From a virus: 64,000 nucleotides of DNA. Position numbers and translations under genes: made by a program. This document shows, piece by piece, positions 1 through 64,000 of this stretch (position 1 is its first letter; each line of letters starts with the position of its first letter). The notes beneath the pieces are model-generated. The model searched no databases and was not told where the DNA came from. It saw only the letters and a program-made list of their open reading frames with translations. The DNA lies in IMG/VR virus record IMGVR_UViG_3300022744_000001, positions 322,022 to 386,021 of that record; one strand, given 5' to 3'.

Positions 1-3000
1 GTAGAGCAGATAACCCTTGTCCACGTCCAAGGTCACATCGAAGCCCACGCGATAGGTCTTGCGGTAAGCCGTGTCGGAATCGGCCAAATAAACCGTAGCC
101 CCAAGGGGCACGTCCACCGGTAGCCCCGCACTGAAAGTCAACGACGTGCTCGACTTGCTCGAGATGGTCAAGGGAGAGCCCTGGTGGACATAGAATGTCC
201 CATCCGGACCCTGAACCACTACCTTCTGGCTGTTGGCGAAGGCAGGACGATAGGGGGCAGTGTCCACCTTCGCGGTTGTGTCCACGTAGATGGTGACGTC
301 GCCCGCCTTCGCAGAACGAGTCAACAACGCGCGAGGGCTGCGCCGCGACGCGTTCGTCGAACCGGTCAGATTTTTGGCCTGGAAGTCGAGAATCTCGTCT
401 TTCGTTTTGGCATTCGTATCATCGCCCGCAATCGTGTAGCCAAAACGATTTCGGAACGTCGGGAAAAACCGACTCGAGGTGCTCGGCTGGTACGCTTTCA
501 GGTAGGTCCCAAGGTACTTGAGCGGGAACAATGGCGGGGTGGGGTCGATAGGGAACTTCGACAGCTTGAACTTGTCGTCGATCTGGTTGTGTGCGCTTGC
601 AAAACTCGACCGAACCGCCCCTGTGGAACCATCGAACTTGAACTTGCCGTCGTAGTCCCCCACAACACGGCCGTCCATGTTCTGGAGCAGGTCTTCAAGG
701 TAGTTGACCGCGTCGTTGTACTGCTCGAGCGTCGCCCGAGCGATGATGTCCTCGTTGGCCAGATGCCCCTCAGTGAAAAAGACCGACTCGACCCCTTGCT
801 CGTAGAGCTTCGGGGTGCTCGAGTTCGATGTCCTGGGGCCCCCGGAAGGGGAGGAAGAGGTTGCCTCGTCCTTGTAGTCTTGTGCCACTTCCGCCCGGAA
901 GTTCGTCATCGTCTCGACGCGGAAGAAGAACGAGTCCGGAGTGAACGTGGTGAAAGACGCGGTCAACTTCTGGTTGAGAAGCCCGTTTTGGTCCGACGGG
1001 GAGATGCTCGCTGTATATGATGCACGAAGGTTGCCCGTGACGAAACGGTACCTCGTGTAGAAGATCGAGACTTCCTCCTCGGGTTGCAGCGGGGTGGCCA
1101 GGTCGATTTTGCCCGAGTCGTCGATCTTGAAGTCCGTGCCCTCGATGAGAATGACCCCCGGGGAACCGCTCGTCTGCCGGAAGACCACAACCGAATCCGC
1201 CACAGTCGTCGCAGGGGGCATGACCAAGGGCGACTCACTGGTACGCACCGTAGTTGCAGTAGACTCGAAAATAGGACGTACAGAACGACGCAACGTAGCC
1301 CCGGGGGCTTGATACTGCCGTGCAACCGCCTGGGTAATCGAAATCTCAGTGCGGTCGGTATCCGCGTTGTACTTGGCACCGGTGACTTGGTAGAACTCCT
1401 GGAACCCCGTCCCCGAGAAGTAGAGGATGGTACCCGCCACGTAGGTCAGAGACTTGTCTCCCTGCACCTTGACCAGATTCATGCCCCGCGGAACCGCATC
1501 GTACGAGGCCGACTCGAGGACGAAGTACGAGGGCGGCGTGAGCGAAATATCTCCCGAGGAGATGTAGATCTTGGGGTCAGAGAACGAGTCTCGGAAAGTA
1601 CCCGAGACCGTGACCGTGGTCTTGGACCCGTCATAGGTCACGGAAGTAATGTAATAGACCTGCTCCTGCTCGATACGCATGAGCCGGTTGGCTTGGAACT
1701 CCTGGGTCCAATCGCCGATGATGTCGAACGAACTCTCCCCGTCCGTGATAGCAACCTTGGCCAGGTTGATGGGTGGGTTCAGAACCTGAATCGTGTTCTC
1801 GCCCCCGAGCGCCTCGTAAACGTAGTAGTCGATGTAGACGTTCTCTGTGGGCTGAACAATAGGCCCATGCGGAAGCGCGTCGGTAACAACGAGGGCTCCG
1901 CTTGAAGTGGGGATCACGTCAGGCAGGAAAGTGATGCTCGAGGAGTTGATCTGCACCTGGTCCGAGGTTTGCGGACGGCCACCACGGTAAACCGACGGGG
2001 CAGGGTTCGTCGCAACGGTTCGACCCGAGGGGTTGAACGGGATGTTCGAGGCGGGGGTCGAGTGGGTCGTGATCTCCTTTCGCACCAGGAAGGTTGCTCG
2101 CTCCTGGGTGTAGTTCTCCGGGTCGTTCGCGGAGGCGTAGGTGATCCGAATCTCGTCGAGTGCCAACATGCGCTCGCGGAACTGAATGAGTCCGAGGTCC
2201 GGGCTCAGGATGTAGTCCACCCCTTGGACAAGCTGGGTAGTCACGTTCGACCGGATGCGCTCGACCACGGTCAGGGGGTCCACCAGCGCAATCTCTTGCC
2301 AGAAGCGGTCGGCCAGCACTTCCTTGCCCGAGCGCACCTCATACGGCACGCCAGTAGCCACCCCGGGGAAGTCGGGGTCAACGTTGAGGTCCGTGGTGCT
2401 GAACGAGCTGATCGTGTAGACCCCTTTCAGGGGGCCCGCGGGAACCACCACAAAGTCACCGACCGCCACCCCCGCCGCCACGAAGTCCGCAGACAGGTCT
2501 TGGAGCATGGTCGGAGTCGCGACCGTGCCCGTGCCCTCCGCCAGCACCGTCCCCTGCTGGGAGATGAAGGTCACAACGCCCGAAGTCGGCTCGAGAAGGG
2601 CGTCTACGCCATTCGTAAGCGGCACGTAACCAGCGCCCTGGTTCAGCTCGAACGTGGCGTTGGAAGGCTCCACAAGGGGGTCTGGGAGCTGGACCGCCGC
2701 CGACCGGCCGGGAACCGCCACCACGGTAGCGTTCTTCCGAGCGGCAAACACGATCTGGCGGCCGTCGAAGTCCAGGGTGTAGCCGTAGCCCGCCGGAGGA
2801 GAGCCTACGTCCAACCTCGGAAGCACACCGGTGAAAGTCCCCGTCCCTTGCTCCACCTGAACGACGAGCGGGTACGCCGGGTCGTCGATGGGAAGCACGG
2901 GGAGGTACACGGTGGGCTGCGCGATGATGGGGTCCGCCAACACGGACTCTGGCACCGGATAGAAGGTCGAAACGTCCTTCAAATCCGGGTCTTTAGCGTT

Positions 3001-4368
3001 CAAGTCCACCGGGTTCCGGAACAACCGAAGCGAGATGCCACGCTCAATGAGCAGGTCCCCACTCAAGAACTCCGCCGTCCGCGACCCGTACTTGGCCTGG
3101 TCTGCGTCAGAGAACTGCACGTTCCCAGAGTCATCCACCTGCACCACATCCGCCTGCCCAGGGGAAGTCAGCGAGGAAACCCGCACTGCACTGGTGAACT
3201 GGTAAATGTCTGCCTTTTTCTCCACCGTGTACGAGCTGGACGCCACCGAAGGGAAGGGTGGGGCCACCGTAAGCTGGGTGTTCGACACCGCCGTGATCTG
3301 CCGACGCGCCCCAGTGCCAAGGACAACAATGTCCCCCACCTTGACTTTGTCCGAGACAAAGCTCGCCGCCCCGTCTTGGAGCACCGAGGTCGAAAGGAAG
3401 GTGGCCGTCCCCGTGGGAGCCCCCGACTTCTTGGCCCGGAAGATGAGATCCGCCCCCTCCGAGGGGAGCGAGGAAATCACCGAAGGACTCGTAACGGTGC
3501 CAATCGTTTCACGTGAAACGGTCTTGCCAGTCTGGTACAGGACGCCGTCATAATAGACGGTTTCCCCAGCATTATTGGCCAGGTCGGTCGAGTTGAAGCG
3601 GAGGCGGCCTGTATCTCGAGCCCATTCCACCGTGCCCTGCACGGGGTTCACGGAGAAGGCCCCCTCGTTGGTCACGCTGACCGGGCTGAGATACATGCCG
3701 AACCCGAACCGGATCAGAGGCTTTCTCGAGGACGAGCTTGGGATGGGGTTGAGGCACAGGACGTCGTTCGTGTCCCCCAGCGCGCCCGTAGACTCCTTGA
3801 GCCCGAAATGGTTTTGCCGTTGAAAATAAACGGTTTGACCGTCCTGGCTGAGGAGGTCGTTGGGGTGCCAATTCAGGTTGCCCGTGTCGAGGCTGATCTG
3901 CACACGGCCCACAGGGGGCGTGGTGAAAGCCGCATCGTTCGGAACGAGGATCGCTGGGAACGTCGTACCGCTCCCAATAGAGCCCACCGAAACGCGGATG
4001 GGGGCCACTGAGACCGAAACCGTGGGCGGTGCGACTTTCAGTCGGGTTGTGTTCGCGTTCGCATCGAGGACGCCAACAACGGCGCGAGATGAGCCGGGGA
4101 GCGGGCGGAACCGCTGTCCCTGTCCATCGTAATCGAACCTCTGGATGCCCCCTTCGTTCTTGGTCCACCCGAACTCGGCATCCGCAAGATCGCCATCAAC
4201 AAGGCTGAGGACAAGGTACTCAGTACGACCAGGGTCTGACTCATCGGTCCCATAGACCGAGTTGTAGCTACTCTGGCTCGAGATGAGGTTGTCAGGGCTT
4301 GCCGTGAACGGCGAGTTGGCCGCGCCGACCCGAGGCTTCTCAAGAACATAACCGCTGAAATTCGCCAT
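1..4368 (-). CDS. Giant virion structural protein (baseplate wedge / tail-fibre-like), >1456 aa, 3'-truncated by window edge; absent from ORF track
   Basis: ATG at 4368 gives MANFSGYVLEKPRVGAANSPF...; the same frame reads ...KTYRVGFDVTLDVDKGYLLY at position 1. The track reports no closed ORF in this frame. T/G/V/D-rich beta composition; follows spike genes; the + ORFs 184, 1084 and 1969 are its antisense shadows. Confidence 0.85.
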   Translation of the reverse strand, partial: MANFSGYVLEKPRVGAANSPFTASPDNLISSQSSYNSVYGTDESDPGRTEYLVLSLVDGDLADAEFGWTKNEGGIQRFDYDGQGQRFRPLPGSSRAVVGVLDANANTTRLKVAPPTVSVSVAPIRVSVGSIGSGTTFPAILVPNDAAFTTPPVGRVQISLDTGNLNWHPNDLLSQDGQTVYFQRQNHFGLKESTGALGDTNDVLCLNPIPSSSSRKPLIRFGFGMYLSPVSVTNEGAFSVNPVQGTVEWARDTGRLRFNSTDLANNAGETVYYDGVLYQTGKTVSRETIGTVTSPSVISSLPSEGADLIFRAKKSGAPTGTATFLSTSVLQDGAASFVSDKVKVGDIVVLGTGARRQITAVSNTQLTVAPPFPSVASSSYTVEKKADIYQFTSAVRVSSLTSPGQADVVQVDDSGNVQFSDADQAKYGSRTAEFLSGDLLIERGISLRLFRNPVDLNAKDPDLKDVSTFYPVPESVLADPIIAQPTVYLPVLPIDDPAYPLVVQVEQGTGTFTGVLPRLDVGSPPAGYGYTLDFDGRQIVFAARKNATVVAVPGRSAAVQLPDPLVEPSNATFELNQGAGYVPLTNGVDALLEPTSGVVTFISQQGTVLAEGTGTVATPTMLQDLSADFVAAGVAVGDFVVVPAGPLKGVYTISSFSTTDLNVDPDFPGVATGVPYEVRSGKEVLADRFWQEIALVDPLTVVERIRSNVTTQLVQGVDYILSPDLGLIQFRERMLALDEIRITYASANDPENYTQERATFLVRKEITTHSTPASNIPFNPSGRTVATNPAPSVYRGGRPQTSDQVQINSSSITFLPDVIPTSSGALVVTDALPHGPIVQPTENVYIDYYVYEALGGENTIQVLNPPINLAKVAITDGESSFDIIGDWTQEFQANRLMRIEQEQVYYITSVTYDGSKTTVTVSGTFRDSFSDPKIYISSGDISLTPPSYFVLESASYDAVPRGMNLVKVQGDKSLTYVAGTILYFSGTGFQEFYQVTGAKYNADTDRTEISITQAVARQYQAPGATLRRSVRPIFESTATTVRTSESPLVMPPATTVADSVVVFRQTSGSPGVILIEGTDFKIDDSGKIDLATPLQPEEEVSIFYTRYRFVTGNLRASYTASISPSDQNGLLNQKLTASFTTFTPDSFFFRVETMTNFRAEVAQDYKDEATSSSPSGGPRTSNSSTPKLYEQGVESVFFTEGHLANEDIIARATLEQYNDAVNYLEDLLQNMDGRVVGDYDGKFKFDGSTGAVRSSFASAHNQIDDKFKLSKFPIDPTPPLFPLKYLGTYLKAYQPSTSSRFFPTFRNRFGYTIAGDDTNAKTKDEILDFQAKNLTGSTNASRRSPRALLTRSAKAGDVTIYVDTTAKVDTAPYRPAFANSQKVVVQGPDGTFYVHQGSPLTISSKSSTSLTFSAGLPVDVPLGATVYLADSDTAYRKTYRVGFDVTLDVDKGYLLY

Positions 4369-4415
4369 TTCATCCCGTACTCATTTGTTCCCAAGGTACC
4401 TGGGAAAGGTTGTAT

Positions 4416-4985
4416 TCAGAGAATGCTGCCTTGGCCGACCCCAGAAGACCCCATGGGAGTCGGCGCTCCTACAATGGGGATCGGCAAAGTAAAAACTGCG
4501 AGGGTCATCTGAAGCGCCAGCGAGATGGCAGACGCCTTTTGGGTCGCGCCCGTCCCCTTGATATCTACCCCGGCAAACCCCGCCATAAGGAAAGGGAAAG
4601 CTGGCCCGCCAATCACTTTGGCCACCCCGGTACCTGAACCTACCGTTGGGTGCTGGGTGGTCATGATTCCCTGGATAAACCCGAGCCCGAGCCCCACGCC
4701 CAACCCTGTTGCCTCTTGAGGGGCCATTACCCCGAGCTGCCCGTTCACAGGGTAAGCTGCAAGTAAGCTGGCGATGAGAAGAGGCGGAGGTACCGCAAAG
4801 GGTAAAAACCCCACCCCGACGCCGAGGGTGCCCGCGTCTACGGTGACCACCTTGAGGGACTTGACCCAAGCACAAACCCCGTTGGCCACCCCTTGGGCGA
4901 GTTTGGGCACCCCTGAGCCGGTCATGGCTACGCCCCTGAGCCCAACGATGAGGGCGCCGGTCAATCCTGCGGGCGTGAGGGGCAT
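4416..4985 (-). CDS. Gly/Ala-rich spike-associated (tip-like) protein
   Basis: 189 aa, abuts the spike gene; function inferred from position only. Confidence 0.5.
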   Translation of the reverse strand: MPLTPAGLTGALIVGLRGVAMTGSGVPKLAQGVANGVCAWVKSLKVVTVDAGTLGVGVGFLPFAVPPPLLIASLLAAYPVNGQLGVMAPQEATGLGVGLGLGFIQGIMTTQHPTVGSGTGVAKVIGGPAFPFLMAGFAGVDIKGTGATQKASAISLALQMTLAVFTLPIPIVGAPTPMGSSGVGQGSIL

Positions 4986-4986
4986 G

Positions 4987-7158
4987 TCAAATTGACCTCA
5001 CCGTTGCGCACCCCTGCAAAGGGAGCCCCGTGATCCAGTCAAGGGAGGGAGAGCCCGGGGGCTGCATGGGAAGCCCTCGAGCAACCCCGAGAACCGCCGC
5101 GGCCCCACCAAGCAGAATCTGTGGGGCCGTCAGGCTGATTGCCACGGACGCCACCATGTTGATCGCGAGCCCGGCTGTGAGCGAGATGGCGCCCGACGCC
5201 GCCGAAAGGGACATGGCCCCTGCTGCGGTCGAAAGGGACACTGCACCCGCCGTGGTGGACATGGAAATAGCCCCCGTCCCCACCGTCACCGACCAGGCCC
5301 CCGCCACGTTGTTGAACGAGGTCGCCCCTGCTGTCACCGTGGTGGTTCGTGCACCCGCCACAAGCGTCTCGGCGATGTTCCCGAGAAGGACCGTCGTTGT
5401 CCGCCCGCCCGTCGCAATGGTCTCCGTGATGAGCTGGGCGTACATAGCCTGGCTCTTGCCCGAGATTACCTCGTTCTTGGAGCCATAGTTCCCCGTGAAG
5501 GAGTTCAGGGCGTTGATGCTCACAGTGCTCGCCTGCGAGCTGTGGCCGCCATCCACGGTCATCTGGTAGGCGCCGTTAACGACCTCGGTCAGGTTACCCG
5601 AGATGGCCGTTTCCGCGTTGCCCTGCACGTCCATGCTGTGGGCCACGTCGTCCGTGCTGTTGCCGTTGCCCCGGTAGACGTTCTTGATTGCCCCACGGAA
5701 GTTGGTCGTGATGCACTGCCCGTCTGCGTTCGGGCCAACGTCGAGGAACAAGCCGCCCTCGAGAGTCAAATGCAGGGAGACGCGGTCTGGAGTTGAGGCC
5801 CCGACACGCATCTTGATTGCGCCCTCGGAGTTGATCTCTGCCGAGACATTCTTGGAGCTGTAGTTCTCCACCGTCGAGCCCGGCATGTTGACGAACAATT
5901 TGCCCTGCTTCGAAACCGCCATGGCGAATTCGCTACGAGACGCGCTACGGGGCGGGAGCAACCGGAAGAGGTACCCGCCAGCCATCGTGAGGGCTTCATC
6001 GACTGCCGTGGAGGGTGGGCGCAAGCACTCCTCGAGCCGGAAGCCCGCGGGGGAGGCCGTCTGGTCAAAGTCTTCGAAGAGCTTCGGCTTGAGCACTCGA
6101 GCGTATTGCCGCTGCCCCTGAGTGGAGAAGGCATCGTTCCCCACAACTGTCCCAAAGACCTGCTCGATGTAAGCCCGGGGGCGGTCCATCGAGAAGCCAT
6201 CGACCTCGTCGAGAACCTCCTGTCGCAACTCCGTGTCGTGACGGATCTCCATGCGACGCTCGGTAAAAGCCCGCAGAGGCCCGCCGTTGAGCGCGTCTTC
6301 GAAGTCCACCGCCGGAGCTTCGGAGGGGACGAAAACCTGCCGCCCGTTCGTGTAAGTCGTGGGCGGAAACTCATTGCTGTCGTTGATGCGGTCGAGCACC
6401 ACGCCACTCGTGTTCGAGAAGGTGGAACCCTGAACGCCCGCCGCCGCAAGCTCCTCACGCCCAAAGTAGCGTTCGGACGAATCCTTCAAAGTCTTCGTGG
6501 GGTTACCGTCCTTGTCCGTACGGAAAATCCAGGACGGGAGGTTCATCGCGCCGCGGCGGACGGCACCGGAAAACACGTACGCGGCCGAGTCTGAGGCAAC
6601 CTGGTTGATCGCCTGGGACACCAGGGTCCGATCCACATCCCGAAGCTCGAGGGAGTCCCCGGCCCGGTTCATCAACCGGACGTCCTTGGACAGCTGGAAC
6701 TCCGCGCCAGAGGCCGACATACCGACGATGTCCCCCTGCTTGCCTCGAATGCGCTTGTACCGGATCGTGGGCCCGTACAGCTTGGCCAGGTCCGCTGCGT
6801 CCGCGGGGTCCACCTCGGAAGAGGGTACCGGAGAGAACGGGTCGTACCGAAGCCCCGCCAAGCTCCCTACCGGAACGTAGCCAAGAATCACCGCGTCGTA
6901 GATCTGCTTGCTTCGACGCCGGTACCCAATAATGACCAAGCTGTTGACCTCGGGGATACCCCCAAGGAACGACCGAGGGCCGCACATCGCCTGAGTGAGG
7001 TCCAGCTCGAACCGTTCATCACTCCCCATGATGCGGACGTCCGCCTTCAAATGGTGCTCGTCTACCCGGGTAAGGATACCCAAGCGGGTCGAGTTGAACG
7101 GAGAGTCCCCGGTTGAGAACTCCTTGTCTGGAACCTTGCCGTACGGAACTTTCGGCAT
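4987..7158 (-). CDS. Baseplate central spike (gp5/VgrG-like)
   Basis: OB-fold-like N-terminus (GGIPEVNSLVIIGY); C-terminal S/T/G/A beta-helix-type repeats (GAISMSTTAGAVSLSTAAGAMSLSAASGAISLTAG); follows the hub gene. Confidence 0.75.
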   Translation of the reverse strand: MPKVPYGKVPDKEFSTGDSPFNSTRLGILTRVDEHHLKADVRIMGSDERFELDLTQAMCGPRSFLGGIPEVNSLVIIGYRRRSKQIYDAVILGYVPVGSLAGLRYDPFSPVPSSEVDPADAADLAKLYGPTIRYKRIRGKQGDIVGMSASGAEFQLSKDVRLMNRAGDSLELRDVDRTLVSQAINQVASDSAAYVFSGAVRRGAMNLPSWIFRTDKDGNPTKTLKDSSERYFGREELAAAGVQGSTFSNTSGVVLDRINDSNEFPPTTYTNGRQVFVPSEAPAVDFEDALNGGPLRAFTERRMEIRHDTELRQEVLDEVDGFSMDRPRAYIEQVFGTVVGNDAFSTQGQRQYARVLKPKLFEDFDQTASPAGFRLEECLRPPSTAVDEALTMAGGYLFRLLPPRSASRSEFAMAVSKQGKLFVNMPGSTVENYSSKNVSAEINSEGAIKMRVGASTPDRVSLHLTLEGGLFLDVGPNADGQCITTNFRGAIKNVYRGNGNSTDDVAHSMDVQGNAETAISGNLTEVVNGAYQMTVDGGHSSQASTVSINALNSFTGNYGSKNEVISGKSQAMYAQLITETIATGGRTTTVLLGNIAETLVAGARTTTVTAGATSFNNVAGAWSVTVGTGAISMSTTAGAVSLSTAAGAMSLSAASGAISLTAGLAINMVASVAISLTAPQILLGGAAAVLGVARGLPMQPPGSPSLDWITGLPLQGCATVRSI

Positions 7159-7161
7159 AAC

Positions 7162-10100
7162 TCACCCAGTGAGCTGAGCCAGCCCACCCTCCTTCTGGGC
7201 AATGTCCTGCTCAGTCTGCGCAAGCTCTCTCTGCAACTCCCCCACGTCGTCGGTACTGTGGATCTGGGGGTTCTGTGCGTCAGAAATTCGCTTGCGAAGG
7301 CGGTCAGCTTTCGACCTCAAATTGGTCAACTCCACACCGGCTTTCTTCGCCTTCGTGGTCTTACGCAAATCTGAGCTGAAATTCTTGAGGCTGTTCTGCA
7401 TCGCGTCCAGCGAGGACTTGCCCATCTTGGCGGTAGCCAGAGGGTCCCCCACAGCAGCACGGTTCAAAGCCGAGAATGGGGGCGCCACGCCAGCCACCGA
7501 CTGGTCGTCTGGGGTCGAGAATAGGTCGGGTAGGGTTTGCGTGCTCGGCTCTACACCGTTGGGGTCGCCTCGCAACGCATTCTCCACCGGCTGATGAGCT
7601 TCATCGAGGGCGGAGTAGAGATTCCAGAGATAGCTTTCTACCCTTGAAGTCAGCTCCGCCCCACCCTTCAAGTTGGCGGGCTTCACGTAGGACGAGGAAG
7701 CGCTAGTGATAGCGTCTACCCCAAACTGCGTCGTGTTGCCTTGCGCCTTATCGAAAGCGGACAGAGCCGCGTTGAACTCATCCTCGGTCAAAGTCGAGTC
7801 AGGGGTCGAGCCGGTGAGCAAGTTCGTCTGGTACCCGTAGTTGATGAATGCCAGGTCTGCCCGCCCAAGCTGGCATTCACAATTCGGGTCCCCAGGGACC
7901 TCGCCAAACTTGACGGTCATCTCAGCCAGCGTGAGCGCCCGAGAGAGCTGTGAGGCTTCTACGCTCGTGGGGGCGCCTTGTTGCTCCATGGATCCCAAGG
8001 TCGCGGTATCCACGAAACTCGACTCGGTATCCACGAACTGCGGCTTTGTGCCGAGCACCTGGTCCGGCACCAACGCCGCGGCCGTTTGCAAATCCTCCGG
8101 TTGGAGACGAGCAATCGCATCCGAAGGGTTCGGGTACACGGACGTCTGCGTAGTAACCCCTTGGGACTGGGCGGTAAGGGTGGCAAAAAGGTCTCCAGAG
8201 AGTGCAAGCTGGGTCTCCCCCAAGCTGCCCTTTACCGAGCCTCCGTTGCCCACTCTCTTGTTTGGCTCATTGACGATGAGCGCTCCATCTCGAAGCGAGA
8301 TCCCTCGCCCATAACGGTAGTGGCCAATGACCTCAAACCCACGATCATCCGAAACCGGCCGCACCATGGTCGTCGGACTGGTGAGGCTCGGGTCATCCTC
8401 GAGCAAAGCCACCGTAGCGCCGTCCTGAATCACCTTGATGTTCTTCTGCGGAAGAAGGGTCATCTGGGAAATGAATTTGGACTGGTCGTAGGCGTAGAGG
8501 TACACGCCCGAGGAGTTCAACCCGTAGGTGAAACGGTTGTGAGCATACTTGTTCTGAAGCTGCGAGATCCGGTCCACCTGCTGCTCGCCAAGTTCCTGCA
8601 AGTTGGTTTCCTGGTTCTTAGCAACTCGCGCCTGGTCTTTCTTTGGTACCTGCGCGTTGGTGCCCGGAGCCTTGATTCCAGAGGCGTTGGTAAAATACTC
8701 GCCCTCATAAGGTCGAGAGTAGACCATCACCACATTGGGGAAGCCCACGATTCGCCCCGTCTTCGGGTGACGAAGCACAAGGGGCTCGTACGGGGTGAGC
8801 GAGTTCGAGTCCTGCGGGTCGAGGTTGATGGCCGGGATGAACCCTGCATTGCCCACGTCCAGCTCGAACCCTGAGCTTGCCGCCTCTCGAGCGGAGACCA
8901 TTTGCTTGGAAGAGTCGGTCTTAGCAAAAGAATCCTTGTTCTTTGGCTTCAACGTCCCCATTCCCTTGATGCCGATGAACTTGCCCCGTCGAGCTGTAAG
9001 GGTGAGGGTGGTAGTCGCTCGAGAGCCGAACGAGATGTTGTGGCTGATGCCTTTGATGTACCAAACCTGGTCTTTTGGGGCGACATAGATCGGGAACCCC
9101 AACCGCAACTCAGGCCGGAAAGGAATGGTAATCGTTGCCGAGTGCCGTCGCGAGTTGATTCGGTCGAGCACATCGAGGCCGTGAAAGTACATCTTTTGCA
9201 GGTTGTCACCGAGGAACTCCGACGGGTAGGGCTGCGAACGCCACCCGTATTTCCGGAGAAGGTGGTAGTCGGTAACGCTCGTATAAGGGGTCAACTCCGC
9301 AGGTGCCCCATACTCTTTGTTGCCGAAGAACCCACCTTGCATGGTCAACTGTGTGACTACGTCGGCCTCCGACTCGGAGAAATCCCAGTCGATGATGTCA
9401 ATGTCCTGGACCCAGCTCACCGGCTTGTTCGAGAGAATGTCCAAGTTGTAGAACGGGGGCTTGAAAACGATGTCCCCGGTCACGTCCATGTAGAACTCGA
9501 ACCCGATCGCCTCTTTGCATTGGTTGGCGATTTCCAGCTTTGTCTGGTAGTCGTTCTGCCAAAAGTTCGTGACACCCTCGCCGATCTGACCATAGTCGTC
9601 ACGGAAGGCGGTCACATTCTCACCCGCAGGGTCAAACCCGAATGGACCTTCCACCGGGTTACCATTACGAATTGAAGAGCAGACGAAGTTCTTGACCTCG
9701 TTGAGCTTGCCGCTCTTGTAGGTCTCTGCCAGCGAGTCACCACGTACAGCAACGCCCGAGACCCCGTAAAGCACTAGGCTGGAGCGAATCCTCGCGAACC
9801 GGCTCTCCCAATAGACCATGATATCGGAGAGGGCCGCAGTGAACGTCTGCTGCTGTTTCTGCTCCTGAACCAGGCTTTTGAGGGAACCTGTCGCCACGAT
9901 GACGTCGCCGAAAGCCATCTGGGCCAGGGTGAAGATCACGTCGTAGGGGTTGGTCCCAAACAGGACGTTCCCGGACAGGGACTTGCCGAGCTGAGGGGTC
10001 TGTCCAAGGAAAGCGGGGTTGATGTTCAACCGGCAAATGTCCCACCACTTGAGGATGTCGGCACAGTTGATAGTGACCGTGTGCTCCCCGCCCGAGTAGC

Positions 10101-10470
10101 TGTCGGAAACCTCGGTCACGAGCCCCCAGAAGACCGGGTAATACTGGGGAATGCCCTCGAGAAGGTAGAACCCCTTCGCGAAGATCTCGACCTCCATCAT
10201 GGGCGAAATGACCGGTACCCCATCGAAGAAGAAGTCGTCCACCGTGTGGCGGGGGATGGACAGGCTGACGGTCGCGCTGCCAGGCACGCTGTCGATGTCC
10301 AAGTTGACCTGGATACTCGTGATGTACTTGGACAGGTCAAACTTGCGTTTGCAGCTCGGGCACCCAAGGACGTCCTGCTCCCCGTTGATGTACACGAGGG
10401 CGTCCGGAGCCGTCACCACGGTAGGGCGAAGGTTCGGCTGAAAGGTGCCTTGGAAAGGACTGCGGGCCAT
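7162..10470 (-). CDS. Baseplate hub protein (gp27-like) with C-terminal extension
   Basis: Motifs EFYMDVTGDIVFKPPFYN and ATITIPFRPELRLGFPIY...WYIKGISHNISFG..ATTTLTL typical of hub proteins; synteny. Confidence 0.75.
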   Translation of the reverse strand: MARSPFQGTFQPNLRPTVVTAPDALVYINGEQDVLGCPSCKRKFDLSKYITSIQVNLDIDSVPGSATVSLSIPRHTVDDFFFDGVPVISPMMEVEIFAKGFYLLEGIPQYYPVFWGLVTEVSDSYSGGEHTVTINCADILKWWDICRLNINPAFLGQTPQLGKSLSGNVLFGTNPYDVIFTLAQMAFGDVIVATGSLKSLVQEQKQQQTFTAALSDIMVYWESRFARIRSSLVLYGVSGVAVRGDSLAETYKSGKLNEVKNFVCSSIRNGNPVEGPFGFDPAGENVTAFRDDYGQIGEGVTNFWQNDYQTKLEIANQCKEAIGFEFYMDVTGDIVFKPPFYNLDILSNKPVSWVQDIDIIDWDFSESEADVVTQLTMQGGFFGNKEYGAPAELTPYTSVTDYHLLRKYGWRSQPYPSEFLGDNLQKMYFHGLDVLDRINSRRHSATITIPFRPELRLGFPIYVAPKDQVWYIKGISHNISFGSRATTTLTLTARRGKFIGIKGMGTLKPKNKDSFAKTDSSKQMVSAREAASSGFELDVGNAGFIPAINLDPQDSNSLTPYEPLVLRHPKTGRIVGFPNVVMVYSRPYEGEYFTNASGIKAPGTNAQVPKKDQARVAKNQETNLQELGEQQVDRISQLQNKYAHNRFTYGLNSSGVYLYAYDQSKFISQMTLLPQKNIKVIQDGATVALLEDDPSLTSPTTMVRPVSDDRGFEVIGHYRYGRGISLRDGALIVNEPNKRVGNGGSVKGSLGETQLALSGDLFATLTAQSQGVTTQTSVYPNPSDAIARLQPEDLQTAAALVPDQVLGTKPQFVDTESSFVDTATLGSMEQQGAPTSVEASQLSRALTLAEMTVKFGEVPGDPNCECQLGRADLAFINYGYQTNLLTGSTPDSTLTEDEFNAALSAFDKAQGNTTQFGVDAITSASSSYVKPANLKGGAELTSRVESYLWNLYSALDEAHQPVENALRGDPNGVEPSTQTLPDLFSTPDDQSVAGVAPPFSALNRAAVGDPLATAKMGKSSLDAMQNSLKNFSSDLRKTTKAKKAGVELTNLRSKADRLRKRISDAQNPQIHSTDDVGELQRELAQTEQDIAQKEGGLAQLTG

Positions 10471-12350
10471 TATTCAAAATCCTCGGCTGAGACGTACCCT
10501 GGAGGGGTAGGGGTCGCGGCCTCAGCGGGAAGAGGGACCGACGAGTAGTCCTCATCCCCCACTGGCTGGGAGGTGGTCGGAAGAACCATGCGCTTTGAAA
10601 GGAACTGCTGCGCCTGGGGCTCGTACATGGGCGGACCATCAAGCAGGAAAGTCGCCCGCACAGTGAACTGGAAATTGTACTCCAGTGTGTAAGGCGAGGT
10701 TTCCGACTCGGTGATGTTGAAGTTGTCGAAGGAACCGACGTACAACGTGTTGTCGTAGTAGACGTACATCGAGCCTACCAGCGACAAACGGTTCAGGAAG
10801 TTGGTCTTGCTGTCCGAGTTGTCCTGACCCGTCGTGTAAAGGTTCGCGTTGTTGCGATAGAGCAAGTAGAGGGACAGGAAATTCTGGTAGCTGGCAGAAT
10901 ACTGCCGCGCACCACGAGTGAGCCCGGGGCTCTGCCCCTCGGCGTTCGGGTTTGGGGAGGCGGCGTCGATAGCGAAGAACGCCGCCACTTTGCCCGACGC
11001 TTCGATCTTGTCCTGGTTCTCGCCCCAATGCTCGACAATGGGGCCGTTGCGAGTCCAGTTGCCGTCCGAAACGATCTTCTCCGAGCTGATCTTGAACGAG
11101 CTTGGGTTCACGAGCAGGCGAAGGGGTGGGGCGTCCCGAAGGGCATTGAGAGCCTTGACCGTGTTGGCGATCTCGGCTCGCTGGGCGTTTTGGTACTTGG
11201 CCTCCATCAACGACCGGAGTTGGTTTTTGTCCGCGGTCTTGGCGACTTCCTTCTTGGCGCTCGAGGCACTGGCGCTACCACTACCCTGCCACTCGGCCGG
11301 GGCGGCTTCGGGCTGAGCTACTGGCGTCTTGAAGGGCGAGAGGCCGTTTCGAAGAACAAACTCTTGTGCTGCTGCGATACGGTCTTTGATGCTCTGCGGG
11401 GGCTTTGCATGCAGCTGCCCTGCATCCGCCAGCGAGTCGATCGTGATCCTGCCGTCTCGAGCTGCCTTGGGGTTGTCACTCACCGCCTCAGCTTGCCGCT
11501 CCGCGTTCTTGAACCTACCCGCATCTTGGGGGTGCGCCGCAATCCAGGCGTCCTGGGTCTCCTTGGAGGCGTAAAGGGAGCCATCAGGGTTCTTGTAGCC
11601 CCCAAACGTGACGTAATTGATGTACGCCCGGTCTTTCCCAGTGACCTTCCCCTTGTAGTAGTTTTCCACGTAAGGGAGCTGTTGTTCCGCTGAGAGGGTG
11701 CAGAACTTGTTCCAAGTGTCCTGGTCCATTCCAATACGTTTGCTTGTACCAACACGCTGGATGAACTGGCACAGACCTTGAGCGTTGGATTTGTCATTGT
11801 GCGCGGTGGGGTCGAAACCGCTCTCCTTGTAGAGCACCGCTGCCATCTCGTAGGGGTCGCACTGAAGCCGCTGGCACATCAGCACGTAGGAGTTCCAGAA
11901 CGAATCGGGTAGTCCTGCCCCCTTGGCATTCGGGCCGACCTCTGCGGTAACCCGACCGCTGGGAGCTACCGAAGTCACCTCCGCGGCCACATCATCGGTC
12001 ATCTCGACCGGGTCCGCTGTGACGTCCCCAATCGACGCAGAACGGTTGAGGAGCCTGCCCGTGATGTTGACCTGGGGAGGGATGATCCCTACCACGAACA
12101 ACTTGGGGTTGGCCTTCGTCTGCGAAACCGGGATGAATGACGTGTTCGCGTCGTCCTCAACTCGAAAATTCGAGAAGAACCCGAGCAGGTTGTACATCGA
12201 GGGGACGTAGAAGTCTGCGTTCAGCTCTATGTCGTTGGCAATGCTGCTGCCCTTGGTCCCAGCGGACTTCGGGGTTACCAAAGCATTGGACCCAGTTTGC
12301 GGCGGGAAAACCAGGTTTTCGTAGCTGGTAGGGTCTTGCTGGTCAGCCAT
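10470..12350 (-). CDS. Baseplate/tube-initiator protein with lytic transglycosylase (SLT) domain
   Basis: SLT signature AAVLYKESGFDPTAHN...AQGLCQFI; C-terminal domain (LLVNPSSF...VEHWGE...YVGSFDNFNITE..PYTLEYNFQF) paralogous to 12353..13018. Confidence 0.8.
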   Translation of the reverse strand: MADQQDPTSYENLVFPPQTGSNALVTPKSAGTKGSSIANDIELNADFYVPSMYNLLGFFSNFRVEDDANTSFIPVSQTKANPKLFVVGIIPPQVNITGRLLNRSASIGDVTADPVEMTDDVAAEVTSVAPSGRVTAEVGPNAKGAGLPDSFWNSYVLMCQRLQCDPYEMAAVLYKESGFDPTAHNDKSNAQGLCQFIQRVGTSKRIGMDQDTWNKFCTLSAEQQLPYVENYYKGKVTGKDRAYINYVTFGGYKNPDGSLYASKETQDAWIAAHPQDAGRFKNAERQAEAVSDNPKAARDGRITIDSLADAGQLHAKPPQSIKDRIAAAQEFVLRNGLSPFKTPVAQPEAAPAEWQGSGSASASSAKKEVAKTADKNQLRSLMEAKYQNAQRAEIANTVKALNALRDAPPLRLLVNPSSFKISSEKIVSDGNWTRNGPIVEHWGENQDKIEASGKVAAFFAIDAASPNPNAEGQSPGLTRGARQYSASYQNFLSLYLLYRNNANLYTTGQDNSDSKTNFLNRLSLVGSMYVYYDNTLYVGSFDNFNITESETSPYTLEYNFQFTVRATFLLDGPPMYEPQAQQFLSKRMVLPTTSQPVGDEDYSSVPLPAEAATPTPPGYVSAEDFE

Positions 12351-12352
12351 GG

Positions 12353-13018
12353 TTAGCCCTGCCCTTCAGGAGTAGGGTCTGTTGCGGAGGACCCTACCCT
12401 CTGGAAATTCGGTACTGGAGGATTCGACCGAGAGCTGAGGGGGATAGCCTGCAAGATCTTTTCAACCTTGAATGACCATGAGAGCTTGAACACGAACGGA
12501 GAGTCGTCGGTCTCCTCAACGCTGAAATTGCGGAACGTCCCGATGTATGTCCCGCGGTCAAACATGAGCATGACCCACCCCTGCAACACGATGTTGCCGA
12601 AGGGGTCGTAGACGCTACCGTTGTTTCGGTAGAGGTCGTAAAGGTCTCGGTACCTGTCCCAGGCGATGGTTCGTTGGCGAAGTACCGAGGAGAGGCCCGT
12701 GTACAGGTTGATGAACGCCCCTGTGGACTGGTCCACGGAAATCTCGCTGAGTTCATCCCCCCAGTGCTGCTCAACAAACCCCCCTCGGGTTTGGATGCGC
12801 TCGATCTTCTTGTTGAAGCTCTCCGCGAAGCTCATGGGGTTTACATGAGACACCAGGGCGTGAGGGAGCAGCGCCTTTGACTCGTCGTAAGGGCTCGTAA
12901 TCTGGAACGCGAGCGGGATGTAGTTCCGACGCGTGTCCGCACTGTGCTCGTAAACCCGGTTACCTGGGCTATCGAGCCTTGCAAACTGTGATTGGTTAGC
13001 CGAGCGAATGTAAGCCAT
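12353..13018 (-). CDS. Tail tube initiator / baseplate protein (gp48/gp54-like)
   Basis: HVNPMSF...TRGGFVEQHWGD...YIGTFRNFSVEETDDSPF; directly downstream of tape measure. Confidence 0.7.
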   Translation of the reverse strand: MAYIRSANQSQFARLDSPGNRVYEHSADTRRNYIPLAFQITSPYDESKALLPHALVSHVNPMSFAESFNKKIERIQTRGGFVEQHWGDELSEISVDQSTGAFINLYTGLSSVLRQRTIAWDRYRDLYDLYRNNGSVYDPFGNIVLQGWVMLMFDRGTYIGTFRNFSVEETDDSPFVFKLSWSFKVEKILQAIPLSSRSNPPVPNFQRVGSSATDPTPEGQG

Positions 13019-13030
13019 CTCGGTACCTCA

Positions 13031-16000
13031 TCACTGGTATTTCTCGCGGCGCTTGTACTCGTAGATCCCCTCTGCAATCTTTTGCTTGAGGAAGTTCGCG
13101 AGGTCCGCGCCGCCGATCCCGTTCACGTTCACTGTCATGCCGCCGGAGCCACCACGGCCACCGGCAGGGACGATCTTCTCCCCCTTGCCCACGGACGCGA
13201 GCCCTTCACCTGGGGAGGCCACCACGGCCCGGCCAGCCGCAATCCCCACCACGTCCCCGCCAAGGGCATTACCTTGCAGCTTGCTAGCCTCGTACGAGTT
13301 AGCAAGGTCCGCCCCCACCCCCGAGGACTTCATGCGCTCGAGCAAACGGGCCTGGTCCGTGGTCGAGTACATGGCGTACTCGAACAGGGCCGTACGCATG
13401 GCGTCACGCACCACGTCCTTGTACGAGCCCGTGAGCTGGGTCTTGTCCAGCATGATGCCGCGGCGCCGGAGCGCATCGTAGAGGTTCTGGAAGCTGTTCA
13501 CCATCTCTCGACCATTCTCGTCGAGAACGTCCGCAGCATCTCGTTCCCCAACAGCCCTCGTTTGAACACTGGGAGTGGCGGCTACCAAGGGGGCTCGAGC
13601 CGCCCCAGGGGCTGCTGTGGGGGTCGCCCCTGGAGCCACTGGAGGCATAACTGCTCCCGGGGCCGCAGCGGGGCTCCCCGGCTTCATGTACGCCGACTGC
13701 AACGTATTCAAACGACCCAAACGACCCAGGTCACTCTGCCCCAGGGTATAGATCGATTTCTGAAGCATCTGCTCAAGCTCATCCCGGGTAAGGTTCGCCG
13801 CCTGGGCCCCCGCGCCGAGCGAACCCTTCATCAAGTAAGCGTCGTAAAACTGCTTCTGACGCTTCTCATCCAAACCCGACATCCCCAGGGTAGAACGAAC
13901 CTTTCCAGCATCATCCCCGATTACCGTTCCAAGGTCCTTCAACAGGGAGTCTTTGCTGACCGCTTTGCCCTTCTCCTTCAAGCCGCCACTGAGGTTGCGC
14001 ATGGACGCCTCAGCAGCCTTAAGGACCGCTTGTCGAGAGGCCGCCGAGTCAAACTGAGTGGCCGCCGCTTCCTGTAGCTTGTCAATGATTTTGTCGTTCT
14101 TCCCGGTTCGACCCTTCTCGAGCACATCCCCAACATTGACGTGCTTCTTACCTCCAGGGAAAAGACCGATGATCTCGTGGAGCCCGTCAATGAGGCTTCG
14201 CAACGCCTTGTAGAGGTAATTGAAGATGCCATCCACGATCATCCCCACCTTGTCCTCGATGGAGGTGACCAACTTGCCCTGCTCTTGAGCCAGCCTCAAC
14301 TGCTTCTGAGCCTCAGACTCATCTGGCGGGTTGACTCTCTCTAGGATGGAGAGAACATCCCCTGTGGAGAGCTTGTCCAAATCCTCAGCGGAGGTAATCT
14401 TGCGAGCCGCAAGCTGCTCCAGGATCTTGGCTTGCTTGTCCTTGTCCGCCATGTTGCCAGCAAGAGCACTGGCGAAATCCCGTTTCTGGGACTCGATGCT
14501 GAACCGCAATGCCACCATCTCTCGGAATTGTTCCTCAGACATCTGGTACTGATTGCGAAGAGCCAATCCTTGGTCCCCAGTGATCTGCTCGATGTCCTTC
14601 CCGTAAGTGTTCTTTGCTCCTCGCTCAAGCATGTCCAACATGGCAGCTGGACTAGAGTTCCCCATGGCTGCGCCGGTACCCACAATGCCAGACGCGTTCT
14701 CTTTTTTGTCCTGACGTAGCTCGAGGAAAGTCTTTAGCAGGCTACCTCGAGCAGCATCCGGCACCTTCTCAAGAGCTGTTTCAAGGGCCTGGTTATTACC
14801 CTTCATAAAGTCTTCGATGAGGCTACCCAGGCGGTCGATGTTTGCAGCCGACTTATCCCCTGTCTGCCCAGCAACATCAATAATCGCAGCCTGCACCTTA
14901 CTCGCAATGTCCTTGCCCACAGTCGCCTGGGAAAAGCCCTCTCCCGCATACGCCGCGACACGAACGCGCTGGAGCTGGTCCATCTTCTGAACGCCAGACG
15001 CCGCAAATTGCAGGAACTTCCCTGCCTCACGAGGGTTCATGGACTTTCCAAGCACTTTGAGCAAAGTAGCGGCCGACTCAAGGCGAGTGTTGTAAAGCCC
15101 CAAATCTGACGAAACGCCCCGAAGAATCGAGAAGAATTTGTTGGTAGCGATGCCGCTCTCTGAAGCCTCGCGGGTCATGCGAGCGAATTCGAGCTTGGTA
15201 CCCGTCACGCTCTTTCCCATCTCTGTGAACATTTCGGCCTGAAAGTCCGAGATTTCCTGCAACGAAACGCCCATCAATCGAGAGTAGGCCAACGAGGTTC
15301 TAGCAAGCTCGCCGAAGCTCCCGACGTCTGCCGCAGACCGGTGCGCCGACTTCTGCACATTGTCGAACGCTTGCTCGAGTGACTTCAAGGAGGCGCCCTG
15401 CTGAGCCAGGGCGTTGGTCACTTGGATGACCTGATCCTTCGTCGAACCCCACTTGAAGTTCTCGTGAATGTCAGTAGCTTGGTCCCGGATTGTGTCGAGA
15501 GTGCTGCTTACCTTGCCAAACGCTTGGTCTACGTTCTTGGTGTTCCCGTACAAGAACTCCGCAGAGCTTGCACCCTCCAGGATTTGCTTGTTCATCTCCT
15601 TTGCGTGCGCCTCAATGTCCACGAGAAGTTTGACAATGGACATCATCACGCTAGCGGACATGGACAGAATGGGGCCGAGCTTGGACATGGTCGTAACCAG
15701 CGGCCCGAGTCCCGACAGGAGCTTCCCAAACCCCTCCATTTTCTTGTTGCCAGAACCGGTACCCGCAATCTGCAAGTCGCGGCCCCACTTCATGCCGAGC
15801 TTACCTGCGCCCTTCATGAGTTGAGCTGCTGCGCCTGCACCCGCTCGAGCCACACCAAGAGGGTCACGACCCGACAACGAGCCGATTCCATCCGCAAAAC
15901 TCTCCGCCAGGTTTTTACCAACCGTCGCGGTCTTGAGGTCGGATAGCGCCGTTTGGAAGTCCTCGGCCGCCTTCTGGCGAGACGCCACTTGCTCCCCGTG

Positions 16001-16552
16001 CTTCTCCATGATGAGAGCTTTGCCAGGACCAACTGCCGTATCCTTGAGCTTCTCCCGCTCTTGCTCGAGCTTTTGGCGCTCTTTTCTCACCTCTTTTGAG
16101 AAGAGCAGCTCGCGATCCTTCATCTGCTGTTCAAAAGCAGCTTTGGCGTCGTCATTATCGGCATAGCGGGCTTTCTCGCGAATGTCCGCAACGTCCTCCC
16201 ACATCTTCTTTTCGGCGATTTCAACGTTCCTCGTGAAGTCCTTGTAGGACTCACTGAAGCGTTTTACCGCTTTGTCGAAGCCATCCGCATGCCCTTTGCC
16301 GCCAACCTTGCGGATGGTCTTGTGCATCAACTTCAGGTCGTTGTTGCTTTTGCGGAGCCCCTTGTCGTACTCCTTCAAACGCTTGGTAAACGCACCAAAC
16401 CCATGCTTGTCGTCCCACTCGAGCTTGGCGTTCTTGTTGTTACGGACAACGTTTCGAATGCCCTTCTCAATGGCAACAAGGCTAGAGAGGGCTTTGCGGT
16501 TTTCAATTTCAACATGAAAACCTAGCTCGACGTCCTCTCTCTTGGCACTCAT
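13031..16552 (-). CDS. Tape measure protein
   Basis: 1173 aa, A/K/G/L-rich helical composition, between chaperone-like genes and baseplate; C-terminal GEKIVPA...GGMTVNVNG motif typical of TMPs. Confidence 0.85.
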   Translation of the reverse strand: MSAKREDVELGFHVEIENRKALSSLVAIEKGIRNVVRNNKNAKLEWDDKHGFGAFTKRLKEYDKGLRKSNNDLKLMHKTIRKVGGKGHADGFDKAVKRFSESYKDFTRNVEIAEKKMWEDVADIREKARYADNDDAKAAFEQQMKDRELLFSKEVRKERQKLEQEREKLKDTAVGPGKALIMEKHGEQVASRQKAAEDFQTALSDLKTATVGKNLAESFADGIGSLSGRDPLGVARAGAGAAAQLMKGAGKLGMKWGRDLQIAGTGSGNKKMEGFGKLLSGLGPLVTTMSKLGPILSMSASVMMSIVKLLVDIEAHAKEMNKQILEGASSAEFLYGNTKNVDQAFGKVSSTLDTIRDQATDIHENFKWGSTKDQVIQVTNALAQQGASLKSLEQAFDNVQKSAHRSAADVGSFGELARTSLAYSRLMGVSLQEISDFQAEMFTEMGKSVTGTKLEFARMTREASESGIATNKFFSILRGVSSDLGLYNTRLESAATLLKVLGKSMNPREAGKFLQFAASGVQKMDQLQRVRVAAYAGEGFSQATVGKDIASKVQAAIIDVAGQTGDKSAANIDRLGSLIEDFMKGNNQALETALEKVPDAARGSLLKTFLELRQDKKENASGIVGTGAAMGNSSPAAMLDMLERGAKNTYGKDIEQITGDQGLALRNQYQMSEEQFREMVALRFSIESQKRDFASALAGNMADKDKQAKILEQLAARKITSAEDLDKLSTGDVLSILERVNPPDESEAQKQLRLAQEQGKLVTSIEDKVGMIVDGIFNYLYKALRSLIDGLHEIIGLFPGGKKHVNVGDVLEKGRTGKNDKIIDKLQEAAATQFDSAASRQAVLKAAEASMRNLSGGLKEKGKAVSKDSLLKDLGTVIGDDAGKVRSTLGMSGLDEKRQKQFYDAYLMKGSLGAGAQAANLTRDELEQMLQKSIYTLGQSDLGRLGRLNTLQSAYMKPGSPAAAPGAVMPPVAPGATPTAAPGAARAPLVAATPSVQTRAVGERDAADVLDENGREMVNSFQNLYDALRRRGIMLDKTQLTGSYKDVVRDAMRTALFEYAMYSTTDQARLLERMKSSGVGADLANSYEASKLQGNALGGDVVGIAAGRAVVASPGEGLASVGKGEKIVPAGGRGGSGGMTVNVNGIGGADLANFLKQKIAEGIYEYKRREKYQ

Positions 16553-16555
16553 CTA

Positions 16556-17869
16556 TCAACCCCTCCGAAACGGCGTCCCGGCGGGCCGGGGCGGCACTAC
16601 AGGCTGCGCAGAAGAGGGATCGCGATCGGTTGTCTGCACCGGCAGGTTCGACCCGTCCTCTTCGTCGATACCGTACTTCTTGAGGAACTGCTCCATGCGT
16701 TCGTCGTAAACAAACGCGGAAGCCTGCTGCTGAGCTTGTAACTGCCGTTGACGGGTTACACGTTCACGAACTTCCGCAGGGGTAAAGCTCCTAGTAGCGT
16801 CCGACCCACCGTAGGTCTCATTGGGGTTCTCCAGCGACCGAGCCTGGTGCATCTCCCGCATGTGCTGAAGGCGCGCTCGTTCACCCTCGCGAAGGCGAAG
16901 CTCTTCTTGCTCAACCACCCGATCGTGCCAGTCCTTTTCCCCTCGAAGGTCACGCTCGAGCTGATCCGCAAGCTCCTCTACGGTTCGAGCCGTAATGATT
17001 TGGTACTGACTGGCCTCGCGATTCTTGCCAAGGTCCTCCCCCAAAATCACGTGCCGGAGCAACTGGTCCTTGCGGTTGATTCGGTCGGTTTGCTCGGTCT
17101 CTCGGCGTTTCTTGTCCTGGGCGTAGATCTTCTTGATCTCTTTGCCTGCAAAGCAGGAGCCGATGAACTTGGCGTTGTCCCACTCCCGTTCGGCCATCTC
17201 ACGGACGTCGTCGTAGTAGTTGAGGGCCCTCCAAACGAGCTGGGCATAGTTCAACCCAAGCCTTTGGGTACCTTCAATCCCGGTGTTCCCCGGGGACATG
17301 AGTTCGACACCCTTGAGCTGCGCCCACCGGAACCGAGACGATTTCTCCATCTGGTACGCCTCAGCCAGGGTGGTCGCGTTTGCCGCCTTTCGGTGAACCT
17401 CCGCAATGGCACGAACGAGCTTCGTCCGTGCGGGCCCTGGGAGAAGCTTGAAGGTGTCCTCGATGGTCGAAATCCAGCGCTCCCGCTCGGGTAAAATGTT
17501 CTGCCCGTCGATCATGAAAACGGCGTAGGCCAGAAACGAGTTGTAGTACCTCTCGAGGGGCTCCCCCGCGGTCACCCACTGGAGGTACTCCAGCTCGTGA
17601 TGGTTCATCGACTTGAAGATGAACCGTACCCCATTGATCTCCGCAGGAAGCACGATGAACCCGCGAAACAACAAGTTCTCGACATCTCGATAAACAGCCG
17701 GGTTGACCTCCGGCTCTTTCGGGATGTTGATCTTGAGCTTGGGCTCTCCGTTCTCGTCAAGCTCCTCTTCTTCACCCTCCGGTTCGGCATTACGAGGCTT
17801 TGGGGTCAACCCCATCTGCTGGACAGCGGAGTTGACCGCCAAACGGTCACCAATTTCCTCGGTGGCCAT
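16556..17869 (-). CDS. Tail assembly chaperone-like protein 2
   Basis: 437 aa, own SD (GAGGT) and ATG, immediately before TMP; function from position. Confidence 0.55.
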   Translation of the reverse strand: MATEEIGDRLAVNSAVQQMGLTPKPRNAEPEGEEEELDENGEPKLKINIPKEPEVNPAVYRDVENLLFRGFIVLPAEINGVRFIFKSMNHHELEYLQWVTAGEPLERYYNSFLAYAVFMIDGQNILPERERWISTIEDTFKLLPGPARTKLVRAIAEVHRKAANATTLAEAYQMEKSSRFRWAQLKGVELMSPGNTGIEGTQRLGLNYAQLVWRALNYYDDVREMAEREWDNAKFIGSCFAGKEIKKIYAQDKKRRETEQTDRINRKDQLLRHVILGEDLGKNREASQYQIITARTVEELADQLERDLRGEKDWHDRVVEQEELRLREGERARLQHMREMHQARSLENPNETYGGSDATRSFTPAEVRERVTRQRQLQAQQQASAFVYDERMEQFLKKYGIDEEDGSNLPVQTTDRDPSSAQPVVPPRPAGTPFRRG

Positions 17870-17877
17870 GGCCTACC

Positions 17878-18978
17878 TCAAAGGCGAGGTGGGGGTCGAA
17901 AACGGGGGTTGATTCCACCGACCGGGGGCTTGTCGATGATCTGCTTGGCCTCCTCCGGGTTTCGAGACTGAGGGCGGGTCTCAGCATGAGGGTTGTAGGC
18001 CGTCTGGGGGGTTGCACCAAGAGAGGGCATGTCCTGGGGCAACGTGCCTTCCAGAGCGGCAATCTCATCGGCTTTCCGACGCGTCTCTGGGGGCGGGACC
18101 GAAGCCGCCGCGGCGTCCGCTCGAACGATGGCCGGAACCACATCCTTGAGCTGTCCCACGGACTGCCCGAGAACCTGGGGCACGTCTTTGAGCTGGGAGG
18201 CTGCCTGGGCCACAACCGCCCCCGGGCGGAGAATGGCGGCTGTGGAGCGCTGCATGGGCGGGGGAGCCTCTGAGGCAGGCCCCACCGGGCGCGTAGCAAG
18301 GTCAGGGGCGGGCTTCGTGGCGGCCAGCTCCTCCTCGGTCACCACCTGGACGCCAGGGCCCCCCTCGAGCTTCGCAAGGCGCTCCCCAGCATCCATGTAC
18401 TCCTGCTTCAAGGCGTAGCCGAACTCGTCCCGGATCTTGGCGGCCAGCTCAAAAGGTACCGAGGGCTCGAGTGCCTTGGCCTCCCCGAGAAGGCGTCGGT
18501 ACTTGTCATCGTCGGTCTCGTCTGGGACCGTGAAGGTGATGTTCTCGGCGGCTACCCGCTCAGCCTTGGCTACCACGTCGTTCCACTTGCGGAACGCCAC
18601 ATCGATGGCCTCACGACTCCAAGTCGAGAGGACATACTCCTTGAAAAACTGATACAACTCAAGGGTCACCGGTTTGACCACAGCACGCCCCGTCGAGTTG
18701 TCCAGCTCCTCGACGTCAACCTCGACGTACTCGTGATCCCGGAAGCTCTCCCCGTTCAGCTCCACAATTGAACGGCTGATGTGCTCGAGCTTGAATGCTT
18801 GGATGTAGGCCACATCCTCAAGCTCGGCCACCGCCGCCATCGCCGCTTCGTACTCCGCAGGCCGAAGGCTACGAAGGACCACGTCGCAACCGGATACGGT
18901 GAAAGCCTCTTCGACCTCACCGACCCGTTGTGCACGCTTAAGAGCCTCGGCAATCTTCTTCGCTTGTAACTTAGCCAT
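17878..18978 (-). CDS. Tail assembly chaperone-like protein 1
   Basis: VVLRSLRPAEYE...LEHISRSIVELNG; follows tube gene; P/A-rich C-terminus. Confidence 0.55.
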   Translation of the reverse strand: MAKLQAKKIAEALKRAQRVGEVEEAFTVSGCDVVLRSLRPAEYEAAMAAVAELEDVAYIQAFKLEHISRSIVELNGESFRDHEYVEVDVEELDNSTGRAVVKPVTLELYQFFKEYVLSTWSREAIDVAFRKWNDVVAKAERVAAENITFTVPDETDDDKYRRLLGEAKALEPSVPFELAAKIRDEFGYALKQEYMDAGERLAKLEGGPGVQVVTEEELAATKPAPDLATRPVGPASEAPPPMQRSTAAILRPGAVVAQAASQLKDVPQVLGQSVGQLKDVVPAIVRADAAAASVPPPETRRKADEIAALEGTLPQDMPSLGATPQTAYNPHAETRPQSRNPEEAKQIIDKPPVGGINPRFRPPPRL

Positions 18979-19002
18979 CTCTCACCTCTTGGTGCGAGAT
19001 GG
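18975..19002 (-). promoter_or_regulatory. Hairpin occluding SD and start codon of chaperone 1
   Basis: Minus strand CCATCTCGCACC-AAGA-GGTGAGAGATGG; the 3' side holds the GAGG SD and the ATG at 18978. Confidence 0.55.
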
Positions 19003-19031
19003 GCGCGAAGCGGAGCCCACGGACTTCCTAT

Positions 19032-19113
19032 GTCTTCAAGGTCCGATTCGATCCCATCTTCATACGTCCATTTGCATCTGACCGGGGGCCTCAACCGACT
19101 GAGGCCCCCTGGT
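19032..19113 (-). promoter_or_regulatory. GC hairpin + NARATG repeat element (after tube gene)
   Basis: Stem GGGGGCCTCA/TGAGGCCCCC within 19081-19113, no U-tract, then CAGATG CAAATG ... AAGATG. Confidence 0.55.
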
Positions 19114-19118
19114 TTGGA

Positions 19119-19841
19119 TCACGTACCGACCGTCGTGTTCGGCTGCGCCCCACCCGCGAATCTCAGGGAGTAGCCAGAACCCGCCGTGCCGTTGGCACCG
19201 ATCGGAGCGAGACCCGAATCGATGTACTCGCCGTAGTTGCTGAACCCATCGATGATGTCCGTGACCTTGATGGTCGAGTTCTCGGTCACGATGGCAGCGT
19301 CGCTCGTGTAGGAGGCATTGAACGACTCTACCCAGCAACCCTCGTAGAACGTGAACAAGGCACGGATCTGGTTGGTCGCCAGATTGTTCACGTTGCTCGG
19401 CTGCGTCACAGCGTTCTTGATCGCAGGAGCACCCTCGATGTCGTCGCGCGACACGAGTTCAGGGAAGACCAGCTCTTGCTTGAGGTCGAACGGCCAGCGG
19501 TGGTGCTTCAGAGACCGCACGAGCCCCTCAACGCCGCCCTTGTAGCCCAACACCTGGAAGATGTTGACGACATACATGAGCGTGCGGTTGAGCGTGATGC
19601 TCATGGGCTCAGTCACACCCGGCACAAGCTCAGCCACCTGGTCGCCGAAACCAACGCCACGAACCGGGTCGATGGTGCGGGACTCGTCGAATCCGAACTC
19701 GGACACGACTCCGATCTGCTGAAACTTCTGCTTGCCCACCATGTAGCCGTAAATTTTATTTTTTTGAGACACCGCTGTCCGGGTATTGGGGGCGGTACCC
19801 ATGCGGTAGATATATGTGGTGAGGTCGCGTGGATTCGGCAT
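19119..19841 (-). CDS. Tail tube protein
   Basis: 240 aa; IGVVSEFGFDESRTIDPVRGVGFGDQVAELVPG and TFYEGCWVESFNASYTSDAAIVTENSTIKVTDI are typical of myophage tube proteins; strong GAGGAG SD. Confidence 0.85.
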   Translation of the reverse strand: MPNPRDLTTYIYRMGTAPNTRTAVSQKNKIYGYMVGKQKFQQIGVVSEFGFDESRTIDPVRGVGFGDQVAELVPGVTEPMSITLNRTLMYVVNIFQVLGYKGGVEGLVRSLKHHRWPFDLKQELVFPELVSRDDIEGAPAIKNAVTQPSNVNNLATNQIRALFTFYEGCWVESFNASYTSDAAIVTENSTIKVTDIIDGFSNYGEYIDSGLAPIGANGTAGSGYSLRFAGGAQPNTTVGT

Positions 19842-19853
19842 GGTTCAGACTCC

Positions 19854-19882
19854 TCTTCCCCTGGTGGCCCTAATAGAAGGTT
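19854..19882 (-). promoter_or_regulatory. Putative late-type promoter (YYYYTAT-N13/14-GRAGA)
   Basis: AACCTTCTAT-N14-GAAGA upstream of tube; same architecture at 25867, 36413, 48741, 57519 and 60348. Confidence 0.5.
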
Positions 19883-19883
19883 C

Positions 19884-20732
19884 TCACACGAAGAAAGCGC
19901 GAACCTTGTCGGCCTTCTGGGCGAGATCCAGGAGGGCCGTACGCAGGGCGGGGTCCTGGAAATTCGCACGCTTCGCGATGCCATCGAGACGGGTCGAGAT
20001 CGTGTGAAGGTCGCCCCTCGCAGCATCACGGCCCTTCTTCGAGCTTGCCTGCACGGCCTTGAGGGCCGCATCCACCTTGGCCACTACCAGGTGAACAAGA
20101 CCCTCGTTCACGAAAGGCACCTCGGTCGCAGCGAGCTTGTAGTAGAGGGAGTTGTCACTCTGGTCCTTACCAGCGTAAGGATTCTCCACCTTCATCTGCT
20201 TGGCCACATCCTCAGCGGGACCAGTCACTCCATTCTCTGTTGCCACGGCTGCCTCCTTCGCCTGGGTGTCAGGCTTCGACTCGTCGGTTTCGTCTTCTGC
20301 GCCTTTGAAGTGCGCAAAGAAGTCCGATGCGCTCTTGCCGAAGGCGGAAATTGTTTCAGGAGAGGGGGTCTGATACAGAGCGTCAAACGCCGTCAGCAAC
20401 CCATCAAAACTGGCCTGAACCGGTGTTGGTTGAACTTGGTCGGTCATACCCTCATCCTGCTGAGGTACCGAGGGGATAAGACCATTACCGTGCGCCCACC
20501 GAGAGCGCTTCGGCTGGAGAAGTTTCTCGAGCCCCTCCAGATCAATCTGAACTACGGCTCGATTTGTCTTAACAAATGAGTCCAAAGCGCGCCTGCAAAG
20601 CGCTGGGCTTTGAACGAGAGACGTGACCAGCTTCAACACTGAAACCGAACCCATGTTGAGGGTCCGGCCGTCAGGAAGTTCCACATAGTCTCGAAACCCG
20701 TCTGTAGCGACGGTGACTAAAGAGCGAGCCAT
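19884..20732 (-). CDS. Hypothetical protein (possible internal virion protein)
   Basis: 282 aa, fits gene tiling; low-complexity linker followed by KLA and a helical C-terminal domain. Confidence 0.7.
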   Translation of the reverse strand: MARSLVTVATDGFRDYVELPDGRTLNMGSVSVLKLVTSLVQSPALCRRALDSFVKTNRAVVQIDLEGLEKLLQPKRSRWAHGNGLIPSVPQQDEGMTDQVQPTPVQASFDGLLTAFDALYQTPSPETISAFGKSASDFFAHFKGAEDETDESKPDTQAKEAAVATENGVTGPAEDVAKQMKVENPYAGKDQSDNSLYYKLAATEVPFVNEGLVHLVVAKVDAALKAVQASSKKGRDAARGDLHTISTRLDGIAKRANFQDPALRTALLDLAQKADKVRAFFV

Positions 20733-20766
20733 TCACCTGGGGAGAAACCACAACAAGAAAACCGAA

Positions 20767-21582
20767 TCACCCCCGGAGAAACACTTCGACCAAATGACTC
20801 GTGAGGATCGTGCTACCGTCCCGCGGCGAAGCCAGGTAATTGCCATCGAGGTTCCATCCAGGCTCACCCCCAGCAAGCTGTTCAAGCTCATCCAGAATCG
20901 GAACCAACCGCTCGAGGTCAAACCCCACGGTCTTGGTTTTCCGAGCCGCCAAAACAGGTCGAAGGCCCTGGGTCTCCTCCCCCAGAAGCACCCCCCGAAG
21001 GTTGCCCCAGCGAAAGAGGGTCTCCCACGCTTCGGGGTCCACCTTAGCTGAGCTTGCGATCACAAAGCCATTGCTCCCAACGTCGAGCACACGCACGTTT
21101 CTCGGCGTCGGACCAATGTTCGGAAAGACGCCCTTCGTAAGAATCTCTCGCACCCACTGAACCCCCGTGGCAAGCCGTTTCCCCTGCTCCGCCTTGGACA
21201 AACTCTTCGGGAAGAATGCCGCTAGGCCACGTAGAAACTGGGCCAGGGCGGGGTCCACATGGGCCAGCATCCCATCCCCCATGCGGTAGGCGAGGTCCAC
21301 GGCGTAAACAAAGCCCGGGGTCGCGGGCTGGAGCACCAGCTCCCGGTCCAAAAACAAAGCCGCCGCCACGACCGTGTGAGGCCCATTCACGCGCTTGGTC
21401 GCAAAGACCAAAGGCATAGGGGCCCCAGAAGCCAAGTCCTCGTAGAAGCACGCGAGGGGGCCGGGGCGCCCCGGCCCGTACACATGAAGGAAGGGCTCCC
21501 CACCTGTCTCAAACGAAATCGCCCCCTCAACTTGAGGGGGCAACTTGGGGTCGATCGTGAGTTCCAGCTTGAGAGGCTCCAC
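20767..21582 (-). CDS. Hypothetical protein, possibly degenerate DHH-phosphoesterase-like fold
   Basis: 271 aa, GTG start after TGGTGTA motif; weak resemblance only, canonical DxD/DHH motifs absent. Confidence 0.55.
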   Translation of the reverse strand: MEPLKLELTIDPKLPPQVEGAISFETGGEPFLHVYGPGRPGPLACFYEDLASGAPMPLVFATKRVNGPHTVVAAALFLDRELVLQPATPGFVYAVDLAYRMGDGMLAHVDPALAQFLRGLAAFFPKSLSKAEQGKRLATGVQWVREILTKGVFPNIGPTPRNVRVLDVGSNGFVIASSAKVDPEAWETLFRWGNLRGVLLGEETQGLRPVLAARKTKTVGFDLERLVPILDELEQLAGGEPGWNLDGNYLASPRDGSTILTSHLVEVFLRG

Positions 21583-21604
21583 CGGGGGAGCCTACACCAG
21601 CGGG

Positions 21605-22246
21605 TCAGCGCTGGCGACTCTCCCAGTCGAAGACCTCTTGCTCACCTTGCTCGGTGTCCCACTCCTCCCGAGACAAAGGCCGATTCTTGCTGGAGTCCCA
21701 AGGGATACCCTTCTTGAGGGCATCGATCATCTGGGATACCTCTTTGCCAGTCATCTCAGACCAGTTGGGCTCGGGGAGCCTCTTTTGGCGCAAAAGGACT
21801 CGAGCGTAGTTGACCTGCTTCTCGCTTGGGCCATCCCCGGGGGCAGAATCAGGACGAGTAGCACGCTGCTCCCAATACTCCTCGCGGTCGTAATACTCCT
21901 CGAGAAGGTCGCCCAAACGCTTCCTGAGCGTGTCTCGCCACCCCTGGGTGCGCTTGATCGGGATGGCCTTGGCTTCCTTTGGGCCATCGACTTTCTTGGA
22001 TTTTATGGGGCGTCGCTTGTGGAGGTTCCAAAGCAGGACGCGCATGGCATCCTCACCATGCCCTGCCGCCTGTTCCCGCCCATGGCCCACCGAAGTGAAC
22101 ACGCGAATCCCAACGTTCGAGGTGATCGCAAGATCAATGACGATCTCCCCGTTATCCGAACTCTCGCGAGCCTTGAAGGACCCAAAAGCACGCTTCAGGA
22201 ACTGCTTGACTTCCGTGAGACTAACTTGGGTGAATTCGGCGGCCAT
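21605..22246 (-). CDS. Hypothetical protein
   Basis: 213 aa starting 2 nt after helicase stop; C-terminal PSEKQVNYARVL...GKEVSQMIDAL small helical motif. Confidence 0.7.
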   Translation of the reverse strand: MAAEFTQVSLTEVKQFLKRAFGSFKARESSDNGEIVIDLAITSNVGIRVFTSVGHGREQAAGHGEDAMRVLLWNLHKRRPIKSKKVDGPKEAKAIPIKRTQGWRDTLRKRLGDLLEEYYDREEYWEQRATRPDSAPGDGPSEKQVNYARVLLRQKRLPEPNWSEMTGKEVSQMIDALKKGIPWDSSKNRPLSREEWDTEQGEQEVFDWESRQR

Positions 22247-22248
22247 CT

Positions 22249-25200
22249 TCAGTTCCCCTGATAGTCGTAGTCGTTGATCGCTTTGAGGTTCAGGCTTTCT
22301 ACCCCTGCTGCCTCATGGAAGAGCCGGTCCATGGTCGCCGAATCGTACTCCCCGGCCACCTTGACCTCGCCCTCCTCAGCGCCTTGCTTGGGGACGTTCT
22401 CCCCTGGCACCAACCCAGCTTCGTGCACGAACATGCTGAGCACTGGCTGAGTGTCCCCGGGGAACTTCTTGACGCGCTCCTGCGGGCACAGGATCTCCAA
22501 GTTCATGGCAGCACGAGTCAAAGCCACATACGCCAGGTTGCGCTCGGCTTTGAGCTGGGCCTCCAGCTCCTCGGGGGTGGGCGGGGGCTCGTCGGGCTTG
22601 GGCTTGCGTTCCATGGGGAACTTGCCGGGCGCCATGACCACGGTAACGTTCTTCCACTCGGAGCCCTTGACCGAGTGCACGGTGGACAAAACAACCGCCG
22701 GAGGCTTCTCCCTACGCTGACCCGGGTCAGTGATCTTGGCCTGCTCCTTGGCGAACTTGTCCGGGTCGATACGCAAGGTAGAAGCGAGCTGCTCATAGCG
22801 CTCAAGCTTGCGGATGTACCCGTCCGCCGTGCTGGGGTCCGTGTTGTTCTTCTGGTCGTTCGCGTTGGGCTCAGACAAAGCGAAGAGGAACTCCACCGCG
22901 CCAAGGTTCTTGGTCAAGTTGGGGTCATTCTTGAGGACCGGCTTGCCGTCCTCAGTCACTCGCGTGATCTGACCTTCCTCGTTGATCTCGACCTTGGTGC
23001 TGTCCTCCTCTACCTCGTCGGCTTCGGCATCATCCGGAGCGAACGAAAGAACGTCCGAGGAGATCTGCTGGCGAAGAGTCGTGGTCGTGACCGTGGACTT
23101 CTGACCGTCCCAGCCATACATCTCCGAGGGCATCTCATCAAGAATGTAGTTGAGGAGGTCCTTCGTGGACTTCGGCCCTTCCTTCAACCAACCGCGCAGA
23201 GCCTTGATGTTGGCCCCAAGCCCGCGAAGGCTGTTACCCAGCTCCTCAACCCGCTTTTCGTACATCCACTCAGCGGTACGTTGGGGTTTGCCCTTTTCGA
23301 TAGCCTTGCTGATGATCTTGAGGCGGAAGGGCAGCTTGAGCTGTTCAGCCAGAGTGCCCACATAGCGGCTTTCAAGCAACATCATAGGGTTGATGTTCTT
23401 GGGGTCAACACGCTCGATGCGGGCCACCTCGTCCAAAGCCTCCTTGACCGCTTTGGCGACGTCGTCCGGGCCCATGAAGGTGCCCTTGTCCGGCTTCATG
23501 ATGCAGGCGACAAGAGCCTCACGGAGCTTGTCGTAGTCCGCGCCCTGGGCCAACTCGATGTGCCCCAGAACCGCCTTGGACTCGGGGGCCTCCATGAAGC
23601 CCTTGCCACCCTTCCGGATGTAAGGGATCTCGTTGATGATGCAGGCGGTTTCGAAGTTGTGCAGCTCGGCGTTGGTACGAGCGAGAACGGCGTACTCCTC
23701 GGGCTGAGCGCCCTCGACGTCCATCGCCTTGCGGACACGCCCCAAAGTCTCAATCGCTCCAGACGTGTACGTCACCGGTGCGTCCACCACGATCGAAGCG
23801 TTGCCACGCCCCTTCTTCGGGTTGGCTCGAGCCTCCATCGGAATCTGATCTTCGTTGTTGGCGATGAGGCGATTGGCGGCCTCCACGATTTCCGCTTCGC
23901 AACGGTAGTTCGTGCGAATCATGCGGATCTTCCAACCAGGTTTGCCGTTCAACCCGATGAAGAGTTCCGGACGAGCCCCACGGAACTGGTAGATGGACTG
24001 CTTGTCGTCGCCCACCATCCAGATGGACTTGCCGTCCGAACCGTCCGTGATGTGCTCGGACAGCATCTCGAAAATCTGGTGCTGAACCAGATTCAGGTCC
24101 TGGCACTCATCGACCATGAAATGGTCGAACAGCCGCTGGATCTCTTGGCGGGCCTTGGGGTCGCGACGCAGAATGTCGCGGAACACCACCACCATATCGT
24201 CCAGGTCACCCAGGCGCTGCCCACCCTTGCGGTGCTCCTTCAAGAAGTAGTTGTAGGACTCCGGCGAGCACGGCGGCCTCCAATTGGGGAGGTCGCCCTT
24301 GATTCCGAGGTAGAGTTCGTACCAGAGGTACGCCTGACCCTCCGCCTCCGACCTCACCGATGCCTTGGCTTGCTCGAGGTTGATGTCGTTGCCACGCCAC
24401 TTGCCCACGATCTGCTTGACCTTGGCGGCCTTGGGCGGGTTGTCAAACCACTCCGCAGGGAAGCCAGTGCGGGCCGCCAACTGCGTCCCTTCGCACTCGC
24501 TCCAGATCTTCCGAATCACGTTGGCGAGCTTGGAGGGGTTGATGGTGTTCGCGCCCCTCTTGGGCGGAGCAATCAGGTTGGGCGCCTTCAACATGGCCTT
24601 TTCGGCCGGAGTCCCATACCCAGGGGTGTTCTGGTCACCCGTGATGAACTTGTAGAAGAGCTGGTGCATCGTACCGACGCGAACTCCAGCACCCACCGAC
24701 CCAAGACGCTTGGCAACCTTTTCTTTCAGCTCTTCTGCCGCTCGAGAGTTGAACGAACAGGCCAGGATTCGAGCCGGGTTGACCCCGCGATCCTTGACCA
24801 GGTAAGCCATACGGCCCACAAGGGTCGTGGACTTACCCGCACCAGCACCCGCGGCCACGAGGACTTTGCCGTCGGTCATCGCCGCGGCAAGCTGCTCGGG
24901 GTCGTTTGCCATGCCCTGCAAAGAGGGCGGGATGTTGGCGGGCAGCTCAGGGTCGGTCACCACGGAGACCGCCACAGCCTTGGCTACGCCAACAACTTCG
25001 GCGCGAGTCAGGGGGCGGTCTTCCTCGGGGTTCATCCGATTGATGACCTTGCGAGCGATTTGAGTAGCCTCTGCCTCAACCTTGGTGAGCAAAGCGTTTT
25101 GCTTCTCGCCTTGGTCGATGGACTCCTCAGAAGCTGTGTCGCCGCCGTCTTGCTCAACCCTGGACTTGAAGACCTCGCCTACCTCATCCGAGGAGCCTCG

Positions 25201-25836
25201 AGTAGCAACCTGGACGTCATTCAGCGCGGTCGAAGACGGCTGGGCTGCGTCCGAAGCCGTGTCAATCCAAGCCTCAAGCCGCTTGTTGCGAAGAACAATC
25301 CCCGCGAACTTGGTGAGGGCTGCATCCTCGTCGGTCATCTCGGACGCCTCTATGGCCTCCTTGACCTGCTTGCGGGCCTTGCTCGAGTCGTCGAACACGG
25401 CCTTCATAGTCGTAGCGCCACCCCGGGAGAGAATCAGCTTGATGGTATCGGAGCGGCGGTTGAACCCATCGATATTGGCGGGAGCACGAACAGCAGAAGC
25501 AAGCATATTGATGCTCGCCTTGGACGTCAGGTGGCTCTTGAGGTACTCCGCGACATGCTCCAGGTGACGACGCTCAGCGGCGCGCAGGAGGCTAACTCCG
25601 GTTCGAAGAACCGAGTCGTTCAAGTCGCTCGAGCCAAACCGCTCTTCCAGGTAGCGGCGGTACACATCGAAGGCCAGCAGGAAGATGACGTAGTCAGCGA
25701 TGACCAACTCTTCAAGAGCCTTGTCGATCTCCGGGTCGGGATCTTCCGCCAACACCTGTCGAACCGCAGCCTGAGCCGCGCCGTAGTCATAGGAAAGCGT
25801 CGAAACACTTGCTACGGGATTCATCTTGTCTGCCAT
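22249..25836 (-). CDS. uvrD: UvrD/PcrA/Rep-type SF1A DNA helicase with ~300-aa N-terminal extension
   Basis: Motifs present: AGAGAGKSTT (I), CSFNSRAAEEL (Ia), VDECQD (II), GDDKQSIYQFRGA (III), TNYRC (IV), VLARTN, STVHSVKGSEW (V), NLAYVALTRA (VI). Start placed at ATG 25836 (GAGG upstream) rather than 25950. Confidence 0.93.
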   Translation of the reverse strand: MADKMNPVASVSTLSYDYGAAQAAVRQVLAEDPDPEIDKALEELVIADYVIFLLAFDVYRRYLEERFGSSDLNDSVLRTGVSLLRAAERRHLEHVAEYLKSHLTSKASINMLASAVRAPANIDGFNRRSDTIKLILSRGGATTMKAVFDDSSKARKQVKEAIEASEMTDEDAALTKFAGIVLRNKRLEAWIDTASDAAQPSSTALNDVQVATRGSSDEVGEVFKSRVEQDGGDTASEESIDQGEKQNALLTKVEAEATQIARKVINRMNPEEDRPLTRAEVVGVAKAVAVSVVTDPELPANIPPSLQGMANDPEQLAAAMTDGKVLVAAGAGAGKSTTLVGRMAYLVKDRGVNPARILACSFNSRAAEELKEKVAKRLGSVGAGVRVGTMHQLFYKFITGDQNTPGYGTPAEKAMLKAPNLIAPPKRGANTINPSKLANVIRKIWSECEGTQLAARTGFPAEWFDNPPKAAKVKQIVGKWRGNDINLEQAKASVRSEAEGQAYLWYELYLGIKGDLPNWRPPCSPESYNYFLKEHRKGGQRLGDLDDMVVVFRDILRRDPKARQEIQRLFDHFMVDECQDLNLVQHQIFEMLSEHITDGSDGKSIWMVGDDKQSIYQFRGARPELFIGLNGKPGWKIRMIRTNYRCEAEIVEAANRLIANNEDQIPMEARANPKKGRGNASIVVDAPVTYTSGAIETLGRVRKAMDVEGAQPEEYAVLARTNAELHNFETACIINEIPYIRKGGKGFMEAPESKAVLGHIELAQGADYDKLREALVACIMKPDKGTFMGPDDVAKAVKEALDEVARIERVDPKNINPMMLLESRYVGTLAEQLKLPFRLKIISKAIEKGKPQRTAEWMYEKRVEELGNSLRGLGANIKALRGWLKEGPKSTKDLLNYILDEMPSEMYGWDGQKSTVTTTTLRQQISSDVLSFAPDDAEADEVEEDSTKVEINEEGQITRVTEDGKPVLKNDPNLTKNLGAVEFLFALSEPNANDQKNNTDPSTADGYIRKLERYEQLASTLRIDPDKFAKEQAKITDPGQRREKPPAVVLSTVHSVKGSEWKNVTVVMAPGKFPMERKPKPDEPPPTPEELEAQLKAERNLAYVALTRAAMNLEILCPQERVKKFPGDTQPVLSMFVHEAGLVPGENVPKQGAEEGEVKVAGEYDSATMDRLFHEAAGVESLNLKAINDYDYQGN

Positions 25837-25940
25837 GTCCATCCTCGTGCCCGTGAGCGCGGTAGTTCTCCCTCTGAGAGAACACATAGAAGCTTTCACC
25901 GCTTCGTAACAAACTTCGCTCAGGTTACAGGAAAACCATG

Positions 25941-25986
25941 AAAAAATCAAGGCCCCCGTGAGGTGTCCCCACGGAGGCCCTAGATT
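25941..25986 (-). terminator. Intrinsic terminator after sheath gene
   Basis: Minus: GGCCTCCGTGGGG-ACA-CCTCACGGGGGCC then TTGATTTTTT. Confidence 0.7.
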
Positions 25987-26004
25987 ACACCAACGCGAGT
26001 CCTA

Positions 26005-29000
26005 TCAGAGGCGAGCGCGCAGGTTGTAGGTGACCACGATGTAGAGCAGGGGGAAGATCGGCTGGTAGTACCCGCTGACGTTCATCGTGGTGGCGTCCAC
26101 AGCATCGACTTCCGCCGAAATGCCCGTGAAAGCTGCCACGATTTCCTGCTGAATCAGGGTCTTGAACATCGAGGTCAGCGAGACTTCGACTTCGTTGGTA
26201 CGGCTCGCCAAGAACTTGGTTCCGATGTACGAATCCAAGGTCGAGCGCGTGGTGATCGAGACGTAGTCCGAGATCTGGGTGACCGTCGGGAGCCGCGTCA
26301 GGATCGAGGCCATGTTGGTGGTCAAGCCCTGGCGGACACGAATGATCGGGTCCAAGTCTTCCAGGAGCGAGATGCCCGCCACAGCCGTCTGGTTCGCCTC
26401 GACAGGGTCGAGGGTACGGGTGATGCGCGTGAAGCCCTGGATGCGGCGACGCGTGTAAGGCGTTGCCACGTCCACCGCCGGGGAAACCACCGCACCCGCC
26501 GCGCCAGCAGCAAAGAAGCTGCCATCCACGAGGGTTTCGAAGGTCTCACCCAGCTCGTTCGAGAGCGTCACCACGCCCGCATCCGGGTACCAAGCCACGA
26601 TGCGCTGGCTCAGAAGCCCACGAGCGATCGTCTGAGCCGTGGTCGGGGTCGTCCCGGAGGCGAACCCGATGAAGCCCATGCGCTCACCCTGGTTGCGGAT
26701 GTTCGACATGATTTCGCAGTGGCTCGTGAGGAACGAGTACACAGCGGTATCCGTGGACAGCGGGACGATCAAGTCAGGCTTGATGTTACCGGGCAGCGGA
26801 ACCGACATGCTGTCGATAGCAGCATTGAACTGCTGCGCCGAAGCCTGGTTGCTGTTCGGTACCTTCAGGACTTGCTTGATTCCGACAAGCACGGCGCCAT
26901 TCAGGATGGCCAAGTAGGCACCCAGAGTGACGCGATTCTCCGCCGAGAGACGGCCGTAGTTGGCTTCGATCGTCTTGAACTGGCGGAAGATCCTGGTGCT
27001 GTAGTCCTGCTTCAGGTAGCGGTACGAGATGTAGTAAAGGTCCCCGTTCTTCGGCTCCGCCCCCGAGGGGTTGAACGTCTGAACGTTGGCCGTGTCGTTG
27101 AGGCCCACGTTGACCGTGTTGGACACGAGGGTCTCAAGGCCCGGGAGGGCGTAGTGCGGGATGCTCGGCTGCACCGAGAAGGTCGGCGAGACCTCCAGGG
27201 TGAAGTAGCCGCCCGTGGCATACGACCCATCCTGAGCCGGAAGGACCGTGAACCGAAGGCCCGTCTGCTCGTCCGTGTACGTCTGGCCCGGGTAGCCCGT
27301 ACCAGCCGAACCGTTGGAGTTGGTCGAGGTCACGGTGAAGTTGTCCGTGGTGTCCTCGCCGCTGTCCCCATCAACCCCGGGGGTGATCATCGTGCCGGTC
27401 ATCACGTTGAACGCGGAGTTGGAACCCGTGCTGAACGAGATGCTCGAGGTCGAACCAAACACCACCGATTCGATGGTGAGATAGTCCAACCCGTTCACCG
27501 TCTTCACACGAGCCACAGCGCCGTTCGTGTTCCACGTGGGCCACGAAATCGGACCGAAGTTCGTGGTATCCATGAGGCGGTCAACCACCTCCTGAACACC
27601 CACGCGACCCTGGTTCACGAAGTCGCCTTCGTTGAAGCCAAGGATAGCGTTCGCCGAACCGTTGAGGATGGTGACCGAGGACTGGTCTCCATTCGTGTTC
27701 GACGTGATGCGCACCTTGTTCAGGTTGTCGAGAGTACCCACGCTGGCGGTACCCTGCGAGCTGATCACGGCGTTGATGTCCGAGACCACGTTTGCAGCCG
27801 TCGTCGAAGACTGGCTGATCGTCACCTCGAAATCCACCCCGTTGATACGGAGCTTGAGGATGTCGTCCACCCCAGTCGTGAAGCTGAAGGGAGCCGCGTT
27901 CTCCCCGAGGAGGGTCGCAGGCTTGTTGATGGCACCAGAAGTACCATCCGCACGGGTAAAGGTCGTGAAGCCGAGCATGGACTCCGCCGTACCCTGGCGG
28001 ATGGCCACGTAGCTCTTGTGATCGAACCCGTTCGGAAGAGCGGCCGGGACGCTGATGCTACGAAGCATGAACCACGCCGTGCTGCCTCCCGCCACAAAGG
28101 AGGCAACATAGTTCGGGGCACTGCCCGAGAAGTTCACGTCAGCGTCCACTGCGTTGTTGATGTCGCTGACGACGGTGCTCGGGCTGAGCATGCCAGCCGT
28201 CAACGTGACGTCGATATCAACCCCATCAACGACGAGGTTCAACTTGTCGTTGACACCCGTCGTAATGGTGACCGGCGAGGACAAGTCCACGCCCTCGCCC
28301 GCCATGTAACCACGAGTCGCGACATTGAGGTTCGTGGACACAGCCGAAGAGCCATTCAAAGCCGTGCGCCACGTACCGGAGTTCGGGGTGTAGAAGCTCC
28401 ACGGAGCCGCACCCTTGTTCGTGAACTCCGCATTGGTCGCATCGGCCGTACCGAACGTGACCGTCACGGTCTCGCTCACCGGCGTGCCGCCCACGTGCAT
28501 CGCGTCGGGCACCTGCTCCACACCGCGAGGCCACTGCACCGTGTCCGAAAGACCGCCACCCTTGGTACCAAAGGTGATGTGGTACAGGCTCGTGTTGAAC
28601 AGAGACGAGAAGACCTCGTACTGACCCGACCCAATCGGACCCGAGGTCTTGTTGGTCAGAACGTACGTGTCATCCGCCAAGCGGCTGTACCAGAACGTCG
28701 CGTAGGCGGTCTGGTCTGGAGCCACGGGGTCACGGAGGGTCACCTTGCGGCTCTGACCGTCTACCCTCGTAACCTTCACTGCCGGACGGCTGAGAGCGTC
28801 ACGAAGGCTGTGGCCCACGTGAACGATCACAAGGTCAGGACGGTTCGTAACCACGTCTTGGCGGCTGTTGGCCACCGAAGAGTAGGTAGCCGTGGACAGA
28901 GGGGTGTCGCGACCGTTACCCAAGGTGGGCACGGCCGGAAGGAGGAACGTCGAGTCGCTCGTGCGAGCAGGTACCACAGAGGTATCCACGAAGCGGGTGC

Positions 29001-30282
29001 ACGGCACGGAGTACAGACGGTCATCCACCAGCGTGGGCGTGATCTGCGAGTCGTCGAAGGGCTCCGCACCGGGGGTACGAAGGGTCGAAGACACGGAGTA
29101 GCTCGCACCCCAGTGCACCACCGACACGTCCGTGCTCGGATTCGCAATCACGAAATCCTGGTTCTGGATGTAGTCGTTACGGCCAGGCGAGATGCCGCAA
29201 CGAATCACGTTCGTCACCAGCGTGTTGGGCAGGTAATCGAACGTGTCCTGCCAGGTGTTGGCCCAGTACGTGATCATAACCGTGGCGCCTACGGGCGGAG
29301 CCAAGGGCAGAACCACGATACCGTTCGCACCTTCCACAGCGCTCGGGATGACCTGGGTACCGTTCACCTTCACCACGACCTTGGACGGGTCCGTAGTTGT
29401 GAGGCCCGCCGAGGTGCCGTCCACGATGGGACGCTGGAACACCTGGAAGGCTCGGTTACGGGAGGTCGTCTGACCAGCGCTCAAGCCCAACATGCCGTTG
29501 GCGTTTCCAGAGCCGATCGAAATCGACGTCTGAGCCGACAGCTTGACCTGGAACTTGCCATCGTTCGTCGTGAAAACGCTCGTGGTCAGACCAGAGATAA
29601 GGACTGCGTCAATCTGGCTCTTGATGGCCGAGGCCGTCGCAGTACCAGGAAGGAACGTGACAGTCTTCTCAGCGCCACCATCCACCGTGAGCTTGAAGGT
29701 GTCGCTTACGCCAGCAACCACCGTGAAAGGCTCAAAGCCGGGGGTGATGATTTCTGCCGCCGTAGCCGTCACCTGAGCCGACACGTCGTCCGTGAAGGAC
29801 GTGTCGAAGCGGTGGAAGTTGTAGGTCACACGGACCACGTCATCCGCCGCAGGAGGCACCTGCAAAATGATGTCACCGGTCGAGCCGCGGACAGAGCCCA
29901 CAGCCACCGGCACACCATTGACGGTAACCGACACGTAGCGCACGTCATTTGTGACGCGGCCGATGCCTTCACCATCAACAATGGGCGTGTTCCGGACCCG
30001 GAACCGCGTCAAGGTACCGTCGTTGGCACCAAGTGTCGGATTGCTCGGGTTGGAATCATCAACAACCCAACGAAGAGTCACGTCTTCGTTGACGATCTTC
30101 TGGTCCTGAGTCGAGGAAGAGCCGCGGACCATCTCATAGTCGAGCTGCTCCAGTTCCTCTTGACCCACGCCAATGATGACGGGGATTCTCAGCCCCGCAA
30201 GCACCCCAGTGACGTTCGCGTCAGTGAGCGTGCGGGTGTAGACTCCAGGTGGGACATAGGTCGGGAAGGGTCCGAGGGCCAT
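26005..30282 (-). CDS. Tail sheath protein (1425 aa, with inserted repeated beta domains)
   Basis: N-terminal YVPPGVYTRT; C-terminal sheath core (HCEIMSNIRNQGERMGFIG...VRQGLTT...YQPIFPLLYIVVTYNL). Confidence 0.93.
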   Translation of the reverse strand: MALGPFPTYVPPGVYTRTLTDANVTGVLAGLRIPVIIGVGQEELEQLDYEMVRGSSSTQDQKIVNEDVTLRWVVDDSNPSNPTLGANDGTLTRFRVRNTPIVDGEGIGRVTNDVRYVSVTVNGVPVAVGSVRGSTGDIILQVPPAADDVVRVTYNFHRFDTSFTDDVSAQVTATAAEIITPGFEPFTVVAGVSDTFKLTVDGGAEKTVTFLPGTATASAIKSQIDAVLISGLTTSVFTTNDGKFQVKLSAQTSISIGSGNANGMLGLSAGQTTSRNRAFQVFQRPIVDGTSAGLTTTDPSKVVVKVNGTQVIPSAVEGANGIVVLPLAPPVGATVMITYWANTWQDTFDYLPNTLVTNVIRCGISPGRNDYIQNQDFVIANPSTDVSVVHWGASYSVSSTLRTPGAEPFDDSQITPTLVDDRLYSVPCTRFVDTSVVPARTSDSTFLLPAVPTLGNGRDTPLSTATYSSVANSRQDVVTNRPDLVIVHVGHSLRDALSRPAVKVTRVDGQSRKVTLRDPVAPDQTAYATFWYSRLADDTYVLTNKTSGPIGSGQYEVFSSLFNTSLYHITFGTKGGGLSDTVQWPRGVEQVPDAMHVGGTPVSETVTVTFGTADATNAEFTNKGAAPWSFYTPNSGTWRTALNGSSAVSTNLNVATRGYMAGEGVDLSSPVTITTGVNDKLNLVVDGVDIDVTLTAGMLSPSTVVSDINNAVDADVNFSGSAPNYVASFVAGGSTAWFMLRSISVPAALPNGFDHKSYVAIRQGTAESMLGFTTFTRADGTSGAINKPATLLGENAAPFSFTTGVDDILKLRINGVDFEVTISQSSTTAANVVSDINAVISSQGTASVGTLDNLNKVRITSNTNGDQSSVTILNGSANAILGFNEGDFVNQGRVGVQEVVDRLMDTTNFGPISWPTWNTNGAVARVKTVNGLDYLTIESVVFGSTSSISFSTGSNSAFNVMTGTMITPGVDGDSGEDTTDNFTVTSTNSNGSAGTGYPGQTYTDEQTGLRFTVLPAQDGSYATGGYFTLEVSPTFSVQPSIPHYALPGLETLVSNTVNVGLNDTANVQTFNPSGAEPKNGDLYYISYRYLKQDYSTRIFRQFKTIEANYGRLSAENRVTLGAYLAILNGAVLVGIKQVLKVPNSNQASAQQFNAAIDSMSVPLPGNIKPDLIVPLSTDTAVYSFLTSHCEIMSNIRNQGERMGFIGFASGTTPTTAQTIARGLLSQRIVAWYPDAGVVTLSNELGETFETLVDGSFFAAGAAGAVVSPAVDVATPYTRRRIQGFTRITRTLDPVEANQTAVAGISLLEDLDPIIRVRQGLTTNMASILTRLPTVTQISDYVSITTRSTLDSYIGTKFLASRTNEVEVSLTSMFKTLIQQEIVAAFTGISAEVDAVDATTMNVSGYYQPIFPLLYIVVTYNLRARL

Positions 30283-30307
30283 CGTTTCTCCTCAGTTTCA
30301 ATGCGCA

Positions 30308-30385
30308 CGTCTGCATCTAATCTTCATCTTCCAGACGAGGGTCCCGGAGGACTTCATCTGAGGAGGCCACATAGAAAGATGTGGC
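30308..30385 (-). promoter_or_regulatory. Hairpin + NARATG repeat element in sheath leader
   Basis: GCCACAT/ATGTGGC stem (30366-30385), then CAGATGAAG, then AAGATGAAGATTAGATGCAGACG (30308-30330). Confidence 0.5.
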
Positions 30386-30468
30386 GTTCAATCCGATCCG
30401 ATCTGGGTATGTCCCACCACGGCCCGACAGGACTGAGTAGGTTCACCGTACAGCGGGTAACGAAAGCA

Positions 30469-30903
30469 TTATTGACGATCCGGACGAACTTTCAGGTCCG
30501 TTGCCAATTTTACCAACCGCCTACGTCCTTCACGCTGCCCTGGACTCATCGAGGTGTAGTCCATGTAGCCTTCCCCATCTTGGCGTGCGAGCTGCGAGAC
30601 GCCCGAGTTCTTCCGGACCTTCTCCTTGATAGCGGCGCGCTTGGTATAGGTCTCCCACCGACCCTCTGCACTACGACCAACCACTTTGTCCGCAGAAGGG
30701 TAGTCGATATCATGCACCCCCGTGTTTGCCGGGGTCCCAATGTCCTTGGGCGCCCCAGCAAAGGCGAACCCGAAACCCTGACCTTGAAAAAGTCGGGGAG
30801 CCTCCTCCGAGCATGAGGGGCAAGGGTGAGTTGGGTGGTCGTCCATTTTCAGCACGCGGTCGAACCGCAGGCCGCATTCACATTCAAATGTATATTTTGG
30901 CAT
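30469..30903 (-). CDS. FmdB-type zinc-ribbon protein
   Basis: MPKYTFECECG...HPCPSC N-terminus characteristic of FmdB-like ribbons. Confidence 0.8.
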   Translation of the reverse strand: MPKYTFECECGLRFDRVLKMDDHPTHPCPSCSEEAPRLFQGQGFGFAFAGAPKDIGTPANTGVHDIDYPSADKVVGRSAEGRWETYTKRAAIKEKVRKNSGVSQLARQDGEGYMDYTSMSPGQREGRRRLVKLATDLKVRPDRQ

Positions 30904-32099
30904 TATGTGATCCGTTCAAATGCGTTGTTTCTACCCACGTTGATTGGCACAGTGAGGAAGAACAGTCCCTGGGAAAGGGGTTGAAGCGACGACGTGCTAG
31001 GCCCTGTGCGGTCCGGGTTCACCTGTGCTTCAAGTGCAGCCGTAGTTGGAGACACACGGCTGATTGTAAAGGGCAGGGGCACATGGATCTCCCAGTCAGC
31101 CTGCATTTGGACCGATAGAGAGGCCATGTAGTAGTTGGTTTCCGCGGTCTCGTCGTAAGTGTCCTCAGCCTCGCCGCCCATGGACACGTCAGTGATTTCG
31201 ATGCCCTCGTTGGCCAGAGTCGCTCGCTTCTGCCCCCACAAACTCATGACGGCAAAGTCAGCGATCTCCTCCATCTGAATGGGGTCGGTCGCAATCACAT
31301 CGAGGTCAAATGACGCCTCGAACTTGCCGCCGAAGGCGTTCGCGGTATCAACCCGGTCCTCATAGACCACTACCGCGACTTTGTCCCCGGGGCGACCCCG
31401 CTTCCCGAAAGCCAGAATGACCCCAGGCAAAGTTTTGTAGTCGGCAGTGTTCCACTTCCAATCGAACGGACCCAAGGAGTCCAAGTCGTAGCGGTAGTCG
31501 GCCCCGATGACCGAGTTCGGCATGAGCTTGGTTATGAAAGTGACCAGGCCCGTGCTGTAGTTGACTGTGTAGTCGCGGCCCTCGCGCAAGAGGTACCGCC
31601 CGTTCTCCCACAACCGAACCGTGCCTTGAATCGGCACTTGGTCGAGTTGAGCTTCATGCTCAACCCCCGAGGAAACCATCAACAGCGTCTCGTTGGTCAC
31701 GGTGATCATGGGCTTCACCGAGAAGGTACCCACTTCACCGGGAAGGGTGGGGGCCGTAAGACACTCGAGGATGTAAACCCCGGACTGAATGGGCATCATG
31801 TCGTCATTCGCCCGAAGCGTCGCGGCATCCTCTTTGGCCCACTCGAGCAAATACGCGGGCTGCTCAACGTAGGCGAGCATGACCTTGCTGGACACCGTCC
31901 CAAGGTAGTTTTCGCTACTGAGCTGAACCTTGTTGGCGCTCGAGCCCTTGACGACGATGCCAAACTGCGGGCGCTCGTCGAAGGCGAACTTGTTCTGCAC
32001 CCAAGGCACCACCTTCTCGTAGACTGGGTGTCTACTGAAAGAGTCCTGCAACTCCAGGATGAGGCGGCGCTTGAGCGAGGAAGTCAGGTAGTAGTACAC
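30903..32099 (-). CDS. Tail terminator/completion-like protein with inserted Ig-like domain
   Basis: Likely GTG start at 32099 with AGGAG SD; lies upstream of sheath; FEASFDLDVIATDPIQMEEIADF C-terminal domain. Confidence 0.6.
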   Translation of the reverse strand: MYYYLTSSLKRRLILELQDSFSRHPVYEKVVPWVQNKFAFDERPQFGIVVKGSSANKVQLSSENYLGTVSSKVMLAYVEQPAYLLEWAKEDAATLRANDDMMPIQSGVYILECLTAPTLPGEVGTFSVKPMITVTNETLLMVSSGVEHEAQLDQVPIQGTVRLWENGRYLLREGRDYTVNYSTGLVTFITKLMPNSVIGADYRYDLDSLGPFDWKWNTADYKTLPGVILAFGKRGRPGDKVAVVVYEDRVDTANAFGGKFEASFDLDVIATDPIQMEEIADFAVMSLWGQKRATLANEGIEITDVSMGGEAEDTYDETAETNYYMASLSVQMQADWEIHVPLPFTISRVSPTTAALEAQVNPDRTGPSTSSLQPLSQGLFFLTVPINVGRNNAFERIT

Positions 32100-32127
32100 G
32101 GGGCTCCTGGGGGAGCCCGGGTATCGG

Positions 32128-33147
32128 CTACTCGTGCTCCTGCATAGCCAAAACCAAAAGACCTTCTGCAACCGATGTCATGGGGTCCTTGGCCCGGCGG
32201 ATTCCGGAGATGGGGATGGGGAAACCCTTCTTCACGGAGTTGAACTCCTCCTCGAAGACCTGCATGAACCCATCTGCTCGAGTCGTACCTCCCGAGACTA
32301 CGAAGGGGATCGGTTCGGGAAGGTCGATCGTGTTGCGCTCCATCTTGAAGCGCTTGGCAATCTGCTCGAGCGTGTACCGAATCAGAGCCCGAATGTACAG
32401 GGCGATAGCTTCCGCTTCTCGGTTGTCGCTCGAGGGCTTGGAGACGTCGAAGCCGCCCTTCTCCTTGATCGAACATACCCGGGTAGCCGTCGAACCCAGC
32501 GCCTTGGCCGCATGGCCGTCAATCCAGTCGCCGCCACGGGCCAGGGAGAAGGACATGCCCATCATCGTTTGGAAGGACAAGGCCACGTTGCACATGCCCG
32601 ACCCGTAGCTGATCGAGACGCCGGAGAAGTTGGTGTCGGCACACTGGCTGTAAATGATAGCCATGGCCTCATTCATCGGGTGCGCCGTGTACCCATGCTC
32701 CTCGACGATCTTGCGGAAGACCTCGGTATGGTACAGGACGTTCTGGTCAGGCATGTCGATGGGGTCAGCGGGCACGCTGTAAAAGCAGTGCTCCTTGGGC
32801 ACCACCGGCTCCCCGAGGACGTTGTGGATGATGTACGAAAGAACTCGCTGGGCATCCAACTCGCCCGCGGAAATGAGGCCCTTGGCCAGCGGCCGACGAA
32901 CCTCGCGCTTGAAGATGTTGGCCATGTTCAAAGCGCTGTCACCTACCACGATGAGCTGGTCGGACCAGTCCGGTTCGTAGTAGTCCACCTTGGACATCTT
33001 CAGGATTTTCTTCGTCTCCGGGTCCAAGTCCAAGAAGGCGTCGCGGATACGTCGAGTCTTGACCACACCCTCTTCGTGACGGGCCGAGACGATATTCATG
33101 GTACCGATGTCGATGCCGACACCGGGAATGCGGTTATTGGTAGTCAT
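32128..33147 (-). CDS. Actin-superfamily ATPase, volactin-like
   Basis: Phosphate-1 GIDIGTMNIVSAR, connect-1 NEAMAIIYS, phosphate-2 SISYGSGMCNV, ARGGDWID, adenosine VVSGGT, connect-2 DPMTSVAEG. YSVPADPID...LYH and NIF..E.RRP match the haloarchaeal volactin pattern as I recall it. Confidence 0.88.
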   Translation of the reverse strand: MTTNNRIPGVGIDIGTMNIVSARHEEGVVKTRRIRDAFLDLDPETKKILKMSKVDYYEPDWSDQLIVVGDSALNMANIFKREVRRPLAKGLISAGELDAQRVLSYIIHNVLGEPVVPKEHCFYSVPADPIDMPDQNVLYHTEVFRKIVEEHGYTAHPMNEAMAIIYSQCADTNFSGVSISYGSGMCNVALSFQTMMGMSFSLARGGDWIDGHAAKALGSTATRVCSIKEKGGFDVSKPSSDNREAEAIALYIRALIRYTLEQIAKRFKMERNTIDLPEPIPFVVSGGTTRADGFMQVFEEEFNSVKKGFPIPISGIRRAKDPMTSVAEGLLVLAMQEHE

Positions 33148-33149
33148 TG

Positions 33150-33163
33150 CCCTATCTACACCG
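33150..33163 (-). promoter_or_regulatory. CGGTGTA promoter-like motif, probably leaderless, before actin gene
   Basis: CGGTGTAGATAGGG; 9 nt between heptamer and ATG; motif recurs at 21593, 36779 and 54465. Confidence 0.55.
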
Positions 33164-33866
33164 AGGGATTCAAAAGTCGCTGCTGGAGAAGGTACCTGTG
33201 TTCCTCATGCTTGTCCTCGATGCCTGCGATGAGGTTGTCCGTACCACGGCTCAACGAGCTGTTGTTCTTCAACAGCTCAACGATCTTGGTGACGCCGAGG
33301 CTCAACAGGGCCTCAGCTTCCAAGCTCTTCTGTACCAGCTCCGCCGCCGACTCCCCTGGCTGCCCCAGCGAGTTCAGGATATCGGCCACACAGCTTGCTT
33401 GAGCCCGGAAGTCGGCGATCAAAGTCGCCCCGGTGCTCCCCACGGCACGTTCTGCAACCGAGTCAATCTCCGGAAGCATGCCGTTGTAGAGCCGCTCAAA
33501 GAGCAGGTGGTCCCCGTAGGAGGTGTTGCCTTTCGTAACCCAGTGGTGGGTCTGGTGCACCATTGCCACCGCACGAAGGAACACGAGCAGCCCAGCCATC
33601 TCGGTACCTGGGGACGCAGCGAACACACTGAAAACCTGCGAGGCGGCCTTTAGCCGAGCCGAAGGCAAATAAGGTGGCCCATGGAGGTACGGATCATAGG
33701 ACGAGGGGTCCTGCCAGATCGCCTGGGTAGCGTCGTTAGAATAGGGGGGCGACGCTACTCCAGGGAAGTCAGGACCCGCCCTGAACAGCGGCTCCTGGGC
33801 CACTTTGGATGTGCCGGGCGACGTGCGCGCGACCAACGAGCTTGTCTTGTCGAGCAGGGATTTCAT
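33156..33866 (-). CDS. Dps/ferritin-like protein with N-terminal extension
   Basis: Dps signature HQTHHWVTKG..SYGDHLLFERLY...IDSVAER, C-terminal EDKHEEHRYLL; about 85 extra N-terminal residues. Confidence 0.85.
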   Translation of the reverse strand: MKSLLDKTSSLVARTSPGTSKVAQEPLFRAGPDFPGVASPPYSNDATQAIWQDPSSYDPYLHGPPYLPSARLKAASQVFSVFAASPGTEMAGLLVFLRAVAMVHQTHHWVTKGNTSYGDHLLFERLYNGMLPEIDSVAERAVGSTGATLIADFRAQASCVADILNSLGQPGESAAELVQKSLEAEALLSLGVTKIVELLKNNSSLSRGTDNLIAGIEDKHEEHRYLLQQRLLNPSV

Positions 33867-33900
33867 CGCGGGCCTCCGCCCTTAACGGAATACAGAAACA

Positions 33901-34545
33901 CTATTGATCTTTGCTCTTGCCTTTACGAAGGCCCTTCAGAGCCTTCGAAGCATCGGCAAGAGAGCCTGCATCCGAGGCTTCCTCTTTGAGGGAGACTCGG
34001 GCTTCGCCATTGTTGTCGGACTTGATCTGGGACGGGATGTAGATTGGAGCAGAGTCATCCACGTCGAGACCCGAAGACGCCGGAGCGCCCGTCACATTTT
34101 GAATGACCGTGGTCGGGCGAGACTTCACCAGCTCGAGGATGGCGTCCAACTTTGCATCCTTCCCCGTCGCCTCTTTCAGCTCCCGCTCGAGCCGCCCCAC
34201 CTCTCCTTTGAGGTGGACGTTCAACCCGTAAAGGTCGCCATTCTCCTTGATGAGCTGGGCGTTCTCTTCGCGGAGAGTTTCGTTTTCCAGGCTCAACCGG
34301 TCACGCTCCTCTTGAAGCTTGGGCACGGGAGGGGCCGCATGCGAGGGAGCGATAACCCGCAACACGCTATTGGCCTTGAGCTGAAAAATCACCCCTTGGG
34401 AGAGCAGCCTCCAGAGGTCTTTGGACTTGACTGCTTGAGCCCCCAAAATCGGAGTGGCTTCCCCTTTGGGTACCATCACGCCGATGTCCTCGATGAGCTT
34501 GTCCTCGCTCACTCCACATACGATCATATCTCCATTGCTGCTCAT
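33901..34545 (-). CDS. Coiled-coil protein (candidate actin partner)
   Basis: Heptad segment LQEERDRLSLENETLREENAQLIKENGDL...LERELKE; basic amphipathic C-terminus LADASKALKGLRKGK; ATG 34545 with AAGGA SD. Confidence 0.7.
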   Translation of the reverse strand: MSSNGDMIVCGVSEDKLIEDIGVMVPKGEATPILGAQAVKSKDLWRLLSQGVIFQLKANSVLRVIAPSHAAPPVPKLQEERDRLSLENETLREENAQLIKENGDLYGLNVHLKGEVGRLERELKEATGKDAKLDAILELVKSRPTTVIQNVTGAPASSGLDVDDSAPIYIPSQIKSDNNGEARVSLKEEASDAGSLADASKALKGLRKGKSKDQ

Positions 34546-34556
34546 CTGGGTTCCTT

Positions 34557-35054
34557 TCAAAGGCGTAGCTTGCGCTGCCTAGCAGCCTTAGACACCACCT
34601 TCTGGACCTCCTCGACCATAGACTTCCGGATCTGCTTCTTGGCCTCTTCTTTGGCCTTCTCCACAAAGTCGTAGGGCGGGCGACCAGGGTGGACCCACTT
34701 CCCGTCCCGCATCGATTTAGGGGTTGCGGTCCGAAAGATCAACTCCCCCTCCTCAGTGATGATGGGGATAGGGGCTCGAGCCTTCACGAGCCAGGACATC
34801 TGCTTGTTCTTGCGCCCCCGCATCATGTTTGTGAAACCGGGGTGGGTCGAGTAAATCGTCAACGACGAGGGGCCGACCTCAATCTGAATAGCCTTGGAAA
34901 AGGCTCGCTTCGCTCGGTCAGAAAACGTGGACTGGAACAGTTTGTGACGAAGCCGAGCGAGAACGCTGGCCTTCACGCGGCGAAGCGCTCGCTCTGGGGT
35001 TACATCGAGGTCCCGAACAAGCGGTTTGCCATAGACTGATCCAAAACGGTCCAT
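34557..35054 (-). CDS. Basic neck/tail-completion-like protein
   Basis: 165 aa, W.HPG..P..F motif (KWVHPGRPPYDFVEKA) as in phage virion morphogenesis proteins; overlaps upstream stop. Confidence 0.55.
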   Translation of the reverse strand: MDRFGSVYGKPLVRDLDVTPERALRRVKASVLARLRHKLFQSTFSDRAKRAFSKAIQIEVGPSSLTIYSTHPGFTNMMRGRKNKQMSWLVKARAPIPIITEEGELIFRTATPKSMRDGKWVHPGRPPYDFVEKAKEEAKKQIRKSMVEEVQKVVSKAARQRKLRL

Positions 35055-36406
35055 CAGTAGGTCGTGTTCTTCCAGGTGGTGGTGCGACCACGGTACTCAC
35101 GCTCGTCCCCAATCAATGGGTGATCGGTGACGTCATTCGGCGCCCCGAACTCAGGACCACGAGGCGCGAACTGCGTAGCAACGAACTTCACCGGGTTGCC
35201 CACCGGTACCTTGTACCGAATGTCCTTCTCGTCAAAGGACCCGATGTTGAAGTGCTGCTGCATCACCATGCCGCGGTTCGAGGGCATTCGAACCCCACCA
35301 ATTGAGAAGCGCTCCCCATTGAGCTTCATGATGAAGTCGCGGTGGCTGAGGATTGGTTGGGGGCCCGTCCAGACCTCATACACGTGCTCCTGGTTCCGGC
35401 CCATTTCCTTCTGAGAGACCTTCACCTCTGCATCGTCCGGGGCAACGATGATGTCGTAAGGACCCTCGTAGCCTCCCACGTACCCTGTCCCAAAGCACTT
35501 GAGACAATCGGAGAGAGGTTGCTTGTGGTGATCGGAAATGCACACGCACGGGACCCCAGTGTTCTTGCGAAGAAACACCTTCACCCGCTCGCCACCCTGC
35601 TCGAGGATGAAACGATTACGCCGAATGGCCTCCCGCCAAATCCAATCCAGCTTCTCGACCTCGAACGTGTTCGTAGCCGCGGCGTGCTCGAGAGGTGTCT
35701 CCACCAAGTCCTGGGGCTGCACCAGGGCAAGGTTGCACCCAACCGGCACCCCAACCGTCGTGACTCGGTAGAAGACACGCTGATTGAGGTCAGTCTTGAG
35801 CAAAGACCTCGTGTACCGGTAGGTGCAAGTCACCCGGCTCTGAGGGGTTGGGGCGACCACGGGGTAGTAGGTTTGCTTGGAGGTGTCCGGGTAGAGGTTG
35901 ACGTCGATCTCGACCTCTCCGGTACTCCCGTTGACCCGCAACACTCGAGCTTCAACCCCGTCAACGAAAACTCGAACGTCTCGAGCATCCTTCGTCGGGA
36001 TTCGATTCTGAGCCCCCTCTGCAACGATGGGGTAGTGAAGCGTCTTGAAGACGTACCGCTTTTCGTCTCGACCCGTAGAAGCCACTCCGAAGATCGTGAA
36101 GTTGTCGGTCACGTCTTCATCAACCACCAGCTCATTGTCGGTTTGGTCTCTCCAAAACGTGGACCCAACCGGCAAATCCGTGATGCGGGAGTACGGCCCA
36201 AACTCGGAGTCGAAGCTACGGTACACGTTGACGCCGAGGATCTGGAATCGGCTGTTAAGCATGAGATGGGACGGGTCATCCCACCGAAGGTCGATGAGAT
36301 TCCTCGTCCCATCCATCATGAACAGGTTGAGAGGTGGAGCTGGCCAGGGGGTCTTGGTCAGCTCCAACGGGTCAACACTGCGGTCTCGATCTCCACCTAG
36401 CGCCAT
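35054..36406 (-). CDS. Neck / head-closure protein with Zn finger
   Basis: ILEQGGERVKVFLRKNTGVPCVC...CLKCFGTGYVGGY; located in neck block; N-terminal FN3/Ig-like segments. Confidence 0.6.
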   Translation of the reverse strand: MALGGDRDRSVDPLELTKTPWPAPPLNLFMMDGTRNLIDLRWDDPSHLMLNSRFQILGVNVYRSFDSEFGPYSRITDLPVGSTFWRDQTDNELVVDEDVTDNFTIFGVASTGRDEKRYVFKTLHYPIVAEGAQNRIPTKDARDVRVFVDGVEARVLRVNGSTGEVEIDVNLYPDTSKQTYYPVVAPTPQSRVTCTYRYTRSLLKTDLNQRVFYRVTTVGVPVGCNLALVQPQDLVETPLEHAAATNTFEVEKLDWIWREAIRRNRFILEQGGERVKVFLRKNTGVPCVCISDHHKQPLSDCLKCFGTGYVGGYEGPYDIIVAPDDAEVKVSQKEMGRNQEHVYEVWTGPQPILSHRDFIMKLNGERFSIGGVRMPSNRGMVMQQHFNIGSFDEKDIRYKVPVGNPVKFVATQFAPRGPEFGAPNDVTDHPLIGDEREYRGRTTTWKNTTY

Positions 36407-36439
36407 AGGCCCTCTTCCAAGGGCCCAGGGATAAGGAAA

Positions 36440-36766
36440 TCAAGCCGAAGCAGGTTGCGTGTTCGGAAGCGGCTCAACCAGGGTGATAACGCCCGTCTGA
36501 GCGTCAATCCGAACGGGGTGCGCCGGGGGAATCCCACGGGACACCAGAACCGTCTCGAACAGACGTTGGCGCTCGAGGTCCACGTTCTGCGCCGCACGGA
36601 GCGTCTTGATCTTCTCCTGCTCGAGGTCAAGGATGCGCTCGGCCAGCTGCATACGAGCCCCCTGCATCTCCTCGAAACGCTTCAACGTCTGCGCGTCGAG
36701 GGGATCGTTGGCTGTCAACTTGGGTTGTTCTTGAGTCTGCGTCTCTGTGCTCATCTGAGGCTCCAT
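36440..36766 (-). CDS. Small coiled-coil hypothetical protein
   Basis: Start ATG 36766 (12 nt after CGGTGTA) or 36754; the track's extension to 37093 overlaps the adaptor gene. Confidence 0.65.
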   Translation of the reverse strand: MEPQMSTETQTQEQPKLTANDPLDAQTLKRFEEMQGARMQLAERILDLEQEKIKTLRAAQNVDLERQRLFETVLVSRGIPPAHPVRIDAQTGVITLVEPLPNTQPASA

Positions 36767-36786
36767 TTGGGTACCTACTACACCGG

Positions 36787-37677
36787 TCACATGCCGAGGA
36801 ACTTGCCAGGGCTCAGTACACCGCGACCCTGATAAGGGCCGAAACTCGACCGGATACCGGCACCGTACTTCGGCTGTTGAAGACCCTTCGTGATTTTGAT
36901 CGTGGCCTTCATCTTCTCCAACATCTTGTCGAACTGGTCTGAAGCCCCTTGCTTGAGATCCCCGTATTTGCTGGACCGCTCCAGGTCGAGAGATACCCCG
37001 CCAATGGAGTACCCAAACTCCTCGGAAACCCAGTTTGTCTGCACCGCTTGAAGGGCCCAGTACATCGCCCCTTGGATAAGCAACGCTTTCCACTCCGAGC
37101 GGGCTTGAATCATCTGGTCGATGCTAGCAAAAGGGGTTCGCGGAGGGGCCGCGATGATCATGTCCATCGAAAAGCCCAGGTACTCGAGCAACTCCACATC
37201 CTCCCAGATGTACCCGAAGACGCGGTTGAACTGGTTGATAGTCTCCTCGTGAGACGGGGGCCGAAAGTGGTAGTTGCGGTCCGGGTCATTGTCCCGCAAC
37301 GCAATGCGAAGACTCCGAATCAAAGCGAGCTGGGTATCCGTGTACGGAGACGGGGGCAACGCTTGGCGATCCTGCACGGAGAATTCTTGCACAACCGTTT
37401 GGAGCGGGCCGCCAACCATCTCCCGCATAGCCCAACGGATACGGTACTCCCCCACATTGCAGTCGGTCGGGATGATGATACTTGCGTAGTATTCCCCCAC
37501 CGAGGGGTTCGCAGGGAAGCGCTTCTGCGGGCCCACAAGGGCTTCCATACCCGTGGTGAAGTCGTAGATAGCGTAGGAGATTTCCGCGGCGTTTATCGGG
37601 TGCCCAGAGGCGTTGGTCAAGAAAATGTTGAGGTCGTCTCGACCCAACTGCTGACCACGAAGATAAAGAACTCCCAT
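36787..37677 (-). CDS. Head-tail adaptor-like protein (N-terminal Ig-like + helical domain)
   Basis: LIRSLRIALRDNDPDRNYHF...IWEDVEL...EEFGYSIGGVSLDL fits the adaptor pattern; N-terminal domain paralogous to 37681. Confidence 0.65.
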   Translation of the reverse strand: MGVLYLRGQQLGRDDLNIFLTNASGHPINAAEISYAIYDFTTGMEALVGPQKRFPANPSVGEYYASIIIPTDCNVGEYRIRWAMREMVGGPLQTVVQEFSVQDRQALPPSPYTDTQLALIRSLRIALRDNDPDRNYHFRPPSHEETINQFNRVFGYIWEDVELLEYLGFSMDMIIAAPPRTPFASIDQMIQARSEWKALLIQGAMYWALQAVQTNWVSEEFGYSIGGVSLDLERSSKYGDLKQGASDQFDKMLEKMKATIKITKGLQQPKYGAGIRSSFGPYQGRGVLSPGKFLGM

Positions 37678-37680
37678 GGC

Positions 37681-38133
37681 TCACCACCCACTCTTCCCGC
37701 CACACGAGCAGGAACACGGTTTCTTGCACCCACACGCCGGAGTATTCACGCTCGAGCAGCCGCCCGAACTGGTACCCCCGTAGTTGCAGTATTGCGAGGA
37801 GTCGAAGACTTTGAAGCAGAACTTGCTCGAGAGCACTGGCCCGTTGAACACTTCCTGCACCTTCCACTCGACGCACCAGTCCCCGGGTTGCCCACACTGT
37901 CCAGCAACACCCGTGGCGTAATACTCCCCCACGTCTACCCGGACGGGGGTCCGACACTCCGGACCAACCCGAGTCGCGCACTGTGCGTTCTTCGGGTAGT
38001 AGTACATCGTGTACTTCACGCTGTAAGGATCGAGAGGGTTGTTCGCAAGGTCAGTGACGAACAGGGGAAGGTCCCCCCGCTGGAAAACATGACCCCAAAC
38101 GAATACGCCCGAACTTGATGTACTAGCAGGCAC
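37681..38133 (-). CDS. Ig-like virion protein with Cys-rich tail
   Basis: GTG 38133 with AGGAGG SD; paralogous to adaptor N-domain (VGP..R.P....VGEYYA); ends CGCKKPCSCSCGGKSGW. Confidence 0.7.
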   Translation of the reverse strand: MPASTSSSGVFVWGHVFQRGDLPLFVTDLANNPLDPYSVKYTMYYYPKNAQCATRVGPECRTPVRVDVGEYYATGVAGQCGQPGDWCVEWKVQEVFNGPVLSSKFCFKVFDSSQYCNYGGTSSGGCSSVNTPACGCKKPCSCSCGGKSGW

Positions 38134-38530
38134 CCTTTCCTCCTGGCTCGGTAAATGACGCCCTGAGCCCCGACGGGGCCGCAATGCCCGTCCCTGCATT
38201 CACATCGTAGTCCTGCGCGACAATCTGGTTGCCCACGGTATAGGTGATGAGCAACCGCCAGTACCCAACTGCATTGGGCCGGAATCGAATGCCGTACGGG
38301 CCATTAGTGATGGGCAACCAGTAGATTTTGCCTGCGGCAATTTGAGCATCCACCACGCTCACGCCGGAGACCAACGCCCAAGGCTGCAACACGTTGTTGA
38401 AGTAGAGCTGGCTAGTAACATCCGAAATGCCAAGGTTTGGCACACGAGTGAACCCATCGAGCTGGAAAAAGTCAGCTTGGTCGTAGACAACCTGGTTCGA
38501 GTAGACTAGACGCCCTCTGGTCGTGGACAT
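38123..38530 (-). CDS. Ig-like virion protein, paralog B
   Basis: Aligns end to end with 38546..38944 (DFF..DG.TR...AAGK.YW...Y.IRF.PN..G.WR). Confidence 0.75.
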   Translation of the reverse strand: MSTTRGRLVYSNQVVYDQADFFQLDGFTRVPNLGISDVTSQLYFNNVLQPWALVSGVSVVDAQIAAGKIYWLPITNGPYGIRFRPNAVGYWRLLITYTVGNQIVAQDYDVNAGTGIAAPSGLRASFTEPGGKGAC

Positions 38531-38545
38531 GCGCGCCCTCTCTAC

Positions 38546-38944
38546 TCACCCCCGAAAGAAGGAAGTCTTGATCCCGATGCTGCCAACCCCCGCTGCTTGA
38601 GGTACCACGTCGTAGGTGAACGACACGGTCTGGTCTTCTGCGGGGTACGCAAGGATCACCCGCCAGAGCCCAATCACGTTCGGGTAGAACCGAATGTTGT
38701 AAAAGCCTGCGGACGGCTCTGTCCAGTACACCTTGCCTGCGGCCACACGCACATCCGGGATGCCCGCACCGGAAGTCAATGGCCACGCAAGCTGCGTCCC
38801 GTTCAGGGAGAGGTCAAGCTGGAGGTCGCTGACCAAAAGACCCGTCGCTCGGGTCACACCATCCCCGAGGAAGAAATCGATTGGCTCGAGCACCATCCGG
38901 TTCGCTTGAACCGAACGAGCCGGAGGCATGTTCACCAAAGCCAT
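38546..38944 (-). CDS. Ig-like virion protein, paralog A
   Basis: Paralog of 38123..38530; GGAG SD. Confidence 0.75.
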   Translation of the reverse strand: MALVNMPPARSVQANRMVLEPIDFFLGDGVTRATGLLVSDLQLDLSLNGTQLAWPLTSGAGIPDVRVAAGKVYWTEPSAGFYNIRFYPNVIGLWRVILAYPAEDQTVSFTYDVVPQAAGVGSIGIKTSFFRG

Positions 38945-38996
38945 GTTCCACTCCGTGGGTTGCTACATCACCACGGCCTATCAGTGGAATAGAGCC

Positions 38997-39245
38997 TTAG
39001 CTCATATGGCAGATTGATTTTAAGTTTTTGATCGCGTTCGCGTACGGCTGAGCAGCCACTTTGCCGCTGTTGTTGAACCAAGCCGTCTTGAGTTCCTCGA
39101 TGTTGCAAATCGAGGTGTCGAAGACAAAGTACACGCGATTGTTTTCGCGGTCAGTTCTCTTCAACTCCACACCGGCTGTTTGCAGGTACGCAGCAAAATA
39201 CAGGTCGGGAGTCCGGAAGTCGGACTTGGCAGCTTGTTTCGACAT
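38997..39245 (-). CDS. DUF5659-like small protein
   Basis: FRTPDLYFAAYLQTAG...RVYFVF pattern; ATG 39245 with GAGG SD. Confidence 0.7.
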   Translation of the reverse strand: MSKQAAKSDFRTPDLYFAAYLQTAGVELKRTDRENNRVYFVFDTSICNIEELKTAWFNNSGKVAAQPYANAIKNLKSICHMS

Positions 39246-39301
39246 TTGGGCCTCATATGGGTCTGGTCTTTTGCCACGATTGCATCGGGCGAAGAACATA
39301 G

Positions 39302-39353
39302 AATCTGGGTCTACAGCTACATCTAAGCGGCCCCTGGAGGTACCCAGGGGCCG
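39302..39353 (-). promoter_or_regulatory. GC hairpin + hexamer repeat element
   Basis: Perfect 10-bp stem CGGCCCCTGG/CCAGGGGCCG, no U-tract, then TAGATG TAGCTG TAGACC CAGATT. Confidence 0.55.
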
Positions 39354-39363
39354 AGGGTTTCCA

Positions 39364-40119
39364 TCAAGTCAGAACGACCAAGCTCGAGAGCATGTCATTC
39401 GTCTGCACTCGAGCCGACGTCGTGGTGACAGCGATGCCAGGCACGAGTGCCGCAGGGATGTCGATCTGGGTGTCGGTCACCGAGCCGCCGCCAGCCAGGA
39501 TTTGAGCCTCGGTTACTCGCCGAGCGCCCGCACCCACGAGGATGACCGTCGTCTCATAGGTGCCGTAGCCAGCCAGACCCGTCCCGGTGATGCGAAGCGC
39601 GCCCGAGGAGGGCGTGTCCTTGTCCGCGGTCGTGATGGTGGGAGTCGCCACGGCGAAGGGGGTCACGCCATCATCAGCCACCACGGCGATCGCAGCACCG
39701 TTCGAGGGCACGGGCCACCGACGGGAATCCGGATTGAAGCTGCTCGACAGGAACCCGTGAAGGTTACCGAAGAGGAAGCTCTTCTTGGCCACGTCGGTCT
39801 CGACGAACTTGGGGGCCAGCAGGTCTTGCAGAGCCGTCACCTGGGTGTTGGTGGCGCCGCTCAAACCCGACACAGCCTTGATGGTCGTCGAAGACACGTC
39901 CACGGGGCCACCCACCGGAACGGTCGCTGTGATGAGCGCCGAAGCCGAAGCCGACAGGCTTTGGGAAGTCAGGTACGCCTGAATCCTCGTCGCGTCCGGA
40001 CGAGACAGGTACCGGTTCTGGCCGAAGGTCTCCAACGAAGCGTCGAAGGTGGACTTCGGCTCAAGGTCGGCCAGGAAAATCGGCTTGCTCAGGTCTCCTC
40101 GAATAACTGCTACGCGCAT
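39364..40119 (-). CDS. Virion protein with C-terminal IPT/Ig-like domain
   Basis: C-terminal ~90 aa closely similar to that of 40511..41140 (ITTAD.DTPSSG.L.ITGTGL...IPAAL.PG). Confidence 0.75.
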   Translation of the reverse strand: MRVAVIRGDLSKPIFLADLEPKSTFDASLETFGQNRYLSRPDATRIQAYLTSQSLSASASALITATVPVGGPVDVSSTTIKAVSGLSGATNTQVTALQDLLAPKFVETDVAKKSFLFGNLHGFLSSSFNPDSRRWPVPSNGAAIAVVADDGVTPFAVATPTITTADKDTPSSGALRITGTGLAGYGTYETTVILVGAGARRVTEAQILAGGGSVTDTQIDIPAALVPGIAVTTTSARVQTNDMLSSLVVLT

Positions 40120-40135
40120 GGTAAAATCCTCCCCT

Positions 40136-40498
40136 TCACACGGGCTTTAGGTTGCCTCTCGCTTCATCGAACCGAAGGAAACGGAGCACCACCCCAAAAA
40201 TGGAGTAGAACTCAGTCACCGCCTGGGCAAAGGCGAGATGATTGGCCCGGCGGAGGAAATATGCCTTCTTGACCAGAAGACGTAAGGACCGAACCTGCTT
40301 GAGATACATCTCCGCCCGGTCAAGCTGTTTCAGCTCTTCCAAGGACTCTTTCAGCCTTGTGTACCGACGGATCATGTCTCTGAGCAGTTCTTGGGTTTGG
40401 ATGTCGAAGAACAGGTCCTTGGGGCGCCACTGGTTATCGCCACGGGTAAAAGTACCCGTTTCTTCCTTCAGGATTCGAAGAAGCCCAGGGGTCGCCAC
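40136..40498 (-). CDS. Hypothetical helical protein
   Basis: 120 aa filling the gap between two paralogs. Confidence 0.65.
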   Translation of the reverse strand: MATPGLLRILKEETGTFTRGDNQWRPKDLFFDIQTQELLRDMIRRYTRLKESLEELKQLDRAEMYLKQVRSLRLLVKKAYFLRRANHLAFAQAVTEFYSIFGVVLRFLRFDEARGNLKPV

Positions 40499-40510
40499 CT
40501 CAGCCTACCT

Positions 40511-41140
40511 TCAAGTCAGAGCAACAACGCTGGACAGCTGGGCGTCCGCGCGAACCTGAGCCGACGTGGTAGACGTCGCAACGCCCGGAATGAGGGCTGC
40601 TGGAATCACGATGCTCGTTGCCGAGACCGTGCCGCCACCCGTCGTGATCTGGGTCTGTGTCAACGTCTTGGCGCCGGTGCCCGTGAGGATGACCGTGGTG
40701 ATCTCCGGGGCGAGGGAGGTCAGGCCGGTGCCCGTGATGGTGAGGTCGCCAGAACTGGGGGTGTCCAGGTCCGCCGTCGTGATGACGGGGGCCACCACGT
40801 CTGTGGGCAGGAAAGAGGTCACCGTGATGAGACCCGCGACCTGAAGCCCGTGGATAGTGCCCTTAGCCTGGGAAAGGAGCACACGGTCGCCTTCCTTGAG
40901 GTCGATGTACCCAGCGACTGTGGCATCTCCCGCCTTTGTACGGGGGACGTACACCTTCTGCTTGTTGAAGTTGACGCCGGGCTTGGTGCTCTTGTCCGGG
41001 CCGCTGAGGCTGTTGCCGTCGCGAACGTAACGCTTGGGGTCACCCACACCACGCTTTGCCGTTTGGCGGGGCAGCCCATCGTTGATGTCGTTCAGCAGCA
41101 GAGCCCCTTGGACTGTCTGGTTGTGGGTAATCCTCAGCAT
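40511..41140 (-). CDS. Virion protein with C-terminal IPT/Ig-like domain (paralog)
   Basis: ATG 41140 with AGGAG SD; shares C-terminal domain with 39364. Confidence 0.75.
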   Translation of the reverse strand: MLRITHNQTVQGALLLNDINDGLPRQTAKRGVGDPKRYVRDGNSLSGPDKSTKPGVNFNKQKVYVPRTKAGDATVAGYIDLKEGDRVLLSQAKGTIHGLQVAGLITVTSFLPTDVVAPVITTADLDTPSSGDLTITGTGLTSLAPEITTVILTGTGAKTLTQTQITTGGGTVSATSIVIPAALIPGVATSTTSAQVRADAQLSSVVALT

Positions 41141-41194
41141 GATCGCTCCTGGGGGTATCCTGGGTTGTTCAAAGACGCGAATCACATAAATGGA

Positions 41195-41713
41195 TCAAAG
41201 ACCATCTAGGGGAGCCGGGGAAGCGTCCTTGCTGGCCGAGAGAAACGCCAAAAGCATCTGGGGGTCGGTCGTACTTGAGTCGAACAACTCGGTACCTGGG
41301 AAGCCTCCAAACTTGAGCGCGTCAACCACGACCTCCGAGCAAAAAAGCGCGTTAGAGTCGTCGAAGGGGTTGCGCCACTTGCGCTTGAACCAACGCCCCA
41401 TAACCACGAATGCGGCCCCAAAAAAGCCGAAGTAGTCGTACCTGAACCCCAACCACTGAGTGACGCGTTGAATCCCTGGGATGATCGGGTGGTTCAAGTC
41501 GAAGATGGCGACAATCTTGTGGTGCTTCCGGAACGCCTCAAAGGTCAGCATCTGGAAGCCACCCATAGTCGCCTGCATGACCATGTCTTCCCCAAGGAAA
41601 GAGTCACTGACCAATAGCCAGGTATGACTCACCTTGCCCCGGGTGAAAAAACGAATGGCTCGAGAGACAAGCTTGTTGCTCGTCGAGAACCCCACCTTCA
41701 CTGTAGTTGGCAT
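41195..41713 (-). CDS. Permuted papain-like NlpC/P60 (YiiX/YebB-like) enzyme
   Basis: His before Cys: SRAIRFFTRGKVSHTW ... LGFRYDY ... LFCSEVV; ATG overlaps upstream TGA. Confidence 0.82.
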   Translation of the reverse strand: MPTTVKVGFSTSNKLVSRAIRFFTRGKVSHTWLLVSDSFLGEDMVMQATMGGFQMLTFEAFRKHHKIVAIFDLNHPIIPGIQRVTQWLGFRYDYFGFFGAAFVVMGRWFKRKWRNPFDDSNALFCSEVVVDALKFGGFPGTELFDSSTTDPQMLLAFLSASKDASPAPLDGL

Positions 41714-42018
41714 CAAACCCTCCAGTGATCGAGGGCGTACCAAATGAAAAGGACCCCCACGACGCACGTGAGGGGGTCACTAAGCCAGGAGTTCCACCAT
41801 GACTCCGAGTTCAGCCACACGTGGGGGTGCCGCGGGATCATGAAGTGCTCGAACACTTCCCAACCAAACGCAAAAGCGAGACACCCAATGAAAGACCAGA
41901 CTCGGTTCCAACCAAAGACCCAGGGGATGTGACCCGCGAAAATCCAGAATGAGAGATGGACGATTGTCCACACGTCAAAGAATGACTTGCCCGTTGCAAT
42001 CGGCCAAAACCAATTCAT
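41713..42018 (-). CDS. Small multi-pass membrane protein (VanZ/DUF2585-like motif)
   Basis: About three W/F-rich hydrophobic segments; D.W...H, WE..E and ES..N...D motifs. Confidence 0.7.
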   Translation of the reverse strand: MNWFWPIATGKSFFDVWTIVHLSFWIFAGHIPWVFGWNRVWSFIGCLAFAFGWEVFEHFMIPRHPHVWLNSESWWNSWLSDPLTCVVGVLFIWYALDHWRV

Positions 42019-42020
42019 AC

Positions 42021-42173
42021 CTACCCCTTTACCGGCTCCCAGTCTTTGGCTCCGCAGGGACAGGGCTTGTCCTCAGCTGGTTGCCCATCCTTCGGAGGGT
42101 TGAGAACCTCCGCTAGAGTAGCGACCCTGCCACAATTTTTGCACCTGTACTTTGAGGTAGGTTTGAGAGCCAT
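42021..42173 (-). CDS. 50-aa zinc-ribbon microprotein (not in ORF track)
   Basis: MALKPTSKYRCKNCGRVATLAEVLNPPKDGQPAEDKPCPCGAKDWEPVKG*; fills the gap between neighbours with 3- and 2-nt spacers. Confidence 0.75.
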   Translation of the reverse strand: MALKPTSKYRCKNCGRVATLAEVLNPPKDGQPAEDKPCPCGAKDWEPVKG

Positions 42174-42176
42174 GGC

Positions 42177-42989
42177 TTACGCCCCTTGCTGGAAGGTTTC
42201 CACGTAGATCTGAAATCGAGGGTGAGATCCGGTGGGGTGCCAGAAAATCCACCGGATCTTGTTCGTGTGATAGGTCGCGTTGTACGTAAGGTACTTGGCC
42301 GCGCGCCCATCCGATACCACGTACCCATCCCCAAGAACTTCGAGGTTCACTGGGGTTACGAACTGAATGCTACCACCGTAGATCGCGGGGATATCCGGGA
42401 CCGCGATAACGGCGACAAACCACTGCTCTGTCGTCCCCGTGCGGATAACTTCGGGGGTCACAAGCTTCCCAGAGATGACCTCGTAGTCCCACGAAGGCTC
42501 ATAGTCGAGCACGGTCTTTACCGCACTAGCAGGATCAGTAGTCACCGTGTCAGATCCATCGTAACAAGTCATCGTTACGGTGTTGGCGTTCACCATGCTT
42601 GTGCCTGAGACCTTCTTGTCGTGTAACGAAGAGGGGTCACCAGGAACAAACGAGAAGACCTTCAGCTGGAAGTTCTTCGCGGTAATCACAGCGGTTGTAC
42701 GCACGGAAATACGACCGTCAAGCTCTTGCTTGACCCCCGAAAGTGTGACCGCTTGAGGAGGCTGCGCCAACGACTCCCCCGAATGTGCCGCCACGAGGCC
42801 GTCGAGGATTGTCTCATCGCCGGAGGACAAGGCGGCCTTAAACCAGATCGAACACGTCCCACTGGCCGTCGAGATGTAGTCCAGGGCTGTGACAATGGCG
42901 CTGGCTTGAATCTCTTGGGTCAACCGGCTCGAGTCCACCGCCGCGTTGGGGAAAGCGGTTGCGATTGTGTAGTCGTAGTTCTGCGACAT
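42177..42989 (-). CDS. Putative virion structural protein
   Basis: 270 aa at end of fibre cluster; beta-rich C-terminus. Confidence 0.65.
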   Translation of the reverse strand: MSQNYDYTIATAFPNAAVDSSRLTQEIQASAIVTALDYISTASGTCSIWFKAALSSGDETILDGLVAAHSGESLAQPPQAVTLSGVKQELDGRISVRTTAVITAKNFQLKVFSFVPGDPSSLHDKKVSGTSMVNANTVTMTCYDGSDTVTTDPASAVKTVLDYEPSWDYEVISGKLVTPEVIRTGTTEQWFVAVIAVPDIPAIYGGSIQFVTPVNLEVLGDGYVVSDGRAAKYLTYNATYHTNKIRWIFWHPTGSHPRFQIYVETFQQGA

Positions 42990-42990
42990 C

Positions 42991-43656
42991 TTATCCGACC
43001 TTTAGCAAGGTGAGAGAGCGGTTGCCCATGGTACCGGTACCAGCAGACACACGCCAACGCACGTCGATAGCTTGACCCGCAGCAACAGTTGCCACACACA
43101 CGAGGGTAATCGTAGCGCGCAGAGTCTGATTACCACGACTGTACTGACGCTCGCTGTTCGTCACTTTTGTGCCATTCGCAAATACGCTGGCAAACATATT
43201 AGCGTTGCCGCTGGCATTCGACCAATCTGAGGAAAACGTCACAATGTACGTCCCAGCCCCAGGGGTTAGCGTCATGCTTGTGACTGCAACATCAGTCGTA
43301 CTCGTGGTCGTGATGTCACCCGCAGCATTCGTATGGTTGTAGGAGGGGTTTCCGCCACCTCCGCCAGTGGACAACCACACGGCAGAACCCGTCGTGCTCG
43401 ATACACAAACGTACTCGGTGGGTCCTGTGGTGTTCAACCAACGAGACCCAACCTCATACCCAGCCACACCATCGTCGGTTGCGGTAGGAGCAACCGTGGT
43501 GACGTTGTCTTTCTGAGCCCGAACCTCTTGTACGGACCCATTCCGATAAGTTCGAAGTTCCCCTGCTGTCGAGTTATACCAAACCTGCCCCGCAACAGGG
43601 CTGGAAGGGTCCGCCGTCAGAGAATCCAACTGCAAAAACTCGGAGCCTAAAGGCAT
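42991..43656 (-). CDS. Fibre-like protein
   Basis: Shares DP.SP..GQ.WYNST and PT...D...GY..GS.W.NTT...CxS...G.AVW modules with 43660; C-terminal jelly-roll-like domain. Confidence 0.7.
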   Translation of the reverse strand: MPLGSEFLQLDSLTADPSSPVAGQVWYNSTAGELRTYRNGSVQEVRAQKDNVTTVAPTATDDGVAGYEVGSRWLNTTGPTEYVCVSSTTGSAVWLSTGGGGGNPSYNHTNAAGDITTTSTTDVAVTSMTLTPGAGTYIVTFSSDWSNASGNANMFASVFANGTKVTNSERQYSRGNQTLRATITLVCVATVAAGQAIDVRWRVSAGTGTMGNRSLTLLKVG

Positions 43657-43659
43657 AGA

Positions 43660-45213
43660 TCAGCTCGATTCGCCAGAGGCAATCGCCGTCCAAGAAACCG
43701 CCGTGAGACTCGAGACCGTGTTCGTGCCCATGTTGATCACGAAGCTACCTGCAAGCTGAGACTCAACGTTGGGGGTGTACAAGGTACCACTCGTGGCGAT
43801 AATCGGAGTCAGCGTGATTGCGTAGGCAGTGCTAGCGAAAGCAGTCGTGAAAGTCACAGTCGCCTTCTTGGGGTTTCCTGCAAACGACGCGGCAAGCACC
43901 TTACCTGCCTTCGTTGTAAGGACACCGGCGATGTTGGTCAGCTCTTTCCAGACCGCCGCCCCTGTACCGTTCGAAATGCAAATCCACGAAGTGCCGTTCG
44001 TGGTGTTGTTCCAATGCGACCCCGGGACATAACCCTGAGTACCGTCGTTATTCACGGTTGGGTTGGCGGTTGCCGCAAAATTGGACTGCGGAGCGAAGCC
44101 ATGACCCGAGGACGAGGTCAACGAGTGGAGCGTACCGCCACCACGGTTTCCGTGAGCATGAGTGTGGTCCGAACGAGCCAACGAAGTCGCGGTACCTTCC
44201 GCGTTCGTGCTGTCGGTCAAAGTGATCACTGCGGCGGTGGAAACCGCGTGAACGTGGTCACGACGAACCAGGCCCGCAGCCGTACCCCCCGAAGCCGAAG
44301 CTCCCGCCTGAATGGTCGAGATGGTGCCAGTCGCAGTATCGATCGCGTGGGTGTGGTTCGAGATAGCGTACGAAGACGCTGCACCCTGGGTGTTGGTCGA
44401 AGTCGCGTCGAGGCCAACTGCCGAAGCCACCGCAAGGGCGTCCGCACCCCCAGGGTTGTGCCGACTCGCGTGCGCACTCACCGTCACACCATCAACGGTG
44501 CCTACGTTCGTGATGGCGTTGCCGCCCATGTTGAGGGAACCCGACATGGCTCGAGTACCCGCCACAAGCAGGTACTGCGTGTGGTCATCTGCGGTCAGAT
44601 TCGTCAACGAACTGTGGCTGACTGCGGTACCGAGGCTACCCCAAGAGGCGCCGTCGTACGTGTAAATGAGGTTTTCCGCTTCAACGCGAGTCGTGAAACC
44701 CTCGTTAGGAATAGCGTAATCCCACGAGGAGCCGTTCCATTCCGCGATCTGGTTCTCTTTGCCCAACCATGTGCTAGTGGCTGTGGCGATGATGAGGTAC
44801 CGATCACCCGTCGTGGGCGAGCCCGGTGGCGTGGTGATACGGCTAAGCACCGAGTTCTGCCAGTCGAACCCACGCAACTTCTGGTTGATCTGGTCGGTTA
44901 CCCATTGACGCTGAGCAACGTCTGTCGAGCTGGAGCCCTGCGCGATGTTGGTGATCGCGAAGCCGCCCATATTGATGGCGCCCGCCAAAGTGCTGCCCGC
45001 CGTACGAGCTTGCTCGAGCGTAGTGGTGTGCGGGTTCGACGTGTTCCCCGTGTGACCCGAGAATGTCGTAGAGTCTGTGAGACTAACCGTAGCGCTATTA
45101 CGGTAAACCTTGAAAAGCTGGCTGGTAGAGTTATACCAAGCCTGGCCTTCTTGTGGACTACCAGGGTCCGCAGACAGTGTATCGTACAGAATCCCATCTA
45201 CAGCTAACGGCAT
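43660..45213 (-). CDS. Modular fibre protein with DUF2793-like domain
   Basis: WQNSVLSRITTPPGSPTTGDRYLI...WLGKENQIAEWNGSSW; repeated DH.HA knobs; C-terminal domain shared with 45217. Confidence 0.75.
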   Translation of the reverse strand: MPLAVDGILYDTLSADPGSPQEGQAWYNSTSQLFKVYRNSATVSLTDSTTFSGHTGNTSNPHTTTLEQARTAGSTLAGAINMGGFAITNIAQGSSSTDVAQRQWVTDQINQKLRGFDWQNSVLSRITTPPGSPTTGDRYLIIATATSTWLGKENQIAEWNGSSWDYAIPNEGFTTRVEAENLIYTYDGASWGSLGTAVSHSSLTNLTADDHTQYLLVAGTRAMSGSLNMGGNAITNVGTVDGVTVSAHASRHNPGGADALAVASAVGLDATSTNTQGAASSYAISNHTHAIDTATGTISTIQAGASASGGTAAGLVRRDHVHAVSTAAVITLTDSTNAEGTATSLARSDHTHAHGNRGGGTLHSLTSSSGHGFAPQSNFAATANPTVNNDGTQGYVPGSHWNNTTNGTSWICISNGTGAAVWKELTNIAGVLTTKAGKVLAASFAGNPKKATVTFTTAFASTAYAITLTPIIATSGTLYTPNVESQLAGSFVINMGTNTVSSLTAVSWTAIASGESS

Positions 45214-45216
45214 TGG

Positions 45217-45690
45217 TTATCCTCCAGCAGCGACACACTGCCAACCCATCTCAACCAGGCCCGCCACATTGTTGGCGTTCAGGTTCAAAACGAACCCGCC
45301 CGAGGTTTTGCTCTCCGCGGAGGGGCTAAACGTCCGCGACCCATCAGTGACGGGTGAAAAAACAATTGCGTAGGTACCCGTGAAGGCGGAGGCAAACGTC
45401 ACCGTTGCCTTCTTCGGGTTCCCTGAAAAACTGCCAGGAATCACCACGCCTGCTTTAACATTGGTCGTTGCAGGTGTTGCTGAGACCGGATCCCACGCTG
45501 TATTCGCATCATCTCGACGGTAAAGGACGCCCGTGTCCGAGCGCCAGAACCACTCCCCGGCCACCGGGCTCGAGGGGAAAGACGTACCCGAAGGAGCGAC
45601 AAGAGCGCCGCCGTCCGTGCGGTCAAACTGGTACACACCTTCAATGATCATCGAGGTGGTACGGTCAATGATGACCTGAACAATACCCAT
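45217..45690 (-). CDS. Short fibre-like protein
   Basis: FPSSPVAGEWFWRSDTGVLY module plus GNPKKATVTF domain shared with 43660. Confidence 0.7.
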   Translation of the reverse strand: MGIVQVIIDRTTSMIIEGVYQFDRTDGGALVAPSGTSFPSSPVAGEWFWRSDTGVLYRRDDANTAWDPVSATPATTNVKAGVVIPGSFSGNPKKATVTFASAFTGTYAIVFSPVTDGSRTFSPSAESKTSGGFVLNLNANNVAGLVEMGWQCVAAGG

Positions 45691-46152
45691 TTACGGCACC
45701 TTTGTTCGTTGGATGGACGAAACCCGACCGTTCACATAGGTGTAAACCTCGGTGGTGCGCATCACCTCAGAGCCAGAGCCGTCGTATTGAATGGCCACGA
45801 CCTGAGATACTCGACCAGAAGATAGGTAGGTGTATTGTTCTTCTCGGATCTTGAGAGTCTTTGCGTTGCTAGTCCAAACAATCCACGAAGACGGGTTTGA
45901 ACCCGTGCCGTATGTGACCTCCTCGTAAGAGGTCTCGTCCAGTTCATGAACCAAGGTGTCGAGGGACTCGTGCTGAGGTCCGGTAATACCCGAACCTGCC
46001 AAGCCCTTCTCGACCCCTTCTTCGTAAAACCGAAACCCGACGCCGGTGACGTACCGGATCTCTCCGTTTACTACTGGGGTAATCGAGCTGGGTTCGAGGA
46101 TAACGCCCTCGTCCTCCCGCTCCCCAGGAAACCTATCCGGTGTCCTCGGCAT
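45691..46152 (-). CDS. Putative virion protein
   Basis: 153 aa with beta-hairpin Y-T-Y motifs; abuts next gene. Confidence 0.65.
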   Translation of the reverse strand: MPRTPDRFPGEREDEGVILEPSSITPVVNGEIRYVTGVGFRFYEEGVEKGLAGSGITGPQHESLDTLVHELDETSYEEVTYGTGSNPSSWIVWTSNAKTLKIREEQYTYLSSGRVSQVVAIQYDGSGSEVMRTTEVYTYVNGRVSSIQRTKVP

Positions 46153-46156
46153 GGCC

Positions 46157-46753
46157 TCACCTTCGGGGCTTCTTCCCCTTCGCAGGAGGCGGCCTAGAGG
46201 TAGATCTTCCGGCCGGGGGCGGCTCGGATAGGGGAGCCTCGTCCTCCGACGTTTCTGGGGCTTCTGAAGCCTCGTCCCGTCGATTCGCTAAAGGATTGCC
46301 TGGGTGTTGTCCCAAAGCTCGCGCATCAGGACGACGCGGGTCAATCTCCTCAGCCGTACCCTCCTCAAGCTTGACAGCTTCGTCCAGGCTCTGTTTCTCA
46401 GAGTCGTAGAGCGATTTTGCAACCTTCACCACTTGGCGAAGAGCAATGACTTTGCCTTGAGCCTGGTACTTCTGAACCTCAGCCTGAATGCCAAGATTCT
46501 GGAGAATCGCGGCACCCCGCAAAACCCATCGCTTTGCGAGGTCCCCTTCCTCCATCGACAAGGTGCCTTCCTTGATGTCCTTGTCGATGTTGGCGGTCAA
46601 ACCCTCCACGGCGGTTTTTGCCGCCGTGAAGGCTGTCCGGGCACCTGCCAGCTCGCTTTGCTCCCTCTCGGCAATCTCGAGCTGGTCATCCAACTTGACC
46701 CCCACCTCGTGATAGGTGAGGGCTTTGATTTCATGCTTTAGTTTGTTTCCCAT
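46157..46753 (-). CDS. Coiled-coil hypothetical protein
   Basis: 198 aa, helical N-terminus, disordered C-terminus. Confidence 0.7.
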   Translation of the reverse strand: MGNKLKHEIKALTYHEVGVKLDDQLEIAEREQSELAGARTAFTAAKTAVEGLTANIDKDIKEGTLSMEEGDLAKRWVLRGAAILQNLGIQAEVQKYQAQGKVIALRQVVKVAKSLYDSEKQSLDEAVKLEEGTAEEIDPRRPDARALGQHPGNPLANRRDEASEAPETSEDEAPLSEPPPAGRSTSRPPPAKGKKPRR

Positions 46754-46786
46754 TTACATTCCTTTGGGGCCCAAAGGGCCCCAGGA

Positions 46787-48718
46787 TCAGCCCCAAACAA
46801 TCATGGTGATCACGTCGGGCTTCGCACCAGCGCGAGTGTTGAACTCGAACTTGATGTCCCCGTTTGCCGGGACGTCGCCCGGGTACACGTCGTGGTTGGC
46901 AGCCGAGTTGGCGCCGTTGCGAAGGAGCACGCCGTTGAGGTAGACGTCCACCATCGCCACGAAGTTGGCCGAGAGGTACGCGGGCAACTGCGCGTCGAGG
47001 TTGGGCGTACCGCCCGCACCGGTCATGTTCGTGTCCGCCGCCGAAGCGTTGGTCACGACTGCCACGCCCTTGGTGCGCTGGCCACCCTTGGCCTGGTAGA
47101 TGGCGTTGAGCAGCGAGACTTCGCCGAACGCCGTCTTGTAGTTGTTCCACTCAGTCGTGGTGTCGGACAGCTTGACGCCCGCCGTTTGCACCCAGGTCGA
47201 ACCAGTCTGGTTCGAATCGTCGAAGTAGATCTCCCCAGCGGAGTTCAAAGTCATGTCGCTGGCCGCCGCCGTAGCGATGGTCAACGCACCCGCCGAGTCA
47301 ATCTGACCCGCCGTCACGCCCACATTGAGCTGGGTACCCGTCGTATCGAACGAAACGCCGTTGGTGAACGTCGTGTTGTTCGAGGGGTTCGTGAACGTGA
47401 TAGTGTCAGCGTCCACTGTGACCGAATCGCCCGAAACGGTCGGCGAAATCTTGAGGAGGTCACGGGCTCCCGTCGAGTCCTCGAACTTGAGGGAGTAGGT
47501 GTCCGTGATCTGCCACAGGATGTTGCGGTCAGTTTGAGTGGCAGGACCCACCTGGTTGTCGATGGCGTTGTTCAACGTCACGTCAGTCGAAGCCGCCGAC
47601 TGGTCAACGAAGACGCCCGACAAGAACGCCGTCTCAGGGATGGCGTCCAGGTTGATGCGTCGAACGTAGGAGTAGTTGACCGTCTTGCCGCCCAGGTACG
47701 TGGCGTCCACGTGCTCCAAGGCATCACCAGCCATGTTCTCAGCAACGAAGCTGATCTGAACCTGGTGGTTCGTGTCGTTGAAGGTGTCCCCGTCAACAAC
47801 GCCCGTCTCGGTCTGCAAGAGGCCGTAGATGTCCTTGCCGTTGCCGTTCTGAAGGACCTGGCCGTCCGAAGCATCCCGGATAAGGACCAAGTTCTTCGGC
47901 GAGATCGGGTTGGGCCCGGAGACGGCTACCGAGGACCAGGTGCCAACGTCCGTGGCGAGGGACGCGACCACAACACCATTCGCGGTACCCGCGCCAACAG
48001 CAGCGGTCTCCGTGGGGGTCTCGCTCGAGGCAGCGGAGAGGATCTTGATGTCACCAGCACCACCGGTCATCCCGGTAACGGTGAAGCCAACATCCGAAAC
48101 CGTCTCGGTGACCGCGTGGTTACCAACGGTGCCCTTTTGGTCGTGGGTGAGGTTCGTGAGAGCACCGCCACCGGAGGTAGCCGTGATCAACAACGAGGCG
48201 CCCACGCCGTTGATGGCCGCCAGGATGGCCGCTGCAACCGTGGAGGCCGAGTCGCCACCGGTGAAGGTCACGGCAACGTTACCCGGACTCACAGCAGCGT
48301 TGCTGTCAAACTCGAACACGGTCGGGGTGTGAATACCGTCGTTCAGGGTGAAGGTCTCGCCGTCAACAAGCAACGAGCCCGCAACCGCAGTAATGCTACC
48401 CGTTGCCGCCACCGCAGCCGGGATAGAGAGGTCGTTGAGGACCTGGCCACGAAAGAGGAAACGCTTTTCCTCAATGTCGTTCAAGTCAACGTTGAGGTCA
48501 TAGATCGCGCGCTTCTTGGCGTTGACCGTTGGGATGTCATCGTACCAGTTGCCAGCACCATCATCATAGATGGCTCGCTTCAACTGAGAACGAACCGAGT
48601 TCAGGTCATCCTGAAGGTTCGTTGCGCCGGTCTGGAGGGTTGACCCCGCCGACAAGGTGTCGTCGTAAGACTCCGACGAATAGATTTGAGTATCTTGCTG
48701 GATGAATGTACGACCCAC
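46787..48718 (-). CDS. Large virion structural protein (fibre/collar-like)
   Basis: 643 aa T/G/A/V-rich; DGETFTLNDG...VFEFDS insert; C-terminal VYLNGV module shared with 48769. Confidence 0.7.
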   Translation of the reverse strand: MGRTFIQQDTQIYSSESYDDTLSAGSTLQTGATNLQDDLNSVRSQLKRAIYDDGAGNWYDDIPTVNAKKRAIYDLNVDLNDIEEKRFLFRGQVLNDLSIPAAVAATGSITAVAGSLLVDGETFTLNDGIHTPTVFEFDSNAAVSPGNVAVTFTGGDSASTVAAAILAAINGVGASLLITATSGGGALTNLTHDQKGTVGNHAVTETVSDVGFTVTGMTGGAGDIKILSAASSETPTETAAVGAGTANGVVVASLATDVGTWSSVAVSGPNPISPKNLVLIRDASDGQVLQNGNGKDIYGLLQTETGVVDGDTFNDTNHQVQISFVAENMAGDALEHVDATYLGGKTVNYSYVRRINLDAIPETAFLSGVFVDQSAASTDVTLNNAIDNQVGPATQTDRNILWQITDTYSLKFEDSTGARDLLKISPTVSGDSVTVDADTITFTNPSNNTTFTNGVSFDTTGTQLNVGVTAGQIDSAGALTIATAAASDMTLNSAGEIYFDDSNQTGSTWVQTAGVKLSDTTTEWNNYKTAFGEVSLLNAIYQAKGGQRTKGVAVVTNASAADTNMTGAGGTPNLDAQLPAYLSANFVAMVDVYLNGVLLRNGANSAANHDVYPGDVPANGDIKFEFNTRAGAKPDVITMIVWG

Positions 48719-48768
48719 AGGCGCCCCCTTTTAAGGACTCTCTCCCCTTGCAAGTCGGATAAAAGGTT

Positions 48769-49092
48769 TCAAGAAGCTGTGATGATGTAGTCCGCAGTCA
48801 GGTGGTCTTTGGCCCGTGGAGCCACCAAAAGTGTAACCGAATCATAGCCGGTACCCGCCCCGCCGCTCTCGACAACCATGTAGTCGTCAAGCAACGTGAG
48901 CCGAACGCCGTTGAGGTAGAGCTGAATTGAAAGAAACGGGAGGTTGTGAACGTAAGTCTCGGTACCCGGAACCCGAAAGGTCGTGTTGATTCCGTTTTTC
49001 GTGCCAATCAACCCTTGGCCCGTGCGGTAACGACCAACGGCTATGAATAGCTGCTGGGCGTGTTGCAGGTTGAGGTAGTTGATTAAGTACAC
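48769..49092 (-). CDS. Small virion beta protein
   Basis: GTKNGINTTF...LYLNGVRL...DDY...APRAKDHLTADY module. Confidence 0.65.
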   Translation of the reverse strand: MYLINYLNLQHAQQLFIAVGRYRTGQGLIGTKNGINTTFRVPGTETYVHNLPFLSIQLYLNGVRLTLLDDYMVVESGGAGTGYDSVTLLVAPRAKDHLTADYIITAS

Positions 49093-49121
49093 GAGTCACA
49101 ACCCCCGCGGTTGTAGCGGTT

Positions 49122-49751
49122 TTAGCGGGGGTTTGCGTACGAGAATGTAGCGCTGAAATTGACTGTGCCCCCGTTTCCACGAACCCAGATAGACGAGACG
49201 ATCCCGTTGTAGTTGACGAAGTCTTTGCCCGCAGCGACGGTGATCTCTGGTCCGCCATCTTGGGTGATGATCATGAGGTCTTTTGAGTTGTCCAGGTTGG
49301 ACACTCGAAAGTTCTCCATGGCTCGAGGCAAGTCGATTTGGGTTGAACTCAGCGGGGCAGTGGCACTGAAACCCGTAACCGACTGCCCTGTGTACGGGGG
49401 GAGCACCAGGGTAGCAGCGCTCGGGGCCGGGGAGCCCAACTCTGCATTTGAGGCGTCCACGTAGAACAACTTGAGCCAGAAAGCCGCAGTGTCCGACAAC
49501 CCGAAGTCCCCTGGCTTGAGGACGATGCGAACGTTGTCTCCAGGCTGGATCACGCTGTGAACCCCCGCCAACGCAGGGTCCAGGTACCCGTTCCGGGGAG
49601 CTGTGATCACCGTCGTCGAGAATGAGCCTGTCGGGGACGTATCGGTCTTCAACCGGTACCCTACAACCCCCGTGCTCGCAGCAAGCGCAGGAGTGACGAA
49701 GTCGATGAGACCAGGCTTACGCCGAAGGATTGAAAATAGACGCGCCGTCAT
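49122..49751 (-). CDS. Putative virion protein
   Basis: 209 aa beta-rich; 4-nt overlap with upstream gene. Confidence 0.65.
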   Translation of the reverse strand: MTARLFSILRRKPGLIDFVTPALAASTGVVGYRLKTDTSPTGSFSTTVITAPRNGYLDPALAGVHSVIQPGDNVRIVLKPGDFGLSDTAAFWLKLFYVDASNAELGSPAPSAATLVLPPYTGQSVTGFSATAPLSSTQIDLPRAMENFRVSNLDNSKDLMIITQDGGPEITVAAGKDFVNYNGIVSSIWVRGNGGTVNFSATFSYANPR

Positions 49752-50158
49752 GTTGCCACCCGTTCCTTACTGACAAGAGGATCATAGGTAGAAGCCGCAG
49801 ATTCCCCTTTGTCTCGGCGTGCTGCTTCTTGCGCTTCTCTCCAGGTACCGGTCTCCTGTCCTTTGTAGTTGGGTTGCAACGTCTGAGGTTTCACATGGTC
49901 GCGTTTCCGCTTCTCCATGACCCCGACACGCTTCTGGCGATAGGCGTTCTCCTTGATGGACTTCGAAGCCCACCCACCGCTCTCCCCTTCCTTGAGAACA
50001 AACCCCAGGTTTCCAGGAGCGAAAGCCAGTTTGATCGGTTTGCCACAAGAGGTGCAGCCGACCTCTTTACCCGCTTTGACTTCGTCGTACTCGAGGTACG
50101 ATAGCCGTCGGTCTTCAACTCGTCCGCACTCGTGGCATTCAACTTGATATGTAGGCAT
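49748..50158 (-). CDS. FmdB-type zinc-ribbon protein (second copy)
   Basis: MPTYQVECHECG...GCTSCG...GFVLKEG..GGW. Confidence 0.8.
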   Translation of the reverse strand: MPTYQVECHECGRVEDRRLSYLEYDEVKAGKEVGCTSCGKPIKLAFAPGNLGFVLKEGESGGWASKSIKENAYRQKRVGVMEKRKRDHVKPQTLQPNYKGQETGTWREAQEAARRDKGESAASTYDPLVSKERVAT

Positions 50159-50167
50159 TCTTCATCC

Positions 50168-50992
50168 TCATTTTAGCGGTACCGTCCATTTGCGAACGTT
50201 CCCGATGACGGCTGCGACATGCTTGCACACTCGATTCACACCGAGGGGGTCTTTGATGACCGGCACTGTAGCAGTACCCCGCGGTTTCCCGTCGAGGTAG
50301 TCCTCTCTTTGGGCGTGGTGTTCTGACCCCAACCACTGCCACGCATTGCACGAGCAGGTGAAGTCCACGTCCATCTTCGAAAGCGCTGTGACACGCCCCA
50401 TTCGAGAAGCTTTGAGCTTCACCGTCTTAGGGCCATTACCGCAGTCCACCGAGAACAACCAACGCAGATTCTTGGTGTCCGCACGCTTGAGCGTAGCCGA
50501 GCACTTGCCCGACCTTTTCACTACCTGGGGGTTCAACCCAGTTTCAATGTCCGCGAACCGAGCCGCCACCTTGACCGGAGCCTCGAGATTGACTCGAATC
50601 GACGGGCCGACCTCGGCGAGGTAGTTGTGAGCAACCCTCAAAATGATCGCAGCATTGTGCTCGTTGGGAACCCCATCTCGATAGGGGTACTTCGTCTTGC
50701 TGGTGTCGTCGGGGCCAGGGCGACGCATGGTGGGCCGCGCCTTCGAATGGTCAATCTCGTCTGACTTCGACTGATCCTTCAAAAGGTCGTCCGCATTGTC
50801 CACGTGGTACATGGACTCGTCGCTCTTGGAGGGCTCTCGAGGGCCTTCCTCCGAGGGCTTGGCGAACGTGGAGGACCCAGGGATATCTGGGCTCAAGGAT
50901 ACACCCTTGCCCCCCGGGTCCCCTTTGGGAAGGCCCGACTCTCCTAAACGATTCTCACCGTACGGTGGGCGTGTGACGAGCGGGCCACCCAT
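50168..50992 (-). CDS. SWIM-type zinc-finger protein
   Basis: FTCSCNAW...VCKHVAAV (CxC...CxH); disordered N-terminus. Confidence 0.72.
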   Translation of the reverse strand: MGGPLVTRPPYGENRLGESGLPKGDPGGKGVSLSPDIPGSSTFAKPSEEGPREPSKSDESMYHVDNADDLLKDQSKSDEIDHSKARPTMRRPGPDDTSKTKYPYRDGVPNEHNAAIILRVAHNYLAEVGPSIRVNLEAPVKVAARFADIETGLNPQVVKRSGKCSATLKRADTKNLRWLFSVDCGNGPKTVKLKASRMGRVTALSKMDVDFTCSCNAWQWLGSEHHAQREDYLDGKPRGTATVPVIKDPLGVNRVCKHVAAVIGNVRKWTVPLK

Positions 50993-50996
50993 GGAG

Positions 50997-52490
50997 TCAC
51001 CCCTTGAACTTGTCGCCGTACTCGTCGTTCATGTCCTTCCACTTGGCCGCATCTTCCTCGCTCATGTTCTCGGTCGGGTCCGCAGGCTTCCCAGACTCAA
51101 AACGGGAAAGACGAAGGCCAGGGGGCAACGTATCGGGGTCGAACTGCTGCTTCCCTCGGCTGAGGGAGAGCATGAGGCGAGTAGAAAGCTCCTCTTGGGC
51201 TCCGACAGACTTCAAAACGGGCCCCAGCTCGCCCGCAAGCCATGCCAACTCCTGGATGGCCCACTTGTACTGCCCACCCTCATACTTGCGCATGGCAAGG
51301 ATAGCGTGGGTCTTGATGGACTCGAACGTAGAGTACAAACCCACAGCCTGGTCTCGAGGTGGGGTTTCAAAATCCGCGACCTTGCTCTCCTCAGAGGCAA
51401 AGTTCGTCATGGGACGACCCGAAGACAACGTAGCCAAGTTCTTGCGGAGCATGACCAAAGGCAACACGGGGACCCCGTACGCCGAACCAATCACACCAAG
51501 ACCATCGACAAGCCCCAGAAGGGAGTAGAACAGCTTGCCCGTATTACCCTGGGCGTACGCTGCCATGGCCTTGCGGGCGTACAGCATGAGTTCCTCGACC
51601 CCCATCCCAACCTGCTCTTCGGTGCTGTTCTCAGGCGGGGGAGTCAGGAGCGCGGACTTGAAGTTGTCCTTGTTCTTCTCGTGCTCTTCTTTCCAGGTCT
51701 TGGCGTCTTCGGCGCTCATGTTCTCGGTCGGATCGGCGGGCTTGCCCTCCTCGAACCTGGAACGAAGTTGCTCTTCGCTCAGGCGAATCCCACCGGTACC
51801 AGGACCAACTACCCACGGCTCCTTGAGGGAGTTACCTGGGCCCCAAGCGTCATCGGCGGACTTGAAGTTGTCCTTGTTCTTCTCGTGCTCGGTCTTCCAC
51901 TTCTTGGCGTCCGCCTCATCCATGTTCTCGGTGGGGTCGGCGGGCTTGCCTTCCTCGAACCGGCTCCGGCGAGCCTCATCCGCGGAAGGGGACATGGCAG
52001 CAATGACCGTTTGGAGGGCTTGAGCGATCTTGCTAGTGCTCGGGCTCTCACCACGCTTTTGCTGGTCGTCGATCACGTTGGCGATATGGCGGAGCGCCTG
52101 TGCAACATCACTTCCAGTAGCCAGCTTCCTCATGGTCATCTCCTGTACCTTGGGTGCACGGCGGTCGAAATGACGAATCCGCACGTCTTTGAGCACGCTT
52201 TCCAACTCTTGTACCTTCTCGGGGCGAAGCTCTTGTTTCAGCTCCTCGTAGTCGAGACGAGAAGCTGCCAGAGCCGTCGCATCCAAAGCCTTGTCGAGAC
52301 GAAAGAGAGCGTCGGGGATGGCGTAGAGAAGGTCGGCTGCCACTTCGTAAATGTGGTTCTTCTGGGTAGACTCCGAAACGAGCCGCATAGCCCGGTCGAT
52401 ATACCCCTTCAGCTGCTCACAACGAAGGCGGGCATCAGTCAGTTCTTCCATGAGGTAGACTGTGATGCCCGCGGTCTTCTCTACCATCAT
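50997..52490 (-). CDS. Putative internal head protein with three ~36-aa repeats
   Basis: SRFE.GKPADPTENM...DA..WK......D.FK x3; KTA/KLA/KSA/KVA motifs at segment boundaries. Confidence 0.75.
   Translation of the reverse strand: MMVEKTAGITVYLMEELTDARLRCEQLKGYIDRAMRLVSESTQKNHIYEVAADLLYAIPDALFRLDKALDATALAASRLDYEELKQELRPEKVQELESVLKDVRIRHFDRRAPKVQEMTMRKLATGSDVAQALRHIANVIDDQQKRGESPSTSKIAQALQTVIAAMSPSADEARRSRFEEGKPADPTENMDEADAKKWKTEHEKNKDNFKSADDAWGPGNSLKEPWVVGPGTGGIRLSEEQLRSRFEEGKPADPTENMSAEDAKTWKEEHEKNKDNFKSALLTPPPENSTEEQVGMGVEELMLYARKAMAAYAQGNTGKLFYSLLGLVDGLGVIGSAYGVPVLPLVMLRKNLATLSSGRPMTNFASEESKVADFETPPRDQAVGLYSTFESIKTHAILAMRKYEGGQYKWAIQELAWLAGELGPVLKSVGAQEELSTRLMLSLSRGKQQFDPDTLPPGLRLSRFESGKPADPTENMSEEDAAKWKDMNDEYGDKFKG
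51000..51965. repeat. Three dispersed ~110-bp direct repeats (about 51000-51107, 51652-51761, 51855-51965)
   Basis: Shared catgttctcggt core; copies 2 and 3 share ggacttgaagttgtccttgttcttctcgtgctc exactly. Confidence 0.85.
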
Positions 52491-52541
52491 CGTCCCCTTG
52501 TTCTCTCAAGCCTTCGAGACGATCAGGGCACAAGAGGACTT

Positions 52542-53663
52542 TCAACCCGCGAATGCCTCGGGGAACTCCTCGAGCAGGGCGCGCTTGAACTCGTCCGTTT
52601 CCGCGGCAAAAATGGCGCGGATGACGTCGGGTCGGTCAGTGTAGTCAAGCTGAATACGTGCCAAACGCCGCTTCCAGTGGTCGTCGAACGAGTAGTTGTC
52701 GGGGAAATCCGGGCACAGGGCCTTGGCGATGGACCGACGGGCGTCCGCCGTCCCGTCCTTGCCCCCTGGGAGGGTCGAGGCGGCCGGTTGCAGAGGTTTC
52801 ACGGAGCCTGGGCCATTCGTGTTGCTGAACGAGATTCCTTCGACCGTCTTGGTGCTCAGAACCGGCTTTTCGACCGTCGTAGGGATGTAGATCTCTCCAA
52901 CTCCCGCCCCCCTGGTGGTCAGAGTAGAGGTGATGCCCTCGGACACGACCACCGCCGCCGCTTTCTTCATCGGTGCAGGAGTCGGGGTCGTCGTGGGGAG
53001 AATGCCTTTGGCAAGAAGTTCTGCGTCGTACACAGACTTTCGAGCCTCTTTGTCAGCCAGGTACTTCGCCTGGTCCTCTTCGCTGAGGCGAGCCAAATAC
53101 TCGCTCTCACTCAAACCCTCACCGGGGTCGATTTTCACAGCGTTGGCCTGGTGGATGGCCTCACCCGCACGAGACATATCGGTCGAAGTCTTGGCCGAAG
53201 TCTTGAAAGTGCGAGCCACGGGACGGGCATCTTGGGGCTCAATGTCATAACCATGCCCTCGAGCCGACGCGGCACGTTGCTGGTTTGCACTCGCCACACG
53301 AGTTTCACGAGAGCCCACCACACGTTCATCCGACTGCACCGTGACAGCAGCAGTCCGAACCGGAGGCGTGGTCAAACTCTGCTCGTTGGTTACAGCCGGT
53401 CGAAGCCCAATGTTGGCTGAAACCGGGGCAGCCATCGGCCCACCGGGAACGTACTTGGCGCTGGGCACCAACCACCCCAGACGAATCGCACCCCGAAGCT
53501 GGGGCAGCATGTACTTTTCCTCGTTGAAAACGACGGTGGTACCGTCAAAGAGGATTTCCGAGCCATCGGGGATGTTCTGTCCTGTGGTACCCAACGCGAA
53601 AGACCGCGTTGCAATATAAGACTCGAACTTGTTGGCGGAGAATTTGATCTGATCCTGATTCAT
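52542..53663 (-). CDS. Hypothetical protein
   Basis: 373 aa, AGGAGG SD; C-terminal FPDNYSFDDHWKRRL domain. Confidence 0.75.
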   Translation of the reverse strand: MNQDQIKFSANKFESYIATRSFALGTTGQNIPDGSEILFDGTTVVFNEEKYMLPQLRGAIRLGWLVPSAKYVPGGPMAAPVSANIGLRPAVTNEQSLTTPPVRTAAVTVQSDERVVGSRETRVASANQQRAASARGHGYDIEPQDARPVARTFKTSAKTSTDMSRAGEAIHQANAVKIDPGEGLSESEYLARLSEEDQAKYLADKEARKSVYDAELLAKGILPTTTPTPAPMKKAAAVVVSEGITSTLTTRGAGVGEIYIPTTVEKPVLSTKTVEGISFSNTNGPGSVKPLQPAASTLPGGKDGTADARRSIAKALCPDFPDNYSFDDHWKRRLARIQLDYTDRPDVIRAIFAAETDEFKRALLEEFPEAFAG

Positions 53664-53697
53664 CTGGGGCCTCCTATAGGGGGCCTATGACAAGTAA

Positions 53698-53743
53698 ATT
53701 AAAGACCAAGGGGCAGACGGCCCGAAGACCGACTGCCCCTTGG
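53698..53743 (-). terminator. Intrinsic terminator after HU gene
   Basis: Minus: CCAAGGGGCAGTCGGTC-TTCG-GGCCGTCTGCCCCTTGG then TCTTTAAT; UUCG loop. Confidence 0.8.
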
Positions 53744-53765
53744 GTACCTCTAACGAGGTTTCAGG

Positions 53766-54083
53766 TCACTTCTTCTTGGAGTCGTGAACCTGGCCGACTT
53801 CCACCTTCAACGCGCGGAAGAAACGCGCCTTGAGCTTCTTGCCCTCGGGCTTCGCCGCGATGGTGATGGAGGCACCGGTCAGAGGGTTGCGACCCTGACG
53901 CTCCGGACGCTTGGGCGTCTTGGCCACCGTGATCTTCACGACGCCGGGGAACGCGAAGACCTTGTTCTTCTTCAGCTCGCGCACGGCCACGTCCTTCAGA
54001 GCATCCACCACGAGACGCACCTGGGTACGGTTGAGGTCCGGCACGCGCTTCGAGATTTCCTTCACCATTTCAGTCTTGTTCAT
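53766..54083 (-). CDS. hup: HU/IHF-family histone-like DNA-binding protein
   Basis: MNKTEMVKEIS...FPGVVKITV...RQGRNPLTGASITIAAK; start ATG 54083 with GAAGGA SD. Confidence 0.92.
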   Translation of the reverse strand: MNKTEMVKEISKRVPDLNRTQVRLVVDALKDVAVRELKKNKVFAFPGVVKITVAKTPKRPERQGRNPLTGASITIAAKPEGKKLKARFFRALKVEVGQVHDSKKK

Positions 54084-54183
54084 TTTGGGTTCCTTCCGAT
54101 CTGGTTCATCTCGGGGGGTCTGGCACCACTTGTGTCGCTGGTACCTTATCCCCGTATGTCTAGGGGTTTGTATAAAAGGAAAA

Positions 54184-54453
54184 TCACTCCCCGGAATCCC
54201 AGGGTGTGATTTCAATGCTGGACACCGGGACGAGTTCTGCTTCCTCGTCACAATAGGCTTCGATGGGCGGAAGGTCATCCGCACTCATCGGGTCCTGCAA
54301 CACGGGGGTTTGCAGTTCTTCTTCGAACGCGCCCTCACCGTCTCGCTGAGTTTCGACCAAATTCAGATCTGTAAGCGTGGCAATCGATACCGCACCCTTC
54401 TGGTACATATCAAAGAGTGCAGAGTCCTTGGCGCCTTTGTCCGAAGCAGTCAT
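54184..54453 (-). CDS. Small acidic hypothetical protein
   Basis: 89 aa between the MCP terminator and the HU upstream region; preceded by CGGTGTA motif. Confidence 0.5.
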   Translation of the reverse strand: MTASDKGAKDSALFDMYQKGAVSIATLTDLNLVETQRDGEGAFEEELQTPVLQDPMSADDLPPIEAYCDEEAELVPVSSIEITPWDSGE

Positions 54454-54471
54454 TGGAAGCTAGGTACACCG

Positions 54472-54510
54472 AAAAACAAAAGGGCCGCTCGGTTTTCCCG
54501 AGCAGCCCTT
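54472..54510 (-). terminator. Intrinsic terminator after major capsid gene
   Basis: Minus: AAGGGCTGCTCGG-GAAAA-CCGAGCGGCCCTT then TTGTTTTT. Confidence 0.85.
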
Positions 54511-54530
54511 CAAGTACCTACGCTGTCCGG

Positions 54531-55403
54531 TCAGACGCGCGTGACGATCAAGCGCGTGAGGCCGCGGGGGTTGAACGCCCCGATGCCCACGTTCTCGAAG
54601 CACGAGAATCCGATCGTACGAGCCTTGGGGTCGTCCGCCGAGAGCACGGTGAGTTCCGTACGGACGGGGAAGCGACCGAAGTTCTCGGGCTCGCAGCACA
54701 CGTAGATGAAGCCCGCAGGTACCAAGCGGCTCGTGATGATCTGGGCGCCCCAAAGGGTTGCCTGGAGACCAGTCTTGAGCAACACGGCCTGAGACTCGAT
54801 GTCCAAGATGTCACGGCCGAACTTGCGAATATCCGCGTAGTCCGTGGCGTTCATGTAGATACGAGCCACGCGCAAGTCGTGACGCTCGATTTCCGCGAAC
54901 GCATCCGCAAGCACCGAGGGGCTGACCGGGGCCACGACGTTGATGTCGGGGTTGGTCTGACCGGCGAGGGTGTCGAAACCCGAGACAGCGATGCTGTCCA
55001 GGATGGCGAACACGCGCTCGTCTTCCGCCGCCTGAATCTGGGCCTTCGCCAGGTCCTGAGCACGCTCGATGAGGTCGAAGCGGCGCTCCTTGATCTGGGT
55101 GAGGGGGATTTCAGGGTTCGAGGCGATCTCGAACAAGGGGAAGATCACGCGGCGAGGCTTCTGGATGGCGAGGATGTTTTCACCCTCTTCACCCACCACG
55201 TACGCCGTGACATCCGGATCCTTGTCGTAGATCGGCAGGGCACCATCAGGGAGCTGCTCCACGAGGAAGGTCTTACGACCCACCGCCGTGTAGTCGCGCC
55301 GAGAACGGAGCGGCTGAATCATCGAAGCAGCGAGCTTCGCGCGACCGGCAGCGGTCTTGATGTACTCGCTGATGATTTGCTGTTTGACTTCGTTGCTAAC
55401 CAT
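54531..55403 (-). CDS. Major capsid protein (HK97 fold, Bxz1/E3-like large myophage type)
   Basis: PLRSRRDYTAVGRKTFLVEQLPDGALPIYDKD...FEIASNPEI...IKERRFDLIERAQ...AAED; strong SD; followed by terminator. Confidence 0.93.
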   Translation of the reverse strand: MVSNEVKQQIISEYIKTAAGRAKLAASMIQPLRSRRDYTAVGRKTFLVEQLPDGALPIYDKDPDVTAYVVGEEGENILAIQKPRRVIFPLFEIASNPEIPLTQIKERRFDLIERAQDLAKAQIQAAEDERVFAILDSIAVSGFDTLAGQTNPDINVVAPVSPSVLADAFAEIERHDLRVARIYMNATDYADIRKFGRDILDIESQAVLLKTGLQATLWGAQIITSRLVPAGFIYVCCEPENFGRFPVRTELTVLSADDPKARTIGFSCFENVGIGAFNPRGLTRLIVTRV

Positions 55404-55424
55404 GTTCGTGCCTTCCTTTCTTTT

Positions 55425-56042
55425 TCAGACCCGGAGGTCCAGCACGAGCATGGGCGTGTTGGCGTCAGGAGCCGCCTTCACGATGCCCATGATGGTTGCA
55501 GATCCGCCCTGAAGAACCTCGTAAGAGTCAGCAGAGCGATTGGTGAGGAGACCGTTCGCGCTTGCGTAAAGCAAGTCACCGGCCGCATAGGTCAGAGCGG
55601 TACCCGCCGAGCCACCCTGAAGCTGGGCAGTCTCGTAGAGGGTCACTCCGATGCACGAGCCCGAACCGCACACGTACGGTCCACGACCGCTGGCAACGCC
55701 AGGGGTGTTCTCGTACGCATTGCCGACGGCATCATTGATGAAGATGCCGAGGGGTCGGATACCGGCAAGGAACGCGGGACCCGCGTTCACGACCGGGCCA
55801 CCGATCACGTTGTTGCCAGCCTGGGGGCGAGTGAAGGCGACAGAGCCGCCCAACACACCGACCTTCGTGATGTTGGCAAGAGTAGTAGACTTGACGTTGG
55901 TGCTCGTGTAGACGACCGGATTCGCCTGGGTGAATGCGTCGGCTGCCAAGGCACCCACAGAATTGCGGGTGACAATGTGGAACAGCTGCACTCGACCAGA
56001 GGTCTCCTTGAAGTCACCCGAGCTTTGTCCGTACATTGGCAT
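55425..56042 (-). CDS. Capsid decoration/cement protein
   Basis: RPLGIFINDA...ASG.....G...T.YET...YAAGDLLYASANGLLT...GIV beta-tulip-like pattern; immediately before MCP. Confidence 0.75.
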   Translation of the reverse strand: MPMYGQSSGDFKETSGRVQLFHIVTRNSVGALAADAFTQANPVVYTSTNVKSTTLANITKVGVLGGSVAFTRPQAGNNVIGGPVVNAGPAFLAGIRPLGIFINDAVGNAYENTPGVASGRGPYVCGSGSCIGVTLYETAQLQGGSAGTALTYAAGDLLYASANGLLTNRSADSYEVLQGGSATIMGIVKAAPDANTPMLVLDLRV

Positions 56043-56076
56043 GAATGCTCCTTGTAGAGAAAAGCGGGGCTACCCT

Positions 56077-56111
56077 CATTTACATTTTCATCTAGGCAGC
56101 CCGACGGGCTG
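56077..56111 (-). promoter_or_regulatory. GC hairpin + NARATG repeat element (after scaffold)
   Basis: CAGCCC-GTC-GGGCTG then CC TAGATG AAAATG TAAATG. Confidence 0.55.
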
Positions 56112-56123
56112 AGGAGACGCTAG

Positions 56124-57506
56124 TCAGCGGCCGTTGATACCGAACGCCGAACTCACATCCGGAGACGAGTTCCACATCGAGGAGAGGTTCGAGACGTCGT
56201 CTCGCTTGCCACCCACCGAGGGGAGTCCGCCAAGCTGGCTCACGCCCTGGGTAGGACGGGTACCAACCGTGCGGGTAGAAGCGGTGCGAACCGCATGGGC
56301 TTGCTTCTGCTGACCCTGACCCTGCTGGGCCTGCTCAGCATCTTCGGACTCCTGGTTGGCGAAGAGCTTGCGAAGCACTTCGTCATCCGTGGCGGTCATG
56401 GCGAACTCGCCCATGTCCATGGCCGGAGCTTCAAGCTCGAGGCCCATGTCTGCCACCATGGGGTCCTGCTGGGACAGCATGTCGTCGATGAGCTGCGAAT
56501 CAGCAACCTGCTGTTGCTGGCTCATGGGGCCCATGCAAGCCTGAGTGGCTTCCATGGCAGCCTTCACAGGATCCTTGCCGCTGGCGATAGCGTCCGCCAT
56601 GGCCTTCTGGATGCGGGCAGCGGCCTGCTTCTGCTGGTCTTGACCCTGGTCCTGTTGACCCTGGTCCTGCTGAGCCTGCTTCTGGCCCTGGTCCTGCTGA
56701 CCCTGATCCTGCTGACCCTGATCCTGGGCCTGCACTACCTGGGGCTGCTGGGCAACCTGCTGTTGCTGGGCAACCTGCTGCTGCTGAGCCTGCTGGAGCA
56801 GCTGAGCAACCTGCTGCTGCATCTGGGCAAGCTGCTGCTGAGCCTGCTGGAGCTGCTGGGCAACCTGCTGCTGCTGAGCCTGCTTCTGACCCTGGTCCTG
56901 CTGGCCCTGGTCCTGCTGGCCCTGGTTGGCTTCCTTGTCCTGGCCCTGGTCCTTGCCCTCGGCCTTGTCCTTCTTCTCCTCGTTGAACTTCTTCAACGCG
57001 GGGGGAAGTTCACCAGCCTGCTTGTCCTGGTCCTGGCCTTCATCCTGGCCCTCGTCCTGGTCCTGCTGCTCCGCCACCAGACGCTTGTAGGTGGCAGCAA
57101 GCTCGACCTCGGGGAGGTGCATAAGGCTGGTCGCCTGAGCCTCCACAGAGGTCTCGGAAGCGGTCTTGGGCAACATCGCCCTGGACACAGCCACGGCGAG
57201 GGATGCCTTCGAGATCAGAGCGGCCTCAGAGGCCGTCTTCTCGGGGTGGTTGAACGTGTCCTTGCGGAACTCCGGCTGGCCGATCTCGTTGCGCTTGACC
57301 TGATCACCGCTGTACTCGGCACGCCAGGTACCGGCCGACGGGTGGGGGTCTTCAGCAAACGTCGAAGGGTCCCCGATCACGTACTTGTCGCCGGGAGGGT
57401 TCTTGCTGACGTGGTCCTGATTCATCAGGTACGGGTCCGCACTCTTCATGTGGCTCGCCCTCTTGGCGATCTCTTCGCGGTTCCAGGTGGTGCGCTCGCG
57501 GGACAT
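56124..57506 (-). CDS. Scaffold-like Q-rich head assembly protein
   Basis: Between protease and decoration/MCP; QQDQG and QQVAQ repeats; many KQA/KTA/RTA motifs. Confidence 0.72.
   Translation of the reverse strand: MSRERTTWNREEIAKRASHMKSADPYLMNQDHVSKNPPGDKYVIGDPSTFAEDPHPSAGTWRAEYSGDQVKRNEIGQPEFRKDTFNHPEKTASEAALISKASLAVAVSRAMLPKTASETSVEAQATSLMHLPEVELAATYKRLVAEQQDQDEGQDEGQDQDKQAGELPPALKKFNEEKKDKAEGKDQGQDKEANQGQQDQGQQDQGQKQAQQQQVAQQLQQAQQQLAQMQQQVAQLLQQAQQQQVAQQQQVAQQPQVVQAQDQGQQDQGQQDQGQKQAQQDQGQQDQGQDQQKQAAARIQKAMADAIASGKDPVKAAMEATQACMGPMSQQQQVADSQLIDDMLSQQDPMVADMGLELEAPAMDMGEFAMTATDDEVLRKLFANQESEDAEQAQQGQGQQKQAHAVRTASTRTVGTRPTQGVSQLGGLPSVGGKRDDVSNLSSMWNSSPDVSSAFGINGR
56625..57069. repeat. 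Coding tandem repeats (15-nt QQDQG units, CAG-rich QQQQVA units)
   Basis: Repeated ccctggtcctgctg and ggcaacctgctg blocks. Confidence 0.85.
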
Positions 57507-57550
57507 TGCGGGGTTTCCTTTCCTTGTGGAGAGCAGTATAAAAACTTCCG

Positions 57551-59155
57551 TCAGAGGCCCGTCGAGAACAGCTTGCCCTTTTCAACCAGCAAGGCCCTCT
57601 CAGAGTCCGTTAGCCCTCGACCCATGAATTTAGAACATGCATCGAGGTACCTATTTACATCTGGGTATCGACCGGTGCCGCCAACTGCGACCACGGTCCT
57701 ATAAACTCTAGCCTCACCGGCCATTGACGCTCTCTTCTGGATTCGCCCCATAAGACGATCCGCGACGAGGATCTCCGAACCGGTGAACCTGTTCGCCTTA
57801 CGGACAAGTTCCCATCCCCCTTTGGAGTAAAGGATCATTGCCGCAAGGATACTGCGTGCTTTCTCAGCATCGCTAACGCTGGCGACCACGGTCTGTGCTC
57901 GCTCGCGCCACTCAACAAACTGCAAGGCAGACTTGATGAGGGACTCGTTGGATTTGTTCTCGTCGAGGACTGACTTTGTCTTCTCGGCCTCAGACTGAGA
58001 AATCTGGTCCTTGACCTTCTCAGTGACCTTGTCCACGAGCGTGTTGTAGAGGTCATCCACGTGCTTTTTGAGAGGGTCAGTTGGCGCCTTCGATTCCTGC
58101 GAAGGCGCATTCATCCCGTCATCAAAAGCTGCGAGTTGACCCAACCGCTCACGACGAGCCAGGGCGGCTGCTTCCACCGCGACATTGGGTTTCGACGCCT
58201 TGAGGTACCCAATGGAGGGCCCTTCGTAGAGATACGCAGAACCGTCCGAGGGGACCACCTGCTGAGGCTGCCAACGAGCTGCCTTCTGGATGGCGTTGGG
58301 GTCAGCCACTTCAACCGGCATCTGGAAAGCCGCCTGCATCTTGTACCCGGCCATTTCAGCGGCCTTGGGGTCCAGAATATTGCGGAGAACAGCACCCTTG
58401 AATGCAGGGTTTGCAACCCAAGAGGCTTCAATGAATTTCACCGACCCGGGCTCGGTCGCGATGTGACCGCAGAGTTCAGCGATCTTCCGCCGCTGGCCTG
58501 CACCGTCGAGGAAGAAGTTGCCCTTCTCATACTTGATGTGACGGCAAAGTTGAGTTTCATCTTCGGCCACGTTCCCGCACTTGGTGCAGATGGTGAACGA
58601 GACCTGGCAACCCATGGACAGGGTGCCGAGCTGACCGCTTGTGATGGCTCCAATGAGCGCACGATGCTTGCGCTCCGTTGCCACGAGGATGTCGATGTAG
58701 ATCGAGTCCCCGATATCACGAGCCGCCGCGTCAATGATTCGACCCTTGCTCAGCTCCGGAATCTGAACGTGCTCGACGTAGTTCTGACCTCCCACGAAGG
58801 TGCGGAACGAAGCCAGGAGCAGCTTGCGCTCGAACGCATCGTGGTTGTTGTTGACGTACTTGGTAGAGCCAACGCCAACGTAAAAGTCAGGGTACTTCCG
58901 GTCAACCTGCACCCCATCAAAAAGGTGCTTGCCCAGGGGCATACCCATGGGTGACTCGGTATCGACCGAAGCCACAATCGTGCAGTGACTCAACAGATAC
59001 TGAGTAGGGTCATATTGGCCCAGTACAACCTGCGTCGCCCGCCTCATCTCAAAGGTGGACGACGGGCTCACCGCCGCATGACGAATCTGCTCCCAACCAT
59101 CGTGAGTGATCACGGGGTTGATAACGGCTGCCTTGGCGTACTTGGAAAAGGCCAT
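57551..59155 (-). CDS. Prohead maturation protease with Zn-finger insert
   Basis: NNNHDAF...NYVEH (His)...SKGRIIDA...LSMGC (Ser)...CTKCGN...CRHI...FIEASWVANPAF: HK97-type protease layout. Confidence 0.88.
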   Translation of the reverse strand: MAFSKYAKAAVINPVITHDGWEQIRHAAVSPSSTFEMRRATQVVLGQYDPTQYLLSHCTIVASVDTESPMGMPLGKHLFDGVQVDRKYPDFYVGVGSTKYVNNNHDAFERKLLLASFRTFVGGQNYVEHVQIPELSKGRIIDAAARDIGDSIYIDILVATERKHRALIGAITSGQLGTLSMGCQVSFTICTKCGNVAEDETQLCRHIKYEKGNFFLDGAGQRRKIAELCGHIATEPGSVKFIEASWVANPAFKGAVLRNILDPKAAEMAGYKMQAAFQMPVEVADPNAIQKAARWQPQQVVPSDGSAYLYEGPSIGYLKASKPNVAVEAAALARRERLGQLAAFDDGMNAPSQESKAPTDPLKKHVDDLYNTLVDKVTEKVKDQISQSEAEKTKSVLDENKSNESLIKSALQFVEWRERAQTVVASVSDAEKARSILAAMILYSKGGWELVRKANRFTGSEILVADRLMGRIQKRASMAGEARVYRTVVAVGGTGRYPDVNRYLDACSKFMGRGLTDSERALLVEKGKLFSTGL

Positions 59156-59158
59156 ATT

Positions 59159-59878
59159 TCAGAACCAGGTGTGGGGTTCCCCGTTGGGAGCCAAGACAGA
59201 AGGTGGATCGATGAGGTAGAGACACTTGGGGCAAGCGAACAACTTGTGCTTGGCTCCCTTGTTCATCCTGTAGGTCGCCCGACGCATCTTGGTCGCGCAC
59301 TTGGGGCATGCGGGCTTGCCGCACTTGAGGTCCTCGGCCGTTGCACGGTACTGCCGGTTCTGGGCCACCCAATACGCCGCGGTCCTTGCCGCATGTGCCT
59401 CGATACGCAGGTCTCCTGCGTTCCTGGCAAATGCGTAGAACTTAGCGACCTCATTCCGGAGTGCCTCATCATTGATGTTGGGCTGGTACGTCCGGTAGAG
59501 GTCGTCGTATGCCAGCACCTCGCTCGCTCCTTTGTGCCAGGAACGAGCAAGGTCAACATACAACGTCGGAGGGAGTTCCCGATGGCTCCACTGGCTCGAG
59601 GCCGACGCCTGCTTCCTTGCCTTCTCAATCTCAACCGAGTAGTAGCTCTGGTCGAAAGTGGGAGGCAGGAACCGGATGAAGTTCGGGTTGACTCGAACCA
59701 CATCGTCAGGGAAGACCCGTTCGTTGCCGAACGGCCACTGAACATCGAGGACCCCAAGGCCCTTGTGTACCGCAGTCACGCTACCGGCGTACGGGGACAG
59801 GTCGCCCGTGGTGACGTTGATCTTTTGGACCACGTCACCCTGGCTGAAGTCCTTCGTAAGCTTCCAGTAGTCGATCAC
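59159..59878 (-). CDS. Head-region protein with C-terminal zinc ribbon
   Basis: SH3-like N-terminus (YAGSVTAVHKGLGVLDVQWPFG); CPKC...CPKC. Confidence 0.75.
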   Translation of the reverse strand: MIDYWKLTKDFSQGDVVQKINVTTGDLSPYAGSVTAVHKGLGVLDVQWPFGNERVFPDDVVRVNPNFIRFLPPTFDQSYYSVEIEKARKQASASSQWSHRELPPTLYVDLARSWHKGASEVLAYDDLYRTYQPNINDEALRNEVAKFYAFARNAGDLRIEAHAARTAAYWVAQNRQYRATAEDLKCGKPACPKCATKMRRATYRMNKGAKHKLFACPKCLYLIDPPSVLAPNGEPHTWF

Positions 59879-59892
59879 GTGGGTACCTCAGT

Positions 59893-62520
59893 TCAAGGGG
59901 CGAGGGGGCGACCGGTCGTGGACTTGCCCGTCTGGACGGCCTGGCTCTGGTCGTCCGCGAACTGGCTCATGTAGCCCTCGTCCGAGTCGGTCTGGAGAGG
60001 AGCCATGGGGGCGTTGAACGTACCCATGTACTTCTCATCCGAGTCCTGCTGAAGGACGTGGGCCTGCTTGAGGACGTGGGCCTGACGCTTCTGCAAGGAA
60101 TCCGGGCCGAAAGCCGCCACTTCGACCTCATCCGCCGTACGGTCAAGACCGTTCACAAGATTCTTGGCAACCTCGAAAGGCATGCCCCAGTTCTTGTGCT
60201 CGGCCTGGATGACCTCGGCCATCTTGTCGAGACGGGAGAGAATACGGTTGGCGTCTTCCTTTGCGAACTTGGTGGTCATGTTTCCCTCTGCGTGCTCAGT
60301 GGAGACTTTCCGGGTCTCACCGTTGTTGGACCCGTCTAAGCGGGGCATCTGCCAACGATCGAAAGGATAAGAAGAATAGGAAGCCTGTTTGGCCACCCCC
60401 AGGAGCTTGTCCCGCTTCTCCCTAACCTCACTCTCATTAGGGGCTGGACGAACAAGACCATATTGAGGCGGTTTGCGCGGGGGGAGTGGGGCGACCGGAG
60501 GTTTACCCTTCTGGTTCTTTTCCCATGCTTTCTTAGACCTTTCGTACCAATCAAGAAGCCGTTCGTAGTCCTTTTGCTTCTTGTCGTACTCGTCCGCTTC
60601 CATGCGAGCGAGATGCCATGAAAGAGCCTTTGCTTTTTCAGGGTTCATACTCGAAACAGCATGTCGAACCCGTACCCGGAAAACCGTCGCTGGGTCCTCA
60701 AGCCCTGCTGCAACATCCTTCGGGTACTTGTCGGACTGCTTCTCGAAAAACGATTGAGCACTCTTGATTTTTGCGTAGATCTCTCGAGGAGAGTCTGCGT
60801 CAGTGATACGGTCAGGCGAATCCGATTGCAGGTACCTGTGCAGCATCGCCCGGTAGTCCTCCCCTTGAAAGGAAGCGACCGCGAGCATCTTAGCCGCAGG
60901 GTCTTTAATTTGATGGAGTGCCTTCGACCGATCCCCAGACGAAGTCACCTGCGGGGTTGACCGAGAAGAGGTACCGAATCGTTCGTTCTCCTCTCCTTCG
61001 GGCTCAGGCTCAGCAGAAGCTTGCACGAACAGGTCACGGGATTTCTCCTGTGCTTTCCTCATGCGCTCTTCGGGGTTATCCCCACTCGTGGACATCATGA
61101 AATCCACTACGCGAGCCGCGAGCTTCGGCGGAGTACCCTCGGTCTGGATGGCCTTGATCGCCTGCGAACGAACCGCAAGACGAGCCGCAACCACCCCCAT
61201 CCGGTGCTTCTGTACTTCCTCAGCCTGGTGCTCAGGAGACAGCTCCGAGAGGGGCACCTCTTTACCGGCAACGGTTACCTTCTCCGGAGGTTCAATCTTC
61301 TCGGGATCGAGAGACCAATCCTTCGATTTGGCAATCTCTTTAGCGGCATCTGCGGCCGTCATCGACCCCACTTTGAGATCGTGGTAGTTGCTGATCAGCT
61401 CGTTGATGTCGTCCGGGTGCATGGTGATGAATTTCGCCGCCATGTTTGGCGGGAAAGTGTCAATCACCAACTGCCGAGCCTCAAACAACTCCTCCCTGGA
61501 CGGGACTCGCCGCACAGGCTCCTTGGGTTCCTCCCCCTTGGGCTTCTTTTCGGCCTTGGGCTTCTTTTCTGGTTTCTGCCCCTTGGGCTCCTCTTCGGCC
61601 TGCTCTGGCTTAGCCTCGGACCCAGACTCTGGGGTTTCGGGCTTGGCTTCGGGCTTGGCTTCGGGGGCCCCCTGAGCTGGGGCTGGGGATTCAGGCTTGA
61701 CCTCTGCGGCCGGAGCCTCTGGGCTCTTCGCTGGAGGGGCCTTGGGCTTTTTCGCAGGCGCCGCGGGCTCCTGCTTGGTCAAGACCTTGGTTAGGTCCGA
61801 GATGATCTTCTGGACGTTCGGCGGCGGGAGGGTCTTTGCATCCCCCTTTGGCTCTGGCGCCGTAGGCCCCTCGGGGCCTGCCTTGGCCGCAGGCTCTTCT
61901 ACAGGGGCCGCCACAGGGGCTTCCTTCTTGGGAGCCTTCTTGGGCTTCTCCTTGGGCCTAGAAAAGACCTCCTGGGCCAACTCTTTCAAGTCCCCCAGAG
62001 TCTTCACGCTGGCGGGCAGGTCCTTCTCGAAAACAGAAGCCGGGTAGGCCGGGTTGCCTTCCGCAATCCCGCCTGTGTCCGAGGTTGGGTCGAGCAGCTT
62101 CTTGAGGCGAGACTCGAGAGCCGGATCGTTCTTGATCCGCCCCGCAAAATCCCCTGCCTCCTGCTCCCACTTGCTGTTGGGCTTGTAGACCTCGTACTCG
62201 CCCCCACGCTCCTTAAGCGTGTCCTTCGACACGTCAACGATCTTGCCGTCTTCCTTGCGGCGGACCTTGACCTTGTCGGCCTCCTGGTGATTACGAGCAA
62301 TACGAGCCAGATTGACTGACCCGCCGACGTTCTTGCGGTTCAAGGACAGGTCGGGATCCCGCTTGACGTCCTCGTCATGAAGGTCGGGATCCCGATCAGT
62401 GTCCATCCGCTCACGACGACGGTCATGCCGCGGCGGCTTCTTTTTGGGGAGAGGGCGAACAAGGCGCTCGGCCTCCTCGTCCTCCCGCTCCCCAAGGCTC
62501 TTGGTACCCAGAACGTCCAT
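59893..62520 (-). CDS. Large putative internal head protein, with possible nested C-terminal product from 60279
   Basis: 875 aa, P/A/K/E linker, several KxA motifs; internal promoter-like motif and SD+ATG. Confidence 0.75.
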   Translation of the reverse strand: MDVLGTKSLGEREDEEAERLVRPLPKKKPPRHDRRRERMDTDRDPDLHDEDVKRDPDLSLNRKNVGGSVNLARIARNHQEADKVKVRRKEDGKIVDVSKDTLKERGGEYEVYKPNSKWEQEAGDFAGRIKNDPALESRLKKLLDPTSDTGGIAEGNPAYPASVFEKDLPASVKTLGDLKELAQEVFSRPKEKPKKAPKKEAPVAAPVEEPAAKAGPEGPTAPEPKGDAKTLPPPNVQKIISDLTKVLTKQEPAAPAKKPKAPPAKSPEAPAAEVKPESPAPAQGAPEAKPEAKPETPESGSEAKPEQAEEEPKGQKPEKKPKAEKKPKGEEPKEPVRRVPSREELFEARQLVIDTFPPNMAAKFITMHPDDINELISNYHDLKVGSMTAADAAKEIAKSKDWSLDPEKIEPPEKVTVAGKEVPLSELSPEHQAEEVQKHRMGVVAARLAVRSQAIKAIQTEGTPPKLAARVVDFMMSTSGDNPEERMRKAQEKSRDLFVQASAEPEPEGEENERFGTSSRSTPQVTSSGDRSKALHQIKDPAAKMLAVASFQGEDYRAMLHRYLQSDSPDRITDADSPREIYAKIKSAQSFFEKQSDKYPKDVAAGLEDPATVFRVRVRHAVSSMNPEKAKALSWHLARMEADEYDKKQKDYERLLDWYERSKKAWEKNQKGKPPVAPLPPRKPPQYGLVRPAPNESEVREKRDKLLGVAKQASYSSYPFDRWQMPRLDGSNNGETRKVSTEHAEGNMTTKFAKEDANRILSRLDKMAEVIQAEHKNWGMPFEVAKNLVNGLDRTADEVEVAAFGPDSLQKRQAHVLKQAHVLQQDSDEKYMGTFNAPMAPLQTDSDEGYMSQFADDQSQAVQTGKSTTGRPLAP

Positions 62521-62544
62521 CTACCTGCCCTCGGTACCAATAGG

Positions 62545-63999
62545 TTAGAAGCGGCTGTCCTCTTCCTCCGCAGGAGCGTCCTTCTTGACATCCAACCGAA
62601 GGTATTTGGCCAACTTGTCCGTGACGTTGGTCTTTTCAGCGAGCATTCGACCAACCTCGCCGTAAACCGCACGCACAACCTCGTTGAAGGTGGCGTCGTT
62701 CACCGTGAACATATCGCGCTCAATCTTCTCCTTGGTGTCCGCCGGATCGATGTTGAACATCTCGAGGATGAGGTCGATGGATACCGACCCCTTCTGGTAC
62801 AAGTTGAAGAGGGCGTCGTAGGTGTCCTGGCTGTCACGCAACGCCAAACGCGTGAAACTCAGCGTTGGGTAAAGGACAACTTCCTGGCCCCACTCGTCGA
62901 TCTCCACGAAGCCCTTACGACGAGCGATAGGCTTGAAGAGAGACTCTTCGACGTATTCCTGGATAATCTCCCGGAACAAGAGGTACCTAGTGTTGATGAC
63001 CTCGAGCTTCACGCGGTCGCCCGCGAAAGTGCTCTCTCCGTTGAGCAGAGACTCGGTAACCCCAAGACCTGCGTAGAGCTGCTTGTCCGTGATTTCGTAC
63101 TCGGTGGACAGGTCCAAAAGGCGGTCTCGAGACCCAATCTCCTCCCAATGCACCTCGTAGTTGGTGACGATCGAGTAGTCGGGGTCTACCAACGCCAGGT
63201 CTACCTGCTCGCGCAAGTCATCTGTGTCAACGTCACTGAGGTTCTCGCCCCAAACCACTCGCTTTGGAGTCATCGCGCGGCTGGCGATGAGCGTCTGGGC
63301 CTGACGAAGTTTCTCGCGGTAGTAGAGCGTGCGGAGGCACCGGTCGAGAAGGCTCGCCCCCAGCTCCTCTCCCGCATTTCGACGGGCCGCCAGGTGGTAA
63401 CAGAAGGAGCCTTCATCCGGGTCGGTACCGAGCGGGATGAGCTTGCCCGACTCGATGTACTCCCGAACCTCTTCGGGCATCTCCTCAACCATCTCCTCAG
63501 CCACTTCGTCGCCCGACTTGGCCCGCTCCACCAGTGCACGATCCCGGTCGCTCGGGATGAGTTCAATGCGAACTTTGTCAGTGAAGCTGAACGTAGTGAG
63601 CTTCACCTGGTCGATAGGCAGGATGACCAACCGCGACCACCCCTGGTAGTGCTTCTGGTAGTAGGCCAGCTCCCGATCTTCTCGGTCTGGGCGCTCCTCG
63701 AACACTTCTTCTTCGACCTCTTCTCCAGTGCCGTCTTCCTTGAGCACGGACTTTTTGAGGCGTTGGACGTCATGACCCACGTCGTCAGGCACGTTGACGG
63801 TGGAGTCCTCGGCAAAGATGAACACGTTGCCATCAAGCCAGTAATGGCGGGTAGCCGTGATCAACCTCTGGAAAAGCTTGAGACGCCCGCACATCTGCTT
63901 GAAGAACGACAGGATGTAGTTGGCGTAATGGTCAGCGTCCTTGAACCCCTTGGGTACCTGGGTCGGTTTGGGTTTAGCCAACCGCACCTTCGACATCGG
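62545..63999 (-). CDS. Portal protein (probably 5'-truncated by window edge)
   Basis: HYWLDGNVFIF...SLLDRCLRTL...AGLGVTESLLNGE...LFKPIARRKGF...LYPTLSF pattern; upstream of protease/MCP. Confidence 0.8.
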   Translation of the reverse strand, partial: PMSKVRLAKPKPTQVPKGFKDADHYANYILSFFKQMCGRLKLFQRLITATRHYWLDGNVFIFAEDSTVNVPDDVGHDVQRLKKSVLKEDGTGEEVEEEVFEERPDREDRELAYYQKHYQGWSRLVILPIDQVKLTTFSFTDKVRIELIPSDRDRALVERAKSGDEVAEEMVEEMPEEVREYIESGKLIPLGTDPDEGSFCYHLAARRNAGEELGASLLDRCLRTLYYREKLRQAQTLIASRAMTPKRVVWGENLSDVDTDDLREQVDLALVDPDYSIVTNYEVHWEEIGSRDRLLDLSTEYEITDKQLYAGLGVTESLLNGESTFAGDRVKLEVINTRYLLFREIIQEYVEESLFKPIARRKGFVEIDEWGQEVVLYPTLSFTRLALRDSQDTYDALFNLYQKGSVSIDLILEMFNIDPADTKEKIERDMFTVNDATFNEVVRAVYGEVGRMLAEKTNVTDKLAKYLRLDVKKDAPAEEEDSRF

Positions 64000-64000
64000 A

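Follow-up and report, generated by a model that had tools for sequence, protein, structure and literature searches.

A hairpin followed by short phased repeats is a conserved gene-control signal in the late region of large uncultivated phages

In Bacillus, the ring proteins TRAP and HutP read tandem NAG units that lie near a hairpin and recur with a 5–7-nt period, one unit per subunit: a TRAP site holds 9–11 (G/U)AG triplets placed 2–3 nt apart, and a HutP site two sets of three UAG with 4-nt spacers. In phage T4, the gene 32 operator combines a pseudoknot with an unstructured tract of UUAA(A) repeats that extends 3′ of it into the ribosome-binding site, and the gene 43 operator combines a hairpin with adjacent sequence; these structured elements lie 40–70 nt upstream of the start codon, and the protein nucleates there and spreads along the tract (PMC3014915). 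The RegA operators of T4 and RB69 are unstructured, A/U-rich, and include or abut the AUG of many mRNAs, RB69 RegA selecting UAA repeats (PMC3014915). Leader elements also recruit specialized NusG paralogues, a small hairpin in the leader RNA drawing in LoaP and the ops hairpin in the non-template DNA drawing in RfaH, ops and the LoaP dfn hairpin both being short leader signals of very long operons (PMC12691694).

Here, we describe a recurrent element in a 64,000-nucleotide stretch (the window) of the 448-kb genome of an uncultivated phage, G000, in which all window genes lie on the minus strand. The original prediction had placed six copies of an intergenic element at window positions 4366–4406, 19032–19113, 30308–30385, 39302–39353, 46751–46783, and 56077–56111; both positions and sequence check out on the minus (sense) strand, and all six sites fall in true intergenic gaps of 33–186 nt. 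The element is built by a stem-loop, a 0–5-nt spacer, and 2–6 head-to-tail units of the form Y-A-R-A-T-(G/C), repeated every 6 and sometimes every 5 nt. It occupies the sense strand 0–70 nt upstream of a late cistron (at site 3, also ~110 nt), and the genes downstream encode low-copy giant proteins and the capsid module. All six predicted copies were located, but one (site 5) is weak, another (site 3) has an extra module, and the late region, a ~145-kb block on one strand, holds at least two more copies beyond the window, upstream of genes for 1527-aa and 2377-aa proteins. With ~8 copies across the late block and only about 6–10 strong ones per genome, within-genome statistics are limited. The hairpin-and-repeat element is a genuine, conserved gene-control signal, whose mechanism we infer. 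The six sites are best explained as copies of a so far undescribed, clade-specific cis-regulatory module of uncultivated phages with genomes of 320–530 kb.

Site 1 begins 9 nt past the stop codon of a 189-aa gene with the stem-loop TTCCCAGG-TAC-CTTGGGAA (4388–4406, minus strand, as are all features below), which has no U-tract; its units, CAAATG ... GGGATG AAATG (4366–4387, two of them strict NARATG), end in the start codon (4368–4366) of a 1964-aa gene, contained in the last unit. At site 2, a stem-loop with an 11-bp GC stem (19084–19109) stands 9 nt past the stop codon of a 240-aa gene, followed by the array CAGATG CAAATG GACGTATG AAGATG GGATC GAATC GG (19043–19080), ~65 nt ahead of the Shine-Dalgarno (SD) sequence and start codon of a 366-aa gene; it holds three strict NARATG, plus one at the start codon, and is kept in the relatives L053–L055, G001, and G002. 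Site 3 is the most elaborate. A distal stem-loop with G.U pairs (30411–30433), overlooked in the original prediction, precedes the array CAGATC GGATC GGATTG (30389–30405); a middle stem-loop, GCCACAT-CTTTCT-ATGTGGC (30366–30385), is followed after 5 nt by a lone CAGATG unit (30355–30360); and the proximal array GAAGATG AAGATT AGATG CAGACG (30308–30331) ends 25 nt ahead of the start of a 1425-aa tail-hub-like (DUF2460) gene, with an SD in between. Strict NARATG occurs three times there.

Site 4 again has an 11-bp GC stem (39328–39353), 10 nt past the stop codon of a 251-aa gene, and its array TAGATG TAGCTG TAGACC CAGATT (39302–39325, one strict NARATG) stops 2 nt short of the start codon of a 100-aa DUF5659 gene that has no SD; orthologous arrays are found in G001 and G002. 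Site 5 consists of a stem-loop with an 8-bp GC stem (46765–46783), 3 nt past the stop codon of a 643-aa gene, and a weak remnant, AAAGGAATG TAAATG (46751–46764), whose single strict unit holds the start codon of a 198-aa gene, the AAGGA there being a normal SD. Its orthologue in G002 carries a clear array, AAACC AGATG AGATG AAAAATG, and among other relatives AAATGTAA is kept in L002, L008, and L009 and is missing from L001. At site 6, the clamp stem-loop CAGCCC-GTC-GGGCTG (56097–56111) is followed by TAGATG AAAATG TAAATG (56077–56094, three strict NARATG), 34 nt ahead of the start of a 205-aa gene that precedes an HK97-type capsid gene.

Strict NARATG occurs 14 times in the 551 nt of the six gaps (25 per kb), as compared to a mean of 1.65 and a maximum of 8 in 5000 shuffles, although this in-window test is biased when taken alone, since the gaps were picked after the motif was seen; unbiased support for the element comes from the arrays in relatives. 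The word is found at 1.4 per kb in the 16 other co-directional gaps and 1.8 per kb on the sense strand of coding sequence, and only twice on the antisense strand of the six gaps. The predicted NARATG hexamer stands as far as its enrichment goes, but not in its free first position or its final ATG: the relatives' units are mostly AGATC or AAATC, so ATG is not the essential part, and the conserved unit is Y-A-R-A-T-S. It follows that site 3 gains the module at 30389–30433. Of the hexamers originally listed, GGGATG, GGAATG, TAGCTG, TAGACC, CAGATT, AAGATT, and CAGACG are degenerate. Across 66 leaders, ARAT cores are spaced by 6 nt 60 times, by 5 nt 32 times, and by 12 nt 14 times, versus about once each in shuffles. 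A 5–6-nt period suits single-strand readers, such as TRAP-type or SSB-type binding, and not readers of the double helix. Ordinary start-codon context was ruled out as the source of the units, with ARA preceding ATG at only 2.4% of starts and C occupying position -1 in 53%, and identity of the arrays with an SD site was likewise rejected.

The same junctions bear arrays in two complete relatives, as well as in 41 and ~20 distinct relatives from IMG/VR, with diverged flanks. G001 and G002 (45–83% protein identity) carry arrays at junctions matching sites 1, 2, 3, 4, 6, and A (G002 also at site 5), and the hairpins and flanks at these junctions differ. Upstream of the 1425-aa gene, 41 distinct relatives hold 148 sense and 29 antisense units, as against 27.7 ± 5.5 in shuffled sequence; CAGATC alone occurs 40 times in sense and never in antisense, and no unit lies less than 30 nt from the start. 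Over the ORF-free stretches of all loci, 64 arrays are in sense and one in antisense (binomial p = 4e-18). The module is genuine: it keeps to one strand, is periodic, goes with hairpins, and persists at orthologous junctions despite spacer divergence. Chance frequency and lack of conservation, the outcomes named in advance as counting against the original prediction, were not what the enrichment and the relatives gave.

The hairpins bear out what was said of them: at the six sites, the stems are GC-rich, 6–11 bp long, unrelated in sequence, and followed by no U-tract, and the first unit begins 0–5 nt past the stem. Of the 64 arrays, 31 have a perfect stem ending no more than 9 nt upstream and four have one downstream, compared to 17% at random positions; a second stem detector found one at 25 of 49 arrays versus 11%. 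Copies that have an array and no hairpin exist, for instance the orthologues of site 1, a junction at which G001 and G002 carry units. The conservation and covariation proposed as a check are evident at site 6, where 16 of the 18 distinct orthologues retain the hairpin, set apart by a constant 2 nt (a conserved CC spacer); stem pairs 1 and 2 are fixed as C-G and A-U, and pairs 3 and 4 covary among G-C, A-U, C-G, U-A, and U.G. Array-adjacent stems hold 11 G.T and two A.C, against 328:283 at random (p = 0.03), a wobble test that is weak after related copies are merged (p = 0.19). The loops are heterogeneous (GTC, GTTAA, TTCAGT, GTAC, TTT, and others); UUCG occurs in a single relative. In structure predictions, arrays come out as less paired than their flanks (unpairedness 0.56 versus 0.40 and 0.45), but show no excess over shuffled arrays in the same prediction and so no sign of selection for single-strandedness beyond composition. 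The stems of the six copies share no sequence, and a REP/BIME-type dispersed palindrome was rejected on this ground.

Like intrinsic (Rho-independent) terminators, the element places a GC-rich stem-loop a few nt past a stop codon, but a specific repeat tract replaces the U-tract, and the first 9 nt after the stem hold only 2–4 T; an intrinsic terminator was therefore rejected. A terminator scan listed none of the six sites on the sense strand. Ordinary U-tract terminators do occur in the window, e.g., at 54479–54511 with TGTTTTT. The proposed distinction between the two is supported, and so is the placement of the element before major virion genes. In relatives of site 6, the upstream cistron is closed by a separate, strong terminator-like hairpin, to which the small clamp hairpin is added. 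Rfam 15 gave no match at gathering score or E ≤ 0.1 for the window or the loci of three relatives.

Among the described systems close to the module is the T4 gene 32 operator, to whose layout the hairpin, 0–5 nt, and tandem units correspond here, several arrays reaching the start codon. It differs in its word (UUAAA, and not YARAUS), and, like that of gene 43, it serves one autoregulated gene, whereas the module stands at ~8 late genes and has for a clamp only a plain hairpin whose sequence is free. Like the NAG units of TRAP and HutP sites, the units are tandem, starting with YAG or YAA and repeating every 5–6 nt, but the core extends past AG to A-U, and no terminator/antiterminator alternative is evident. 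A TRAP site was rejected because arrays have 2–6 units starting Y-A-R, a HutP site because the spacing is 3 (or 2) nt and not 4, and an Hfq distal-face (ARN)n site because A-R-N fits only every second triplet. A TRAP/Hfq-style reader, as originally suggested, is not borne out by the phage genome, in which searches for TrpBP (PF02081, with a matching B. subtilis control), HutP (PF09021), and Hfq (PF17209) gave no match; no weight attaches to the lack of a RegA family match, since the control of that search gave no signal. Some ten arrays in G000–G002 end in a start codon, which recalls RegA operators with their AUG inside or alongside; most, however, lie well upstream of AUG, the relatives' AUC units contain no AUG, and the module has a hairpin partner.

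The original interpretation is partly supported; the mechanisms first listed are narrowed, and not decided, by this evidence. Our main reading, to which we assign a probability of roughly 0.45, is that the element acts at the RNA level, in leaders or between cistrons, where a clamp hairpin and a single-stranded repeat platform would let a multimeric or cooperative factor set the expression of the downstream late cistron. Sense-strand, single-strand action fits the 5–6-nt period, the 64:1 strand bias, the covarying stems, and the preference for G.T over A.C. Acting on the transcript, the hairpin would be a clamp or nucleation point that keeps the tract single-stranded, and a multimeric or cooperatively binding factor for single-stranded RNA, encoded by phage or host, would read the tract one unit at a time and may set translation initiation, the fate of the downstream cistron's mRNA, or both. 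Where the start codon closes the arrays (sites 1, 4, and 5, as well as several relatives' copies), binding could directly cover the initiation site; where they end 15–20 nt before the SD (sites 3 and 6), spreading, holding the leader open, or stabilizing the message might apply. Simple occlusion cannot explain many of the arrays, as these lie 35–60 nt or more upstream of the start, beyond the ribosome footprint. Tuning the stoichiometry of major subunits, as first proposed, is only one possibility, given the low-copy giant genes downstream.

Other uses of the same layout were weighed against this RNA-level module. That the hairpin merely opens a purine/A-rich tract on which the 30S subunit waits via protein S1, as a translational enhancer or standby site that needs no factor, appears highly improbable. 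The position 15–20 nt upstream of the SD, the low predicted pairing relative to flanks, and the absence of an SD from some downstream genes (site 4) would suit it, but shuffling leaves arrays just as unpaired, distal modules at -100 to -150 lie too far off, and standby sites need no word, while a phased 4–5-nt core is kept here across phages with 40–80% protein identity. A DNA-level late promoter or late-activator site, with the hairpin merely the preceding unit's terminator, is very unlikely. Oriented arrays ending 25–45 nt before the starts of late genes (sites 3 and 6) would give short leaders, ~8 copies over the late block are a plausible number of promoters, and the window shows no other obvious late promoter motif and few GGTGTA boxes. 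Against this, unit numbers (2–6) and distances vary, double modules lie 50–60 nt apart, several arrays run into the start codon, and, on a duplex, units 5–6 nt apart fall on different faces of the helix. A sigma-70-type promoter scan (-35 and -10 hexamers spaced by 16–18 nt) of window positions 1–20000 listed none at either site there (1 and 2), and the units, aligned to TATAAT, have no T at -7. At G001 82001–82078, a stop codon precedes an array and a U-tract terminator follows it, with a separate GGTGTA promoter beyond, an arrangement that disfavors a promoter role for the array itself, as does the covarying site 6 clamp with its fixed distance. A better candidate promoter is an AT-rich ATAAWGYTTTYGTT box upstream of the site 3 modules, matched by a similar AATAATCCTTCAAT in the relatives' site 6, and the modules would then sit inside the leader. 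We also consider it quite unlikely that a phage RNase or a host enzyme of the RNase E/G type cleaves the tract at a cluster of sites, making it a processing and stability site from which the upstream cistron emerges with a protective hairpin at its 3′ end and the downstream one with a 5′ end and half-life of its own, the message being leaderless where the array ends in AUG. RNase E prefers R-N↓W-U-U, and a unit cut as A-R↓A-U in a single-stranded tract beside a stem fits the core of this preference on paper. GC hairpins directly follow the stops of well-adapted genes, those for 460-aa, 643-aa, and 240-aa proteins having the highest codon scores, and leaderless starts are used elsewhere in the phage (GGTGTA-N8-10-ATG at 101 of 270 motifs). 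T4 gene 32 leaders, moreover, retain conserved RNase E sites at -71 (PMC3014915). However, the motif is far more specific and better conserved than usual RNase E sites, cleavage does not need strict 6/5-nt phasing, and the upstream cistron in relatives of site 6 is already ended by its own strong hairpin.

A dedicated phage factor might read the stem-loop and the phased (YARAUS)n and license transcription or translation of the giant virion genes and capsid module, either the clade's NusG paralogue, loaded at each module, or an unrecognized TRAP-like or FmdB-type zinc-ribbon RNA binder encoded beside arrays; this is a tentative proposal, possible but rather doubtful, and, if true, would make both the viral cis element, as a class, and its reader new. 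That the module is a recognition or loading site for the NusG paralogue, in processive antitermination or pause control, so that polymerase could read through the U-less hairpins and giant genes of the late block, is unlikely. Known NusG paralogues use one element per operon and no tandem 5–6-nt repeats, whereas multiple copies stand in one block here, with neither the ops consensus GGCGGTAGnnTG nor a shared UNCG loop; the loading site of an elongation factor would also not be expected to run into or across a start codon, as some arrays do. The sense-strand bias and G.T excess fit nascent RNA and the non-template strand alike. In its favor, leader elements do recruit the known specialized paralogues, RfaH and LoaP (PMC12691694), and the clade likewise encodes an NGN-KOW protein (380 aa; G000:398620–399762, minus strand), conserved in G001 (59% identity) and G002 (36%), whose best PDB matches are NusG (2lq8, E = 3e-4); its KOW score is 22.5 bits (cut-off 22.3), but NGN, at 16.8–19.2 bits, stays under the Pfam cut-off. 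Arrays also favor giant genes, preceding five of the 15 genes that reach 1400 aa versus 24 of the 1588 shorter ones in three genomes (Fisher p = 4e-6), an association resting on ~3–4 independent orthologous junctions. By eye, four of the five giant genes in G000 have an array.

Every gene in the window, which covers bases 322022–386021 of a 447,761 bp virus record (G000; 59% GC, direct terminal repeats, rated complete), was placed by a codon-usage gene caller on the minus strand, within a one-strand late block of ~145 kb. Few of these genes can be named: an HK97-type Phage_capsid protein (290 aa, 54531–55403, minus), a DUF2460 tail-hub-like protein (1425 aa, minus) downstream of site 3, a UvrD-type helicase, an FmdB-type zinc ribbon, and a DUF5659 protein (100 aa, minus). 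PHROGs returned nothing and Pfam almost nothing for the flanking genes in the window, and tblastn of a 643-aa protein against a phage GenBank collection gave 0 matches.

The original prediction described six copies (sites 1–6) of a hairpin followed by NARATG words as a cis-acting RNA signal. On the sense (minus) strand, all six sites are true intergenic gaps, each holding a GC-rich stem-loop without a U-tract, with the listed words beginning 0–5 nt after it. The stem-loop begins 3–14 nt past the upstream stop codon at five of the six sites; in site 3, the longest gap, the first stem lies ~35 nt past the stop. NARATG is above chance, with 14 strict copies in the 551 nt of the six gaps (shuffles: mean 1.65, maximum 8 in 5000), although this test is biased because the gaps had been chosen by the motif; the density elsewhere is 1.4 per kb in 16 other co-directional gaps and 1.8 per kb in coding sense. 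The individual hexamers are present, but several are degenerate, and sites 1 and 5 both close with the start codon as their last word. Site 5, counted as a full copy, has just one strict unit and could be a decayed one. The list of six was also incomplete: an additional site 3 module (30389–30433) was overlooked because it uses GATC, not GATG.

The decisive evidence comes from relatives, in which conservation had been proposed as a check and in which arrays stand at matching junctions. IMG/VR holds many such phages, of 320–530 kb. In two complete genomes, G001 (407 kb) and G002 (437 kb), whose neighboring genes share 45–83% protein identity with those of G000, arrays are kept at the junctions orthologous to sites 1, 2, 3, 4, 6, and A (a late-region copy outside the window), and the hairpin sequences and remaining spacer have changed. 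The site 5 junction has an array in G002 only, and its downstream gene has no detected orthologue in G001; for site B, a second copy outside the window, the G001 junction lacks an array and no orthologue was found in G002. Chance is excluded as an explanation for the whole family of arrays.

At site 6, downstream of a 460-aa acidic gene, ~20 distinct relatives share one layout: a small stem-loop (base C-A...U-G), a CC spacer, the words, a C-rich box, a Shine-Dalgarno (SD) sequence, and the start of a conserved 205-aa gene. The words are TAGATG, CAAATG, or GAATG in 2–4 tandem copies, with GATC or AATC in more distant relatives. Of 18 distinct orthologues, 16 have the hairpin, with two invariant basal pairs and covariation at pairs 3–4. 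This comparison lined the hairpins up by the base of the stem, because the MAFFT module alignments (A1, A2) misregister the 5' arm. Many relatives have a second, strong hairpin directly after the stop codon, which makes the small hairpin part of the element. At site 3, upstream of the 1425-aa gene, 41 distinct relatives carry 148 sense units versus 29 antisense (shuffled 27.7 ± 5.5), and CAGATC alone is distributed 40:0. These units form two clusters, at about −50 and −110, with none less than 30 nt from the start. Strandedness is extreme throughout the fetched loci, where stretches without a long ORF contain 64 sense arrays and 1 antisense array.

The repeat unit is Y-A-R-A-T-S, with C (45%) or T (37%) before the ARAT core, G in 71% of R positions, and C (43%) or G (38%) at the end. 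The arrays are strictly periodic: core-to-core spacings of 6, 5, and 12 nt occur 60, 32, and 14 times, respectively, as compared to about one each in shuffles. They are also linked to hairpins, with a perfect stem ending ≤9 nt upstream of 31/64 arrays and downstream of only 4/64 (random rate 17%). The non-Watson–Crick positions in array-adjacent stems comprise 11 G.T and 2 A.C (random 328:283), an excess (p = 0.03; 0.19 with related copies merged) that weakly indicates structure on the sense strand. Each genome has about 6–10 strong arrays, nearly all in the late block; strict arrays, which cluster in late gaps, number 13–18 per genome, as against 3–10 after shuffling. Across three genomes, an array precedes 5/15 genes of ≥1400 aa and 24/1588 other genes (p = 4e-6), an over-representation that comprises only 3–4 independent junctions, and ~10 arrays overlap or end in a start codon without a clear SD.

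Several familiar elements were considered and rejected. The module is not an intrinsic terminator (no U-tract follows the stems), a sigma-70-type promoter, a REP-like repeat (the stems of the copies are unrelated), or a genome-wide dispersed repeat, as arrays are few and clustered in late gaps. Ordinary start-codon context does not account for it, since just 2.4% of start codons follow ARA and most have C at position −1. Nor do the units resemble an SD; extended anti-SD pairing, in which GAUC could pair with the 16S tail, was dropped because the G000 phage has GAUG. Mini-uORFs or start–stop pairs (ATG TAG, ATG AAA ATG TAA) are found in G000 only, and relatives with ATC units have none. A switch in which arrays pair with CATCT/GATCT near the ribosome-binding site was also dismissed, the antisense words being at chance (29 vs. 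27.7). No selection for single-strandedness of the arrays was detectable beyond base composition, and a regular-expression search for a T-rich late motif downstream of stop codons failed to recover it (2/37 gaps). Rfam has no family matching the element, and no description of the motif was found there or in the literature searched.

Four traits suggest that the signal is read as a single strand: phasing at 5–6 nt, extreme strand bias, a short and constant distance from a covarying stem, and a variable number of units. The data show that the module exists, is periodic, stranded, and conserved, and is linked to hairpins; from this we infer that it acts at the RNA level, through a reader and with an effect on its neighbor. 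Our leading interpretation, at a probability of about 0.45, is an RNA-level operator in which a clamp hairpin would precede a platform of repeats, and a factor that is multimeric or binds cooperatively would read this platform one unit after another and control the initiation and/or mRNA fate of the downstream late cistron. Operators of T4 genes 32 and 43 follow the same logic, as do RegA sites that take in the AUG (PMC3014915); the module also resembles TRAP and HutP sites. The TRAP/Hfq-style reader of the original prediction was not borne out, as homologues of TRAP and Hfq are absent from the phage, as is HutP. A RegA-family search found no match, with its positive control silent as well.

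A more doubtful idea is that the module loads the clade's own paralogue of NusG, a 380-aa NusG/Spt5-like protein encoded ~12.6 kb past the window end (G000:C1:398620-399762, minus; L178:673-1815). The protein combines an NGN-like N-terminus with a KOW motif that passes the Pfam cut-off and a C-terminal extension of ~220 aa; its gene adjoins a clamp-loader-like AAA+ gene, and the protein is kept in G001 (59% identity) and G002 (36%). Known specialized paralogues are recruited by leader hairpins, LoaP via RNA and RfaH via ops in the non-template strand (PMC12691694), and the bias of arrays to giant genes fits this idea; tandem repeats, heterogeneous loops, and start-codon-overlapping arrays do not. 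It is unlikely that the module is a processing and stability site: the A-R|A-U core resembles the RNase E preference, and the hairpin would shield the upstream cistron, but the motif is too specific and its phasing too strict. A late promoter or activator site at the DNA level is quite improbable, since at 82 kb in G001 the order is stop codon, array, U-tract terminator, and GGTGTA promoter, an arrangement that a promoter role does not fit; a factor-independent standby site is more improbable still.

A better promoter candidate than the modules is a conserved AT-rich box, ATAAWGYTTTYGTT (~30455–30470, minus; also in L057–L129, loci of relatives), which coincides with or closely follows the FmdB-type gene's stop codon and precedes the modules of site 3. 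In L017–L022 the clamp hairpin of site 6 is likewise preceded by a similar box, AATAATCCTTCAAT. As candidate late promoters, these boxes would put the modules within the leader. The FmdB-type zinc ribbon itself (Zn_ribbon_8, 144 aa, 30469–30903, minus) is a candidate array reader or autoregulated gene, because the site 3 modules lie directly downstream and ARATS arrays lie directly upstream of FmdB-type genes in several relatives (L073:884, L078:919, L113:826; G001:139507; G002:359616).

To our knowledge, almost nothing is known of gene control in uncultivated huge phages past promoter guesses. Devices that pair a leader hairpin with tandem single-strand words have precedents; new here are the word, the way it is distributed among huge phages, and the factor likely to read it. 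The module is a compact, readily recognized mark of the same late-gene junctions in dozens of 320–530-kb phages, serving as an annotation marker for late leaders, a concrete experimental handle, and a possible partner for orphan proteins (the NusG paralogue, FmdB zinc ribbons, DUF5659). Should a NusG paralogue or a new ring protein prove to be the reader, known antitermination/attenuation logic would reach giant-gene viruses.

Elsewhere in G000, 101 of 270 copies of (C)GGTGTA, mostly outside the late block, lie 8–10 nt before an ATG (peak 9 nt, similar in G001 and G002); window copies are at 54465–54470 and 25986–25991. This compact box is promoter-like, and its mRNAs would be leaderless. A 358-aa frame with a weak Sigma70 region 2 match (G000:18717-18827, minus; L052; E = 0.0017, below cut-off) is possibly the phage sigma for it. 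No canonical multisubunit RNA polymerase was detected in the phage, and in the search for a T7-type enzyme the positive control gave no signal.

The conserved 205-aa gene (55425–56042, minus; N-terminus M-x-M-x-GQSSGDFKE), 21 nt upstream of the capsid gene, is probably a conserved head gene in its own right, not a broken copy of the capsid gene, since G001 and G002 have orthologues of similar length (~207 aa). The 460-aa protein (56124–57506, minus) is very acidic and Q/D/E-rich, has the top codon-usage score of the head module, and is conserved in relatives only over its N-terminal 140–200 residues; its features resemble those of a scaffold protein. The UvrD/REP-type helicase (1233 aa, 22249–25950, minus) lies within the virion gene block; ahead of it stand a GGTGTA box and a hairpin of 16 bp, the latter overlapping the start region. 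A Rossmann-type gene (GxGxxG, E1/ThiF-like) has its N-terminus (G000:444323-444339, minus) itself spelled as an array, AGATG AAGATG AAGATC (M-K-M-K-I); the G002 copy (G002:286668), AGATG GAGATG AAGATG, would encode M-E-M-K-M. Lastly, a GATC-rich stretch in a gene-poor 1.5-kb gap (G000:20340-20420; AGATCTAGATC ... GGATCTTAATTTGATCCATATGATCC) is unlike the late arrays and may be origin-like or a methylation cluster.

What the first reader, a model, noticed from the sequence alone, without database searches (positions are those of the whole stretch)
32128..34545. Candidate phage actin system: volactin-like ATPase with a nearby coiled-coil protein inside the virion gene block
Seen: a 339-aa protein with all actin-fold motifs, its own CGGTGTA motif, and, two genes upstream, a coiled-coil protein ending in a basic amphipathic helix. 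Known: described phage cytoskeletons are mainly tubulin-based (PhuZ, TubZ), with AlpC as a rare actin example. Volactin is a haloarchaeal cell-shape actin; from memory its motifs (GTMNI, PADPID, LYH, G.GM.NV, ARGGDWID) fit better than MreB, ParM or FtsA. Inference: a filament plus adaptor that positions phage DNA or capsids, or remodels the host cell. Its location between neck and tail-terminator genes suggests a link to assembly.
Basis: partly seen in the sequence, partly recalled or inferred. Interest (0 to 1): 0.85.

Follow-up and report, generated by a model that had tools for sequence, protein, structure and literature searches.

The report
Huge-phage volactin actin with docking adaptor
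A 448-kb uncultured phage encodes its own actin of the archaeal "volactin" family plus a coiled-coil partner whose conserved tail always travels with that actin, so these giant phages probably build actin filaments of their own, something no paper I could search describes.

Summary
ORF 32128-33147(-) is a full-length Pfam Volactin (PF25216) protein (E 1.2e-70; MreB below cut-off). Its AF2 model (pLDDT 96) is closest to filament-forming actins: MamK, BeeR, MreB, F-actin. The window lies in a complete 447.8-kb phage genome with no tubulin.

The coiled-coil gene (33901-34545, -) is the actin's conserved partner. In most related huge phages it abuts the actin; the Dps-like gene between them here is a lineage-specific insertion. 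In distant phages that lack this structural block, and in chromosomal Planctomycetota loci, the gene just upstream of the volactin still ends in the same basic amphipathic peptide. Its N-terminal part, however, changes: coiled coil, Zn-ribbon or transmembrane helix.

CGGTGTA is a real genome-wide gene-start signal. It marks the non-structural gene class, not late genes.

Polymerisation, peptide docking, cargo and timing are inferred, not shown. The labels "neck" and "tail terminator" for the flanking genes are not confirmed.

This scan has already noted the same system on other DNA (107 notes, at least 91 genomes). I found no published description in phages. Verdict: a new variant of a known kind (actin-like filament plus adaptor); interest 0.68.

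The parts
32128..33147 (-). Volactin-family actin-fold ATPase, 339 aa
   Evidence: PF25216 E 1.2e-70, full length. AF2 pLDDT 96.4, pTM 0.93. MamK filament Z 28.6, BeeR 27.5, MreB 25.9, F-actin about 25. Phosphate-1, phosphate-2, catalytic Glu and adenosine-motif residues are invariant or nearly so across 95 homologs. Lowest dN in the block.
33157..33163 (-). CGGTGTA gene-start motif, 9 nt upstream of the actin ATG, overlapping the Dps-like gene's stop codon
   Evidence: Genome-wide, 82 of 137 copies precede an ATG-led ORF by 8-10 nt (control mean 3.6). 75 of the 82 lie at 0-275 kb and only 3 at 275-425 kb. The larger motif-led genes are non-structural.
33156..33866 (-). Dps/ferritin-like gene (236 aa) inserted between adaptor and actin in this subclade
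   Evidence: Weak Ferritin, DUF5856, phrog_3636 and phrog_858 hits. Present in only 49 of 186 viral actin loci and absent from the commonest layout and from LR745208.
33901..34545 (-). Adaptor (CC219): N-terminal alpha/beta domain, coiled coil, disordered linker with an aPxFIPS motif, C-terminal basic amphipathic helix
   Evidence: Ortholog alignment and AF2 model. Present in 84 of 88 close and 20 of 26 intermediate loci, and usually abuts the actin. It is the only protein in this genome with the C-terminal module (E 8e-17).
33904..33984 (-). C-terminal docking-peptide module of the adaptor (last 27 residues; invariant L208 and R212)
   Evidence: The iterated profile hits 142 of 28,207 ORFs, all within 2.5 kb upstream of an actin on the same strand. 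A pattern defined on this clade matches 8 of 27 abutting ORFs against 1 of 889 others in unseen distant loci, p 1.6e-12. hhalign against Planctomycetota adaptors gives E 5.9e-4 over 27 C-terminal columns.
34557..35054 (-). Upstream neighbour g34557 (165 aa), a possible Neck1 or tail-completion protein
   Evidence: Only a weak phrog_5 hit at E 6e-4. No PDB hit with the ortholog profile. Syntenic in 117 of 186 loci.
30903..32096 (-). Downstream neighbour g30903 (about 397 aa), a conserved protein with weak virion-type signals
   Evidence: DUF2460 E 1.8e-3. GTA distal tail protein E 0.54. phrog_11431 'virion structural protein' in 3 of 9 orthologs. All 63 loci anchored on this gene also carry the actin and adaptor.

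Best explanation
This is a two-gene phage cytoskeletal module. The 339-aa protein is a genuine volactin-family actin. It most likely binds and hydrolyses ATP and polymerises into dynamic filaments, as its Haloferax relative does in vivo.

The protein encoded two genes upstream is its dedicated adaptor. It is probably dimerised by a long coiled coil. It would use a conserved basic amphipathic helix at its extreme C-terminus to dock on the actin, and its phage-specific N-terminal domain to hold a cargo.

The module is a core gene pair embedded in the virion-morphogenesis block of a large clade of 0.3-0.6-Mb phages that lack tubulin. The most likely job is therefore organising or transporting virion parts or phage DNA during assembly.

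The actin also carries the start signal typical of the phage's non-structural genes, so it may be made earlier than, or independently of, its structural neighbours.

Shown here: family membership, fold, conserved active-site motifs, purifying selection, and conserved linkage with a modular adaptor peptide in phages and cells. Inferred: polymerisation, peptide docking, cargo and timing.
For: - Family and fold: PF25216 at 239 bits. A confident actin-fold model whose best matches are filament structures. Nucleotide-binding residues are conserved across 95 homologs.
- Published behaviour of the family: H. volcanii volactin forms dynamic filaments in vivo (PMC10869688).
- Genome context: no tubulin in the 447.8-kb genome.
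- Spread: the actin is widespread in huge phages. IMG/VR scans returned 26, then 333 and 214 matching stretches, on contigs up to 619 kb. It is universal where the block is present: 63 of 63 loci. It has the lowest dN in the block.
- Adaptor linkage: the commonest layout has the adaptor abutting the actin. All 142 profile hits lie upstream of an actin. The peptide is enriched at the C-terminus of the abutting ORF in unseen distant loci, p 1.6e-12.
- Modularity: the same peptide follows a transmembrane helix, a Zn-ribbon or a coiled coil.
- Cellular counterpart: chromosomal Planctomycetota volactins have an upstream coiled-coil protein ending in the same kind of peptide, with hhalign E 5.9e-4.
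- Literature parallel: in Haloferax a CdpA-like membrane protein neighbours volactin (PMC12126565).
Against: - No experiment or multimer model was available, so docking is inferred only from linkage and conservation.
- The peptide alignments are short: 16-27 columns, with hhalign probabilities of 1-29%.
- Within the window's clade the whole block is syntenic, so adjacency alone cannot separate 'partner of the actin' from 'member of the virion block'. No natural actin-less variant was found.
- DnaK scores Z 24.4, not far below the actins.
- The phosphate-2 motif has Ser where most actins have Asp. This is a family trait of unknown kinetic effect.
- The adaptor's N-terminal domain has no known fold or function.
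- The timing inferred from the motif is untested.
Confidence: 0.6

Rival explanations
1. The actin-fold protein does not polymerise. It is an Hsp70-like assembly ATPase or chaperone for building the very large virion, comparable to the Hsp70 homologue of closteroviruses.
For: It sits among genes with virion-type signals. DnaK nucleotide-binding domains score Z 24.4, and viral Hsp70 homologues are among the BFVD matches.
Against: No Hsp70 Pfam hit and no substrate-binding domain. The family match is to volactin, which polymerises in vivo. The top structural matches are filament subunits. A dedicated adaptor with variable anchoring domains fits a filament system better than a chaperone.
Confidence: 0.1
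2. The coiled-coil protein is a virion scaffold, neck or fibre protein unrelated to the actin. Its adjacency reflects only the frozen gene order of the structural module.
For: The whole block is syntenic in every close relative. Coiled coils with basic C-terminal helices occur in phage scaffolding proteins (general knowledge).
Against: The C-terminal peptide stays with the ORF abutting the actin in phages that lack the block, on proteins with quite different N-terminal parts, and in chromosomal Planctomycetota loci. No profile hit lies anywhere but upstream of an actin.
Confidence: 0.12
3. It is a ParMRC/AlpAC-like DNA-positioning machine. The adaptor binds phage DNA and the filament moves or segregates genomes, for replication-site positioning or for carriage as a plasmid-like episome.
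For: Dynamic instability like that of ParM is reported for volactin. Planctomycetota volactins are often fused to a ParB-type HTH domain. AlpC is a precedent for a phage actin that moves DNA (PMC4446434).
Against: No ParM/StbA or ParR family hit. No centromere-like iterated repeats within about 3 kb. The adaptor's N-terminal domain shows no DNA-binding signature. In other phages the same peptide sits on a membrane anchor.
Confidence: 0.1
4. It is a host-takeover cytoskeleton. The filaments reshape or enlarge the host cell or its membranes rather than handling virion parts.
For: The actin carries the CGGTGTA start signal of the non-structural gene class. Cellular volactin controls cell shape. 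Related phages tether the actin to the membrane through a transmembrane adaptor.
Against: The location inside the morphogenesis block is invariant in this clade. The adaptor here has no membrane anchor.
Confidence: 0.12

Closest known systems
Volactin (VolA, HVO_2015) of Haloferax volcanii, Pfam PF25216, with its CdpA-like membrane neighbour HVO_2016
   Same: Same Pfam family at 239 bits, same size and same motifs. Volactin forms dynamic filaments anchored to the membrane by their tips (PMC10869688). It has an adjacent candidate anchoring protein, noted in PMC12126565.
   Different: This one is encoded by a phage inside a virion gene block. Its partner is a soluble coiled-coil protein, not a four-TM CdpA-like protein, and shows no such Pfam hit. 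I could not obtain the Haloferax sequences, so there is no direct alignment or tree placement against VolA. The phage clade is separate from the cellular clades that I could sample.
ParMRC plasmid partition and AlpAC of prophage CGP3 (actin-like filament plus adaptor plus DNA site)
   Same: The logic is the same: an actin-like ATPase next to a small adaptor gene that is thought to dock on the filament and link it to a cargo. AlpC is the one characterised phage actin (PMC4446434, PMC5539076).
   Different: No sequence-family relationship (no ParM/StbA hit). No centromere repeats. The adaptor is not a recognisable DNA-binding protein. The module is embedded in structural genes.
PhuZ/TubZ tubulin spindles of jumbo phages
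   Same: A phage-encoded cytomotive filament in a very large phage. PhuZ positions the replication compartment and delivers capsids (PMC8314001).
   Different: A different superfamily (actin, not tubulin). This genome has no tubulin. No nucleus-shell gene was searched for.
MamK, BeeR and MreB (bacterial actins)
   Same: The best structural matches: Z 28.6, 27.5 and 25.9 with 281-304 residues aligned.
   Different: 16-21% identity. MreB_Mbl scores below Pfam's cut-off. No MreC/D, RodZ or magnetosome context.

Membership tests
Volactin family (Pfam PF25216) | Scores above the family HMM's gathering cut-off over the full length | tested here: met
   239 bits against a cut-off of 35, profile positions 3-321 of 321. 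The same result was obtained on the genome.
Volactin family (Pfam PF25216) | Actin/ASKHA fold with four subdomains and conserved phosphate-1, phosphate-2, catalytic and adenosine motifs | tested here: met
   AF2 pLDDT 96.4. Z 24-29 to actins. D13, G15, T16, E160, S180, G182, G184, G286 and G287 are invariant or at least 90% conserved.
Volactin family (Pfam PF25216) | Forms dynamic filaments | not testable with these tools
   Known only for H. volcanii VolA in vivo (PMC10869688). No multimer prediction or experiment was available.
Volactin family (Pfam PF25216) | Groups with H. volcanii VolA in a tree rather than with MreB or ParM | not tested
   No reference sequences for VolA, MreB or ParM could be fetched by reference. 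The tree holds only family members and shows the phage clade (97*) apart from the Planctomycetota clade (96*).
MreB/Mbl (PF06723) | Scores above the family cut-off | tested here: not met
   16.3 bits against a cut-off of 27, partial match only.
ParMRC-type partition system | ParM/StbA-family actin, a ParR-type adaptor, and iterated centromere repeats beside the operon | tested here: not met
   No ParM/StbA or ParR Pfam hit. Only chance-level two-copy repeats in 30400-36500.
Hsp70/DnaK | HSP70 family HMM match and a substrate-binding domain | tested here: not met
   No HSP70 hit. The protein is 339 aa, the nucleotide-binding fold only.
Volactin-adaptor gene pair (proposed here and in earlier scan notes) | The gene directly upstream of the actin ends in a basic amphipathic peptide of the form [VI]-x-x-A-x-x-x-L-x-x-L-[KR]-K | tested here: met
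   In this window the pair is split by the Dps-like insertion.

The most novel reading that the evidence does not exclude
The adaptor-plus-volactin pair is an ancient two-gene cytoskeletal cassette shared by archaea, Planctomycetota and related bacteria, and phages. A universal C-terminal docking helix lets interchangeable N-terminal modules (membrane anchor, Zn-ribbon, coiled coil with a cargo domain) tether the filament. A large clade of 0.3-0.6-Mb phages has made it a core part of virion assembly, an actin counterpart of the PhuZ tubulin spindle.
Probability: 0.4. Interest if true: 0.8.

Novelty: new variant of a known kind. Interest (0 to 1): 0.68.

Why it matters
Phage cytoskeletons are known almost entirely from tubulins (PhuZ, TubZ) and one prophage actin (AlpC). 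A strongly conserved actin with a modular docking adaptor, universal in a widespread clade of half-megabase phages, would add a second major type of viral cytoskeleton.

It would also name a candidate for the "unknown volactin-binding factors" that the volactin paper itself raises. It gives a concrete peptide-actin interaction to test in phages, Planctomycetota and haloarchaea alike.

The genome-wide CGGTGTA-N9-ATG signal also offers a handle on transcription classes in an uncultured huge phage.

Tried and rejected
- PDB sequence search with the actin: no hit. PHROGs: no family for the actin.
- BFVD: no close viral analogue; the best hit is Bacillus phage G Gp506 at 13% identity.
- No adaptor-actin fusion was found: the N-terminal extensions of cellular volactins do not contain the docking peptide.
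- HMMER iteration did not reach the short TM-type adaptors. hhalign between them and CC219 is marginal (E 0.036).
- The fold search with the adaptor model was swamped by the long helix.
- dN/dS ratios are unreliable because dS is saturated.
- Profile searches of the two flanking genes against the PDB gave nothing significant.
- The search for block-bearing phages without the actin found none, 0 of 63, so that co-loss test could not discriminate.
- A Planctomycetota host was considered, because the nearest named cellular homologs are from that phylum. The tree, however, puts the phage and Planctomycetota clades apart, so this remains only a hint.
- Model coordinates are not exposed to scripts, so conservation could not be mapped onto the actin surface.
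Full report
**Where the window lies.** It is bases 322022-386021 of a 447,761-bp IMG/VR virus record with direct terminal repeats, estimated complete. GC is about 59%, and the window holds no tRNA. The genes of the region all lie on the minus strand and are tightly packed. σ70-type promoters and intrinsic terminators do not exceed chance.

**The observation.**
- It matches Pfam PF25216 (Volactin) over the whole profile at 239 bits, E 1.2e-70. MreB_Mbl reaches 16 bits against a cut-off of 27.
- There is no PHROG family and no PDB sequence relative.
- An AF2 model built on 95 homologs is very confident (pLDDT 96.4, pTM 0.93).
- Its best matches are filament-forming actins: MamK filament Z 28.6 (rmsd 3.0, 294 aligned), BeeR filament 27.5, MreB 25-26, F-actin about 25, FtsA 24.5. 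DnaK follows at 24.4.
- The residues of the phosphate-1, phosphate-2, catalytic-Glu and adenosine motifs are invariant or at least 90% conserved across the family sample. Phosphate-2 has Ser where most actins have Asp, as a family trait.
- The genome has no tubulin.

**Distribution.**
- The word-indexed search found 1,771 relatives. The exhaustive search found 1,036 representative clusters.
- In deposited phage genomes, the relatives are two uncultured huge phages: LR745208 (485 kb, 54% identity) and LR756511 (595 kb, 29%).
- IMG/VR scans returned 26 close loci, then 333 and 214 matching stretches. Many lie on contigs of 200-619 kb.
- In a 128-row tree the window's protein sits in a starred clade of viral contigs (99*) inside a 41-row clade (97*). 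That clade also holds LR745208 and three short contigs from assorted MAGs.
- Those three (L031-L033) and the short contig L030, left out of the tree, lie in assorted MAGs. L030, L031 and L033 carry genes of the phage structural block, so they are phage DNA binned wrongly.
- A separate starred clade (96*) holds chromosomal genes of Planctomycetota and Omnitrophota, at 40-45% identity on contigs up to 8 Mb.
- I could not fetch the Haloferax sequence, so its placement was not tested.

**The neighbours.**
- In all 26 close loci the order is g36787, g36440, g35054, g34557, the coiled-coil gene, (insert), the Dps-like gene, the actin, g30903, a Zn-ribbon gene, then a 1,425-aa protein.
- HMMs of these genes were run over 186 viral loci with an actin. 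The commonest layout is g35054 - g34557 - coiled-coil - actin - g30903 - Zn-ribbon - g26005 (51 loci).
- The layout with the Dps-like gene between the coiled-coil gene and the actin is restricted to the window's subclade.
- In LR745208 the coiled-coil gene overlaps the actin start and there is no Dps gene. So "two genes upstream" is a local derived state; the ancestral state is direct adjacency.
- Anchoring on the downstream gene instead, all 63 loci with enough upstream sequence hold both actin and adaptor. Both are core genes of the clade.
- The actin has the lowest dN of the block (0.10 against L002; neighbours 0.12-0.47). The adaptor has the highest. dS is saturated.

**Is the block structural?** Only in outline.
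- There is a head-maturation-protease hit (E 1e-9) and a tail-fibre hit (E 8e-10) elsewhere in the window.
- g34557 gives a weak Neck1/tail-completion hit (E 6e-4), and g35054 gives weak "virion structural" hits.
- For g30903 there is only DUF2460 (E 1.8e-3), a GTA distal-tail protein at E 0.54, and phrog_11431 in 3 of 9 orthologs.
- The labels "neck" and "tail terminator" are therefore not confirmed.

**The adaptor.**
- Twenty orthologs show a conserved N-terminal domain of about 70 aa, a variable coiled coil (LExENxxLR), a KLDxIL motif, an aPxFIPS motif and a C-terminal peptide with invariant L208 and R212.
- AF2 gives a confident α/β domain (residues 11-68), a helix at 79-147, a disordered stretch, and a C-terminal helix at 198-217.

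The key result came from the distant viral loci (actin HMM score below 350). My HMMs do not detect the structural block there.
- The ORF abutting the actin still ends in the same kind of peptide, such as …SASASKLAMLKKNK or …ADVAKQLTQLKNKG.
- Its N-terminal part, however, is a transmembrane helix (proteins of about 100 aa), a CxxC Zn-ribbon, or another coiled coil.

Three tests bear on this.
1. A profile of the C-terminal module, iterated over 28,207 ORFs, hits 142. All are on the actin's strand and within 2.5 kb upstream, and none is elsewhere.
2. A pattern defined only on the window's clade was applied to 32 loci the profile never reached. It matches 8 of 27 distinct abutting ORFs against 1 of 889 other ORFs (Fisher p 1.6e-12). 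Several non-matches are near misses. The one outside match sits upstream of a 463-aa ORF inserted before the actin.
3. In dozens of chromosomal Planctomycetota loci, the ORF just upstream of volactin is a coiled-coil protein ending …GGGIAANLARLKKLKGGG. hhalign of the phage adaptor profile against these aligns only the extreme C-termini, 27 columns, E 5.9e-4. The TM-type adaptors give E 0.018-0.036.

These alignments are short, and on their own they would be weak. Their weight comes from position: always the abutting gene, always its very end. In this phage's genome only CC219 has the module. The adaptor's N-terminal domain resembles only other hypothetical phage proteins.

**The CGGTGTA motif.**
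- In the window it is at chance.
- In the genome it occurs 137 times, against a mean of 62 for same-composition words. 82 copies lie 8-10 nt (mode 9) before an ATG opening an ORF of at least 40 aa, against a control mean of 3.6.
- 75 of the 82 lie at 0-275 kb on both strands, often in divergent pairs. Only three lie at 275-425 kb, and one of those is the actin.
- Motif-led ORFs are small (median 123 aa). The larger ones are a ClpX-like ATPase, an AAA ATPase, two metallophosphoesterases, a NUDIX/NrtR regulator and a DUF4419 protein.
- So the actin does have its own signal, but it is the signal of the non-structural class.
- That it is a promoter giving near-leaderless mRNAs, and that the class is early or middle, are inferences.
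- The nearest relatives keep the motif. More distant ones have a different upstream word.

**Literature.**
- Volactin was described in 2024 as a Haloferax actin that forms dynamic filaments and aids the rod-to-disk transition. [quoted passage not shown]
- The CdpA paper notes that a CdpA-like four-TM protein (HVO_2016) lies next to volactin, and that volactin appeared in CdpA pull-downs (log2FC 2.5, p 0.06) (PMC12126565).
- The 17 papers that mention volactin include none on phages. Searches for actins in huge or jumbo phages returned only AlpC, giant-virus viractins and reviews on PhuZ.
- The library lacks most subscription journals.

**Earlier notes of this scan.** The same system has been noted many times on other DNA (107 notes in at least 91 genomes), with follow-ups reaching a similar reading. 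I used those as leads only. The membrane-adaptor form, the intein and the CdpA-like neighbour were each checked here.

**Conclusion.**
- The finding is real, and the family assignment is secure.
- The best reading is a phage actin filament system with a modular docking adaptor, core to a large clade of huge phages.
- Not shown: polymerisation, docking, cargo and timing.
- The rivals are less likely but not excluded: a non-polymerising assembly ATPase, a partner that is really a virion scaffold, ParMRC-like DNA positioning (no centromere repeats), and host remodelling.

Noticed in passing
whole genome G000; in the window at 33157, 36779 and 54465 (- strand): A genome-wide gene-start signal, CGGTGTA-N8-10-ATG: 82 of 137 copies, with a consensus that is G-rich then C before the ATG. 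It is concentrated at 0-275 kb on both strands, often in divergent pairs, and is almost absent from the structural region. It may be a phage-RNAP promoter giving near-leaderless mRNAs.
   Followed up: partly
P0122, P0124, P0126, P0133 and other homologs of about 700 aa: Many huge-phage volactin homologs are interrupted at about residue 180-205 by a LAGLIDADG intein. P0122 hits both Intein_splicing and LAGLIDADG_3.
   Followed up: partly
L034-L109 (chromosomal Planctomycetota loci), upstream ORF ending about 50-120 nt before the actin: Planctomycetota volactins form a conserved pair with an upstream coiled-coil protein of 209-825 aa. It ends in LESNMDNIxVKxKxGGGIAANLARLKKLKGGG. This looks like an uncharacterised cellular cytoskeletal operon.
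   Followed up: partly
P0155, P0168 and the clade around them; P0173, P0260: Cellular volactins occur fused to an N-terminal ParB-type HTH domain, to a Wzz/BY-kinase module (a Planctomycetota MAG), or to a Ser/Thr kinase.
   Followed up: no
L058, L061, L073, L095, L108 (Omnitrophota): The actin (about 330 aa) is followed by a second ORF of about 480 aa that also hits the actin HMM. After that comes a protein of about 200 aa with a weak hit to the docking-peptide profile, so the gene order differs from the phage and Planctomycetota loci.
   Followed up: no
L030, L031, L033 (contigs in Betaproteobacteria, Actinomycetota and Legionellales MAGs): These short MAG contigs carry the phage structural block plus the actin, so they are huge-phage fragments binned into cellular genomes.
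   Followed up: yes
L264:5620-7011: A 463-aa ORF with Cys-rich, endonuclease-like motifs lies between the adaptor-like gene (5207-5614) and the actin. It may be a mobile insertion that splits the pair.
   Followed up: no
L250, L251, L254-L256, L263, L267 (distant phage clade): A strong Dps-like hit (about 150-170 bits) lies about 3 kb upstream of the actin in a clade that lacks the window's structural block. Dps-actin linkage therefore recurs independently of the insertion seen here.
   Followed up: no
window 22249-25950 (-): A 1,233-aa protein with a strong DNA-helicase hit (phrog_1967, E 1.7e-85) sits inside the putative tail gene region.
   Followed up: no
L159 and L188 (IMGVR_UViG_3300025141_000016, 297 kb): The same contig yields two actin loci with identical scores, at about 125-140 kb and at the contig end (287-297 kb). 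This is either a duplication or an assembly repeat.
   Followed up: no
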